In this document: positions 1 through 64,000 of the stretch, piece by piece
Layout: every line of letters starts with the position of its first letter
Position numbering within the stretch: position 1 is the first letter of the stretch
Source of the DNA: Candidatus Oxydemutatoraceae bacterium
Lineage (GTDB): Bacteria > Pseudomonadota > Gammaproteobacteria > Poriferisulfidales > Oxydemutatoraceae
Reading direction: 5' to 3'
DNA: 64,000 nt
NCBI GenBank assembly: GCA_965219575.1
Contig: OZ244779.1
Location: 1,612,769 to 1,676,768, forward strand
Made by a program: the position numbers and the translations under genes
Notes under the pieces: generated by a model
Database searches by the model: none
What the model saw: the letters and a program-made list of their open reading frames with translations, nothing else
Told to the model about the DNA's origin: nothing

Positions 1-3000
1 CTACATAAGTCGGCATGAGTTGGAATCCGCTCTCGCCGGCTTTCAATATCAAGCGATAGTTGTATATGAGTGGATTAAACGACGGAATAAGCTCTAAAAC
101 TTCGCTCGAGAATACCAAATCGGTCAAGCCGATATACTGACCGGGTAGCAACTTGCCACACACCGGCAACCGCGACGAGGTATCCGACGCGACACGGCAG
201 GTCGGCGCACTACCGATGAAAAGTGTATCGGTGGCAGTCGTGTATTTGAGCCTCGGGTATTGCATATTATTGCCCAAATCCCATATCGCAACATTCCAGT
301 TGGTGTAAATCTCGGTTGTCGTAGATTGAAGTTCAACGGTGGTTTGGCTGCTACCGTCGCGCCCATCGACAACACCGCTGGTATTTATATCCCAGTAGCT
401 GTCGTTGACCGCAACCGGCACATTGGCGGCATTGAAGACCAAACCGCCGCTTCGAGCCGAGCGATTCGCACCGATGGCATAACTGTTGTCAATCCGCACG
501 CCGGTGCCTAGCGAACCGACCAACCCCCCGCCTTCGCTCGCATCGATCATAGCGGTTGCATAACTGTTTGAGATCGTCGCATTCTCAACCGCACCGACCA
601 AGCCGCCGCCGGACGCGGAACGCGCAGATACCGTACCGGACGCACGACTCTTGCCGATCGCGCCGCGCAACAATCTACCGATCAAGCCACCGCCGATGGC
701 ATCGACTTCAACCGAAACACTGCTATCGCTGTTGACGATAGTGCCGCGGTAAACGCCGATTAAACCGCCACCGTTGTTGTCGGCACGCACCGTGCCGGTC
801 GCACGGCTATTGATGATCTCACTGTTGTTTCGGTCTTCGCCGACCAAGATGCCGACATCGTTGTTGCCGATAACCTCGGCAGCCGACACATTAATTCCTC
901 TGATCATAGCAGCGGATATCGCACCGAACAAACCGACATCGTCGCTATTACGGCGACGGATCATCAAACCCGATATCGTATGGCCGTCGGCAATAAACTG
1001 AGCGGTGAACGGGTGCTCGGCATCGCCGATCGGCTGCCAACCCTTGCCGTCGGTCCACAGTGGCATCGTACGCTGCGCATCCACATAGCTGTCGACCGAG
1101 TTGAAGTCCAGATCTCTGACCAGTTCGTAGCCGAAGCAACCGCTGTCGGGGCAACCGCCGTCTATCATAATCGTGGTGGTCGTCCCTAATCGATAACTGA
1201 AACCACGACCGTCTAAACCGTGTCGTATCGTGTCCAACTGCTCCAAAAACGCAATTTCTATCAACCCGTCGCCGTCGGCATCGAGGGTCAAGTCGCGGTC
1301 GGCATCGACAACGATGTTGTTGTCGGCATCCACGGTGAGGATACCTCGATAGCTTGCGAAAGGCAGACGTTCTACGACGATGCGATATTCAAATCGGTAG
1401 CGTTGCCCGCCGCGCACCGTCACCGTGATTTCGGTGGCAGTGTCGCCCAGCACCACCTCCGCAATACCGCTGTCTTGCAGTGTTATCGGCTGCACACCGT
1501 TATCGGCAGCGATTACAATATCCACGACGGCACCCGGCAACGGATCGCTCACCATCGTATTCAAGCGCACTCGCTCGGTGTCGGAATACACGATCAACCG
1601 ATAGTCGCTTCTATCTCTTATAAAGTTCGGCGACAACCGCGAACCGTCCAATGCCGAAAGCTGTATGTCTATGTTGTCTTGATAATCGGTCGACCTGAAA
1701 TTGATCGTGTAGCTACGGGTCGTGGCATCGGTTGCCGAGCGCACCGCCAAGCGCAGCGCATCGATATCGGTTCTGTTTAGGTCGATCTCGGCACTGCGGG
1801 TGTTGTCGGCAATAATTTGTTCGCTGTCTCCGGCTATCAGGGTGACGGTGTCGGCGCGATAATAGGCGGTCGGTGTGGTGTGGAATACGGTGATTGCCCC
1901 GTTAGTTATCAAGTTGTACGACTCCACTTCGGGGCTGAACTCCGGCACCAACCGTACACCGGCGGGTAATTCCAGTGCAATCAAGCCACGGCGGTTTTGA
2001 TACGGCACCAATGCGCCACAATACGGTTGGTCCGAGCGATCCCTAAGCAGACGGTCGCGACAGACAAGCGCACGGTCGGTTTCCGACAACCTTGCCGAAA
2101 CCAGCGTATCGCAACTTCGTAGCTGTGCCACAGTCGGCTGTGTGCACAAACCGGCACTCCCGTCTTGATACAGTGCCGCAGGGTATTGGTCGGCATTGCC
2201 GAAATGCCACAGTGCCGAATCCCAACGATAGTAGACGGTATCGGTGCTATTATTCTGTGCCACACCGGATTGCAATTCTACCGTCGTTTCGCTCGTACCA
2301 CCGGCAGCGGTCGCTCCGGGTGCGGCGGTATCCCGATCCCAATAACTGTCTAAAACTTGAGAGTCACCCAGTGCATTGCGAAATAAAGGTCCGCCGGTTG
2401 CATAGCTATTAGTGACGATACCCTCGTTTGTATCGATTAGACCGGCAATAACTCCGGTGTTGTCGGAAATGATAGGCTGCGCATAACTATTTTCTATATT
2501 GCCGGAAATATTATTTTCTAACGACAAACCCGCCGCAGCAGTATTCGAACCTCTACTTCTAATAGCGATCGTTGCAAAACTACCGAGAATAGCACCGTCG
2601 TTGGTATGTACCAAACCTGCAGAAGCATCTTGATTATCTATCGTGCCACCCACTGCACCGCTGTTGATAATGCGACCGAGATTTTGATAAACCAAAGCAC
2701 CGACACTCCCGTTCTGCAAAAGAATATCGGCATTTTCAACGCGACTATTGAAAATAGTGCCGTAGTTATATACCGCCAAAGCGGCGATTACACCGGTTTC
2801 TCTACTACTACGGATAGAGACATCTTTGAGGTGGATATCTTCCAGCCTTGCATTCTCATCCAAATAAGCAAACATGGCTATCTCGTCAAAAGCGGGGTCG
2901 TGTAGGGTCAGGTTGGATATCGCATAGCCGTTGCCTTTGAAATGCGCATCGAAGCGCGCGTTATCGCGACCGATGGGGTGCCAATCTATCCCTGCCAAGT

Positions 3001-6000
3001 CTATATCGGCTGTCAACTCATAACCGCGACAGCCGACACGGCAATAAAACCGATCACTATTACTCGTGCCACCTGCCCTATAAAAACGACCGTCCAAACT
3101 ATGACGCATCGCATTCAACTGTTCGGGGGTGGCAACATCTATCAAACCATCGTTGTCGCCGTCTATTGCGGCAAGGTCTATCGGCTCATTCAAACGCGAG
3201 ACACTAAAGCGGTAGCGATACGATGTGCGGTCTTCACCTTCTTCTACGACTACATCCAATAGCGTATCACCGACGGTGTCCAATGCAATCAGTGGTGTCG
3301 CAACGCCGCTCTTTACTCTGAGCACTTCGGCATCGGTGGTCGTTTTATAGACCACAATATCGGCATTCGGAGCAAACGCCTCGGCAACAAAGCGTAGACC
3401 TTGCCGGTCGGCACCGACCACAATCTCGTAATCGTTGAATGTCGCAAAATCAAAAGGTCGGCTGATACCGGCATTATCGAGTAACTCGAAACGCGCCATC
3501 AAGCTCCCCTGATACGGGAGTATCTTGCCGCACAGCGGGTTGTCGTGTCGTTCGAGTTGACATTCCTCGGCGTTGTACTTGATCACCGGAGATTGATCGG
3601 CACCACCGAAATCCCAATCGTCGGTATTCCAAGCGGCAAAAATGCCGGTCATCGTCGTCGCCCGCAACTCGGCACCGCTTCTCGCTCGACTTGCCGGCAC
3701 ATCAACCCCGGCAATGTTGCGATCAAAATAACTGTTTGTTATAACTCCGAGACTATTACTCAGGTTTCCTTGTGGCACGCCCGCTCTGGTCATCAGCATA
3801 GAGGCATAGCTATTGCCGATGTTCAAACTTCGTGTAGGGTTCGCTCCCAACATCGCTGTATTTGTCAATTCACTTTCGATCAGTGTTTCGATTCTTCCGA
3901 TCGCACGGCTGTTTTTGATCGACTCACTACCGATAGTAGCACCGTCAGCCAGCACTAATCCATGGGTGAAAGAGGGACTCTCTCTAAAACGATTTAATGA
4001 CCGCAAAATGCCGATAAAATAGCTATTACTTAACGAAGACTCGGCAAAATCGGTTGCAAAAGGAGCCACATTATGTCCGCTTAAATCTCCGATGACATAA
4101 CTATTGCGAATCGTGCTTCTCGTTAAGGATGCTGCTATTGCCACTGCTATTTCTGAATTTATATCCACATTGACTAAACCCAAGCCGTCTATATCGGAGT
4201 CCGAAACCATAGCGAAAAGTGCGATGGGATCGGGGGAATCCAATACGCTTAGATTGGATATTGCATAGCCGTTGCCTTTGAATACGGCATTGGATAAGTC
4301 AACGAATTCCCAGCTTCGAGTCCAGATAGGCCTATTTGTGGCCGGCTCTCGGTAGCTGGCAGGGTCGTTGAAATCCAAGTCTCGCATCAATTCGTAGCCA
4401 CGGCATACGCCCCTCGGACAACCCGAGGTATTGAGTTCACCCTCCCGTGCCGTTCTATAACCTATCTCTTGTTGGAAATTAAAATCCACCATTGCCACAT
4501 CTTCCAGATAATGAAGGTCTACCAAACCATCGTGGTCCGCATCTATCGGTGTCTCAAACCGGTAATCCAAATAGAGCGTATAGCGCACCGGGCGAGTGCC
4601 GTGAACCGCAATAACGACTTCGGTGGTGCCGTCGGCAGTCAGTGCAATCTCGCCACTGGGATTGCCGCCGGCAATCTCGGTGTTCTCGGGTGTTCGGACA
4701 CCGCCGATATAGACGCTATAGGTGGCACCTGCTTCGCGTGTCGTGGCAACCAGTTGCACACGCGGCGCATCGTTGAGCACCGTGGTGTAATAAGCACCGC
4801 CGATATCCAGTATTGCTTCGTCGAAGGGTGCGATGAGTTGTGCGTAACGAGTGGTGAGTGCGCTCAAGCCGTAGCGTGTTTCAGGTGCAATCAAGGTGCC
4901 GCACAGCGGGCGTTGCGATACGGTATCTTCGGCGTTGCGACACGCCGGGCGACCCAACACATCGGTTGCCGTGGTATATCTGAGAGTCGGGTATTGCATC
5001 GCAGTGCCGAAATCCCAATTTTCCTCGCGCCATAAGTAATAGACACCGGTCGGCGTGGTGCTCGGCTCGGTCGGTGCGCGCAGTTGTCGCATCGTTCTGC
5101 CTTGGAATATTTGCGGCGAAGTCACTAAATTTTGTTCAACGGTATCTGAATTATAATAATTCGCTCCGGTAATATTAATATTTGCTAGATTCCCTTGAGA
5201 ACCGGTATAAGGTAGGCTCGACGGTCCGATTGAATAATTGGCATTTAGCAATAAATTTTTATCAAGGAATAACGCACCAAAAAATCCCCCGTTGGCAATG
5301 GCATTTATTATATTGTTAAATGGCCCACCACTCACATCGACCCACGCATAGTTGTTGCCGATGTTAGATGCGCCTCCTGCACTACCGACAAAGCCTCCGA
5401 TGTTATCCGTGTTTGTACCAATTCCTGTAACCGAACCGACCGCAAAACTGTTCAATATCTTGCAACCGTTGCATCTGCCGAGCATGCCACCGGCATTTAT
5501 TCCGGTTGCCGACAACCGAATACCGCTACGGCTATTGACGATAACGCCGGTGCCGGCAGCGACCCCGACGATGCCGCCGACATCACCGACACCGGATACC
5601 GTTCCGGTCGCATAACTGTTGACAATTTTACCGCGAACGGTGCCGGCTATACCACCGATCTGCGAACCGGCTGCTATCCTAAAATTCGGTAGACCCAGGT
5701 TGCGTACGACACCGCTACTGTCGATCACACCGAATAAGCCTTGATTATTTTGACCGCTTCGGTTGATCTGTAGACGCGCGATTGCGTAGCCGTTGCCGTT
5801 GAAGGTGCCGGTGAACGGGGTTGTCATGTTGCCTATCGGTAGCCAACCGGTATCGGTGGCGAAGTCTGCCACGACCCAATCTTGGTTTATTTCACCCGAG
5901 AGGTAGCTGTACGGGTCGTTGAAATCGAGGTCGCGCATCAATTCGTATCGACCCGCTAGAGTGGAGGTGCTGGCAGCGATGGCATGAAAGTGCTCCAGAT

Positions 6001-9000
6001 AATAGATTTCGGTGAACCCGTTTCTGTCGCGATCCGCAAGCATAGGATCGTTTTGGTAGCGTATATAAAGCGGATAGTATGCCGGCGGTTTGCCTTCTAT
6101 TTCCAGTATAATGTGGTTGATGCCGTCGTCTAAAAAGATCGGGTTGCTCGTGCCACCACCGATAATCGTCTGAAAGGGGTCGCGTTTGACGAAATCAAGG
6201 TGAATGTTGATCTTTGTATTATCGTCTTGGGCAGTCGCTACGATGCGGATCGGGTTGCGGTAGACTTCACCGAAATAGTCGGCGGAACCCTCGACAAAAG
6301 ACGGATTCAATATTCCCGATGCCAAACGCAAATCTTGCAAGCCGTTGCGGATTTGGGAGGCAATCAAATCACCGCACACCGGCAATCGCGACACCGCATT
6401 GCGGTCTCGGCGGCACGCCGGGTTGCCGAATATATCCGGTTCGGCGGTGTACTTGAGTATCGGATACTCATCGGTGTCACCGAAATCCCAATCGTCGGCA
6501 TCCCAGTTGCTATAGATGCCGGTCGGACTGGTCGGCATTTGCAACTGCACCGTCGTTCGACCGGTGCCGCCGGCACTTGTATCCAGCCCGGCGGTTTCGC
6601 TGTTCCAGTAGCTCGCATCGGTATTGGTTCCGACCCTGTTATTGGCGGCAACCAGACCACCGAGGGTGCCGGAACCCGTGACACTCGATAGCGTATAGCT
6701 ATTACGAGTCCCCGTCTCAATCGCCGGAACTCCAAAAATAAAACCGACCAAACCACCGCTGTTATTTGCATCGGCATGAACCGATCCCGTCGCATAACCA
6801 TTGACGACCAAACCGTTTACGAGAATATCCCCTATCAATCCACCGACATTGTCGTCGGCTCGGATATTCACGCCGGCATAACTATTGTAAATTTCCGTAC
6901 TAAAAGCATTTATGTCTCTTAAGCTACGACCGACAACCCCCCCTGCATAACGAATGTTGCCGACAATACTGCCGTAAGCGCGGCTGTTAATAATCATACC
7001 ATTGGAGGCAAACCCGACTAATCCGCCGTAGTTGTTCGCTCTACTAGCGGGGAGTGCTTCTATATGAATCGCTGCATAGCTATTGAGGATTTTGGCATTG
7101 TTCGACGGATTGACTATACCGACTAATCCGCCGATATTGTTGCCCGTTGCGGTTATCTCGCCGATCGCATAACTGCCGATAATCTCCCCTAATGAAATAC
7201 CTGCCACTGCGCCGGTCGTGCCATCGGTATCTATTTTTACACTCAACAGACCGAGGTCGCGTACGACACCGCTATTTCCGATTACACCGAATAAACCTTG
7301 ATTATTTCCGCTATCTCGGTTGATTTGTAGATTGGATATCGTATAGCCGTTGCCGTCGAAAGTGCCGGAGAATCGGTTAGTATTATTGCCTATAGGTTGC
7401 CAGCCGAAATCGTTGCCGTCGTTAAAATCGTCCACCGTCCAGTTGCGATTGATACGACCCGAGCGGTAGCTGGTCGGGTCGTTAAAATCCAGATTACGCA
7501 TCAACTTATAATGACCGCTCGAGTTATTGCGTGTTTGATCGACGCCCTCTAAATCGTGTATTTCGGTAGATTCGTTATAGCGTATATAAAGCGGATAGTA
7601 AACCGTCGGGTTGCTTTTTATTTCCAGTACGATACGGTTGAAACCCTCGGCTAGGGTGATCGAACTGCTGGTCGTACCGCTGATAACGGTCTGGTCGGGA
7701 TGGCTTTTACCTTTGACAGTGCCGAAATAGATATTGATCGTTGTATTATCCTCTTTTGCAGTCGGCACGATACGAATAGGATTCGGGTTGCTACGCCTCG
7801 GGTCGGTGGCAACGACGCGACCGGAATAATTGCCGTTCAGACTTCTATGGGTGTCGCCGAAGGGCGGATATAATTCGTCGCCGTCGGTTAATGTTAAATC
7901 TTCGAGACCGTTGCGGATTTGGGGTGCGATTACATCGCCGCAGTCGGGCAAACCGTTGCCGTCGCAAGTCCGCATCCCGTCGGCAACGGGATTGGGGGCG
8001 TATTTGAGTATCGGGTATTGCATGTTATTGCCGAAATCCCAGTTGTCCTCGCTCCAGTTATGATAAATCTCGGTTGAATTCGTTCCCGGCGCAGTCGCCG
8101 ATTGCAGGTCTCGGGTACTCCTACCGCTTGCGTTTAGCCTCGAATCGTCGGGACGAGGCTGTCCTTCGGCGGTATCGCTGTTCCAATAATTCGGTGCAAT
8201 TACCGAAGGCATATTAACACCGGATAATATATAGTAAAAACTTCCGTCGGTTCGCCCGATCGAATAGTTGGCGGTTAAGTTTATATTACTGTTGAGACCG
8301 AGCACTCCGACAAATCCACCGTTAGCGTATCCCAAGGGGTTAAGTGCTTGCCTTATGTTGCTTTGTGCATAGTTGTCGGCAATGTCGAATGTGCTTTGCG
8401 CTCTACCGACCAAGCCGCCGGGTGGTAGAACATTACTGCCGGTATTGACGATCGGACCGATCGCAAAGCTATTTTGTATGCTACAGCCGTTGCAGTTGCC
8501 GACCAAGCCGCCGAGATTAGACTGGTTTGTCGACACCGCAACATCGGTATAGCTGTTGACGACGGTGCCGAGACTATCGCCGACCAAGCCACCGATATCA
8601 TTGAAATACCCGTTCACCGTTCCGATAACATAGCTGTTGGCAATCAAACCCGAACCGCTATTGGTACCGACCAAACCACCGATATTGTTGGCATAGCCGG
8701 CAATCTCGCCGATCGCATAGTTGCCGATGGCAACACCGGCGTTGTAGCCGATCAAAGCCCCGACATGATTATAGATTGCACCCGAGGTATCGATGCGTCC
8801 TACCTTCACATCCAACAAGCCGAGGTCGCGTATCACGCCGCCTTCGCCAACCGTGCCGAACAGCCCTTGGCGGTCGGTTGTGCGGTTGATTTGCAAGCCG
8901 GATATCGTATAGCCGTTGCCGTTAAGTTGTCCGATGAACGGTGCACCGCCCTCGCCTATAGGAAGCCAGCCGGTATCGCTTGCCTCGTTAAAGTCTTCCA

Positions 9001-12000
9001 CCGTCCATTCGCGGTTTATCCGATTTTCGGCATAGCTGTCCGGGGCGTTGAAGTTCAAGTGTCGAGTCAATTCGTAGTTGCCCGCCGGTCGGGTCGCTAT
9101 AAACCGAAGTTTGTCCAGATTATCGATCTCGGCAAAGCCGTTGCCGTCGCGATCCGACGGCACGTCATCCTTTTGAAAACTTATGAAAAGCGAATACCGT
9201 AGCGGCGGTGTTGCGACGATTTCCAGAACGATGCGGTTGATACCGTCTCGATCCAGTACGATCGGCATGCCGGTCATACCACTGACGACACTTTGGTCGG
9301 GCGTACCGTCGACAGTGCCGAGATAGATATTGATAACGGTGCCGTCTTGCATTGCGGTCGGAATCAAGGCGATGGTGTCGGTGGTGGCTCCGCCTGAATA
9401 GTTGCTACTACCGACACTGAAAACCGGTGTCAATCTACCCGATGCCAATTCCAAGCTCTTCAAACCATTGCGAATTTGCGGTGATATTAGATCACCACAA
9501 TTCGGCAAACCGTTGCTGTCGCAAACCGTAACGGTATCGGTAAATGCGTATTTTAATATCGGGTATTGCGTGTCGCTACCGAAATCCCAATCGGCGTTAC
9601 TCCAGTTCTCATAGATGCCGGTGGCAGCATTTTGATTGGTCGGTGCTTGCAGTTGTATCGTAGTTTGACCGGTGCCGGAAGCACTTCTATCCAGTCCGCC
9701 GGTCCGGCTATCCCAATAGCTGTCTTGAGCGGTGCCCGATCCTGTACCTATCAAACCTCCCAGCGCAGACCCGCTGCCGGATATATTACCGGTTGCATAA
9801 CTATTCCTTATTGTGTTCGCACCCGACGCATTACCGACCAAACCGCCGACATCGGACGCATCGCCGGCGGTAATCGCACCCGTCGCATAGCTGTTTCTAA
9901 TGACGGCATTGTTTGTTTTTTCACCGACTAAACCGCCTATATTTTGATTGGTCGCGGCATCTATCATATCGATACGACCGGTCGCATAGCTATTTCTAAT
10001 TTCACTATTTGCATACACACCGACTAAACCACCGACCGACTGTTCACCCGAAACATTACCGGTCGCATGGCTGTTGACGATATCGGCACGACCGGTGCCG
10101 GCTAATCCTCCGACCCCTTGTTCACCTACAACATTAACGGCTGCATCGCTGTTGGCAATCGAACCCCCGCTATGAATGCCGGCTAAACCGCCAACCCTAA
10201 GTGCTGCGGAGATGTCACCGTTTGCATAGCTACCGATGATGGTACCTCGATTGGAACCGACCAGTGTACCGACAACATCGGTGCCTTGTATTTTGACACC
10301 GATCAAACCGAGATTGCGCACCACACCGCCGATACCGGTAGCACCGAATAAGCCTTGATTAATGCCATTGTCTCGGTTGATTTGTAGATTGGCTATCGTA
10401 TAACCGTTGCCGTCGAAGCGACCGGTATATCGGTTGCCACTATCGCCTATGGGATCCCAACCGAGATCGTCGTCATCGTCAAAATCATCCACCGTCCAAT
10501 CGCTGTTGACCGTGCCCGAGAGATAACTGTCGGCATCGTTGAAGTCCAGATCGCGCATCAATTCGTAGTTGCCCGCTAAAGTGGAATTACTAGTACCGAT
10601 GGCATTAAGGTGGTCCAGATAATAGATTTCGGTGAACCCGTTACCGTCGCGATCCGCCAACACACGATCACCCAGATAGTTTATATAGAGCGGATAGTGA
10701 ACGCGCGTCGTGCCGGTGGTGATCTCTAGGACGATGCGATTGACACCGTCTCGATCCAATACGATCGGCATGCCGGTCATACCACTGACGACACTTTGCT
10801 CGGGCGTGCCGTCGACGCTGCCGAGATAGATATTGATAACGGCACCGTCGTGCATTGCGGTCGGGATCAAGGCAATGGTGTCGAGGGTCGCTTCGCCCGA
10901 ATAGTTGCTACTGCCGGCATTGAAAGCTGGCATCAATCTGCCCGATGCCAATTCCAGATTCCTCAAGCCGTTGCGAATTTGCGGTGATATTAGATCGCCG
11001 CAGTTCGGCAGACCGTTGCCGTCGCAAATCGTAATAGCAGCGATAGATGCGTGTTTTAATATCGGATATTGCTCGGTATTGCCGAAATCCCAATCGGCAC
11101 TACTCCAGTTGTAATAAACATCGGTCGGTGTAGTTCCCGGTGCTGTCGGCGATTGCATTTGTTCGGTGTTAAAACCGAGACCTCGCCGGCTATCACTTTG
11201 ATTACCGGTTTGTGTGTTCCAGTAGCTGTTTTGGACACGACCATCGGTACCACTAAATGTGTCTCCCAAGAAACCACCTATATTCGAGCCGCTACCCGAT
11301 ACACTACCGATAGCATAACTATCGGCAATTACTCCGTCTGCTAAATTTTGCCACAGAGTACCGACGAAACCACCGACCGATTCTTGGCCGATAACCGAAC
11401 CGGCGGCATAGCTATTTCTAATGAAAGTATTGTTTGTTTTATCGCCTACAAAACCACCGACCGACCTCTGGGTACGACACACGACACGGCCGGTCGCATA
11501 GCTATTTCTGATTTCCCCATTCCTGAGTACGCCGACGAAACCGCCGCAAAAACCGTTGCCGGAAACGCTGCCGGTCGCATGGCTATTGATAATTAAATTG
11601 GGAGTCACTTCTTCGGCAACACCGACTAAGCCGCCGACGCTACCGTTTCCGGTGACATTGACGGCAGCGTAGCTGTTGATAATCCAACCCGACCTCAGAT
11701 GCCCGCCGACCAAACCGCCGACATTATCGGTTCCGGTAACTTTGCCGGTTGCATAACTGCCGATGACGGTGCCTCGGTTTGCACTGACCAACGCAGCGGT
11801 ATACGCCCTACCCTCTATAGCGATACCGATCAAACCGAGGTTGCGTACGGTACCGGTGAGACTACCGAACAGACTCTGATTATCGGCATTTCTATTGATT
11901 TGCAAATTGGATATTACAAAGCCGTTGCCGTCGAAGGTGCCGGAGAATCGAGCAGCATCGGTGCCTATGGGTTGCCAGCCGTCATCGTTGGGATTATAGA

Positions 12001-15000
12001 AGTTGTCCACCGTCCACGCGGCTTTATTTGCCGTATCTTCGTAGTCGGCATCATCCAGAAAATCCAGGTCTCCGGTCAGTATATAGTTGCCGCTGCGATT
12101 GTTGCGTATGTTGTCGAGGTCTTCCAAAGTGTCGATTGTGATAGCCGGATTGCCGTCGTCGTTGAATAAACCGAAGCGATAGCCGAGCGATAAGTTGTAG
12201 CGGTCGACACCGCCGCTTTCGCCTTCGCTACCGGGCGTGATCACTTCTATCGCAACATGGGTCGCCGTGCTTTCGCTCAATGTTATTTCTCGGCTCGTCA
12301 CACCGCCGGCACCATCGGCAGCGGCGGTCATCGGCACGCTACGACCGGTCTCGTTGTATGCGTCGTCCAAATAGATAAAGGTGATTCGTGCATCCGGGTC
12401 GGCGGCAACGGCAATCAAATTCGCACTCGGAGTGTCGCGCTCGACGACACCGGTATAGCTCCGATAGCGGGTATCGGGCGGAGGAACCAATCTGCTTCTG
12501 CGTTCCGATACACGCAATGCGCTCAGTGCGCGCCGCGCGATTACCGTACCGCAATTCGGCAAACCGTCGCCGTCACAAGCTCGGCTACGTCCATTTTCAT
12601 TGGCAGCGTATTTCAGAACCGGGTATTGGGTGTTATTGCCGAAATCCCAATTCGCATCGCTCCAGTTGTAATAAACATCGCTCATGTTTCCCGATTGAGC
12701 ACTACCGGCCCGCAACTCGGCAGTCGTTGCCGAAGCCGAATTGCGGATTGTTGCCCCCGAACCGATACTGTTCACCAGAGGTCGCGACGATAGATCGGAG
12801 TTTGCATAGCTATTGATTAGCGATGCATTTGAATTGCTCAAGCGACCTATCAGGCTACCGCCGACATCGACCCTGCCGATGCCGTAGCCGCTTTGGTATA
12901 GACCTCGGTTGTTCGTGCCCGCCAATCCGCCGACTTCGCTACGACCACGAACCCAACCGGTGGCATAGAGGTTTCTATAGTTTGAATAGGTGGTGCCGAA
13001 TAATCCACCGACATTGCGATTACCGCTAACAAAACTATCGGCATAGCTATTGTAGCCGGTTGCGGTAGTCGGTGTGAAAACACTACGCCCGACCAAGCCA
13101 CCGACCGAGTCTCGACCGCGAACGATACCCGCTGCATAGCTGTTGCCGATGATGTTCTTGTCTTCGCCGACCAAACCGCCGGAAATACTATCGCTTGCCG
13201 AACTTTCAACGCTGCATACCGCATGGCTATTTAGGATTTCGCCGTCGTCGGCATTGCGTCCGACCAAGCCACCCAAACCTCTGCTACCGCGCACCGTGCC
13301 GTGCGCATAACTGCCGATCACCGTGCCGTCGTTCATGCCGGCCAAGGTACCGACACCGGGGTAATTGTCGGGGTGCCGATTGCCGTTGTAGTCTTCTATC
13401 TCGGCATCGATCAAGCCCAGATTGCGCACCGTCCCGACACTGCCGATGACCCCGAACAAGCCTTTGTGCATGGCGTTATCGTCGTTGTTGATTTGCAGAT
13501 TGGCTATCGTATAGCCGTTGCCGTCGAAGGTACCGGTGAACGGTGTGTTTGCATCGCCTATCGGTGTCCAGCCGAGGTCGGTCGCATCTCGATAATCGTC
13601 CACCGTCCAGAGCACTCTGAAAACGGTGCCGTCGTAGCTGGCATCGTCTTCAAAATCCAAGTTGCGGGTCAATACATAATTCCCGTGCAGACTATTGCGC
13701 ACCGCATCGAGGTCCTCCAGCGAGTCTATCGCAGTGCCGGGGCGGTATCGCAGATAGAGCGGATATTCTACGGTCGGTTGATCGGCAACACTCGGGTCGA
13801 TTTCAATAACGACATATTGGATCGTGCCTTGCCTAAGCCGAAACGGCGCACCGAGATCGCCGCTGTCGAGCGTATCGCCCAGTTGTCTGCGGGCGGTGCC
13901 GTCGTATAGATAGATTTTGATCTCGGCAGCACTATCGAATGCGACCGGTTGCAGACGGATCGTGTCGCGCAACGACAATACCTCACCCGAATAATTGCTC
14001 TGTCCGACGGCGAAGCGAGGCAACAATTCACCGTCGACTATAGATAAATCCTGCAGCAAGCCGTAGCGCAACTGCGGTGCTATCAGGCTCCCGCAGACCG
14101 GTAAACCGCCGACACCGGCAGCATTACAAGTGCGCGCACCGGCGATGTCCGGATTTTGTGCGTATTTGAGTGTCGGGTATTGCTCGGCATTGCCGAAGTC
14201 CCAGTCGTCGCTACTCCAGCCGGTATATCGGGGAGGACTCGTTGCATCCGGTGCAATCGGCGATTGCATCTGTTCGGTGTTAAGACCGCGACCGCGTTGG
14301 CTGGCACTTCGACCACTGGTTTGTATGTTCCAATAGCTGTTTTGGACGCGACCATCGGTGTTGTCAAATCTGCTTCCCAAGAAACCACCTATATTCGATC
14401 CGCTACCCGACACACTGCCGATAGAATAGCTATCGGCGATTAATCCGTTTGCTGCATTTTGCCACAGAGTACCGATGAAACCACCGACTGCATCTATGCC
14501 GATAGCCGAGCCGGTTGCATAGCTATCTCTAATGACGGTATTACCTACTTTATCACCTACAAAAGCACCTACGGACCTCACGCTACGACCGCTAACATGA
14601 CCGGTCGCATAGCTATTTCTGATTTCCCCGATGTTGAAAACACCGATGAAACCACCGCAAAAACCGTTGGCGGAGACGTTGCCGGTCGCATGACTGTTGA
14701 TGATCAAATTAGGAGCTTCTCTGTTAAGACCGGCAACACCGACTAAGCCTCCGACCCCCGTGTTCCCGGTGACATCGACGGCAGCGTAGCTGTTGATAAT
14801 CCGACCCGAGGCTAGATGTGCGGCAACCAAACCGCCGACATTATCGGTTCCGGTAACTTTGCCGACCGCATAACTGCCGATGACGGTACCTCGGTTTGAA
14901 CCGACCAGTGCGCCGGTGAACTGCGTACCCTCTATATTGACAGCGGTCAAACCGAGGTTGCGTATAGTACCGGTGATGCTACCGAACAGACTGTGATCGG

Positions 15001-15575
15001 CACCACCGCTTCTATTAATCTGCAAATTGGATATCACGAAGCCGTTGCCGTCGAACTCGCCGCCGAATCGGGCGGCATCGGTGCCTATCGATTGCCAACC
15101 GGTATCGGCAGGGTCGTCGAAATCGTCCACCGTCCAGGTCGTTTTATTTGCCAAGTCGTCGTAGCTGTCATCGTCTAGGAAATCCAAGTTGCGGGTCAAT
15201 AGATAACGCGCATTGCGACGGTTGCGTATGTTGTCGAGGTCCTCCAGCGATTCTATTTCAATAACCGCGTTGCGCGACCGGTATCGCAGATACAGCGGAT
15301 ATTCTACGGTCGGTTCGCCGTCGGCACTCGGGTTGATTTCAACGATGAGGTACTGGATGCCGTCGGGATCCAACATGATCGGCGCACTGCGGTCGCCGCC
15401 GGCAAAGGTGTTGCCGATCTGCGTCTTGATGCCGGCAACGAACTCGAAGATTTTGATCTCGGCAGCGAGATCGAATGTGATCGGTTGCAAACGGATCGGG
15501 TTTTCGGAAGACACTACGCTACCGCGATAACTGCCGTAATTTGACCCATGGAACGCCGGCTCCAATTCACCGTCG
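1..15575. repeat. Large diverged direct repeat, copy 1 (gene B modules 6-15)
   Basis: acataagtcggc at base 3 matches 48371 (offset 48368); ggaacgccggctccaattc.ccgtcg ending at 15575 matches the window end at 64000 (offset 48425). Shadow ORFs are also duplicated (14156/62581, 8474/56884, 6200/54610). Confidence 0.95.
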
Positions 15576-18500
15576 ACGACGAGTATATCCTCCAATAAGC
15601 CGTAGCGGAGTTGCGGTGCTATCAGGCTCCCGCAGATTGGCAACCCGTCGCTACCGTCGGCGTTGCAACTTTGCGGGCCGTCGCTCCTTGGATTTAATCT
15701 ATATTTGAGTATCGGGTATTGCCTATCGGTGCCGAAATCCCAATCGCCGGAGCTCCAGCGGGTATATCGGGGAGGACTCGTTGCATTCGCTGCGGTCGGT
15801 GATTGCATCTCTTCGGTGGTGAGACCGTTGCCCGCAGCACTGGTGGCTCGACCGCTGGTTTGCGTATCCCAATAGCTGTTGCGAGCGGTACCCGACCCGC
15901 TTCCTATTAACCCCCCTATCGCCGACCCGATAGCGGATACATTACCGATTGCATAGCTATCGCTTATCGTGTTCGCACCCGACGACAAACCGGCAAAACC
16001 GCCCACATCGGATGCATCGCCGGCAGCAATCGCACCCGTCGCATAGCTGTTTGTAATGACGGCATTGTCCGATTTTTCACCGACAAAACCGCCTATATGC
16101 TCATTCGTAGTGACATCCGTAACACGAACACGGCCGGTCGCATAGCTATTTATGATTTCCCCGCTGCTGAATAAACCGATAAGGCCACCGGAAAGACCCT
16201 CTGCCGAAACGCTGCCGGTCGCATAACTGTTGATGATCAAATTGGAGGTCGTTCCTTCGGCAATGCCGACTAAGCCTCCGACGCTAGTGCTTGCGGTGAC
16301 ATCGACGGCAGCGTAGCTGTTGATAATCCAACCCGAGGCTAGATGTGCGCCGACCAAACCGCCGACATTATCGGTTCCGGCAACTTCGCCGATCGCATAA
16401 CTACCGATGACGGTACCTCGGTTTGCACCGGTCAGCGCACCGATATTCGTACCCTCTATATTGATATTGACAGCGGTCAAACCGAGGTTGCGGACAACAC
16501 CTCCGTCGATACTACCGAACAAACCTTGATTGATATTACTTCTATTGATCTGTAAATTGGATATCACGAAGCCGTTGCCGTCGAGACTACCGCTGAAATT
16601 GTCTATCGGCTGCCAACCTTGATCGAGCGTGTCGTTAAAATTGTCCACCGTCCACGCGGCTTTATTTGCCGCATCCTCGTAGCTGGCGTTGTCTAGAAAA
16701 TCCAGACTTCGGATCAATAGATAACGCGCACTCGGGTTGTTGCGTATTTTATACAAGTCCTCCAGTGAATCTATTTCTATGACGAGGTCAGGGTCTACGG
16801 GTCCGGGATCACTCACGACATAGGGTGGCTGCGGCGATATCAAGCTCCCGCAATCGGGGGCACCGGCTACATCGCAAACATTGCCGAACGGACCTGCGCT
16901 ATATTTAAGTCTCGGATACTCGCTTGCGGTGCCGAAATCCCAGATCTCGTCGCTCCAGTTCTCGTAAAGACCGACGGCAGCGGTCGGCATTTGCAGTTGC
17001 ATCGTTGTCCTATCTCTATCTCCGTCGGCACTCGCTCCGCTATCCCGGTAGCTGTCGTTAAAAATTAACGGAGGAAAACTGCTCTGCCTAGGAGGTACTT
17101 GAAAACCGAGCAGATCTACGCCGGCCGGTGCCGAACCCGTTGCATAACTATTTTCTATTACGCCGCCGTTAACCAGACCGATCAGCTTGCCTCCGGCAAC
17201 AATTCTACAGCTTTCGGTCAAGAGTTCTAAAGTGGCATCGGCATAGCTGTTTTTAATCGTGCTCAACGGGCCGAATTGATTGCCGACCAAACCACCGGCA
17301 TGACAATATCCGGCGACGGTTGTCGCTTGCACAAAACTATTGTAGATCTCTGCATATATATTCCTGCCGACCAAACCACCGATATGGTGGGTAGCATTTG
17401 CCACCGCCGGGTTGACTCGTATCTCGGAATCTACTACGAAACTGTTGCCGATGTAGTGGATATTATTTTCACCTTCATCAGAACCGTTTCTGCCGACCAA
17501 GCCACCGATATAATTATGATCACCACCGCCTCTAGTGCTACCGACCCCCTCTACGAAACTTGCTATAACACCGCTGTTCAATACCAGACCTCTGTTTTGA
17601 CCGACCAACGCGGCGACCCACACGGCACGGGAATTGGAAGCTCTGACATCGGCATCGTTGAGGATCAGATTTTTAACCGTCCCCCGTACCCCGATCGTTC
17701 CGAACAGACCGACCGCACTCGTACCGGCATCCCCTACTTTGATTTGTAAGTTGGATATCGCAAAACCGTTGCCGTCGAAGGTGCCGGTGAAATTATCTAT
17801 CGGTTGCCAGCCGTCGTCGCCGTCGGCATCGAAATCGTCCACCGTCCAATCGCTGTTGACCGCCCTCGTGCGATAGCTCAAGGCATCCTCAAAGTCCAGA
17901 TTTCTGGTTAATCTGTAGCTGCCGTTCGGGTTATTGCGTAGCGCATCGAGGTCTTCCAGATTACTGATCTCTATCGGTATTTGCGGCGCACGATAGCGCA
18001 AACGGAAGTTGTATCGGCGTTTGCGTGCCGAAGGATCCGACGGGGTGAGTTCGACGACGATGTGGTTTTCACCGTTCCTCAACATGATTTCTCCGCTCAA
18101 CTCGCCGCCACCGAACTCGGAAACCGGTGCCGTGTTATCCTCGCCGCGCAGAGCGAGAAAGCGCGCACCGGCATCCTGCGACCCGGCAATCAATCGGATC
18201 GTGTTGTCGGCACCGACACCGACGACATGCGTTCGGTAATCGCTCAATCTACCGTTAAAGTTTAGGCGCGGTGAAAACCTACCGGGAAATACGCTTAATT
18301 CGTTCAGATCATAGCTCGGTTTCGGTGCTATCAGACTGCCGCAGACCGGCAAACCGTCGCCACCGGCATCGCTACAAGTGCGCCGACCGGTGCTATCGGG
18401 GTTTCGAGCATATTTGAGTCGCGGATATTGCCGGTTGGTGCCGAAATCCCAGTTGTCGCTACTCCAGCCGGTATAACGGGCAGGGCTCGTTGCATCCGGT

Positions 18501-21500
18501 GCAGTCGGCGATTGCATCTGTTGTGTATTAAGACCGCTACCTCTTTCGCTGTTGCTTCGACCGCTGGTTTGTGTATTCCAATAGCTGTTTTGAACGCGAC
18601 CATCGGTGCCGGCAAACCTGTTTCCCAAAAAACCCCCTATATTTGATCCGGTTCCGGATACACTGCCTATAGAGTAACTATCGGCAATTAATCCGTTTGT
18701 TGCGTTTTGCCACAGATTGCCGATAAAACCACCCACTTGGTTTATGCCGGTAACCGAACCGGTTGCATAGCTATTCCTAATGACGGTATTTCCTTGTTTT
18801 TCACCTACAAAACCCCCGATAACCCTATCGGTACCGCCTATCACATTACCGGTTGCATAGCTATTCCTGATTTCACCCCTTCTTTGCACACCGACGAAAC
18901 CACCGGCAAAACCGGCTGCCGAAACGGCACCGGTTGCATAACTGTTGATAATCAAATCGGGAACCTCGTCGGCAAGACCGACCAAACCCCCGACTGCCGT
19001 GTTGCCGGTGACATCGACGCCGGCGTAGCTGTTGATAATCCGGCCCGAACGAAGATGCGCACCGACCAAACCGCCGATATTATTGCCTCCGTTGATCTCG
19101 CCGGTCGCATAACTACCGATAATGGTGCCTCGGTTTGCGCCTGCCAGCGCACCGCTATAATTATTGCTACCGGCATCTATTTTGACATCGGTCAAACCGA
19201 GGTTGCGGACAGTGCCGGTGATACTACCGAACAGACTTTGATCGTTGGCATTTCTATTGATTTGCAAATTGGATATCACGAAGCCGTTACCGTCGAAGAT
19301 GCCGGAGAATCGGTTACTATCATTACCTATGGGTTCCCAGCCGAGGCCGGTGTCGGTGTCAAAGTCCACCGTCCATCGCAACCTGTTTGTTGCCGCATCT
19401 TCATAACCGGCATCATTGCCGAAATCCAGATTTCTGAGCAGGCAATAGCTACCGTCTCGGCGGTTGCGTATGTCGTTAAGGTCTTCCAAAGTCTTGATCG
19501 GCGTGAAATCGCTCAACTCCGAACACTCTCTCGTCTCGACGATATCGGCGACAACGACACGGTTGAGAATGATCGACTGGCGCACCGCTTGTCCGCGCTT
19601 GACCTCTATTACCAGGTGGCGCATCGGTTCGCCGGCAGTCAGAGTCAATGCCATGCTAGGTTCGCCGCTAGCCAGACCGGATTGCAGTAGGGTGCCGTTT
19701 GCGTCGTAGATATCGATAACGGCATTGTCCTCAAAGGCGGTGGCAATCAGGCGAATCTCGGAAACCGACGCAGATACCTGAATGTTGCCCGAATAACTGC
19801 CACCGGTGAACGGCGGCGATAGGGTGCCGTTGACTGCCGTTAAAAACCGCAAGCCACGCCGCAATTCGGGAGAGATCAGCGTGCCACATTCGGGGGTGTC
19901 CGGCGTGTCGCACGCCGGTTGACCGGCAAGGTCGGGGTTCGGCGCATGTTTGAGGACCGGGTATTGGGCATCGGTGCCGAAATCCCAATCGTCGAGGTTC
20001 CAACCGAAATACACTTTGTCGGTATTGCTATATTGTGCAATGCCTGCCTGTAGCTCTGTCGTTGTTTTGCCGCTGCCACCGGTCGAGGTTTGCAAGCCGG
20101 CGGCGATTGTGTCCCAGTGGCTCGCATCAACGGTAGAAGGCTCTATAAACTGCCCGATTAGTCCTCCGTATGGAAAAACGGAGGGATTTAGAGATTCTAT
20201 CCTAACCGTTGCGTAGCTGTTGCGTACGCTACTGTCTCGCTGCAAAACACCGACCAAACCACCGACAAAAGCACTCAGGTTGTTGACTTGAATGATAGAG
20301 CCTTGCGCATAACTGTTGACGACCCGGCTCGTATTATCCAATTCTCCCACCAATGTTCCCATGCGATTGGCAGTATGGCTTGTAGCGATATCGGCAACCG
20401 CATAACTATTGATAATTCTAGAGGCTTGTACATGACCGACCAACCCGGCAACGCGAAACAAGTTGCTGGTGATTTCACCGGTGGTATAGCTGTTGATAAT
20501 CAGACCGTTCTCCGATATTCGCCCGACCAAAATACCCGAAGCACCGGTATTATCGGCGGTGTCCGAGGAACGGAATGCTATATTCATCAATGCACCGCTG
20601 TTGATAATTTCTCCGCCTAAGTTCTCGGCGACTAGACCGCCTATTAGATTACTTGCCGTGCCGGCGGCGGTGATTTCGCCCTGCACATAGCAATTAACGA
20701 CCGCGCCCCGATTGATCACCGTTAGACCGGAGAGTCTTCGACCGGCCGACGAGGATCCCGCTATCTCTAAACCTTCTATGCGGAGGTTGCGTATCACACC
20801 CGAGTTGTCAAAGAATAAACCCTTGCCACCGGCTGCCGCACTATTCATTCGTAAATTGTAGAGCGTGTTGCGGTTGCCTTCGAAGGTGCCGGTGAACGGG
20901 GTGCTACGATCTCCTATCGCGATCCAGCCGACATCGCCGAGTACGGTGAAATCGGATACCGTCCATGCTTTGTTAACTTGCCGGTTGCGATAGCTGTCGT
21001 TGTCTTCGAAATCCAAGTCTCTCATCAGTTCGTAGCCGAAGCAACCGCTGTCGGGACACCCGCCGGTCACCTCGCTTGCCGTCTCGCTCACCCTATAACC
21101 GCTACCCGATAGCTCGTGGCGGATTGCGTTCAACGCCTCCAAATCGTAAATCTCTATCAGACCGTCGCGGTCTTTATCTACGATCGCAGTCGGTGTCTGC
21201 GATGTTAGGGTGTTATTGTAGCCTTGCCGGTCTATATAGTATATTTGCAGACGGTAGCGAACATTACCTAATTCGTGCATGCCGACATCGAATGTCGCAT
21301 CGGTCGCTCCGTCTATGCTGGTCCAGTTATCGGCTTCATCGGCTTCGCTGAATTGCCATTGGTATAGCCGATCTTGTTCGGCAATCGGGGCGATGCCGTC
21401 GGCATCCGACGCGATGACCGCCTCAAAACCCGGCGAGTGCAACACCGGAGTGCCGTCTAAGAAGGCTAGAGGAGCCAAAACCGGACTGCCGTTATTCACT

Positions 21501-24500
21501 TTGGCAACGACGAGCTGTTCGGAGCCTATACTGCGATTACCGAAGCGACCGTCGCTTATCTCCACACTCAGTGATGCCACACGCCCGGTTTCGGTTATTG
21601 ATGCCACGAAATCGCCGGCTATAGTTAGATAGAAGTCGGGTTGGTTTATGGTGATGCCGGTGTCCAGACCGTCCATCAACAGCGGCATCTGCGGTGCGGT
21701 TTGTCTCCACATGTAAGATAAGGGGACGATCCCACCGATGTTGCTCGCTACATTGAAGCGCACCGTTTGACCTTCTCTCACCTGCCTGTTGCTCGAGTCT
21801 ACCGTCACGCTCGCGGCGAAGCTACGGAAAATTTTTACACTATAATTTCGAGCAACGATGAGCTCGGTCGGAGCAGGCATTCTATTGAGGTTGATCGATA
21901 GATCGTTATCGCTACCGGTGACCGTAATTGGGTTGGCTTCGTCGCCGACTTTTAAGACCGTGAATGTAGCATCGTTATCGCGTGCGGCAACATCCAAGCT
22001 AATCGCAGTCGGGTTGTCGCCTACCACCACATAGTAGTTGTTAATCTCGGGGTCGAACTCGGGAATCAATGTGAAGCCACCGTTGACCGCTAGGGTGGCT
22101 ATGCGAGCGACTTGCTGCGCCAAGGCAATGCCGTCGGCATCCTTCAGTATCGGGTATTCGATGGTGGAACCGAAATTCCAGTCGTTGCGACTCCACAGAT
22201 AAAAAGCATCGGATACCTGCTCGCCGGGCGTAACCGCTGCCTCGAGATCGGCAATACCGCTGCCACCGTCGCTCGTCGTGATACCGGCTTCGGTGGTATC
22301 CCAATAGCTACGCAATACGCTGCCTGAATTGATACCGACCAAGCCACCGACATCGTTGCCGCTGCCGATCACTCGCCCGGCCGCATAAGCGATGCGAACT
22401 TCGCCGCCGTTCTCGCCGACCAAACCGCCGACGCGATCGGCACCGATGACCGAACTCAACGCATAGCACAGCTCAACCGTGCCGTCGAATTGCTTGCCGA
22501 CCAAACCGCCGACGCGATCGGCACCGAAGACCTGCGGGTTGACCGCATAGCTACTGCGTATCATGCCGCTGTCGGCTCTACCGACCAAACCACCGACATC
22601 GTTCACATCGTTGTCTATGCCGGGGGCGTCGCTGTTGTCTCCTACGACCGAACCCGTCGCATAGCTGAAAGTGATACCGCCGCCGAACAAATAACCGACT
22701 AAACCGCCGACGCCGACGCCGCTGCCTCGTATATCGCCGCTCGCATAGCTGTTTTCAATTCGGCTATTCTCGGCACTGCCTACCAAACCACCGACATTCG
22801 AAACACCCGTTACATTTACAATCGCATAACCGTTATTGATCGTGCTTTTGTTACTCATCCCGATCAAACCACCGACATCGGTATTGCCGACGACAACACC
22901 GCTCGCAAAACTATCGACGACGACGCTCCCGGTTTCGTCTACAGTACCGATCAACCCGCCGACATTGTCGTTGCCGTCGATGCCGATTTCGGTTGCCGAA
23001 CAGTCGGCTATGCGCTCGCCGGCATAAAAACCGACCAAACCGCCGACATGCGTATTGCCGGAAACTTCTATGTCGTTTGTCGTGCTGTCGCTAATCGTAT
23101 TGTCGCTGTAGCCGACTAAACCGCCGATGTAGTTGCCGGCGACAACCGTACCGCTTGCCGAGTTATCGGTCAAACGGAAGGTCTGCAGACTATCGGCTGC
23201 GACGATCTCTTCGGATGACGGACAAAGACGGCTACCGGTTATGCTCGAACACGCATAGCCGATCAAACCGCCGGCATAATCGCCGGCTACCAACACATCG
23301 GCACTCACATTGTTGCCGACGATAGAACCGATGGTGTAGCCGACCAAACCGCCGACATAACCGTTGCCGTATATGTTACCTCTGATATCGTTGCCACCGA
23401 GTATGCGCCCGAAATTGAAACCGACCAATCCGCCGACCCGCTCACCACCCAGCACATCGGTCGATACAAAATTATCCGATACGATGCCGAAGTTGTCGCC
23501 GATCAAACCACCGACCGTGTTGCCGTCGCGTATCACCGTCGCAATCTGCTCCGCCGCCTCGCAGTTGCTCGTCGCGCGGTTATCGCGACAACGGCTTTCA
23601 AAAATACCGCCGGCAACTTGTTCCAGCAGTACATTATTGTTGACCACGGTGCCTCTGTTGACGGCAACCAAACCACCGACGGTTCCGACACTGCCGATTA
23701 CACGACCGCGCACGACATTAACATTACTCACGATGCCTTCGTTGACGGCAACCAAACCACCGACCTGCGACCGGCCGGCGATATTCGAACGCAACAATGT
23801 CAACGCATTGATTTGTGCCGACGGCGCAGTGTGTGCAAAAAATCCGATACCGTCTAGCGGACGGTTGATATAGAGGTTCGAAATCGTGAAACCTCTCGCC
23901 TCGAAGTAGCCGGAAAACGGACTCGCACTCGTGCCGATCGGCTGCCAACCCAAACCTTCGTTCCACTCCCGATTGATGCGACCGGCAAGATAGCTTTCGG
24001 CATCACCGAAGTCTAAGTTCCTCGTTAACTCGTACCCTCTGCAGACACCGTCGTTGCCCTCGGCACCTTCGGCACAACCTCGGTTGAACAACGGCGCAGT
24101 GCGACTCGCCCTATAGCCACTTCCGTCCAAAACATATCGCACCGCATTCAAGTCCTCTAAATCGCAAATCTCTATCAAGCCGTCATCGTCGGCATCGACA
24201 TCGACGGCATAACCACAGTTGCGGTCTACAATAACGACCGAGACCGCAGTCGTCTCGCCGAAGCCGTAATTTGCTCCGTCTCTCGGCTCGGCAATGCTCA
24301 AATATACACGGCTGGAGACCGTCCTGTCGCCGGGGTCGGTATTTCTGGTGAGGATGCTCAGAGCGAGTCGGGTAGTGCCGGCGGGAACGACGAACGTCCG
24401 GACACCTTCGAGTTCGTCGGGGACGAGATCGTTGTTACCCTCTTCTTTTATTCCCAGAGTAAACAAGGTGTTTCTATCGGTGACCGCATCGAGCGTTATC

Positions 24501-24631
24501 GCATAATTTATGGTATCGCCTTTATAGATCGCAGACGGCGCACTAAGAGATACGGATTGCGCAGATACTTCACCGGTCGGTAGTACGGACGATAGGATGA
24601 TAACCCAAAAAAAATTATTTCGTAGTTTCAT
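1..24631 (-). CDS. Giant repetitive surface/secreted protein B, paralog of protein A (at least 8,210 aa, 3'-partial; absent from the ORF track)
   Basis: ATG at 24631-24629 after a G-rich RBS; translates MKLRNNFFWVIILSSVLPTGEVSAQSVSLSAPS... Segments I translated by hand (about 23500, 23200, 16800, 5200, 4100) read without stops. At the left edge it reads GFQLMPTYV (gene A has GFQLTPTYV) with the last full codon ending at base 2, in phase with 24631. No long stop-terminated minus ORF is listed for this region, consistent with no internal stop. Confidence 0.93.
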   Translation of the reverse strand, partial: MKLRNNFFWVIILSSVLPTGEVSAQSVSLSAPSAIYKGDTINYAITLDAVTDRNTLFTLGIKEEGNNDLVPDELEGVRTFVVPAGTTRLALSILTRNTDPGDRTVSSRVYLSIAEPRDGANYGFGETTAVSVVIVDRNCGYAVDVDADDDGLIEICDLEDLNAVRYVLDGSGYRASRTAPLFNRGCAEGAEGNDGVCRGYELTRNLDFGDAESYLAGRINREWNEGLGWQPIGTSASPFSGYFEARGFTISNLYINRPLDGIGFFAHTAPSAQINALTLLRSNIAGRSQVGGLVAVNEGIVSNVNVVRGRVIGSVGTVGGLVAVNRGTVVNNNVLLEQVAGGIFESRCRDNRATSNCEAAEQIATVIRDGNTVGGLIGDNFGIVSDNFVSTDVLGGERVGGLVGFNFGRILGGNDIRGNIYGNGYVGGLVGYTIGSIVGNNVSADVLVAGDYAGGLIGYACSSITGSRLCPSSEEIVAADSLQTFRLTDNSASGTVVAGNYIGGLVGYSDNTISDSTTNDIEVSGNTHVGGLVGFYAGERIADCSATEIGIDGNDNVGGLIGTVDETGSVVVDSFASGVVVGNTDVGGLIGMSNKSTINNGYAIVNVTGVSNVGGLVGSAENSRIENSYASGDIRGSGVGVGGLVGYLFGGGITFSYATGSVVGDNSDAPGIDNDVNDVGGLVGRADSGMIRSSYAVNPQVFGADRVGGLVGKQFDGTVELCYALSSVIGADRVGGLVGENGGEVRIAYAAGRVIGSGNDVGGLVGINSGSVLRSYWDTTEAGITTSDGGSGIADLEAAVTPGEQVSDAFYLWSRNDWNFGSTIEYPILKDADGIALAQQVARIATLAVNGGFTLIPEFDPEINNYYVVVGDNPTAISLDVAARDNDATFTVLKVGDEANPITVTGSDNDLSINLNRMPAPTELIVARNYSVKIFRSFAASVTVDSSNRQVREGQTVRFNVASNIGGIVPLSYMWRQTAPQMPLLMDGLDTGITINQPDFYLTIAGDFVASITETGRVASLSVEISDGRFGNRSIGSEQLVVAKVNNGSPVLAPLAFLDGTPVLHSPGFEAVIASDADGIAPIAEQDRLYQWQFSEADEADNWTSIDGATDATFDVGMHELGNVRYRLQIYYIDRQGYNNTLTSQTPTAIVDKDRDGLIEIYDLEALNAIRHELSGSGYRVSETASEVTGGCPDSGCFGYELMRDLDFEDNDSYRNRQVNKAWTVSDFTVLGDVGWIAIGDRSTPFTGTFEGNRNTLYNLRMNSAAAGGKGLFFDNSGVIRNLRIEGLEIAGSSSAGRRLSGLTVINRGAVVNCYVQGEITAAGTASNLIGGLVAENLGGEIINSGALMNIAFRSSDTADNTGASGILVGRISENGLIINSYTTGEITSNLFRVAGLVGHVQASRIINSYAVADIATSHTANRMGTLVGELDNTSRVVNSYAQGSIIQVNNLSAFVGGLVGVLQRDSSVRNSYATVRIESLNPSVFPYGGLIGQFIEPSTVDASHWDTIAAGLQTSTGGSGKTTTELQAGIAQYSNTDKVYFGWNLDDWDFGTDAQYPVLKHAPNPDLAGQPACDTPDTPECGTLISPELRRGLRFLTAVNGTLSPPFTGGSYSGNIQVSASVSEIRLIATAFEDNAVIDIYDANGTLLQSGLASGEPSMALTLTAGEPMRHLVIEVKRGQAVRQSIILNRVVVADIVETRECSELSDFTPIKTLEDLNDIRNRRDGSYCLLRNLDFGNDAGYEDAATNRLRWTVDFDTDTGLGWEPIGNDSNRFSGIFDGNGFVISNLQINRNANDQSLFGSITGTVRNLGLTDVKIDAGSNNYSGALAGANRGTIIGSYATGEINGGNNIGGLVGAHLRSGRIINSYAGVDVTGNTAVGGLVGLADEVPDLIINSYATGAVSAAGFAGGFVGVQRRGEIRNSYATGNVIGGTDRVIGGFVGEKQGNTVIRNSYATGSVTGINQVGGFIGNLWQNATNGLIADSYSIGSVSGTGSNIGGFLGNRFAGTDGRVQNSYWNTQTSGRSNSERGSGLNTQQMQSPTAPDATSPARYTGWSSDNWDFGTNRQYPRLKYARNPDSTGRRTCSDAGGDGLPVCGSLIAPKPSYDLNELSVFPGRFSPRLNFNGRLSDYRTHVVGVGADNTIRLIAGSQDAGARFLALRGEDNTAPVSEFGGGELSGEIMLRNGENHIVVELTPSDPSARKRRYNFRLRYRAPQIPIEISNLEDLDALRNNPNGSYRLTRNLDFEDALSYRTRAVNSDWTVDDFDADGDDGWQPIDNFTGTFDGNGFAISNLQIKVGDAGTSAVGLFGTIGVRGTVKNLILNDADVRASNSRAVWVAALVGQNRGLVLNSGVIASFVEGVGSTRGGGDHNYIGGLVGRNGSDEGENNIHYIGNSFVVDSEIRVNPAVANATHHIGGLVGRNIYAEIYNSFVQATTVAGYCHAGGLVGNQFGPLSTIKNSYADATLELLTESCRIVAGGKLIGLVNGGVIENSYATGSAPAGVDLLGFQVPPRQSSFPPLIFNDSYRDSGASADGDRDRTTMQLQMPTAAVGLYENWSDEIWDFGTASEYPRLKYSAGPFGNVCDVAGAPDCGSLISPQPPYVVSDPGPVDPDLVIEIDSLEDLYKIRNNPSARYLLIRSLDFLDNASYEDAANKAAWTVDNFNDTLDQGWQPIDNFSGSLDGNGFVISNLQINRSNINQGLFGSIDGGVVRNLGLTAVNINIEGTNIGALTGANRGTVIGSYAIGEVAGTDNVGGLVGAHLASGWIINSYAAVDVTASTSVGGLVGIAEGTTSNLIINSYATGSVSAEGLSGGLIGLFSSGEIINSYATGRVRVTDVTTNEHIGGFVGEKSDNAVITNSYATGAIAAGDASDVGGFAGLSSGANTISDSYAIGNVSAIGSAIGGLIGSGSGTARNSYWDTQTSGRATSAAGNGLTTEEMQSPTAANATSPPRYTRWSSGDWDFGTDRQYPILKYRLNPRSDGPQSCNADGSDGLPICGSLIAPQLRYGLLEDILVVDGELEPAFHGSNYGSYRGSVVSSENPIRLQPITFDLAAEIKIFEFVAGIKTQIGNTFAGGDRSAPIMLDPDGIQYLIVEINPSADGEPTVEYPLYLRYRSRNAVIEIESLEDLDNIRNRRNARYLLTRNLDFLDDDSYDDLANKTTWTVDDFDDPADTGWQSIGTDAARFGGEFDGNGFVISNLQINRSGGADHSLFGSITGTIRNLGLTAVNIEGTQFTGALVGSNRGTVIGSYAVGKVTGTDNVGGLVAAHLASGRIINSYAAVDVTGNTGVGGLVGVAGLNREAPNLIINSHATGNVSANGFCGGFIGVFNIGEIRNSYATGHVSGRSVRSVGAFVGDKVGNTVIRDSYATGSAIGIDAVGGFIGTLWQNAANGLIADSYSIGSVSGSGSNIGGFLGSRFDNTDGRVQNSYWNIQTSGRSASQRGRGLNTEQMQSPIAPDATSPPRYTGWSSDDWDFGNAEQYPTLKYAQNPDIAGARTCNAAGVGGLPVCGSLIAPQLRYGLLQDLSIVDGELLPRFAVGQSNYSGEVLSLRDTIRLQPVAFDSAAEIKIYLYDGTARRQLGDTLDSGDLGAPFRLRQGTIQYVVIEIDPSVADQPTVEYPLYLRYRPGTAIDSLEDLDAVRNSLHGNYVLTRNLDFEDDASYDGTVFRVLWTVDDYRDATDLGWTPIGDANTPFTGTFDGNGYTIANLQINNDDNAMHKGLFGVIGSVGTVRNLGLIDAEIEDYNGNRHPDNYPGVGTLAGMNDGTVIGSYAHGTVRGSRGLGGLVGRNADDGEILNSHAVCSVESSASDSISGGLVGEDKNIIGNSYAAGIVRGRDSVGGLVGRSVFTPTTATGYNSYADSFVSGNRNVGGLFGTTYSNYRNLYATGWVRGRSEVGGLAGTNNRGLYQSGYGIGRVDVGGSLIGRLSNSNASLINSYANSDLSSRPLVNSIGSGATIRNSASATTAELRAGSAQSGNMSDVYYNWSDANWDFGNNTQYPVLKYAANENGRSRACDGDGLPNCGTVIARRALSALRVSERRSRLVPPPDTRYRSYTGVVERDTPSANLIAVAADPDARITFIYLDDAYNETGRSVPMTAAADGAGGVTSREITLSESTATHVAIEVITPGSEGESGGVDRYNLSLGYRFGLFNDDGNPAITIDTLEDLDNIRNNRSGNYILTGDLDFLDDADYEDTANKAAWTVDNFYNPNDDGWQPIGTDAARFSGTFDGNGFVISNLQINRNADNQSLFGSLTGTVRNLGLIGIAIEGRAYTAALVSANRGTVIGSYATGKVTGTDNVGGLVGGHLRSGWIINSYAAVNVTGNGSVGGLVGVAEEVTPNLIINSHATGSVSGNGFCGGFVGVLRNGEIRNSYATGRVVCRTQRSVGGFVGDKTNNTFIRNSYAAGSVIGQESVGGFVGTLWQNLADGVIADSYAIGSVSGSGSNIGGFLGDTFSGTDGRVQNSYWNTQTGNQSDSRRGLGFNTEQMQSPTAPGTTPTDVYYNWSSADWDFGNTEQYPILKHASIAAITICDGNGLPNCGDLISPQIRNGLRNLELASGRLMPAFNAGSSNYSGEATLDTIALIPTAMHDGAVINIYLGSVDGTPEQSVVSGMTGMPIVLDRDGVNRIVLEITTGTTRVHYPLYINYLGDRVLADRDGNGFTEIYYLDHLNAIGTSNSTLAGNYELMRDLDFNDADSYLSGTVNSDWTVDDFDDDDDLGWDPIGDSGNRYTGRFDGNGYTIANLQINRDNGINQGLFGATGIGGVVRNLGLIGVKIQGTDVVGTLVGSNRGTIIGSYANGDISAALRVGGLAGIHSGGSIANSDAAVNVVGEQGVGGLAGTGRADIVNSHATGNVSGEQSVGGLVGVYANSEIRNSYATGRIDMIDAATNQNIGGLVGEKTNNAVIRNSYATGAITAGDASDVGGLVGNASGANTIRNSYATGNISGSGSALGGLIGTGSGTAQDSYWDSRTGGLDRSASGTGQTTIQLQAPTNQNAATGIYENWSNADWDFGSDTQYPILKYAFTDTVTVCDSNGLPNCGDLISPQIRNGLKSLELASGRLTPVFSVGSSNYSGGATTDTIALIPTAMQDGTVINIYLGTVDGTPDQSVVSGMTGMPIVLDRDGINRIVLEIVATPPLRYSLFISFQKDDVPSDRDGNGFAEIDNLDKLRFIATRPAGNYELTRHLNFNAPDSYAENRINREWTVEDFNEASDTGWLPIGEGGAPFIGQLNGNGYTISGLQINRTTDRQGLFGTVGEGGVIRDLGLLDVKVGRIDTSGAIYNHVGALIGYNAGVAIGNYAIGEIAGYANNIGGLVGTNSGSGLIANSYVIGTVNGYFNDIGGLVGDSLGTVVNSYTDVAVSTNQSNLGGLVGNCNGCSIQNSFAIGPIVNTGSNVLPPGGLVGRAQSTFDIADNYAQSNIRQALNPLGYANGGFVGVLGLNSNINLTANYSIGRTDGSFYYILSGVNMPSVIAPNYWNSDTAEGQPRPDDSRLNASGRSTRDLQSATAPGTNSTEIYHNWSEDNWDFGNNMQYPILKYAPNPVADGMRTCDGNGLPDCGDVIAPQIRNGLEDLTLTDGDELYPPFGDTHRSLNGNYSGRVVATDPRRSNPNPIRIVPTAKEDNTTINIYFGTVKGKSHPDQTVISGTTSSSITLAEGFNRIVLEIKSNPTVYYPLYIRYNESTEIHDLEGVDQTRNNSSGHYKLMRNLDFNDPTSYRSGRINRNWTVDDFNDGNDFGWQPIGNNTNRFSGTFDGNGYTISNLQINRDSGNNQGLFGVIGNSGVVRDLGLLSVKIDTDGTTGAVAGISLGEIIGSYAIGEITATGNNIGGLVGIVNPSNNAKILNSYAAIHIEALPASRANNYGGLVGFASNGMIINSRAYGSIVGNIRYAGGVVGRSLRDINAFSTEIYNSYAGVNIRADDNVGGLIGDILVNGLVVNGYATGSVHADANNSGGLVGFIFGVPAIETGTRNSYTLSSVTGSGTLGGLVAANNRVGTNTDASYWNSETAGLDTSAGGTGRTTVQLQMPTSPTGIYSNWDADDWDFGDTDEYPILKYTAEPDIFGNPACRRDRNAVSRLPVCGDLIASQIRNGLQDLRLASGILNPSFVEGSADYFGEVYRNPIRIVATAQDDNTKINIHLDFVKRDPFQTIIGGGTSNPIFLDDGINHIILEIEGKPPAYYPLYIRYQNDPMLADRDRNGFTEIYYLEHFHAIAASTSTLAGRYELMRDLDFNDPYSYLSGEINQDWVVADFATDTGWLPIGNMTTPFTGTFNGNGYAIARLQINRSGQNNQGLFGVIDSSGVVRNLGLPNFRIAAGSQIGGIAGTVRGKIVNSYATGTVSGVGDVGGIVGVAAGTGVIVNSRSGIRLSATGINAGGMLGRCNGCKILNSFAVGSVTGIGTNTDNIGGFVGSAGGASNIGNNYAWVDVSGGPFNNIINAIANGGFFGALFLDKNLLLNANYSIGPSSLPYTGSQGNLANINITGANYYNSDTVEQNLVTSPQIFQGRTMRQLRAPTEPSTTPTGVYYLWREENWDFGTAMQYPTLRYTTATDVLGRPACRNAEDTVSQRPLCGTLIAPETRYGLSALTTRYAQLIAPFDEAILDIGGAYYTTVLNDAPRVQLVATTREAGATYSVYIGGVRTPENTEIAGGNPSGEIALTADGTTEVVIAVHGTRPVRYTLYLDYRFETPIDADHDGLVDLHYLEDVAMVDFNFQQEIGYRTAREGELNTSGCPRGVCRGYELMRDLDFNDPASYREPATNRPIWTRSWEFVDLSNAVFKGNGYAISNLSVLDSPDPIALFAMVSDSDIDGLGLVNVDINSEIAVAIAASLTRSTIRNSYVIGDLSGHNVAPFATDFAESSLSNSYFIGILRSLNRFRESPSFTHGLVLADGATIGSESIKNSRAIGRIETLIESELTNTAMLGANPTRSLNIGNSYASMLMTRAGVPQGNLSNSLGVITNSYFDRNIAGVDVPASRARSGAELRATTMTGIFAAWNTDDWDFGGADQSPVIKYNAEECQLERHDNPLCGKILPYQGSLMARFELLDNAGISRPFDFATFNDYEIVVGADRQGLRFVAEAFAPNADIVVYKTTTDAEVLRVKSGVATPLIALDTVGDTLLDVVVEEGEDRTSYRYRFSVSRLNEPIDLAAIDGDNDGLIDVATPEQLNAMRHSLDGRFYRAGGTSNSDRFYCRVGCRGYELTADIDLAGIDWHPIGRDNARFDAHFKGNGYAISNLTLHDPAFDEIAMFAYLDENARLEDIHLKDVSIRSSRETGVIAALAVYNYGTIFNSRVENADILLQNGSVGALVYQNLGRIINSGAVGGTIDNQDASAGLVHTNDGAILGSFATIAIRSRGSNTAAAGLSLENNISGNIENSYAQPIISDNTGVIAGLIDTNEGIVTNSYATGGPLFRNALGDSQVLDSYWDRDTAAPGATAAGGTSETTVELQSGVAQNNSTDTVYYRWDSALWHFGNADQYPAALYQDGSAGLCTQPTVAQLRSCDTLVSARLSETDRALVCRDRLLRDRSDQPYCGALVPYQNRRGLIALELPAGVRLVPEFSPEVESYNLITNGAITVFHTTPTAYYRADTVTLIAGDSEQIIADNTRSAEIDLNRTDIDALRLAVRSATDATTRSYTINFRSTDYQDNIDIQLSALDGSRLSPNFIRDRSDYRLIVYSDTERVRLNTMVSDPLPGAVVDIVIAADNGVQPITLQDSGIAEVVLGDTATEITVTVRGGQRYRFEYRIVVERLPFASYRGILTVDADNNIVVDADRDLTLDADGDGLIEIAFLEQLDTIRHGLDGRGFSYRLGTTTTIMIDGGCPDSGCFGYELVRDLDFNSVDSYVDAQRTMPLWTDGKGWQPIGDAEHPFTAQFIADGHTISGLMIRRRNSDDVGLFGAISAAMIRGINVSAAEVIGNNDVGILVGEDRNNSEIINSRATGTVRADNNGGGLIGVYRGTIVNSDSSVSVEVDAIGGGLIGRLLRGAIGKSRASGTVSARSASGGGLVGAVENATISNSYATAMIDASEGGGLVGSLGTGVRIDNSYAIGANRSARSGGLVFNAANVPVAVNDSYWDINTSGVVDGRDGSSQTTVELQSTTTEIYTNWNVAIWDLGNNMQYPRLKYTTATDTLFIGSAPTCRVASDTSSRLPVCGKLLPGQYIGLTDLVFSSEVLELIPSFNPLIYNYRLILKAGESGFQLMPTYV
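150..24205 (-). repeat. 15 tandem GLUG beta-helix modules in gene B
   Basis: Module N-caps at about 24205, 21180, 19500, 17980, 16780, 15270, 13730, 12140, 10655, 9155, 7560, 6035, 4545, 3165 and 1285. Nearly all contain GNG[YF]xIxNL (plus strand agccgttgcc) and end with WxFG (ccgaaatccca). Confidence 0.85.
24230..24559 (-). other. N-terminal Calx-beta-like/Ig-like domain of protein B
   Basis: Translation SVSLSAPSAIYKGDTINYAITLD...TFVVPAGTTRLALSILTRNTD...YLSI...ANYGFGETTAVSVVIVD follows the Calx-beta-like pattern (xEGD start, FxxxAGxT, terminal VxIxD). Confidence 0.5.
24560..24631 (-). other. Predicted Sec signal peptide of protein B (MKLRNNFFWVIILSSVLPTGEVSA/Q)
   Basis: Basic n-region (K, R), hydrophobic FFWVIILSSVL, and V-S-A before the putative cleavage site; no lipobox Cys. 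Judged by eye. Confidence 0.7.
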
Positions 24632-24634
24632 GTA

Positions 24635-24644
24635 CCCCCCCTTT
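24635..24644 (-). promoter_or_regulatory. Putative ribosome-binding site of gene B (AAAGGGGGGG)
   Basis: Purine tract directly upstream of tacATG. Confidence 0.65.
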
Positions 24645-24657
24645 AAGCATAAAACTA

Positions 24658-24674
24658 ATAGTAATACTATAACA
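24658..24674 (-). promoter_or_regulatory. Putative extended -10 promoter (TGtTATAGT) overlapped by the palindrome ATAGTA-N-TACTAT
   Basis: Minus strand ggtgttatagtattactat gives TGn plus a 5/6 match to TATAAT about 35 bp upstream of the ATG; no -35 at canonical spacing. Confidence 0.45.
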
Positions 24675-24762
24675 CCTTCTAACCCGTAACGGATGGATGT
24701 TTGTGCCGATGTTTACCCACTAATATCGGGGCTGTTGAAAAGGTGCGGGCATTGCAAAAATC

Positions 24763-24848
24763 CAACCGCCTGCGCCGTGAATATTTACAAATCACCGTAG
24801 GGGCGGACATCATAATTGCCGATTGACCTACCGGCTCAATCGGTGGTT
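24763..24848. repeat. Intergenic structured repeat, copy 1
   Basis: Shares caaccgcYtgcgccgtgaat, ccgtaggggc, an identical 22-mer gccgattgacctaccggctcaa (24818-24839) and ggtggtt with copy 2. Contains the inverted repeat ccgattga-N9-tcaatcgg. Confidence 0.9.
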
Positions 24849-24850
24849 AT

Positions 24851-24885
24851 CGCATTTTGTAATGTATGCGTTACTTACTTGTCAA
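24851..24885 (-). promoter_or_regulatory. Possible distal promoter: perfect TTGACA (24885-24880), weak -10, palindrome CGCAT-N10-ATGCG
   Basis: Minus strand ttgacaagtaagtaacgcatacattacaaaatgcg. The best -10 at 18-bp spacing is only TACAAA. Confidence 0.3.
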
Positions 24886-24919
24886 GGGTCTGCACAACGT
24901 CACGCCACTTGCCCAACTG

Positions 24920-25008
24920 CAACCGCTTGCGCCGTGAATTTATAATAACCACCAAGCCGTAGGGGCAGTATAAAGCCGCCGATTGACCTACCGGCTCAAG
25001 TGGTGGTT
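24920..25008. repeat. Intergenic structured repeat, copy 2 (directly abuts the gene A stop codon)
   Basis: Identical 22-mer at 24978-24999; offset 157-160 bp from copy 1. Confidence 0.9.
24947..25008 (-). terminator. Long hairpin immediately 3' of gene A; possible terminator or mRNA-stabilising stem
   Basis: Nested inverted repeats aaccacca/tggtggtt, agccg/cggct and tagg/ccta. On the minus strand it is followed by AT-rich attataaatt but no clear U-run, so intrinsic termination is uncertain. Confidence 0.4.
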
Positions 25009-25062
25009 CTATTGGAGAGGACCCTCCAAAAAGACTTTGGCACGAATGCGTATCGCACCTCT
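25009..25062 (-). other. Non-repeat C-terminal tail RGAIRIRAKVFLEGPLQ*
   Basis: Read directly from the sequence; basic and hydrophobic, unlike the acidic Thr-rich stalk before it. Confidence 0.85.
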
Positions 25063-28000
25063 CTCTATTATATTCGTTGCCGAGGTTCGCAACAGAGTCA
25101 CGGTATAGGTTCGACTCTTCCCGCTCTGTGGAGTTATGACTATAGTAATGTCTCTACTCATTCCGGGCTCAATAGAAACCGCTAGGCTTGCCGATCGGCT
25201 GGCGGGACCCAAGTTACTCAGTCCGTCTCCGATCACCAGTGTTGTACTCGTAGCGAAGGCCGTTGCGGTTATCGTCGTATTTGATATGTCGCTAGGCAAT
25301 TCCACGGTGTAGTTGTTCTGTTGACTTGCCGAGTTCATGTCAAACATAAATCCCGGCACTGTGCCTTGAGATGTGCGTAGCATACTCAACCTCGTGTCTT
25401 GGTTTGCTTGCCGGCTGATAGTCACCGTATAGGTTTTCTGTACGCTGCGTTGTTGTGCGGTCACTACAATTCGCGCTATCTTAGTCTCACCTTCGGCTAG
25501 AGAAATATCGGAACCTATCGTTTCCGTATCACCGTCTACCGTAAGACTGATCGTCGCATCGGGATGTTCGGCTTGCGCTTGTAGCCTAACACTCGTTATC
25601 TTATCGTCGACTATCGGATTGGGAATTGTATAGACATAGTTGGAACTCGTCGCAAAGTTGCCGAATTCGGCAAGTATCTTTTCTCCCGACACAATACGCA
25701 AGGCACTCAAATCGGCATTGCTACTCGGGTCACGACTTATCGTCAAGGCATAGCCTTGGGTTGTCTCGCCGTCTTGCGCAGTCACTACGATGCGCAGGGT
25801 TCGAAAAGCACCGGTATCGGCAATGGTCACCGGTCTGCCGATCATGTTGCGAGCGGAATTCGTCTCTTCGTCCAAGGTAATTGCCACCGCTGCTTGCGAG
25901 TGTGTCGTTGTCACGGTCACGGTCGTATTCGATGTGTGTTCGTCTAGGGTTGCGGTATAGGTTCCATCGCCTTTATCTACTACCGATGCACCGACCACGG
26001 CGATATCCGCCAAACTCGTATCATCACTGCTCTCTCGGATTATCACCAAGCTATAAGTCGCAGATGTAATCCGGTTCCCGGCAATCACTTTGATCGGTAT
26101 GGTCGGCTCGGGTGTATCCAATGCGGCGTTCAGCGTGACCGACTTGTCGGGCATAGACTCCGCCGCATCGCCGTCTATACTAACCGTCGCAGCCGAATCT
26201 GCAGCTCGCGGCGATACTACGATTTGCGTTATGGTCTGGACTTCACGCCCGTCTATTCCGGTGATACGCGCCGTATAAGTTGCGCTCGTACCCTCGTCGG
26301 GTGATCTCAATGTAAGCAGACCCGTACGCGTGTCGTCATCCAACGAAAGCGCAATGCTCGCTAAGTTTGCATTGCTATCGTCGGCTCCGGCACGGGTCAC
26401 GGCGATGGTATAGCCGCGGGTCGTGCTGTCGTCCTGGGAGCTGACCGTAATACGAATGAGTTTTTCTATTTCCGGCACCGTCAAATCAAACGCTCTGTCG
26501 ATCATGCCGATTGCGGTTTCCTCTACACTGTCTATGACCACTTCGATTCTCGCACGCGGATGAGCTTCGGCAACTATTCGAGTGCCGGTGGTGGCATTCG
26601 GAACCTCGAACCTATAGACCTGTGTTCTGCTCGTGGGATCAAAACCCGACAACAAGTTTGCACCGTTTGCATCGAACAATCGCAAATCTCTCAAATCGGC
26701 ATCGTTACTCACCTCGCGGGTCGCACGCACCGTATACATACTTGCCGGCACGCCCGGTGCAGTCAGTGTTACGACAATCTCTCGCGTCTGTCTTAAAGCA
26801 AACGGAATCGTGGCACTCATGTTTTCGGCCGAAATTCTCGAATCGCCGACAACCGATATCGTATACAGAGTGCCGCTTTCACCCTCGGGTAGTGCCGGAC
26901 TCACAACCAGATTTTCACTATCGCTTGCCACCGTCACCGTATAGTTTCTCACCGAAGCATCGAAACTATAAGCATCATCGTCGCTAAGCCCGGTCAGATC
27001 CAGACTCTGTAGAGTTAACGGACGGAATATGCTGACAGTATAGGTCGCCTCGGTAACGCCGTCGGCAGTGTTATCGGCACGGCTTATGAGGATATTTATT
27101 CGGTTCTCACCTCTCGCCAACGGAATAGCTCGAGAAATAGGCGCAGTGGTATTTGCACTTAGTGTCACAAGATTACCGGTCAAGGTGTAGTTGGTGGAGT
27201 CGCCACCTATGCGAATACTTTGAATACTCACACCATTGACATCCACCGATGCGGTTGCCATAGTGGCTGCGATATCCCCACCCGAGAGTGTGCCTATGTA
27301 TTCGGTTCCCGAATTGTCTTCGGAGTCTTCGGTTAAGGTGATACCTGACATTTGAAGCATAAACCTTAGGGCGGTTCTATCGACTGCCGAATCACGATAG
27401 AGTGTCACGGTATAAGTCTGCGTACTCCCATTTTGTGCGGTCACATCTAGGGTAACCGATTTACGCGCACCGGGGTCGATCTCAACCCTCAAACTTGGTC
27501 CCGGCGAGCTAAGTTCTCCGTCTCTGATCAACAATTCTGCATTTGCAGCGTTGACCGTCGCAGTTAGGGTTGTACTTGCTATGTCGTTAGGCAACTCTAC
27601 GATGTAGTCGGTTCGTTGGCTTGCCGAGTGCTCGTTGAATACGAATGTCGGTGCCAATGAGCCCGGTGATACACCCAGCGTTCTCAGTCTCGTATCTCGA
27701 CTTCGCTCGCGAGTCGCACGCACCGTATAGCTATTCGTCACTCCATTCGGTGCTTCAACTATAACGGTAATGACTTTCTGAACTCCTGCGACAAGCGCAA
27801 TCGAAGCTTCACCCGATTCTAAATCCTGCGCCGCCTCCGTGTTCCCGTCGCGGATCGTGTACATAACTCTATTATCTCGATCTATTTGAGACAATACGGG
27901 TCTCACGACGATGTGTTCATTCTCGTTTGCAACCGTGACCGTATAGCTAGTCGTAGAGGGGGCGAAACGATAAGGATCATCGTCGCCGAGTCCGTCCAAA

Positions 28001-31000
28001 CCTAGGGTCTCCAAAACCAGCGGACGAATATCGGTTACGGTATAGCGTTGGGTTGTCTCATTGTCTTCTGCGGTCACGACGATTTCAATCGTATTTTCTC
28101 CGTAAGCTCGCGTAATATTGTATGCGTTAGTACCGGGGTCGGTGGGGGTGAGCAATCTACCGCTGAGATTATCTGCGCTGCGTTGCCTAACTTCAATCCG
28201 TTGCTCTCCTCGGATATTCACACCTAACGCAAAGCTGTTACCGCTAAGGCCTTCTATCTCGTACTCATCTACATCGCCGGCAAAGCTCGGACTTAAGCGA
28301 CCGGGTACCGGCACGATACCATTCAATTCGGCATCGGTATTTCTGAGGGTTATCAGCACGATATATTCTTGGGTTGTCCGTCGATCTTGTGCGGTCACGA
28401 CGATGGTAATCATCGTCGTCCGATCCTCGGTCACTGCGATCACCGAACTCTGTCCGCCTTCGGTTATGACTTCGCCGCGATTGCGCCCCGGTGCAAAAAC
28501 TTCCACCTTATTTACATAGGGTTGTGCGGTCGGTTTTACTCTGACACCGGTCACACTATCGGTGAACGATGCTCGATATTCACCGCCATCGCTTAAGCTA
28601 TCAAAAATTACCAATCGATCAACCGCAACCGACGATTGCGGCAATAGTTCCAATGCCGACAAACGGGCGTCGGTGCTGGGTGTCCGATCTACCGTCAAGG
28701 TGTAATCCTCGCTGTCGTCTTCGCTACCCGATTGTGCGGTTATCCTAATTCGCAACTCCGTACTGTCGCCGGGGTCGTCTAGGGTGATACTCGCTTGCGC
28801 CGCACCCTCTGCTCTTCCGACCTCCGTATTGCTTGCGTCGGTAATCACCACCGTTGCAAATTGATCGCCGGCGGTCACGGTTACGATGCTACTCGTCGTC
28901 GCTTGGTTTAAGGTTGCGTTATAGGTTCCGTCACCGTTATCTACGACCGATGCATCAACCACAGTAATATCTGCCAAGCTCGCATCGCTACTCGGGTCAC
29001 GACTTAGCTCCAAGGTATAGCGTTCGATCGTCTCACTATCCTGCGCAGTCACTACGATGATCAGGGTTCGGGAAGTACCGGTATCGGCAATGGTCACTTG
29101 CCTGCCGAGCATGTTGCGAGCGGAATCCGTCTCTCCGTCCAAAGTGATTGCCACCGTCGCTTGCGAATGGGTCGTTGTCACGGTCACGGTCGTATTCGAT
29201 GTGTTTTCGTCTAGGCTCCTACGGTAAATCCCGTCTCTACCCACCGTTATAGTATCGCCACCGACAATGACACTTGCCAAACTCGCATCCGCACTGCTCA
29301 CCCGGGTTATCACCAAGCTATAGGTCGCAGATGTAGTCCCGTCCTCGGCAATCACTTTGATCGGTATAGCCGGCTCGGGTGTATCCAATGCGGCGTTCAG
29401 CGTGACCGACTTATCGGGCATAGATTCCGCCATATTGCCGTCTATACTAACCATCGCAGATAAGTCTGCAGCCCGCGGCGATACTACGATTTGCGTTATG
29501 GTCTGGACTTCACGCCCGGCTATCCCCATGATACGCGCCGAGTAGGTTCTTTCTCCTTCTTCGTCGGGTGATGTCAATGTAAGTAGGCGACGCATATCGT
29601 CATCCAACGAAAGCGCAATGCTCGCTAAGTTTGCATTGCTACGATCGGCTTCGGCGCGAGTCACGGCTACGGTATAGCCTCGAGTGGTGCTGTCGTCCTG
29701 GGATCTGACTGTAATGCGAATGCGTTTTTCTATTTCCGGCACCGTCAAATCAAACTCCCTGTTAATCGTGCCGGTTGCGACCTCCGCTATACCGTCTATG
29801 ACCACTTCGATTCTCGCATTCGGATGGGCTTCGGCAACCACCCGAGTGCCGGTGGTGGCATTCGGAACATTAAACCGATAGACCTGTGTTTCACTCGTAG
29901 CATCAAAGTCCGGCAACAGGTTCGCATCGTTTTCATCGAGCAACCGCAAATTTCTCAAATCGGCATCCGAACTCTCGGCGCGGTTTATCGTCACGATATA
30001 AGTCCTGCTCGTCGCACCGTTTTGTGAAGTCACCTCAATCCGAACTTGTGCCGAACCTCCTTCGGCTATGGATATAGGCATCGTGCTGTCGGCACCGCTT
30101 TGAACCCGTTCACCGGCGACATCCCCCGGTGCGTGTACGTCGATGACCGCACGAGCATTTTCGGCAGTCGGGCGAATCAATACTTGTGCCACCGAATTGG
30201 CTACATTGAAAGACGGACTTCTATTATTACATTCAATGTCTTCGTTCACTAGCGATCGGTTATCGTCTGCGTCCAAAATGGCTATCGCATCCAAACAATC
30301 GTTATTGCTTTGTACACGGGTGACGGTCAAAGTATGGTCTTTGACCACCTCACCGTTCTCCGCGGTCACGCGAATCAACAATTCTCTACTGTCGCCGGTT
30401 TCGGCGAAGGTGATATCCGCCTCCACTTCTCCTTTTGCGCTCACCAGCCGGGTATTGTTTTCACTAATTACCACCGTTGCGAATTGATCGCCGGCAACGG
30501 CGGTCACGGTCGCCCGCATTACGCTCTCGCCTACGGTTGTGGTATACATCGGTGGGTCGCCTTGTGGCATCAAGCTACCCACCGGCGACACACTCAGCGA
30601 TGCCAAGTTCGCATTCGACCCCAGTATAATCCTTGCCGTCAACTTATAATCTTGGGTCATGCCGTCTTGCGCGGTCACGGTGATAGTAATCTCTTGCCGT
30701 GCCACCGCAATGTCGGCAAGACTCGTCGGAACACCGATCGGGATATCGGTCTTCGTTGCAGTCCGACCACCGACCACATCCGCGCCATCACCGATACTAA
30801 TCGTCACCGTCGCACTGGAATGTGCTGCCGTCGCCGACACCGAGAACCGAGTTACATTTCTGCCAATCACCGCAGTATATTCGGTATTGCTTACCGGAAC
30901 TGCGGTTGCAGTAGTCTCGACTACACCCGGGATGATGATGATCGGTGCGCTACTCAAGCGGGTATCGGAACTGAGGGCGCGACTTATGTTGAGTCTATAG

Positions 31001-34000
31001 CGGTTTATCGTTCTTCTATCGGATGCGGTCACTTTAACCTCAATCGTATTTTGACCTACGCCTAAGCGCAGGCTCGTATCGGGGCATTCATTCGGGGAGT
31101 CACTCTCGGTGCCGGCAACTTTGGTAATTTCAACGGTCGCCTCTTGATCATTCTGCACCGCGTTTACCGAAATACAATTTATTGCGTTTTCAACATCGGG
31201 AAGCGTATATTCCAGTGTGTCGGATATAAAATCGCTCACACTTAAGTTTTCCCTCTCTCCGGAAGTGGAAGACAGCGTATAGAGTATACCTCGCAACCCG
31301 GCATTAGTGCTCGCCCTGCGGGTCGCACGCACCGTATACGTACTTGTCGCCACACCCGGTGCGGTCAGTGTTACGACGATCTCTCTCGTCTGTATTAAAG
31401 CAAACGGAATCGTAGCACTCATGTTTTCGGCCGAAATTGTCGGATCACCGACAACGGATATCGTATACAGAGTGCCGCTTTCACCCTCGGGCAGCACCGG
31501 ACTCACAACCAGATTTTCACTCCCATTTGCCACCATCACCGTATAGTTTCTCACCGAAGCATCAAAACTATAAGGATCATCCATACTAAGTCCGGTCAAA
31601 CCTAGACTCTGCAGGATTAACGGACGGAGTATGTTGACGGTATAGGTCGCTTTGGTAAAGCCGTCGGCGGTGTTATCGGCGCGCCTCAGGACGATACTGA
31701 TTCGGTTCTCACCTCTCGCCAGCGGAATAGATCGAGAAATAGAAGTAGTGGTATTCGCTACAAGATCACCATTCAAGATATTATAGTTCGTAGAGTCGCT
31801 ACCTATGCGAATACTTTGAATACTCACCCCGTTGACATCCACCGATGCCGTTGCCGTAGTGGCTACGATATCCTCACCCGAGAGCGTGCCTATGTATTCG
31901 GTTCCCGAGTCGTCTTCGAGGTCTTCGGTTAAGCTGATACCTGACATTTGAAGCATAAACCCTAGGGCGGTTCTATCGACTGCCGAGTCGCGATAGAGCG
32001 TCACCCTATAAGTCTGCACATTCCCATTCTGTGCGGTCACATCTACGGTAAGCAATTTACGCTCACCGGGGTCGACCTCAACCCTAAAACTCGGTCCTAG
32101 CGAGTTAAGTTCTCCGTCTTTGATCAACAATTCTGCATTTGCATCGTTGACCGTCGCAGTGAGCGTTGTACCGGCTATGTCGTTAGGCAACTCTATGGTG
32201 TAGTCGGTGCCTTGGCTTGCCGAGTTCTCGTTGAATACGAATGCCGGTGCCAATAAACCCGGTGATACGCCGAGCGTTCTCAGTCTCGTATCTTGGTTTC
32301 GCTCGCGGTCGATGGTCACCGTATAGGTTTTACTCGTCTGCCCGTTTTCGGCAAGTACTTTAAATGAGACTATCTTATCCTCGCCTTCGGCGTCAACGAA
32401 GGAAATAGCGTCGCGTATATCGGCATCGGCACCGTCTATCGTAAAATCGATGATCGTCGCACCGGAATGTGCGGGCATCGCTCGCACTCTAATAATCGAT
32501 GTCTTAATGCCGACTATCGGGTTAGGGATCGTATAGACATAGTTGGCACTCGTCGCTAGGTTGCCGAAGTCGGCGAGTGTATTCTCTCCCGATACTACCT
32601 GCAGAGTCCTTAAGTTGGCATTATCGCTCGCCTCGCGGGTCGCACGCACCACATAGTTACTCGTCGTCGCACCCGGTGCTACGAGTGCTACGGTAATGTT
32701 CTTGGGCTTATCCACATCGAGCGGAATTGTGGCACTTCCATTAGCGGCTTGTGACACCTCGTCTTCGGCATCGAAGATCGTATATGCTACGATACCGTTA
32801 TCCCCGGAGAACAGTGTCGGACTCACAACCAGATTGTCACGCTCGTTTGCCACCGTCACCGTATAGTTTCGGGTAAAGGGATCAAAACGATAAGGATCAT
32901 CGTCGCTGAGCCCGCCCAAACCTAGTGCCTGCAAAACCAGTGGACGGATGACGGTCACGCTATAGTGCTGCTCGGTATAACCGTCCTCGGTGCTATCGGC
33001 GCGTCTTACGACGAGGGTGATTCGGTTGGCACCTCGCTGCAACGGAATAGCTTCGGAAATAGGAACAGAAGCTGCATTTGCGCTTAAATCCACGGGATTA
33101 TCGTTCAAAATATAGTCGGTGTTGTCGACACCGATGCTGCGAATACTTACACCGGCGGCGATCGCCGCTGCCGACGCTACGGTTTCGGTCGCGGTGCTGA
33201 TCAGTTCGCCGCGATATTCGGTTCCGGAGTCGCTCACCGGATCAAGTGCCACATCGCTCATTCGAAGCATAAATCCTAAGGCACCTTGGGTCACCGATGC
33301 AGCTCGGGATATCACCACGGTATAAGTTGTGGCTGTTCGATCTTGTGCGGTTACCGAGATGGTAATGTCTTTGCTCATTCCGCGATTAACCGGAACCGTT
33401 AGACTTGCCGATTGCATTGCGCGACCCGAGTTTCTCATTCCGTCTCGGATCACCAGTGTTGCATTGGCATTGGCGGCGGTTGCACTCAGTTCAACATCTT
33501 CGGTGTCGTTAGGCAACTCTACGCTATATTTTCTAACCTCTTGCGTTGCCGTTGAAGCATCAAAGTCGAATTGCGGTATTAACTCACTCGACGATACCGC
33601 CAGCGTACTCAGCCGGGTATCTCGGCTCGCTGCCCGCATGATAGTCACCGTATAGGTTTTCCGGACGCTACGCTGTTGTGCGGTCACCACAATTCGGGCG
33701 CGCTTAGTCTCACCTTCGGCTAGAGAAATGCTCTCATTTATCCTATTGACACCCATAACTCTTGGGGAGGTGTCTTCGCCTATCGTAAGACTGATCGTCG
33801 CATCGGGATGTGCGGCTTGCGCTCGCAGACTAACACTCGTTATCTTATCACCGACGATCGGGTTGGGAATCGTATAGACATGGTTGACACTCGTCGCTAG
33901 GTTGTCGAAATCGGCAAGTGTATTTCTTCCCGACATGATACGCAAAGCACTCAAGTCGGCATTGCGACTGATTTCTCGGGTCGCACGCACCGTGTAGCTA

Positions 34001-37000
34001 TTCGTCACTCCGTTCTCTGCTTCAACAATGACGGTAATGACTTTCGGAACTCCGGCGACAAGCGCAATCGAAGCCGCACCTAATTCCAAATCCTGCGCCG
34101 CTATCTCGGTGTTTCCGTCGCGGATCGTATATATGACATTATTATTTCGATCCGTGTCGGACAATACAGGTCTCACAACGAGGCGTTTATTCTCGTTTGC
34201 AATCGTGACCGTATAGTTAGGCGTAGAGGAACCGAAACGATAAGGATCATCGGTCCTAAGTCCGGTCAAACGCAAATCCTCCAGAATCACCGGACGAATA
34301 TCGGTTACGGTATAGCGTTGTGTTGTCTCACCGGCTTCTGCGGTCACGACGATTTCGATTGTATTTTCTCCGTAAGCTCGGGTAATATCGTATGCGTTAG
34401 TACCGAGGATGGGAACAAGCAGTCTACCGCCGAGATTATCTAAGGTGCGTTGCCTAACTTCAATCCGTTGCCCTCGTTGGATATTCACACCCAGCACAAA
34501 GTTGTTTCCGCTAATACCTTTTATCTCGTAATTGGCTACATTGCCGGCAAAGTTCGGATTTAAGCGACCGGGTGCCGGCACGATACCATTCAATTCGGTG
34601 TCGGTGTTTCTGAGGGTTATCAGTACGACATAGTCTTGAGTCGTCCGTCGATCTTGTGCAGTCACGACGATAGTAATCGTCGTCGTCTCACCTTCGGTCA
34701 CTGCGATCAACGAACTCTGTCCGCTCTCGGTTATGACTTCGCCGCGATCGCTTCCCGGTGCAAAGACTTCCACTTTATTTACATAGCGCTGTGCGGTCGG
34801 TTTTACTCTAACACCGGTCACGATATCGGTGAACGATGCCCGATATTCACCGCCATCGCTTAAGCTATCAAAAATCACCAACGGCTCAACCGCAACCGAC
34901 GATTGCGGCAATAGTTCCAATGCCGACAAACGGGCATCGGTGCTGGGTGCCCGATCTACCGTCAAGGTGTAATCTGCACTGTCGTCTTCGCTACGCGATT
35001 GTGCGGTTATCCTAATTCGCAACTCCTTACTGTCGCCGGGGTCGTCTAGGGTGATACTCGCTTGCGCCGCACCTTCTGCGCTTCCGATCTCCGTATTGCT
35101 TGCGTCGGTAATCACCACCGTTGCAAATTCGTTGCCGGCGGTCACGGTTACGATGCTACTCGTCGTCGCCTCACCTACGGTTGCGGTATAGGTTCTGTCA
35201 CCGTTATCTATTACCGATGCACCAACCACGGTAATATCCCTCAAACTCGCATCGCGACTCGGATCACGACGCACCGTCAAGGTATAGGATTCCATCGTCC
35301 TGCCGTCTTGCGCAGTCACTACGATGCGCAGATCTCTGGAAGTACCGGTATCGGCAATGGTCACCGGTCTGCTGAGCATGTTGCGCGTGGAATTCGTCTC
35401 TCCTTCCAGGGTAATTGCCACCGTCGCTTGTGAATGGGTCGTTGTCACGGTCACGGTCGTATTCGCCGTGTGTTCGCCTAGACTCGTAGTATAAGTTCCG
35501 TCTCTACCCACCGGCAAAGTAGTACGACCGACAATAACACTTGCCAAGCTCGCATCCGCACTACTTTCTCGGGTTATCACCAAACTATAAGCCGCAGATG
35601 TAGTCCGGTCCTCGGCAATCACTTTGATCGGTATAGCCGGCTCCGGTTTATCCAATGCGGCGTTCAGCGCGACCGACTTATCGGGCATAGACTCGGCCGC
35701 ACCGCCGTCTATACTAACCGTCGCCTCTCCGTCTTCGGCACGCGGTGACACTACGATTTGTATTATGTTTTGAACCTCAAGCCCGGTTATCCCGGTGATA
35801 CGCGCCGAATAGGTTGTGCTTGCATCCTCGTCGGGTGATGTCAATGTGAACAAAGACGTACGCGTATCGTCATCCAACGAAAGCGCAATGCTCGCTAAGT
35901 TGGCATTGCTACGGTCGGCTCTGGCGCGAGTCACGGCGATGGTATAGTCTCGAGTCATGCTGTCGTCCTGAGAGCTGACCGTAATACGAATGCGTTTTTC
36001 TCTTTCCGGCACCGTCAAATCAAATGCCCTATTAATCGTGCCGGTTGCGGTCTCCGCTATACCGTCTATGACCACTTCGATTATCGCACGCGGATGAGCT
36101 TCGGCCACCACCCGAGTGCCGGTGGTGGCATTCGGAACATTAAACCTATAGACCTGTGTTTCACTCGTAGGATCAAAGTCCGGCAACAGGTTTGCATCGT
36201 TTGCATCGAGCAACCGTAAATTTCTCAAATCGGCATCCGAACTCTCGGCGCGGTTTATCGTCACGATATAAGCCCTGCTCGTCGCACCGTTTTGTGATGT
36301 CACCTCAATCCGAACTTGTGCCGAACCGCCTTCGTCTATGGATATAGGCATCGTGCTGTCGGCACCGCTTTGCACCCGTTCACCGTCGGCATCCCCCGGT
36401 GCGTGTACGGCGATGACCGCTTGGCTGTTTTCGGCAGTCGGACGAATCAATACTTGTGCCACCGAATTGGCTACATCGAAAGACGGACTTCTATTATTAC
36501 ATTCAATATCTTGGTTCACCAACAATCGGCTATCGTCTGCGTCCAGAATGGCTATCGCATCCAAACAATCGTTAGTGCTTTGTGCGCGGGCGACGGTCAA
36601 AGTATGGTCTTTGACCATCGCACCGTTCTCCGCAATCACGCGGATCAGCAAGTCTCTACGGTCGCCGGTATCGGCGAGGGTGATATCCGCCATCCCCTGT
36701 CGCTTTGCACTCACCAGCCGGGTATTGTTTTCGCTGATTGTCACCGTTGCGAATTGATCGGCGGCAACGGCGGTCACGGTCGCATCTCCCACACTTTCGC
36801 CTAGAGTTGTGGCATACATCGGAGGGTCGCCTTGTGGTATCAAGCTACCCACCGGCGATACACGCAACGATGCCAAGTTCGCATTTGATCCCAGTATAAT
36901 CCTTGCCGTCAACTTATAATTTTCGGTTGAGCCGTTTTGTGCGGTCACGGTAATAGTAATCTCTCGTTGTGCCACCGCAATGTCGTTAAGACCCATTGGA

Positions 37001-40000
37001 ACACCGATCGGGATATCGGTCTTCGTTGCCGTCCGACCACCGATTGCATCCGCGCCATCACCGATACTAATTGTTACCGTCGCAGCGGGATGTGCAGCCG
37101 TCGCCGACACCGAGAACCGGGTTACATTTCTGTCAATCACCGCAGTATATTCGGTATCGCTTCCCGGAACTGCGATTGCCGGAGTTATGGCGACACTAGG
37201 GATGATGATTAGCGGTGCGCGACTCAAACGGATATCGGAACTGAGCGCGCGACTTATATTGAGTCTATAGCGGTTTATCGTTTTTCTATCGGATGCGGTC
37301 ACTTTAACCTCAATCGTGTTTTGACCTGCACCTAAGCGCAGACTCGTATCGGGACATTCGATCGGGGAGTCGCTCTCGGCACCGGCAACTTTGCTAATCT
37401 CGACGGTCGCCTCGCCGTATTGATCATCCTGTAGTGCTCGTACTAAAATACAATCTATTGCGCTTTCAACGCCGGGAAGCCTATACTCCAGCTTGTCCGG
37501 CACAAAATCGCTCACACCTAAGCTTTGAGGATCCCTCTCTCCCGAGGAAGAGGACAGCGTATAGAGTATACTTCGCAACCTGGCATTTTTACTCGACAAT
37601 CGGTTGACGACCAGCGTGTAGGTTTGCGATGTGATTTTATCGTGGGCAATTATTTTCAATTCTATTTCGTTTTCGCCTAGGACAAAAAGCGGTTCGCTTT
37701 CGGGACGATCTCTGGTAACCGAACCCGTCTCCAGTCCGCTTAAACTCAACGGTATACCGTTCCATAGAATGGCGGTGATTTTGGTGTCCTGCGGTGTCAC
37801 CCTCAAGCTGACGGTTCTTTGATCGTTGGCAACCTCGACGGTATAGCTTCGTGTCGTCGGGTTAAACACACTTAGCACATTGATGTCATCGTCGTTGAGT
37901 ACTTGCAGGTCTCGCAATTCGGCATCGGTACTTCTGAGACGAGTAATCGTAAGCGTAGTAGCTTGTTGTTCTCCTAATGCCGAAGTGCCGATCACCATCG
38001 TATTGTCGTCGTAGTTCAACGGCACCGATACGATTTTCTCTATTCTATCGGCAAGCACTCGGGTATCGGTCGTAATCGGTGCAATATCCGCACTCAGTTC
38101 GGATACGACTTGCAGATCGGTTGCGAATGTCACCCTAACTTGCGATGTTTCGGTGGGAACGACCGCAGTATAAATGTGTCGCGTAGAAGCGAATGTCGGC
38201 ACCAGTGTAACCGTAGTCGCTTGTGCATAAGTCAATACCAAGTCCTGCAAATCCAAGCTGTATTCACGCACAACGACGAGCGTATAAACGGTGTCGGTTT
38301 CACGCGGTGCCTGCACCCTGAGTGCTATCGTGTTATCACCGATGTTCAGCGGTAAACTATCAACCCGATTACCGTCGACCTCCACATCGTTGACGAGCAC
38401 CGTGGTTCCCTCTTTGCGCTCGAATTCTATGGTCTCGGAACCCCGCTCGTTGGCGATGGTCGCAAAATATCGGGGCACTTCGGGACGGAATTTCGTAGTG
38501 AAGTCGGTCCCCACCAATCTTAGATTTCTCAATCGGGTATTGTATCGGTGCCAAACAGTTACGCTATACATGGCAACTTCCGGGTCCTCAAATGACCCGC
38601 CCGGTGCCGTCACCGTGAACGCAATGCCGTTTTCTCCCAAAGCCAAGCCACCGATCGTGGCTTGCGCAACCAGCAAGCCGGCTTGCGTCGAGGTCGTAAT
38701 CTCACCGACCGTATTGCCGTCGGATGCGATAACAATATCCACCAACTCGTTGACGCTCGCAATCACCGTGATGGTGCTTATCGCGTTGGGAATATCCGGT
38801 CGCATCCGTAGATCGGCACCCAAATCTCTGATCTCGGTGCCGTCCTCACCTTGCCATTCAACGCGCCAGCCTCGTATCGCAACATCGTACGCACGAAAGA
38901 CCGTATAGGTTCGGGTGCTGGTGTCGTCTTCACCCTGCGATACGACAGTGATTTCGTTGTCGCCGTATTCCAAATCCAGGGTTGTTGCAATTTCATCGGC
39001 AAGCGGCACACCGTTCACCGAGATTGCGCCGCCGATTGCCGTCACATCGAGACGCTCAACTTCGGTCGGCACGCTATAGTTGCGCTCCTCGAACGGGAAG
39101 TTGAAGTCCGGCGATAAATTGTCGGCAGCCAATTCCACATAGATAAAGCCTTCGGTATCGGCAACCGGTGTCTCTCTTAGCACCAATCCGGTAGATGCCT
39201 GTTGCGGTGGAGATGCAACCGTCCGACTATAGCCCTGCCCGTCTATATAGCTCACCGCCACCCTATAATAATCGGCAACCTCGCCGACGACGGTATAGCC
39301 GATACCGTTCGCAGCATTGATGTCCGTCCAGTTGCCTCCCGCTCGTCGCTGCCATTGGTAAGCGATATCGCCGACATCGCCGGCACCGTCGGGGTCTTCG
39401 GCCAGCTTGTCTTTGTCCAGCATCGCTGCGGTGTAAGTGAGACCTATCCGTGTCGGTGTCGTGATGCCGTCTATTGTGCCGTTATCATACTTTGCCACGC
39501 TAAACGAGTGTGCTTGAGTCACGGTTTCCCCGACGGTATCGCTAACCGCCAATGATATATTCACCGTCTCGGCAGTCTGGTCGGCAGCGATGAAATCGTC
39601 GCGCAGATAGAACGAAAGCGTAGCACGGCCCGAGCCACCCGAAACGCGACCGGCGAGCATGGTGCGGTCTAAAAGCCTCACTTGTGTGTCATCTATCGTC
39701 CATCGATAGCGCAGATCGTCGCCGTCGGCATCCGAAAGTTCGCTACTCAGCGTAATAAAATGTCCTTCTCTAATCGGCACCGAAGTGCTTAACGGCTCAC
39801 CGCGTTCATCCATTGCTGCGCGCACCGCGATCGCACTTGCCTCGGGGACTGTATTGAAGGCAATGCGATATTCCACATCCAAATTCTCCTTGCCGCCGAT
39901 CTCGTAAGGTTCGGATACCACGATGCGCACCCGCGTCGCAGTAGTGAAATCGCTGCTCGCGAAATAATTCGCCGAACCGACCGACGGCGGTGCGTCGTTT

Positions 40001-43000
40001 ATCTTGATAACGCCGGCGGGATTGTATGCGTCGGCAACGATACGAATTTCGGCACTGCGATCCCGCACCGACACGGTAAGTTCGTCAACCGCCGCCCTAT
40101 CAAAATCATCCTTGAATGTTGCCACCCTCGGCATCGCGGATAATTCCGGCTGCGCTAGCGCACCGATTTGACCGATCTGTAAATCTTGCAAGCCCAAGCG
40201 TTGGCGCGGTAGCACGGCACCGCAATTTACCGACGGTGTGCCACCGGCACAGGTGCCGTCGTCGTATTTGAGAACCGGGTATTGCTCGGTAGTGCCGAAA
40301 TCCCAACGCTCGGTGCTCCAGTTGCGGTACGGGTGGGCATTACTTGACCTCGATGATTTCAGGACTTCGGAATTAAAGCCGCGTAAACTCCCGAAACGCG
40401 AACCTGCGGATTGACCACTGCGTTCAATATCCCAATAATTTCCGGTGAGATTAGGACCGAAATCTAACCTTATAAATCCTCTATCGTTCGTCGGATTCCC
40501 CGAGACGCGGGCGATTGAATAGTTGTCGATGATTTGGCCGGAGGCTCGATAAATACCGATGAAGCCACCTTTCCTCGCCGCACCGACAACCGAACCGGCT
40601 GCATAACTGTCCCTAACAATTGTCGAACGACCAACCTCGAAATAGCCTAGAAAGCCACCGACTTGATTAAAATTACTGTCCCCACCTCTTGCCGTTACCG
40701 CAGCGAATGTATAATTGTTGGCGATAACCTTGCTATCCGGTCTATTAATAACATCATCATCAATAAGCCGTCCGATCAAACCGCCGACAATGTCGTCTGC
40801 TGATATGCGCCCGGTTGCATGGCTATTGTCGATCGCCGTATCATTAACATCGCCTATCAAGCCACCGACGGTGTTATCTCCGTTGACATCACCGATGGCA
40901 TAGCTGTTGCCGATCGTTGCATTTGCGGCATGGCCCACCAAACCGCCGATAAAGGTTGATCCATCGACATCACCTGCCGCATAGCTGTTGCTAATCTCGC
41001 CCCCTAAATTGCCGACTAGACCACCGGCTCTACTCCCTTCCCCTCGCACATCGCCCGTTGCATAACTATTCGTAATCATCGTGTTACTGCGACCGATGCC
41101 GACCAAGCCACCGATACCCGTACCTTGAGTAACGGTTATGCTACTACCCCCCTTTCTAACGACGGTGGCAGACGAAGCACCGTTTTCAATACGACCACCG
41201 CTTTCCAGCACACCGACCAAACCGCCGTTCGCTATGATGTCTCTTTGACCGCTGATATTGATATTCAGATTTATTGCCCCTGACGTACGACTATTGCCGA
41301 TGTTTGCATTGGAAAAACTGACCAAGCCGCCGAGAACATTGGTTCCCGTCAATGTACAGTTTGCCGAACTATCGCTAATTTGGATGTTGGTCCCATTTGC
41401 TCTGCCGATCAAACAACCGCCGTCATAATAAGTGCTAACCGTGCCACTCAATACATGGCTATCGGTGATGCTACGACCGCTGAACGAACCGACCAACGCA
41501 CCGACATTGTTGGACCCCGCTATGTTGACATCAACCAAGCGTACACCTCTGATCTCGGCATTGCCGCTTGCTGCCGCAAATAAGCCCAAATTGACTTGCC
41601 CGGCTTGCGAAGTACCGGCAAAGCTCACCGGTTGATTTATGCGTAGGTTGGATATCGTATAGCCGTTGCCTTCAAAAATAGCCGTGAAACAGTTGCTGCT
41701 TGCATCGCTACAATTGCCGAGCTGATTCTGTATGTTAACCACCGTCCCGATCGGATCCCAGTTGTTATAGTTAGCCGGACCATTGACAGTTCTATAACTC
41801 AATGTGTCGTCAAAATCCAAATCTCTGACCAATTCGTAGCCTCTGCAGACATCGCCCGGACAGCCGCGGGACGAGCGGAACGGGAACTCATCATTACTGA
41901 GATCTTCAAGCAGGGTACCATCGAGCTGATTGCGAATTAAGTCTAATTGTTCTATAAAAAAGATATCTATCAAGCCGTCTCGGTCATGATCTACGATACG
42001 ATCATCAAATGCCAGTCTGCCATTAATAACCGAGACGATGGTATTGGAATACCCTTGGTTGTCGGTATAGGTCGTCGTCAACCGATACGATGCAAATATA
42101 TTTCCAACCCGATAATAGGCGCGATCGAGGCCTGTCGGAGAACCGTCTAACTCCCATTGATAACTTATATCGGTGAACGGTCCACCATCGGCATCGTTGA
42201 TTTCCGAGGCAAAAATATAATTTGCGTTGGCAACACCCAAGGGACCATCCACCCAACGCAACGCTGCCATGTCACCGTCGCGGTTGGTCTTGACCACATC
42301 GATGATGATATCCCGGGATGCAAATGCATCGGGATTATTCCTTTTGACGACTTCCAGCTTGATAACCGCTTGCCCACTATCGGCTTCGGCAGCGAGCAGA
42401 TCGTCGCGCACGGTCACGCTAAGCGTCCGCTCGATATTTTGTGATGTGGGCAATAGTTCGGGACCTCTCGTTTGCCTCCATCTATAATCCAATACCGCAT
42501 TGTCCGCGGCGCGGCTTCGCGTTGCATCCAATATCAGGGTATCGCCTTCGTTCACGGTGATGGTACTCTGCACATCCAACGCCACCGCAGTCGCGTCGTT
42601 TCGTGCGTAGGTGATTACCAGCTGCGGCGGTTCGCCGGAAACCGGCGGTGCCGAGCGCGGAGATACTACCGTAGTTCTCGGCTGACCGCGTAGGAGTGCG
42701 CCACACATCGGCAACGAGGTGCTGTCGTCGAAGTCGCAAGCCGGATCGTCTCTATCGGCACCTTCGGTGTATCTGAGTAGCGGGTATTGCATATCGGTGC
42801 CGAAATCCCAGTGGTCGGTATTCCAACCTCGATATGTAATGCAACTGCGCGTCCTATTCCGGCTTGCTTCGCTTTCCCCGTCTTCGCCGCTCAAACAGGT
42901 TTGGGGTGTATTCGGCACCGACGGATTGGTCAGTGTATTATTCGATCTCCTGTTATTGACATCGGGCATTGATACGGCGTGCGTGATATAGGTAGTTCCG

Positions 43001-46000
43001 GAAACGGTGACCGCACATCGATACGGTTCTCTACGCCAATAACTATTCGTGGGTGCTCTACTCGGCGTGTCACGGTTTAACAAGCCGGCAACAGTAACAT
43101 TCACCGGGTTGCCGTTATAAGTTGCCGTTATATTACCGGGACAAGATGCAAAGCTTTGCGTTTGTGATGCACCGAGATCGCTAACCGAAGCGTTTGCCCC
43201 GAACAGCGTCGGCACATAGGCCCTACCGTTGGCATAGCTATTGGCAACGATGGACCTGCCGTCGATGTGCCTACCGACCAAACCGCCGAGATACGGCGTG
43301 GCACATGAAACCGCTGCCGGTATTTCCACATCACTATTAGAATGTACATAACTATTTCTGATTTCACCGATGCCGTCGGCTCTCTCGGCAGCGGATAATT
43401 GAGACCCGACCAAACCGCCGGCGATACAAGTCCCCGATACTTCGCCGGCCGAATAATAGCTGTTGTGAATTTTCCCGCCACTGCGATTCCTGCCGACCAA
43501 GCCACCTACGGTCACATTCCCGTTGTTCGCAATAGTACCGTCGGAATCCTGCACACTCACATTAATTCGTGCACGACTGTTGACTATATAACCGGCGTTG
43601 ACACCGACCAAGCCACCTGCCGAACCGAGATCGGTGCGGATGACACGCACCGATGAATTTCTAGTCACAGTACCGAACACATCACTATTGCGGATTACAC
43701 CGCCGCGCCGCAACAGCCCGGTGATAGCACCGACATTCTTGAACCCTGCCAAACCTTTGATGGCGGGAAAGTCCAGGACTAAGTTTTCAACCTTGCCGCT
43801 TGCACCGATCTCGGAAAACAAACCGACATTCGCTCTCGTGCCGGCACTGCTACGGCTTATCGACAGGCGAGCAATAGAATAACCGTTGCCGTTGAATATT
43901 GCATCGAACACGCCGCCTATAGGTTGCCAACCGTCGTCGGTGGAGACGAATTCATTTTCGCTTACCGTCCAGCGACTCATGTTCGCATCGGCATTGCGAT
44001 AGCTACCGGCAACGGTGAAGTTGAGATTCCTCGTCAACTCGTAGCCGATACAACCGGTAATCGGGCAACCGCGAGTAATCAAATCGGCATCGGCACTTGC
44101 CCTAGAGCCGCTACCGTCGAGTTGATGGCGCACCGCATCCAGATCTTCTAAATGCCTAATCTCTATCAAACCGTCGCCGTCGTCATCTATGTCGTCGGCG
44201 TTGATAATCGAATCGCCGTCAATATCGGCATTATCCATAGCGACCGACGACCCGACGGTGACAATATTGGACACGATCGGCTCGCTCGTATAGCCCTGAC
44301 CATCCGAATACAAACCGATGAAACGATATTGATACCCGGCATCCACCGTATCGCCCGCCGATAAATTCACATTCCTCCATATATCGCCCGGAAAACGCCT
44401 CTGGAATTGCCTACTTAGATTGCTCACGGTACCGTCGATATCGTTAAGATTCTCGGTGACCGTGATTCTTCGGTTCGTGTTCACCGACAGTACCGGATTT
44501 CCGGTCACCCGACCGTTATTCACTTTGTTGATACGCACCGCGATCTTTCTGCTTAAGTAGACTTGCCGGACGCGGTTATTAGGGGTAATCGATAACGACA
44601 ATTCAAACTCAAAATCGCCGTGATCTACATCCGCGGGTAGCAGGTCGACTTGCGGTGCCAACACTAGATTCAAGCTATCTGCATCGGCAATGTTCACCGG
44701 CGTGCCGCTGATCTGCGACCAGCTTAGATCCGAACTGCCGGCGTAGTCTCCGCCGACCGTGAACATGTCGCCCTCGGCGATGTCGATTGCGGCAATATTA
44801 TCCAGTCTTAGATTATCGCGGACTATATCAAAATAATATCTCGACACCCGATTGCCGGCGCTCGCTACCAGCGTGATTTCTTGTGTATTAGAATTATCCA
44901 AAATGAGTGTATCACCGCTGCCGACAAACGGACATAACGCATCGTCGCAATACAACATGGTCTCCAAACCGGCAACGGGCGGTGTGGTGGTAAATGTAAT
45001 CGGCAACGGTAATCGGGTTGCGTCTACATAGAGCCGGTATCTGTTACTATTTCTACTATATCTAAAACCGCCGGTGATACCGTTTATTCGGGCTATTGCG
45101 ACATTCGCCACTTCTACATTACGCACCAACGAACTATCCAATACCTGCATCGCAATGCTACCGTCGGTAGCCTTCAGTGTCGGGTACTGCGCATCAGTGC
45201 CGAAATCCCAATCGTCGCTACTCCAATTCGCATAAATACCCATCGTTGGTGTCGTCCCTTGTAGCACTGCGGTGGTTTGACCACCGAATGCGGTGGTTTC
45301 ACCGACACCCGTAGAAGCCGATTGTTTATTGTTAAGGATATTATCCCAATAGCTGTTTGTAGCGGAGGCAGTGCCACGCACCCGCCCGATCAAACCCAAG
45401 ACACCCCCCGACTGGCGCGCTGCCGCATAGCTGTCGACGATATCGGCTTGCTCCATAAAGCCGACCAAACCACCGAAACCTTGAACAAATCCTGCAACAT
45501 TGAAAACTTCATTAATGCATCTTACATTCAATATCTTATTCATGTCGACCTGTGCATAGCTGTTCTCGATGGTGCTGATATTCTCTGCGCTATCGCGGTT
45601 TGCCGAGATATGCTCGCCGACCAAGCCACCGAGCCGACAATGCCCGCTTATCGCACCGGTCGCATAGCTGTTTTTAATCTTCGCACCACCCTCGTTCCTG
45701 CCGACCAAGCCACCTACGATGTCCCCGAAAGTACCGGTGCGAGGAGAAAACGAATAAATATAGACTTGTGCAAAGCTGTGACTAATCTCACCCCCGCTAT
45801 TGACACCGACCAGACCACCGAAGCGACTTTGCTTAAGCAAATCCTGACGGTAGCCGGAACCCACCAATGCGTTGATCTCTTTTACACCGACATCGTGTAT
45901 GCGGCCACGGTTCTCGCCCGCCAAGCCCCCTTGTTTCTCCGCTCTCCTCCTATTAAAATCACGCCCGATTACATCGTAAATACCGACATTGCTCAAGCGT

Positions 46001-49000
46001 AGTGCCTTAACTTCGGCATTCCGACCTAAGGTATGGAACAAGCCGAGTGCGTCTTTAGTTCTAGTGCCGCGCAAACTCAAGTTGCGAATTTGATATCCGC
46101 TACCGTCGAACACGGCAGCGAACGGGGTGTCTGCGTCTCCTATCGGATCCCAGTTATCCGACCACTCGGTATTCACCACACCCGAGCGGTAGCTTGCGGC
46201 ATCTCGGAAGTCCAAGTCTCGCGTCAACTCGTAGCCGAAGCAACCGGCGGTCGGAGTGGTCGGACACCCGTCAACGATAGGCAATAATCCATCGTCGGGT
46301 AGCGCATAGATGTAGGTACTGCCGTCCAGACTATGGCGTATCGCATACAAGTCGTCCACTGTCGTGATTTCTATCAAACCGTCGCCGTCGGCATCGGCTA
46401 ATATTCTATCGTCATCAAAGCTCGAATAATCTATCTCTAAAATATATTCAATGGTCGTGCCGGCACTTCCAACCGATACGATAATCGCGTCGTCAAAACC
46501 GGGATCGAGTACGATCGAGACACTCGCACCGTCGGCAACACCGAATTCATTCCCGCCATAAGCGATAGTAATCACCGCATCGTCGCTCGCAGCATGCGGT
46601 ATCAGACGCAACGAATCGGTCACCCCGATGTATGCATCGATACGATAGCGCGGTCTAGAGGTTGCAAATTGCGGCGACAACCGCACGCTTCCCAGAACTT
46701 GTAGGTCACTCAATCCGTAGTTCCGTATACTACCGCAAGTCGGCTGACCGCCACCACCGCACGCCGGGTTGTCGCCATCGTCGCCTCGTCCATAGCGCAG
46801 TTGTGGGTAGTGTTCGGAGGTGCCGAAATCCCATAGGTTTGTATCCCAATTCGCATAGATACCGGTCGCAGTGGTCGGTGTTAGCAGTGCGACCGTCGTT
46901 TGACCGATGCCGCTGCCGTTATCCGCCACGCCGGCGGTCTCTATGTTCCAGTAGCTATTACTCACGCCACCTAAATTATCACCGACCAAACCACCGGACT
47001 CGCGTACATCGCTCACTCGTCCGATGGCATAACTATTGACAATGCTTCGGGTACCGACATTGCCGTTGACCCCGACCAAACCACCGACCCGACCTTGTGC
47101 GGAAACATCACCGCTCGCATAGGTGTCCGACACCATACCGATATTCAAACCTGCCAAGCCGCCGACGCTGTTGTTGCCCGATACCTCGCCCAACGCATAG
47201 CTTGTCAAAACCGCCGCACCTACATCGTTGCGACCGACCAAACCGCCGACCGCGCCGATGCCCGATACCGCACCGCTCGCATAGCTGTTGACGATACGCC
47301 CGTCACCGTCGGAACCGATACTATTAGTCCCGACCAAACCGCCGACATTGCTCTCGCCCGATACGCTACCGATCGCATAACCGTTATAAACCTTGTCGGT
47401 GTTATAACCGACCAAACCACCGACATTATAACTTTCGCTATCGTCGCTACCCGATCCTACAACCGCAACTTCGGCAAAACTACGGTCAACCAAACCGTCG
47501 TTCTCACCGACCAAACCGCCGACAAAAGCCCTGCCCGTGACTTCGCCTATCGCACCGCTCGCAACGATAGAACCTCCCAAGTTGCGACCGACCACGCCAC
47601 CGATCAACTCGCTATATCCGTTTTCGGAATTATAACCGACGACTTCGATCGGATCGGCAAGAACATCCGATAAATGCCCAGTGTTATAACCGATAACACC
47701 GCCGACCTCACTTTCTCCGCCGACCTCACCGCGCACCGACACATGGTCGACGCGACCATCGCTATTGCCGGCCAATCCACCGACACCATCCCGGCCTCTG
47801 ACCGACACACCCGATAAAACGAGGTTGCGGATCTCGGCATCGCGATGCAGATGCGCAAACAACCCGACATTATCCGAGTTCGGTGTAGCGATGCGCAAAC
47901 CGGAAATCGTGTAGCCCGATGATCGATTACCTTCGAATATGCCGGCAAAACATCCGTTCTCGGGATTATCGCAATCGAGCGTTTTGAGCGTTCCGATAGG
48001 TTCCCAATCGGCAGCCGAAAGCTCTATACTCGCCGCCAATTCGTAGCCGATACAGCCGGTTGTAGGCGCACACCCGACGGTGATTCTCCGATCGGCAGCC
48101 GACGACCTATAGCCGCTACCGTCCGGTTGATAGCGCACCGCATCCAGTTCGGTTCGGTTGTGTATTTCTATCAAACCGTCGTCGTCCACATCCACATCGC
48201 CTATGCGCAGATACGGATGGCGCGACGCGGTGAAGGTATAGACTAGATCGCCGTTTCCGAGATCGATTCCGGTACTGCCCGAAGCGGCAACCGGAATACG
48301 CGACGATGCGCTGCCACTTCGGACGATTTCGGCAACACCGCCGTCTACCGATAATCCATACGCCGCTCCCACATAAGTCGGCGTGAGTTGGAATCCGGTC
48401 TCGTCGGCTTTCAATACCAAGCTGTAGTTGTATATCTGCGGATTAAACGACGGAATAAGCTCTAAAACTTCGCTCGAGAATACCAAATCGGTCAAACCGA
48501 TATACTGACCGCGTAGCAACTCGCCGCATACCGGCAACCGCGACGAGGTATCCGACGCGACACGGCAGGTCGGCGCACGACCGAGCGCATCGGTAGCAGT
48601 CGTGTATTTGAGCCTCGGGTATTGCATATTATTGCCCAAATCCCATATCTCGGCATTCCAGTTCGTGTAAATCGCGGTTGTCGTAGATTGAAGTTCAACG
48701 GTGGTTTGGCTGCTACCGTCGCGCCCATCGACAACACCGCTGGTATTTATATCCCAGTAGCTGTCGTTGACCGCAACCGGCACATTGGCGGCATTGAAGA
48801 CCAAACCGCTACTCCGAGCCGAGCGATTCGCACCGATGGCATAACTGTTGTCAATCCGCACGCCGGTGCCTAGCGAACCGACCAACCCCCCGCCTTCGCT
48901 CGCATCGATCATAGCGGTTGCATAACTGTTTGAGATCGTCGCGTTCTCAACCGCACCGACCAAGCCGCCGCCGGACGCGGAACGCGCAGATACCGTACCG

Positions 49001-52000
49001 GACGCACGGCTCTTGCCGATCGCACCGCGCAATAATCTACCGATTAAGCCACCGCCGCTCGCATCGACTTCAACCGAAACACTGCTATCGCTGTTGACGA
49101 TAGTGCCGCGATAAACGCCGATTAAACCGCCACCGTTGTTGTCGGCACGCACCGTACCGGTCGCACGGCTATTGATGATCTCACTGTTGTTTCGGTCTTC
49201 GCCGACCAAGATGCCGACATCGTTGTTACCGATAACCTCGGCAGCCGACACATTAACACCTCTAATCGTCGCAGCGGAAATCGCACCGAACAAACCGACA
49301 TCGTCGGTATTATGGCGACGGATCATCAAACCCGATATCGTATGGCCGTCGGCAATAAACTGTGCGGTGAACGGGGCATCGGCATCGCCGATAGGCTGCC
49401 AACCCTTGCCGCCAGTCCACAGTGGCATCGTACGCTGCGCATCCACATAGCTGTCGACCGAGTTGAAGTCCAGATCTCTGACCAGTTCGTAGCCGAAGCA
49501 ACCGCTGTCGGGGCAACCGCCGTCTATCTCGATCGTCGTCGCCCCTAATTGATAACTGAAACCACGACCGTCCAAACCGTATCGTATCGTGTCCAACTGC
49601 TCCAAAAACGCAATTTCTATCAAACCGTCGCCGTCGGCATCGAGGGTCAAGTCGCGGTCGTCATCGACAACGATGTTGTTGTCGGCATCCACAGTCAGAA
49701 TACCACGATAGCTTGCGAAAGGCAGACGTTCTACGACGATGCGATATTCAAATCGGTAGCGTTGCCCGCCGCGCACCATCACCGTGATTTCGGTGGCACC
49801 GTCGTTCAGCACCACCTCCGCAATACCGCTGTCTTGCAGTGTTATCGGCTGCACACCGTTATCGGCAGCGATTACAATATCCACGACGGCACCCGGCAAC
49901 GGATCGCTCGTCGTCGTATTCAAGCGCACTCGCTCGGTGTCGGAATACACGATCAACCGATAGTCGCTTCTATCTCTTATAAAGTTCGGCGACAACCGCG
50001 AACCGTCCAATGCCGAAAGCTGTATGTCTATGTTGTCTTGATAATCGGTCGACCTGAAATTGATCGTGTAGCTACGGGTCGTGGCATCGGTAGCCGAGCG
50101 CACCGCCAAGCGCAGCGCATCGGTATCGGTTCTGTTTAGGTCGATCTCGGCACTGCGGGTGTTGTCGGCAATCATTTGTTCGCTGTCTCCGGCTATCAGG
50201 GTGACGGTGTCGGCACGGTAATAGGCGGTCGGTGTGGTGTGGAATACGGTGATTGCCCCGTTAGTTATCAAGTTGTACGACTCCACTTCGGGGCTGAACT
50301 CCGGCACCAACCGTACACCGGCGGGTAATTCCAGTGCAATCAAGCCACGGCGGTTTTGATACGGCACCAAGGTGCCGCAATACGGTGGGTCTGTTCTGTC
50401 CCTAAGCAAACGGTCGCGACAAATAACCGCACGGTCGGCTCCCGACAATGTTTCTGAAACCAGCGTATCACAGCTTTGCAGTTGTGCCGCAGTCGGCTGT
50501 GTACACAAACCGGCACCGTGATACAGCACCGTCGGGTATTGGTCGGCATTGCCGAAATGCCATCGCTCGGTGTCCCATCCGGTATAAACATTATCGGTAC
50601 TATTCTCTTCTCTATCGGCGAGTTGCAGTGCTATCGTCGTTCTAGCGGCACCGGCGGCACCGGTGGCTCCGGGTGCGGCGGTATCCCGATCCCAGTAACT
50701 GTTTTCGACTTCGGGACTACCCGAAGCGGCGCGCACCAAAGGCCCGCCGGTTGCATAGCTATTATTAACGGCACCCCCGTTTGTATCGATTAGACCGGCA
50801 CCGGTGCTATCGGAAATAATACGCTGCGCATAACTATTATCTACATTGCCGTTGCCGTTATTTGTTAACAATAAACCCGCTGCAATATTTTCGGAACCTC
50901 TACTTCTAATAGGGATCGTTGCAAAACTACCGAGAATAGCACCGTTATTGGTATGTACCAAACCTGCGGCAACACTTCGATTATCTATCGTGCCGCCGAC
51001 CGCACCGCTATTGATAATGCGACCGAAGTTTTGATAAACCAAAGTACTGCCACCCAACTCGTTTCGCAAAAGGATAGTGGCATTTTCGATGCGACTATTG
51101 AAGATCGTGCCGTAGTTGCGTACTGCCAAAGCAGCGATTGCACTTGTCGCTCTACGACTACGGATAGAGGCATCTTTGAGGTGTATATCCTCCAGCCTCG
51201 CATTCGCACCCAAATAAGCAAACATAGCGACATCGATAAGAGTTGGGTTGCTTATAGTCAGGTTGGATATCGCATAGCCGTTGCCTTTGAAATGCGCATT
51301 GAAGCGCGCATCATTGCGACCGATGGGCTGCCAATTTATCCCTGCCAAGTCTATATCGGCTGTCAACTCATAACCGCGACAGCCGACACGGCAATAAATC
51401 CTAGTACTATTACCGGTGCTACCTGCCCTATAAAAATTACCGTCCAAACTATGACGCATCGCATCCAACTGTTCGGGGGTGGCAACATCTATCAAACCGT
51501 CGTTGTCGCCGTCTATTGCGGCAAAGTCTATCCGCTCGTTCAGACGCGAGATGTTGAAGCGGTAACGATACGATTTGCGATCCTCGCCCTCTTCTACGAC
51601 CACATCCAATAGCGTATCACCGCCGGTGTCCAATGCAATCGGTGGTGTCGCAACGCCGCTTTTTACTCTGAGCACTTCGGCAGCGGTGGTTGTTTTATAG
51701 ACCACAATATCGGCATTCGGAGCAAACGCCTCGGCAACAAAGCGCAGACTTTGTTGGTCGGCAGCGACCACAATCTCGTAATCGTTGAATGTCGCAAAGT
51801 CAAAAGGTCGGCTGAGACCGGCATTGCCGAGTAGCTCAAAACGCGCCATCAAGCTCCCTTGATACGGGAGTATCTTGCCGCACAACGGGTTGTCGTGTCG
51901 TGCGCGTTGACATTCATCGGAATTATACTTGATCACCGGAGATTGACCGGCACCACCGAAATCCCAATCGTCGGCATCCCAGTTCGCAAAAATACCGGTC

Positions 52001-55000
52001 ATCGTCGTTGCCCGCAACTCGGCACCGCTTCTCGCTCGACTTGCCGGCACATCAACCCTCGCAATGTCGCGATCAAAATAGCTGTTCGTTATACGCGCTA
52101 GGCCATTACTCAAGTTTCCTTGCGCCACGCCCGCTCTAGTCATCAGCATAGAGGCATAGCTATTGCCGATGTTCAAACTTCGTGTAGAGTCCACTCCTAA
52201 CATCGCGGTATCTATAAATTCATTTTCGATCGCGGTTTCGATTCTTCCGATCGCACGGCTGTTTCCGAGTGAATCGGAAGAGAAACCTGCACTAGCAGTC
52301 ACCAGTCCATTTGCACTAACGATAACATTATCTCGTCTGTTATTTCCCAGTAATCTCAGCGTGCCGATAAAGTAGCTGTTACTTACCGAATACCCCACTG
52401 CTCGATAGGTAAGACCGGATATATTTGCCGATCCTGCGCCTCTTATATCGCCGATCACATAACTATTGCGGATTGTGCCGCGGTTGTCTCTTTGGTTGAC
52501 GAATACGCCAACTAGTCCCGCTAGCTCTACGCTATGTGGGTTGGCAGCATTATCGGCACTGATATCCACATTGACTAAACCCAAGCCGTCTATATCGGTG
52601 CCGAAGGCTAGATGGAAAAATGCATCATTTCTGTCTGTATTGCCGGTCACTTTCAGATTGGATATCTCATAGCCGTTGCCTTTGAATACGGCATTAGATA
52701 AGTTAGGCGAATCCCAGCCTTGCCCGGTCCAGCGGCGCATAACACCGTTTCGAGCCGGGTCTCGGTAGCTGTTCGGGTCGTTGAAATCCAAGTCCCGCAT
52801 CAACTCGTAGCCACGGCATACACCATTCGGACAGCCTAGGGTATTGAGTTCACCTCCTATTCTATAACCTATCTCTCTTTGGAAATTAGAATGTACCATT
52901 GCCACATCTTCCAGATAATGAAGGTCTACCAAACCATCGTTGTCGGCATCTATCGATGTCTCGGGTCGGTAATCCAAATAGACCGTATAACGCACCGTCT
53001 CGGTGCCGTGAACCACGATGACGACTTCGGTGGTGCCGCCGGCGGTCAGCGCAATCTCGCCACTGGGATTACCGCCGGCAATTTCGGTGTTCTCGAGTGT
53101 TCGGACACCGCCGATATAAACGCTATAAGTGGCACCTGCTTCGCGTGTCGTGGCAACCAGTTGCACGCGCGGCGTATCGTTTAGCACCGTGGTGTAATAA
53201 GCACCATCGATATCCGATAATGCGTCGTCGAAGGGTACGGTGAGTTGTGCGTAGCGAGCGGTGAGTGCGCTCAAGCCGTAGCGTGTTTTGGAGGCAATCA
53301 GGGTGTCGCACAGCGGAAGTCGCGACGGGGTGTCCTCGGCACTACGACACGCCGGGCTATCCAGCACATCGGTCGCTGCGGTATATTTGAGAAGCGGGTA
53401 TTGCATCGCAGTGCCGAAATCCCAGTCGGCAGGACTCCAACGGTAATAAATCTGACCCGAGTTTCTACCGGCTTCGGTCGGTGCGCGCAGCTGTCGCATC
53501 GTTCTGCCTTGGAATACTCGCGCGGGAGCGGGTAAATCTTGTGTAACAGTATCTGAATTGTAATAATTCGCTCTGCTAATATTAATCCGTACTAGATCCG
53601 ATATAAAACCGGCATAAGCGAGGCTCGACGGCCCGATTGAATAATTGGCATTTATCGATAAGTTATTGTTCTCAATGAATAACGCACCAAAAAATCCGCC
53701 GTTGGCATTGCTTCTTAAGTTAGTACTAAATGGCCCACCACTCACATCGACCCATGCATAGTTGTTGCCGATGTTAGATGTACCTCCCGCCCTACCGACA
53801 AACCCTCCGATGTTGTCCGCCGAACCAATTCCTGTAACCGAACCGACCGCAAAACTGTTCAATATCGTGCAACCGTCGCATCTACCGAGCATGCCACCGG
53901 CATTTATTCCGGTTGCCGATAACCGAATACCGCTACGGCTATTGACGATAACGCCGGTGCCGGCAGCAACCCCGGCGATGCCGCCGACATCACCGACACC
54001 GGACACCGCTCCGGTCGCATAACTGTTGACAATTTTACCGCGAACGGTGCCGGCGATACCACCGAGCTGCGAGCCGGCTTCCACCATCAGATTCGGCAAA
54101 CCCAGATTGCGTACGACACCGCTACTGTCGATCACGCCGAATAAGCCTTGATTATTTTGACTGCTTCGGTTGATCTGTAGACGCGCGATTGCGTAGCCGT
54201 TGCCGTCGAAGGTGCCGGTGAACGGGGTTGTTGTATCACCTATCGGCAGCCAGCCGGTATCGGTCGCATCGGTGAAGTCCACGACCCAATCGTTGTTTAT
54301 TTCACCCGAGAGGTAGCTGTTCGGGTCGTTGAAATCAAGGTCGCGCATCAATTCGTATCGACCCGCTAGAGTGGAGGTGCTGGCAGCGATGGCATGAAAG
54401 TGATCCAAATAATAGATTTCGGTGAACCCGTTTCTGTTGCGATCCGCAAGCATAGGATCGTTTTGGTGGCGTATATAAAGCGGATAGTATGCCGGCGGTT
54501 TGCCTTCTATTTCCAGTATAATGTGGTTGATGCCGTCGTCTAAAAAGATCGGGTTGCTCGTGCCACCACCGATAATCGTCTGAAAGGGATCGCGTTTGAC
54601 GAAATTAAGGTGAATGTTGATCTTTGTATTATCGTCTCTCGCAGTCGCTACGATGCGGATCGGGTTGCGGTAGACTTCACCGAAATAGTCGGCGGAACCC
54701 TCGGCAAAAGACGGATTCAATATTCCCGATGCCAAACGCAAATCTTGCAAGCCGTTGCGGATTTGGGGGGCAATCAAATCACCGCACACCGGCAATCGCG
54801 ACACCGCATTGCGGTCGAGGCGGCACGCCGGGTTGCCGAATATATCCGGTTCGGCGGTGTACTTGAGTATCGGATACTCATCGGTGTCACCGAAATCCCA
54901 ATCGTCGGCACGCCAATTCATGTAGATACCGGTCGGACCGGTCGGCATTTGCAACTGCACCGTCGTTCGACTGGTGCCGCCGGCACTTGTATTTAGCCCA

Positions 55001-58000
55001 CCGGTTTCGCTGTTCCAGTAGCTCGCATCGGTATTGGTTCCGACCCTGTTATTGGCGGCAACTAGACCACCGAGGGTGCCGGAACCCGTTACACCCGATA
55101 GCGTATAGCTATTACGAGTCCCTATCTCAATCGATTGAGTTCCCGAAATAGAACCGACTAAACCACCGCCGTTATTTACATCGGCATGAACCGATCCCGT
55201 CGCATAACCATTGACGACCAAACCGTTTACGAGAATATCCCCTATCAATCCGCCGACATTGTCGTCGGCTCGGATATTCACGCCGGCATAACTATTGTAA
55301 ATTTCCGTACTAAAAGCACCTGTGCCTCTTAAGCTACGACCGACAAGCCCTCCTGCATAACGAATGTTGCCGACAATACTGCCGTAAGCGCGGCTGTTAA
55401 TAATCATACCACTGGAGGCAAACCCGACTAATCCGCCATAGTTGTTCGCTCTACTACCGGGGAGTGCTTCTATATGAATCGCTGCATAGCTATTGAGGAT
55501 TTCGGCATTGTTCGACGGATTGGTTAAGCCGACTAATCCGCCGACATTGTTGCCCGTTGCGGTTATCTCGCCGATCGCATAACTACCGATAATCTCTCCT
55601 TCTAAAATACCTGCCACTGCGCCGGTCGTGCCACCGGTATCTATTTTTACACTCAACAGACCGAGATCGCGTACGACACCGCTATTTCCGATTACACCGA
55701 ATAAACCTTGATTATTTCCGCTATCTCGGTTGATTTGTAGATTGGATATCGTATAGCCGTTGCCGTCGAAGGTGCCGGAGAATCGGTTAGTATTATTGCC
55801 TATAGGTTGCCAACCGAAATCGTCGTCGTCGTTAAAATCGTCCACCGTCCATTCGCGATTTATACGACCCAAGCGGTAGCTGGTCGGGTCGTCAAAATCC
55901 AGATTACGCATCAACTTATAATGACCGCTCGGGTTATTGCGTATTCGATCGACGCCCTCTAAATCGTGTATTTCGGTAGATTCGTTATAGCGTATATAAA
56001 GCGGATAGCGAACCGTCGAGTTGCCTTTTATTTCCAGTACGATACGGTTGACACCCTCGGCTAAGGTGATCCGACTACTGGTCGTACCGCTGATAACGGT
56101 CTGGTCGGGACGGCTTTTACCTTTGACAGTGCCCAAATAGATATTGATCATTGCATTATCTTCTTTTGCAGTCGCTACGATACGAATAGGGTTCGGGTTG
56201 CTACGTCCCGGGTCGGTGGCAACGACACGACCGGAATAATTGCCGTTCAGACTTCTATGGGTGTCGCCGAAGGGCGGATATAATTCGTCGCCGTCGGCTA
56301 ATGTTAAATCTTCGAGACCGTTACGGATTTGAGGTGCGATCACATCGCCGCAGTCGGGCAAACCGTTGCCGTCGCAAGTCCGCATCCCGTCGGCAACGGG
56401 ATTGGGGGCATATTTGAGTATCGGGTATTGCATGTCATTGCCGAAATGCCAGTTGTCCTCGCTCCAGTTGTGATAAATCTGGGTTGAATTCGTTCCCTTT
56501 GCAATCGCCGATTGCAGTTCCCGGGTACTCCTGCCGCTTACGCCCACCCTCGAATCGCCGAGACGAGACTGTCCTTCGGCAGTATCGCTGTTCCAATAAT
56601 TCGGTGCACTTACCGAAGGTCTATTAAAACCGGATAATCTATCGTAAAAACTTCCGTTGGTTCGTCCGATGGAATAATTGGCGGTTAAGGTTGCAGTACT
56701 GTTGAGACCGAGCACTCCGACAAATCCACCGTTAGCGTATCCCGAAGGGTTAAGTGCTTGCCTTATGTTGCTTTGTGCATAGTTGTTTGCAATGTTAAAT
56801 GTGTGTTGCGCGCTACCGACTAAGCCGCCGGTCGGTAGGCTAAGACTCCCGGTATTGACGATCGCACCGATTGCAAAACTATTTTGTATGTTACAGCCGT
56901 TGCAGTTGCCGACCAAGCCGCCCAGATTAGATTGATTTGTCGACACCGCAACATCGCTATAGCTGTTGACGACGGTGCCGAGACTATCGCCGACCAAACC
57001 ACCGATATCATTGAAATACCCGTTCACCGTTCCGATAACATAGCTGTTGGCAATCAAACCCGAGTCGGTATTGGTACCGACCAAACCACCGATATTGTTG
57101 GCATAGCCGGCAATCTCGCCGGTCGCATAGTTGCCGATGGCAACACCGGCGTTGTAGCCGATCAAAGCTCCGACATGACTATAGATTGCACCCGAAGTAT
57201 CGATGCGTCCTACCTTCACATCCAGCAAGCCGAGGTCGCGTATCACGCCGTCTTTGCCAACCGTGCCGAACAGCCCTTGGCGGTCGGTTGTGCGGTTGAT
57301 TTGCAAACCGGATATCGTATAGCCGTTACCGTTAAATTGTCCGGTAAATGTTGTATTGCGCTCGCCTATAGGAAGCCAGCCGGTATCGCTCGCATCGTTA
57401 AAGTCTTCCACCGTCCATTCACGGTTTATCCGATTTCCGGCATAGCTGTCCGGGTCGTTGAAGTTCAGGTGTCGAGTCAATTCGTAGTTGCCCGCCGGTC
57501 GGGTCGCTATAAACCGAAGTTTGTCCAGATTATCGATCTCGGCAAAGCCGTTGCCGTCGCGATCCGACGGCGTGTCATCCTCTTGAAAACTTATAAAGAG
57601 CGAATACCGTAGCGGCGGTGTTGCGACGATTTCCAGAACGATGCGGTTGATATCGTCTTGATCCAATACGATCGGCATGCCGGTCATACCACTGACGACA
57701 CTCTGGTCGGGCGTGCCGTCGACGGCACCGAGATAGATATTGATAACGGCATCGTCTTGCATTGCGGTCGGGATCAAGGCGATGGTATCCATGCCGACCG
57801 TACCGAGATAACGGCTATTGCTTGCGGTGAAAGCCGGTACCAATTCGCCCGATGCCAATTCCAAGCTCTTCAAACCGTTGCGAATTTGCGGTGCTATCAG
57901 ATCGCCGCAGTTCGGCAGACCGCTGCCGTCGCAAACCGTAACGGCAGCTATAGATGCGTATTTTAATATCGGGTATTGCTCGGTCGTGCCGAAATCCCAG

Positions 58001-61000
58001 TCGGCAGGACTCCAGCTCGCATAGATGCCGGCGTCGGCAGTTTGATTGGTCGGTGCTTGCAGTTGTGTTGTCGTTCGACTGCTACCGGAAGCACTTGTGT
58101 TCAGTCCACTGGTCTGCCCATCCCAGTAGCTGTTGCCAGCGGTGCCCGATCCGGTCCCTATCAAACCCCCGATTGCAGACCCGCCGGCGGATACGCGACC
58201 GGTTGCATAGCTATTTCTTATCGTGTTCGCACCCGACGCATTACCGACCAAACCGCCGACAGCGGACGCATCGCCGGCAGCAATCGCACCCGTCGCATAG
58301 CTGTTTCTAATGACGGTAGTGGTGAATTTTCGACCGACCAAGCCGCCTATATTTTGATTGGTCGCGGCATCTATCACATCGATACGACCGGTCGCATAGC
58401 TATTTCTAATTTCACTATTTGCGTGTGAACCGACCAAACCACCGATATTCCACTCACCCGAAACATTACCGCTCGCATGACTGTTGACGATATCGGCACG
58501 ACCGGTGCCGACTAATCCTCCGACCCCTTGTCGACCTACAACATTAACGGCTGCATCGCTGTTGGCAATCGAACCCCTATCATGAGTACCGACCAAACCG
58601 CCGACAACATTGTTGGTTGCGGAGATGTCACCGCTTGCATAGCTACCGATGATGGTACCTTGATTGCCACCGACCAGTGCACCGATAATATCGGAACCTT
58701 CTATTTTTACACCGACCAAATCGAGATGGCGCACCACAGCACCGGGACCGGTAGCACCGAACAAGCCTCGATAAATAGCATTGTCTCGGTTGATTTGTAG
58801 ATTGGCTATCGTATAGCCGTTGCCGTCGAAGCGACCGCTGTATCGGTCGGTAATATTACCTATGGACTCCCAACCGAGAGCGTCGTCATCGTCAAAATCA
58901 TCCACCGTCCAATCGCCGTTGACCGTGCCCGAGAGATAACTGTCGGCATCGTTGAAGTCCAGATCGCGCATCAATTCGTAGTTGCCCGCTAAAGTGGAAG
59001 TACTAGTACCGACGGCATGAAGGTGATCCAGATAATAGAGCTCGACGAACCCGTTGCCGTCTCGGTCCGCCAACACACGATCACCTATATAGTTTATATA
59101 GAGCGGGTATTGAACGCGCGTCGTGCCGCTGGTGATCTCTAGGACGATGCGGTTGACACCTTCGTCTCGATCCAATACGATCGGCATGCCGGTCATACCA
59201 CTGACGATACTTTGGTCGGGCGTGCCGTCGACGCTGCCGAGATAGATATTGATAACGGCACCGTCGTGCATTGCGGTCGGGATCAAGGCGATGGTATCGA
59301 GGGTTGCTTCGCCTCGATAGTTGCTACTGCCGGCACTGAAAGCCGGTATCAGTGTCCCCGATGCCAATTCCAGATTCCTCAAGCCGTTGCGAATTTGCGG
59401 TGATATTAGATCGCCGCAGTTCGGCAAGCCGTTGCCGTCGCAAACCGTAATGGTATCGGTGGATGCGTATTTTAATATCGGATATTGCTCGGCAGTGCCG
59501 AAATCCCAATCGGCACTACTCCAGTTGTAATAAACATCGGTCGGTGTAGTTCCCGGCGTAATCGGCAATTGCATCTGTTCGGTGTTAAAACCGAGACCTC
59601 GCTCGTCGTTAAAACTTGTACCACTGGCTTGTATATCCCAGTAACTGTTTTGGACACGACCATCGGTGTTATTAAACCTGTTTCCCAAGAAACCACCTAT
59701 ATTTACTCCGCTATCCGGTACACTACCGATAGAATAACTATCGGCAACTAATCCGCTTGCTACATTTTGCCACAGAGTACCGATGAAACCACCGACCGAT
59801 TCTTGGCCGATAACCGAACCGGTCGCATAGCTATTTCTAATGACGGTATTACCTACTTTATCGCCTACAAAACCACCTACCGACCTCAAGGTACGACCCA
59901 TGACATTACCGGTCGCATAGCTATTTCTGATTTCTCCGTCCCTATGTACGCCGACGAAACCACCGCAAAAGCCATCTGCAGAAACGCTGCCGGTCGCATA
60001 ACTATTGATGATCAAATTGGGGATTCCATCGAAAAAACCGGAAGCACCGGCCAATCCCCCGACATTAACATTTCCGGTGACATCGACGGCAGCGTAGCTG
60101 TTGATAATCCAACCCGATCTCAAATGTCCGCCGACCAAACCGCCGACAATATCGGTTCCGGTGACTTTGCCGGTTGCATAACTGCCGATGATGGTGCCTC
60201 GGTTTGCACTGGCCAGTGCACCGGTATACGCCCTACCCTCTATAGAGACACCGATCAAACCGAGGTCGCGTATGCTACCTTCGATACTACCGAACAGACT
60301 TTGATCATTAACATTTCTATTGATTTGCAAATTGGATATTACAAAGCCGTTGCCGTTGAACTCGCCTCTGAATCGGGCGGCATCGGTGCCTATGGGTTGC
60401 CAGCCGGTATCGGCAGGGTCGTCGAAATCGTCCACCGTCCATGCGGCTTTATTTGTAGCATCCTCGTAGCTGGCATCGTCCAGAAAATCCAGATCTCCGG
60501 TCAATATATAATTGGCACTCGGATTGTTGCGTATGTTATCGAGGTCTTCCAAAGTATCGATTACGATCGCCGGATTGCCGTCGTCACCCAATAGCGCAGG
60601 GCGATAGCGAAGCGATAAGTTGTAGCGGTCGACACCGCCGCTTCGGCCGTCGCCACCGGGCGTGATCACTTCTATCGCAACATAAGTCGCAGTGCTTTGA
60701 CTCAGTGTTATTTCTCGGCTAACAATACCGCCGACACCGCCGGCAACGGCGGTCATCGGCTCGCTACGACCGGTCTCGTTGTACGCGTCGTCAAAGTAGA
60801 TAAAGGTGATTTGTGCATTCGGGTCGGCAGCAACGGCAACCAGACTCGCGCTCGGGGTGTCGCGTTCGACGACACCGATGTAGCTCCGATAGCGGGTGTC
60901 AAGCGGAGGAACCAGTCTGCTTCGGCGTTCCGACACACGCAGTGCGCTCAGTGCGCGTCGCGGTATCACCGCACCGCAATTCGGCAAACCGTCGCCGTCG

Positions 61001-64000: not shown

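Follow-up and report, generated by a model that had tools for sequence, protein, structure and literature searches.

The window, the whole stretch of 64,000 nucleotides that was analysed, holds parts of two very large genes on the minus strand, which we call B and A. The first open reading frame (2..24631) starts with ATG and runs for 8,210 codons until it leaves through the left edge. The second (25009..63999) comprises 12,996 codons and leaves through the right edge. The window thus shows the N-terminal 8,210 codons of B (1..24631, minus strand; Pfam Glug and Cadherin-like) and the C-terminal 12,996 codons of A (25009..64000, minus strand), as an earlier reading of the sequence had it. The junction at 24632-25008 also stands as first read, with TAG at 25011-25009 ending A and ATG at 24631 beginning B.

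We placed both frames in the whole genome, 2.37 Mb on one contig (completeness 98.9%, contamination 0.22%), of an uncultured gammaproteobacterium, a marine organism with a small genome that reportedly lives in symbiosis with a sponge. They belong to a set of three collinear genes, all on the minus strand and in the order C-A-B, that spans 137 kb; A is the middle gene and B the last. Whole gene B occupies G000:C1:1597329-1637399 and ends at window position -15,439; whole gene A occupies G000:C1:1637777-1685839, and its start codon, at window position 73,071, opens a protein beginning MKPPSS. C lies upstream of A, 2,054 bp apart. The genes are 40-48 kb in size, with open frames of 13,383 (B), 16,069 (A) and 15,435 (C) codons and predicted proteins of ~13,356, ~16,020 and ~15,423 aa (1.4-1.7 MDa). 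Their DNA is 80-97% identical and collinear over nearly the whole length. Proteins of more than 10,000 residues are uncommon; this genome encodes five, three of them consecutive. Housekeeping genes flank both ends of the array, and the copy number in this assembly stops at three. They were also all that inspection of the two flanks found: no secretion or anchoring genes adjoin the array, and no ABC, MFP or TpsB genes were found beside it. A fourth gene of the same architecture is located elsewhere in the genome.

The original prediction, made from the window, had described two genes in tandem, where three are found; its suggestion that the array might continue was borne out by C. Its repeat unit of one gene plus spacer agrees with the whole-genome layout, and its placement of the A start near 73,000 was close to the mark. 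The end of B was expected about 23 kb left of the window and lies 15.4 kb away, because the B stalk is shorter. The estimate of about 16,000 codons per gene is right for A but not for B. The collinearity of B and A at an offset of 48,368-48,425 bp was recovered by blastn at the same offsets. The part of A at 48371..64000 (minus strand) aligns with B 3-15575 at ~90% DNA identity in two blocks: B 4161-15575 with A 52562-64000 (90.2% over 11,458 columns, offsets 48,401-48,425) and B 3-3914 with A 48371-52264 (90.5%, offsets 48,368-48,350). Weaker matches, on diagonals displaced by ~1.5 or 3.1 kb, are internal modules pairing with each other.

Each protein carries about 20 modules, the unit being one Ig-like sandwich and one GLUG beta-helix. 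Within the window the module region of A is at 39847..64000 (minus strand; residues 3,073-11,124), where self-comparison gives units of ~510-575 aa, and that of B, by module count, is at 1..24055 (minus strand; residues 220-8,236). An AlphaFold model of one A module (59539..61125, minus strand; residues 4,032-4,560) has a pLDDT of 81.2 and a pTM of 0.74, with the sandwich at model residues 59-175 and the helix rungs at 255-497. Foldseek with this model returned five matches at E<=0.001, all of them IgA1-protease entries (7uvl, 7uvk, 6xja, 6xjb) or 3n6z. The E-value was 4.3e-6 for 7uvl and 9.8e-5 for 3n6z, the latter with a TM-score to the target of 0.57; normalised to the query the TM-scores are low, 0.28-0.38, since none of the targets extends over the whole model. 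Judged by the predicted structure, the module helix is a right-handed beta-helix like the solved GLUG domains, in line with the beta-helix first read in the modules.

Profile searches point the same way. Glug (PF07581) scored above its cut-off of 20.5 bits in 10 of 12 pieces of A, B and C, with 33.0-200.6 bits in nine pieces upstream of the stalk and no match in two all-stalk end pieces. PF05342, the model of the M26 N-terminal region, matched solely via its GLUG part, and the NCBIfam ZmpA model matched weakly at positions 934-1104 (41.6 bits vs. a cut-off of 3000). A phmmer search of the module against PDB sequences gave 0 matches. Across A, B and C, Pfam detected no catalytic family at E<=0.001, neither Pfam nor NCBIfam detected an RTX, barrel or TPS family, and the motifs HEXXH and GGxGxD both occur 0 times in each protein. 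Apart from one marginal window in A, hydrophobic 19-residue stretches are confined to the signal peptide.

The stalk consists of 13 to 34 detected Cadherin-like domains, depending on the copy. In A (25087..38811, minus strand) a custom HMM recognises 34 such beta-sandwich domains with a period of ~110 aa, together with three gaps of ~250 aa. PF12733 (cut-off 24.2 bits) scores 742.7 bits on the A tail (27 stretches, over the final 4,069 aa), 286.1 bits on the B tail (10 stretches) and 517.9 bits on the C tail (15 stretches). By self-comparison the A stalk contains an internal duplication of ~2,090 aa that is absent from B. About 19 modules and about 40 stalk domains had been forecast; the former holds for A, with 19-20 modules, and the latter came out as the 34 recognised domains plus gaps.

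B begins with a 25-residue signal peptide ending ..SAQ (24557..24631, minus strand), read from the sequence, within a conserved N-terminus that recurs in A, C and three orthologues. The peptide is of the Sec type on A, B and C. A signal-peptide-like N-terminus is seen in six of seven aligned sequences, the seventh having entered the alignment without its start. The purine-rich AAAGGGGGG precedes the B start at ATG 24631. We considered a special ligand-binding head at the N-terminus and dropped it, as in the alignment the first beta-helix opens, with its cap motif, directly after an Ig-like domain.

The B-A spacer (24632..25008, 377 bp, no strand assigned) is made up of two ~160-bp copies of a dispersed intergenic repeat, identified by repeat search, genomic match counts and contig depth. 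It has 120-220 genomic matches per position, and its depth reaches 78,336 in run X1 vs. 165-1,186 in the other 29 bins. The A-C spacer contains an ORF of 184 aa with four paralogues elsewhere in the genome. Rfam gave 0 matches on both spacers and the upstream flank, hence no known riboswitch or leader. A promoter scan of the B-A spacer found no site on the coding strand and two weak sites on the non-coding strand, vs. 1.2 expected by chance.

A ends in a 14-residue tag, IRIRAKVFLEGPLQ (25012..25053, minus strand; stop at 25009-25011), which sits outside the last Cadherin-like domain behind a variable linker of 6-11 residues. The 14 terminal residues are identical in A, B and C, and their codons differ synonymously. 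Every one of the 19 ORFs in the genome with 2,500 codons or more terminates in the tag or a close variant. In all, 43 ORFs end in it, the five proteins of more than 10,000 residues and 38 others, summing to 152,125 codons or 19.3% of the genome. NCBIfam models had no match in the last 200 residues. We rejected the possibility that the tag merely results from translation into an intergenic repeat: its codons vary synonymously, as do the stop codons, and the DNA beyond them is not alike, so conservation acts on the peptide itself. Surface display, as originally proposed, is a reasonable inference from the signal peptide, the fibrous domains and the shared C-terminal tag.

The frames had been thought to be under selection, and they are. 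Among the copies dN/dS is 0.41-0.44 at dS of 0.22-0.33. In A the coding frame has one stop, the terminal one, vs. 311-908 in the other five frames, so the frame is open far beyond chance; under simulated random substitution of 10% it gained a mean of 144 stops (minimum 117, 20 trials). Neighbouring housekeeping genes have a dN/dS four to six times lower than this 0.4, and constraint is therefore weak. The copies are also mosaics of one another. We counted 2,738 pattern switches at 7,801 informative sites vs. 4,955 after shuffling (lowest of 500 shuffles, 4,833), which indicates gene conversion. Part of the mosaic signal, at alignment columns 6000-7500, stems from C modules that probably lack orthology to the A and B modules.

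Three same-genus genomes (G001, G003 and G004) each have one best orthologue (62-64% identity across the N-terminal 351 aa), with frames of 16,152, 11,639 and 12,827 codons, none of them tandem. In an N-terminal alignment A, B and C are mutually 87-95% identical, vs. only 62-65% to the orthologues. The G003 orthologue shares its downstream neighbours SnoaL-xseA-guaB-guaA with this genome. Among named sequences, the best match to guaB is from a Chromatiales MAG (80%). Judging from these orthologues, the family is conserved across the genus. Their single state makes the triplication look lineage-specific and recent. The housekeeping dS between this genome and G003 (0.48-0.79) exceeds that among the copies, and the triplication seems to postdate divergence from the sister species; concerted evolution could, however, make old duplicates look young. 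A search of genome contigs with the N-terminal 351 aa confirmed one of 324 candidate stretches, a 28-residue match in a Dehalococcoidia MAG. Another assembly contains A-like (99.3%) and C-like (98.1%) N-termini, the longest contig listed for each being 166,682 bases. Assemblies with less polishing show the giant genes broken by frameshifts into pieces of 1,700-2,200 aa, so that they are easily missed. The homologue search for longer proteins covered 1,051-3,000 residues, a range below the size of full-length relatives. The family has no name, and no publication on it was found in the literature searched.

We consider it likely that one conserved, very large gene has truly been triplicated in tandem, in this lineage alone, and that its products are exported, non-enzymatic fibre proteins with a role in coat formation or attachment. 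The family probably forms the outer coat of the cell or its attachment fibres. The chain would cross the inner membrane via Sec, and machinery recognising the tag would then pass it over, or hold it at, the outer membrane. The Cadherin-like stalk, as a flexible chain, would hold the rigid beta-helix modules away from the cell, at distances reaching a few hundred nanometres, where the fibre would act as a coat or as an attachment fibre toward the matrix of the host or toward other cells. Purifying selection keeps the three copies open, and segments pass between them by gene conversion and unequal crossing-over. Being open and exchanging segments, they would furnish the cell with three related but different fibres, their module sets and stalk lengths drifting apart. 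About 19% of a reduced symbiont genome is given to tagged proteins, which suggests that such fibres are central to life with the host.

The proteins might be exported and yet not be adhesins, serving as a protective or space-filling coat (against phagocytosis, grazers or phages) or as a shed matrix, with the copies providing dosage and not diversity. The N-terminus, being simply the first Ig-like and beta-helix module, offers no recognisable ligand-binding head; a fifth of the genome encodes tagged proteins that are predicted to be exported, which would suit a bulk structural layer; and the proteins are acidic (pI 4.5-4.6) with little Lys (~1%). However, a modular rod of Ig-like domains and beta-helices is the usual build of an adhesin, and the copies diverge and exchange segments when they might have been kept identical, so diversification fits better than dosage. 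The present evidence favours neither coat nor adhesin. We regard the dosage-driven coat or matrix as a whole as unlikely.

The array itself could be an artefact, two or three strain haplotypes of one giant gene laid in tandem by the assembler. Copies that are ~90% identical, spacers made of high-copy repeats prone to mis-joins, and relatives with a single orthologue at this kind of locus are what such an error would draw on. In four sequencing runs the Logan contigs that match 21000-29000 are each only a few hundred bases long and break in the spacer. No contig bridges either spacer, so the tandem order is that of this assembly alone. Against an artefact, the copies are unequal in length, with differences of up to 2,700 codons, and do not have the same modules and stalks, and the spacers are unlike, 377 bp vs. 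2,054 bp, the longer one with its own ORF. The genome is a single contig, near complete and with little contamination. Record 3 of run X1 passes from the last codons of A into the spacer with zero mismatches and record 25 of run X7 from the start of B into the spacer, while both A-like and C-like N-termini recur in the other assembly. The block-wise changes of nearest pair are also unexpected for haplotypes of one locus, unless the strains recombine. We regard an assembly error as very improbable.

Silent or decaying duplicates, i.e., one working gene with its relics, are also very improbable. The elevated dN/dS relative to housekeeping genes and the lack of a promoter-like site before B would agree with decay, but three frames have stayed open over 13,000-16,000 codons at the dS given above, when as little as 2% random change would add a mean of 28 stops to the A frame, and the signal peptide and the exact tag are kept in three of three copies with only synonymous differences in the latter.

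Export by a known Gram-negative giant-adhesin route, type I (RTX) or type V (autotransporter or two-partner), is very improbable: megadalton size, an Ig-like repeat stalk, beta-helix segments and the one TolC-like gene in the genome (matched at both OEP repeats) are in its favour, but the Sec-type signal peptide, the absence of GGxGxD and of RTX, barrel and TPS families from Pfam and NCBIfam matches, and an array neighbourhood lacking ABC, MFP and TpsB genes speak against it. A genome search for ShlB (PF03865) gave 0 matches, but the control matched in 0 of 14 control genomes, so this result carries no weight.

Returning to the triplicated fibre genes, a bolder extension is tentative and, in our estimation, possible at best. 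Together with the fourth gene of the same architecture, the copies may constitute a recombining cassette set in which gene conversion and unequal crossing-over reshuffle modules and stalk length into an ever-changing megadalton coat against host phagocytes or phages, exported and anchored by an undescribed tag-reading pathway. A candidate for the latter is an odd type II/type IV-pilus-like operon, which adjoins another giant-gene array in five of five genomes of the genus. A secretin/ATPase operon at G000 1,222-1,231 kb is a prime candidate for the tag-reading machinery. If this is true, the tag-reading pathway would serve about a fifth of the coding capacity of the genome. The triplication also offers a natural experiment on the duplication of 40-kb repeat genes, on the upkeep of their open frames and on the exchange of segments between them.

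The modules share their GLUG (PF07581) beta-helix with the M26 IgA1 proteases (ZmpA family; 6xja, 7uvl, 7uvk) and with BACOVA_03286 of Bacteroides ovatus (3n6z). Unlike the M26 proteases, the array proteins have neither the M26 catalytic domain nor HEXXH. They also differ from the M26/GLUG proteins in their Gram-negative host, in having about 20 modules per chain and not one, and in pairing each helix with an Ig-like sandwich.

Giant RTX adhesins that Gram-negative bacteria secrete by the type I route, e.g., LapA, SiiE and the 1.5-MDa ice-binding MpIBP, are megadalton, acidic proteins in which an Ig-like chain holds a distal region off the cell. They lack a Sec signal peptide, possess a T1SS signal as well as RTX repeats at the C-terminus, and are encoded next to ABC and MFP genes. 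The array proteins resemble them in size, acidity and the long Ig-like chain, and would likewise act as a surface fibre. They differ in their signal peptide, 14-residue tag and housekeeping neighbours and in having no RTX motif. A Sec signal, a beta-helix/Ig rod and a short terminal tag in one chain fit no described Gram-negative giant-adhesin pathway.

West-Roberts et al. (bioRxiv 10.1101/2023.11.21.568195) define 'large' proteins as at least 10,000 aa and 'giant' ones as at least 30,000 aa; by these thresholds A, B and C (13,356-16,020 aa) are large but not giant. There, such ORFs are reported from small genomes of host- or partner-dependent bacteria, with proposed roles in attachment, and the giants are often near type II secretion-like genes and carry many transmembrane regions and SecA-like domains. 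'Gammaproteobacteria' and 'sponge' both occur 0 times in its text. Like the giants described there, another giant-gene array of this genome lies near type II secretion-like genes. A, B and C, unlike them, have no transmembrane regions or SecA-like domains and are half that size or less. The tag, finally, differs from the LPXTG/sortase, PEP-CTERM/exosortase and GlyGly-CTERM/rhombosortase signals in having no transmembrane helix or basic tail and in being itself the end of the protein; like them, it is a short, family-independent C-terminal peptide common to many proteins with a signal peptide.

The window holds parts of two giant genes on the minus strand. Gene B occupies 2..24631 (8,210 codons from an ATG start, open at the left edge) and gene A occupies 25009..63999 (12,996 codons, open at the right edge). 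In the genome as a whole (2,369,097 bases in one contig), where the window covers 1612769-1676768, a stop-to-stop scan found three adjacent giant frames, all on the minus strand: B at 1597329-1637480 (13,383 codons), A at 1637777-1685986 (16,069 codons) and a third gene, C, at 1688041-1734348 (15,435 codons). Counted from a conserved M-K just ahead of the putative signal peptide, the proteins are ~13,356 (B), ~16,020 (A) and ~15,423 aa (C). A BLASTN of the A part against the B part resulted in two long collinear blocks (90.2% and 90.5% identity) at offsets of 48,350 to 48,425 bp, in agreement with the 48,368-48,425 bp of the original prediction. Weaker matches lie on diagonals displaced by multiples of ~1.5 kb and come from the internal modules. 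The prediction had also placed the start of A near window position 73,000, and the conserved M-K start is at 73,071. Gene B is shorter than predicted, ending at window position -15,439 rather than ~23 kb left of the window, and the ~16,000 aa expected of each protein hold for A only. An array of two genes that might continue had been proposed; it does continue, with C upstream of A, and numbers three genes. The original observation is confirmed and its interpretation is correct in outline, with two numbers (the gene count and the length of B) wrong.

The three genes share 80-97% DNA identity and are collinear along almost their whole length. The module region of C (each module an Ig-like sandwich plus a GLUG beta-helix) has ~1,200 extra residues, and the stalk of A (a chain of Cadherin-like domains) contains an internal duplication of ~2,090 residues, with 82-85% amino-acid identity in the longest matches, that B lacks. 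The B-A spacer measures 377 bp (stop to start) and the A-C spacer 2,054 bp. The array has three copies and no more, with other genes at both ends: hisG, a murA-type gene, mlaC, an RNase E/G gene and cysS upstream of C, and a DUF4143 ATPase, a SnoaL-like gene, xseA, guaB, guaA and alaS downstream of B. Within the A-C spacer is a 184 aa ORF (window 73,445-73,999, minus strand; 227-781 of the extracted stretch L013) with heptad-like repeats, a C-terminal hydrophobic segment and a GAAGAGG motif a few bases upstream. Four full-length paralogues of this ORF (60-70% identity) are found elsewhere in the genome, one of them ~5 kb upstream of another giant gene. A 327-codon ORF with a TTG start lies antisense to gene B (18707-19690, plus strand) and most likely arises because the opposite strand is repetitive and stop-poor.

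Using the first 351 residues of A as a query, matches were found in 12 of 31 related genomes, in five of 10 genera and in all four further members of the genus. Three genus members with complete or nearly complete genomes have one best orthologue each (62-64% identity), with open frames of 11,639 (G003), 16,152 (G001) and 12,827 codons (G004). Further paralogues of 10,138 to 18,986 codons are at distant positions in these genomes, and in none of the three does the best orthologue have a tandem partner. The G003 orthologue is followed by SnoaL, xseA, guaB and guaA, the same genes as downstream of B, and nothing longer than 700 codons lies upstream of it. The N-termini of A, B and C are 87-95% identical to one another and 62-65% identical to the orthologues, and dS among the three copies is lower than dS at the species level. 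The simplest reading of these comparisons is that the triplication would have followed the split from the G003 lineage. Alternatively, the copies may be older duplicates kept alike by concerted evolution.

The source genome also has a fourth gene built in this way (15,560 codons, N-terminus 53% identical), a gene of 12,747 codons and five ~5,800-codon genes in a tandem array that is present in G001, G003 and G004 as well. Of the 19 ORFs with 2,500 codons or more, which make up 17.9% of the genome, 18 contain the module. In other public assemblies, three gene calls of 1,699-2,167 aa (P0152, P0153 and P0154) match the N-termini of A and C at 83-99% identity, after which they run into out-of-frame sequence. 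In less polished assemblies, frameshifts split the family and much reduce its apparent size.

The intact frames had been attributed to selection, and the substitution pattern agrees. Values of dN, dS and dN/dS are 0.092, 0.224 and 0.41 for A-B, 0.146, 0.335 and 0.44 for A-C, and 0.133, 0.316 and 0.42 for B-C. The frame of A has zero stops before its end (311-908 in its other five frames), while random substitution of A at 2%, 5% and 10% (20 trials per rate) gave means of 28, 71 and 144 in-frame stops, with a minimum of 117 at 10%. Four neighbouring housekeeping genes compared with G003 have dS of 0.48-0.79 and dN/dS of 0.07-0.10; the giant genes are constrained, four to six times less than these core genes. 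The copies are also mosaic. The nearest pair is A-C over the first ~2,500 residues and again near 10,500, A-B over ~2,700-6,500, and B-C over ~6,600-7,500 and 8,500-9,500. At 7,801 informative sites, 2,738 pattern switches were counted versus a mean of 4,955 (minimum 4,833) in 500 shuffles. In alignment columns 6000-7500, C is strongly diverged (dS above 1), and its modules there are probably not orthologous to those of A and B. The mosaic signal in these columns is module replacement or misalignment, not conversion; the switches between low-dS blocks remain.

Part of the B-A junction is present in 12 sequencing runs from six studies, and six of the 12 runs contain at least half of the sampled words; the best-matching run may come from the source sample. 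In four runs, each from a different study, contigs cover 29-30 of the 30 bins of window 21000-29000 as pieces of a few hundred bases, none of which crosses the B-A spacer. This spacer consists of two copies of a ~160 bp unit with 120-220 matches in the genome, and depth in run X1 is 78,336 at the spacer versus 165-1,186 in the other 29 bins; the contigs break there because the spacer is a high-copy repeat unit. That the tandem array is a mis-assembly is nevertheless very improbable. The copies differ in length, their spacers differ and the copies are mosaics, and contig pieces from both gene ends reach the spacer: one from X1 (record 3, 24957-25579) runs from the last codons of A into it with zero mismatches, and one from X7 (record 25, 24534-24823) from the first codons of B. 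In a separate assembly, fragments resembling A (99.3% over 1,793 aa) and C (98.1% over 1,614 aa) both occur, each out of frame afterwards; the longest contig listed is 166,682 bases, a figure given for each fragment separately that does not imply a single contig.

Two other joints were seen in these data. A 527-base contig of X6, which belongs to another study, connects 25692 with 27706 through 36 other letters; the 2,013 bases left out correspond to about six of A's stalk domains. Either the strain has a shorter stalk or the contig has collapsed through repeats. X1, X4 and X6 each have a contig with 30 other letters in place of 189 spacer bases (window 24769-24959). The number of spacer repeat units may differ between populations, the shorter side of this joint being only 22 letters.

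The proteins are 1.41-1.70 MDa, with a pI of 4.5-4.6 and ~1% Lys. By inspection, their N-termini are putative Sec-type signal peptides (basic at the start, then a hydrophobic core, with ..AQ ahead of the mature end), kept in the paralogues and in three orthologues. Only one other hydrophobic 19-residue window was found, a marginal one in A. In all three genes, Pfam recognizes Glug, the GLUG-bearing part of Peptidase_M26_N and Cadherin-like, with no further family above threshold; a PKD-like match is sub-threshold in A and marginal in B. NCBIfam gives one weak ZmpA match, over the GLUG region of ZmpA, and none in the last 200 residues. No HEXXH or GGxGxD motif is found in A, B or C. Self-comparison and a custom HMM divide A from ~200 to ~11,100 into units of ~510-575 residues, with 19 unit starts plus an N-terminal unit. 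Ten units (residues 1,586-6,588) are well conserved, nine complete and one internally shortened, and divergence is greater in the later ones. The stalk of A (residues 11,470-16,044) has 34 recognized Cadherin-like domains with a period of ~110 residues and three gaps of ~250 residues. At E ≤ 1e-5 the domain count is 31 in A, 17 in C and 13 in B.

The module was modeled with AlphaFold2 (pLDDT 81.2, pTM 0.74); the input alignment had 32 near-full-length modules, taken from A, B, C and another two genes of the genome. In the model, a beta-sandwich (59-175) is followed by a short helical cap and then by short strands, regularly arranged, between 255 and 497. Foldseek against the PDB at E ≤ 0.001 resulted in five matches, all to IgA1-protease entries (7uvl, 7uvk, 6xja, 6xjb) or to 3n6z, a Bacteroides ovatus protein (TM to target 0.57). 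The next matches (E 0.005-0.02) are pectate-lyase-like beta-helices. A sequence search of the PDB gave no match to the module. The predicted fold thus supports the beta-helix that had been proposed, and adds an Ig-like sandwich paired with every helix. This sandwich is distantly related to the stalk domains. An Ig domain generally spans ~4 nm and a helix rung ~0.48 nm; from such generic dimensions we estimate that a full chain could extend over a few hundred nanometres. In a full HMMER search of 1.84 billion representatives, the module matched 40,853 proteins at E ≤ 0.001 (5,665 at E ≤ 1e-30), many of them multi-module proteins of 2,000-7,500 residues. Very few are named, one being an "M26 family metallopeptidase / GLUG motif-containing protein" of a Clostridia species. 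As a building block the module is common and poorly studied, and the term is rare in the literature searched.

A shared 14-residue C-terminal tag or a close variant ends all 19 ORFs of at least 2,500 codons, with the exact ..KVFLEGPLQ in 10 and variants in nine. A pattern scan, which omits one of the 19 owing to a one-residue variant, found 43 ORFs ending in the tag or a variant; they total 152,125 codons (19.3% of the genome), slightly high as stop-to-stop lengths are used. The last domain of A, B, C and two further proteins closes with a Y-T-x-T-x-x-R strand, after which come a variable linker of 6-11 residues and then the tag. Four of these five tags are identical and the remaining one has a single-residue difference, over last domains of 29-68% identity. 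A distinct ..FPEGLL.. variant ends the five ~5,800-codon genes and one 3,305-codon gene, with one ..LPEGLL... Among 31 ORFs with the exact KVFLEGPLQ end, the Leu, Val, Pro, Gly, Glu and Gln codons, the stop codon and the downstream DNA all vary, thus selection acts on the peptide and the tag is not a DNA repeat.

A, B and C combine a signal peptide-like start, fibrous non-enzymatic domains, a terminal tag, purifying selection and genus-wide conservation. We infer that such proteins would be exported through Sec, with the tag recognized by an outer-membrane or periplasmic machine. Attachment would be C-terminal, the Cadherin-like chain forming a stalk and the beta-helix modules lying distal, and the fibre might bind to, or shield the cell from, what it meets at the host interface. 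For export of the tagged giants, a candidate machine is a compact T2SS/type IV pilus-like operon outside the window (1222452-1231058; L037 3553-12159), between the 15,560-codon gene and the five-gene array. It encodes a divergent secretin, a T2SSE ATPase, a T2SSF platform protein and two prepilin-type proteins, and has four more ORFs that match no Pfam family. In five of five genomes of the genus, the secretin is 7-10 kb from a giant-gene array. It is also found (32-35% identity) in two other related genomes (G007 and G011) without a match to the GLUG query, and the operon does not adjoin the C-A-B array; thus the export link is a lead only.

The guaB near the array shares 80% identity with that of a Chromatiales MAG and 64-66% with those of Ectothiorhodospira and Thioalkalivibrio, so the source is an uncultured gammaproteobacterium. 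Candidatus Porisulfidus, its putative genus, is listed among known sponge symbionts (PMC12988363) and is an outgroup to SUP05 in a figure legend (PMC9123188). We found no published account of the A/B/C gene family in the literature searched; others may exist beyond it. A comparison is possible with West-Roberts et al. (bioRxiv 10.1101/2023.11.21.568195), who call proteins "large" from 10,000 aa and "giant" from 30,000 aa upwards and describe their genes mostly from Omnitrophota, other PVC phyla, Actinobacteriota, Myxococcota and Margulisbacteria, with type II secretion-like genes near giant genes. That text has zero occurrences of "sponge" or "Gammaproteobacteria". Giant modular surface-fibre genes are a known kind; what is undescribed is the combination of export signals together with the very large size and a probably recent, recombining tandem triplication.
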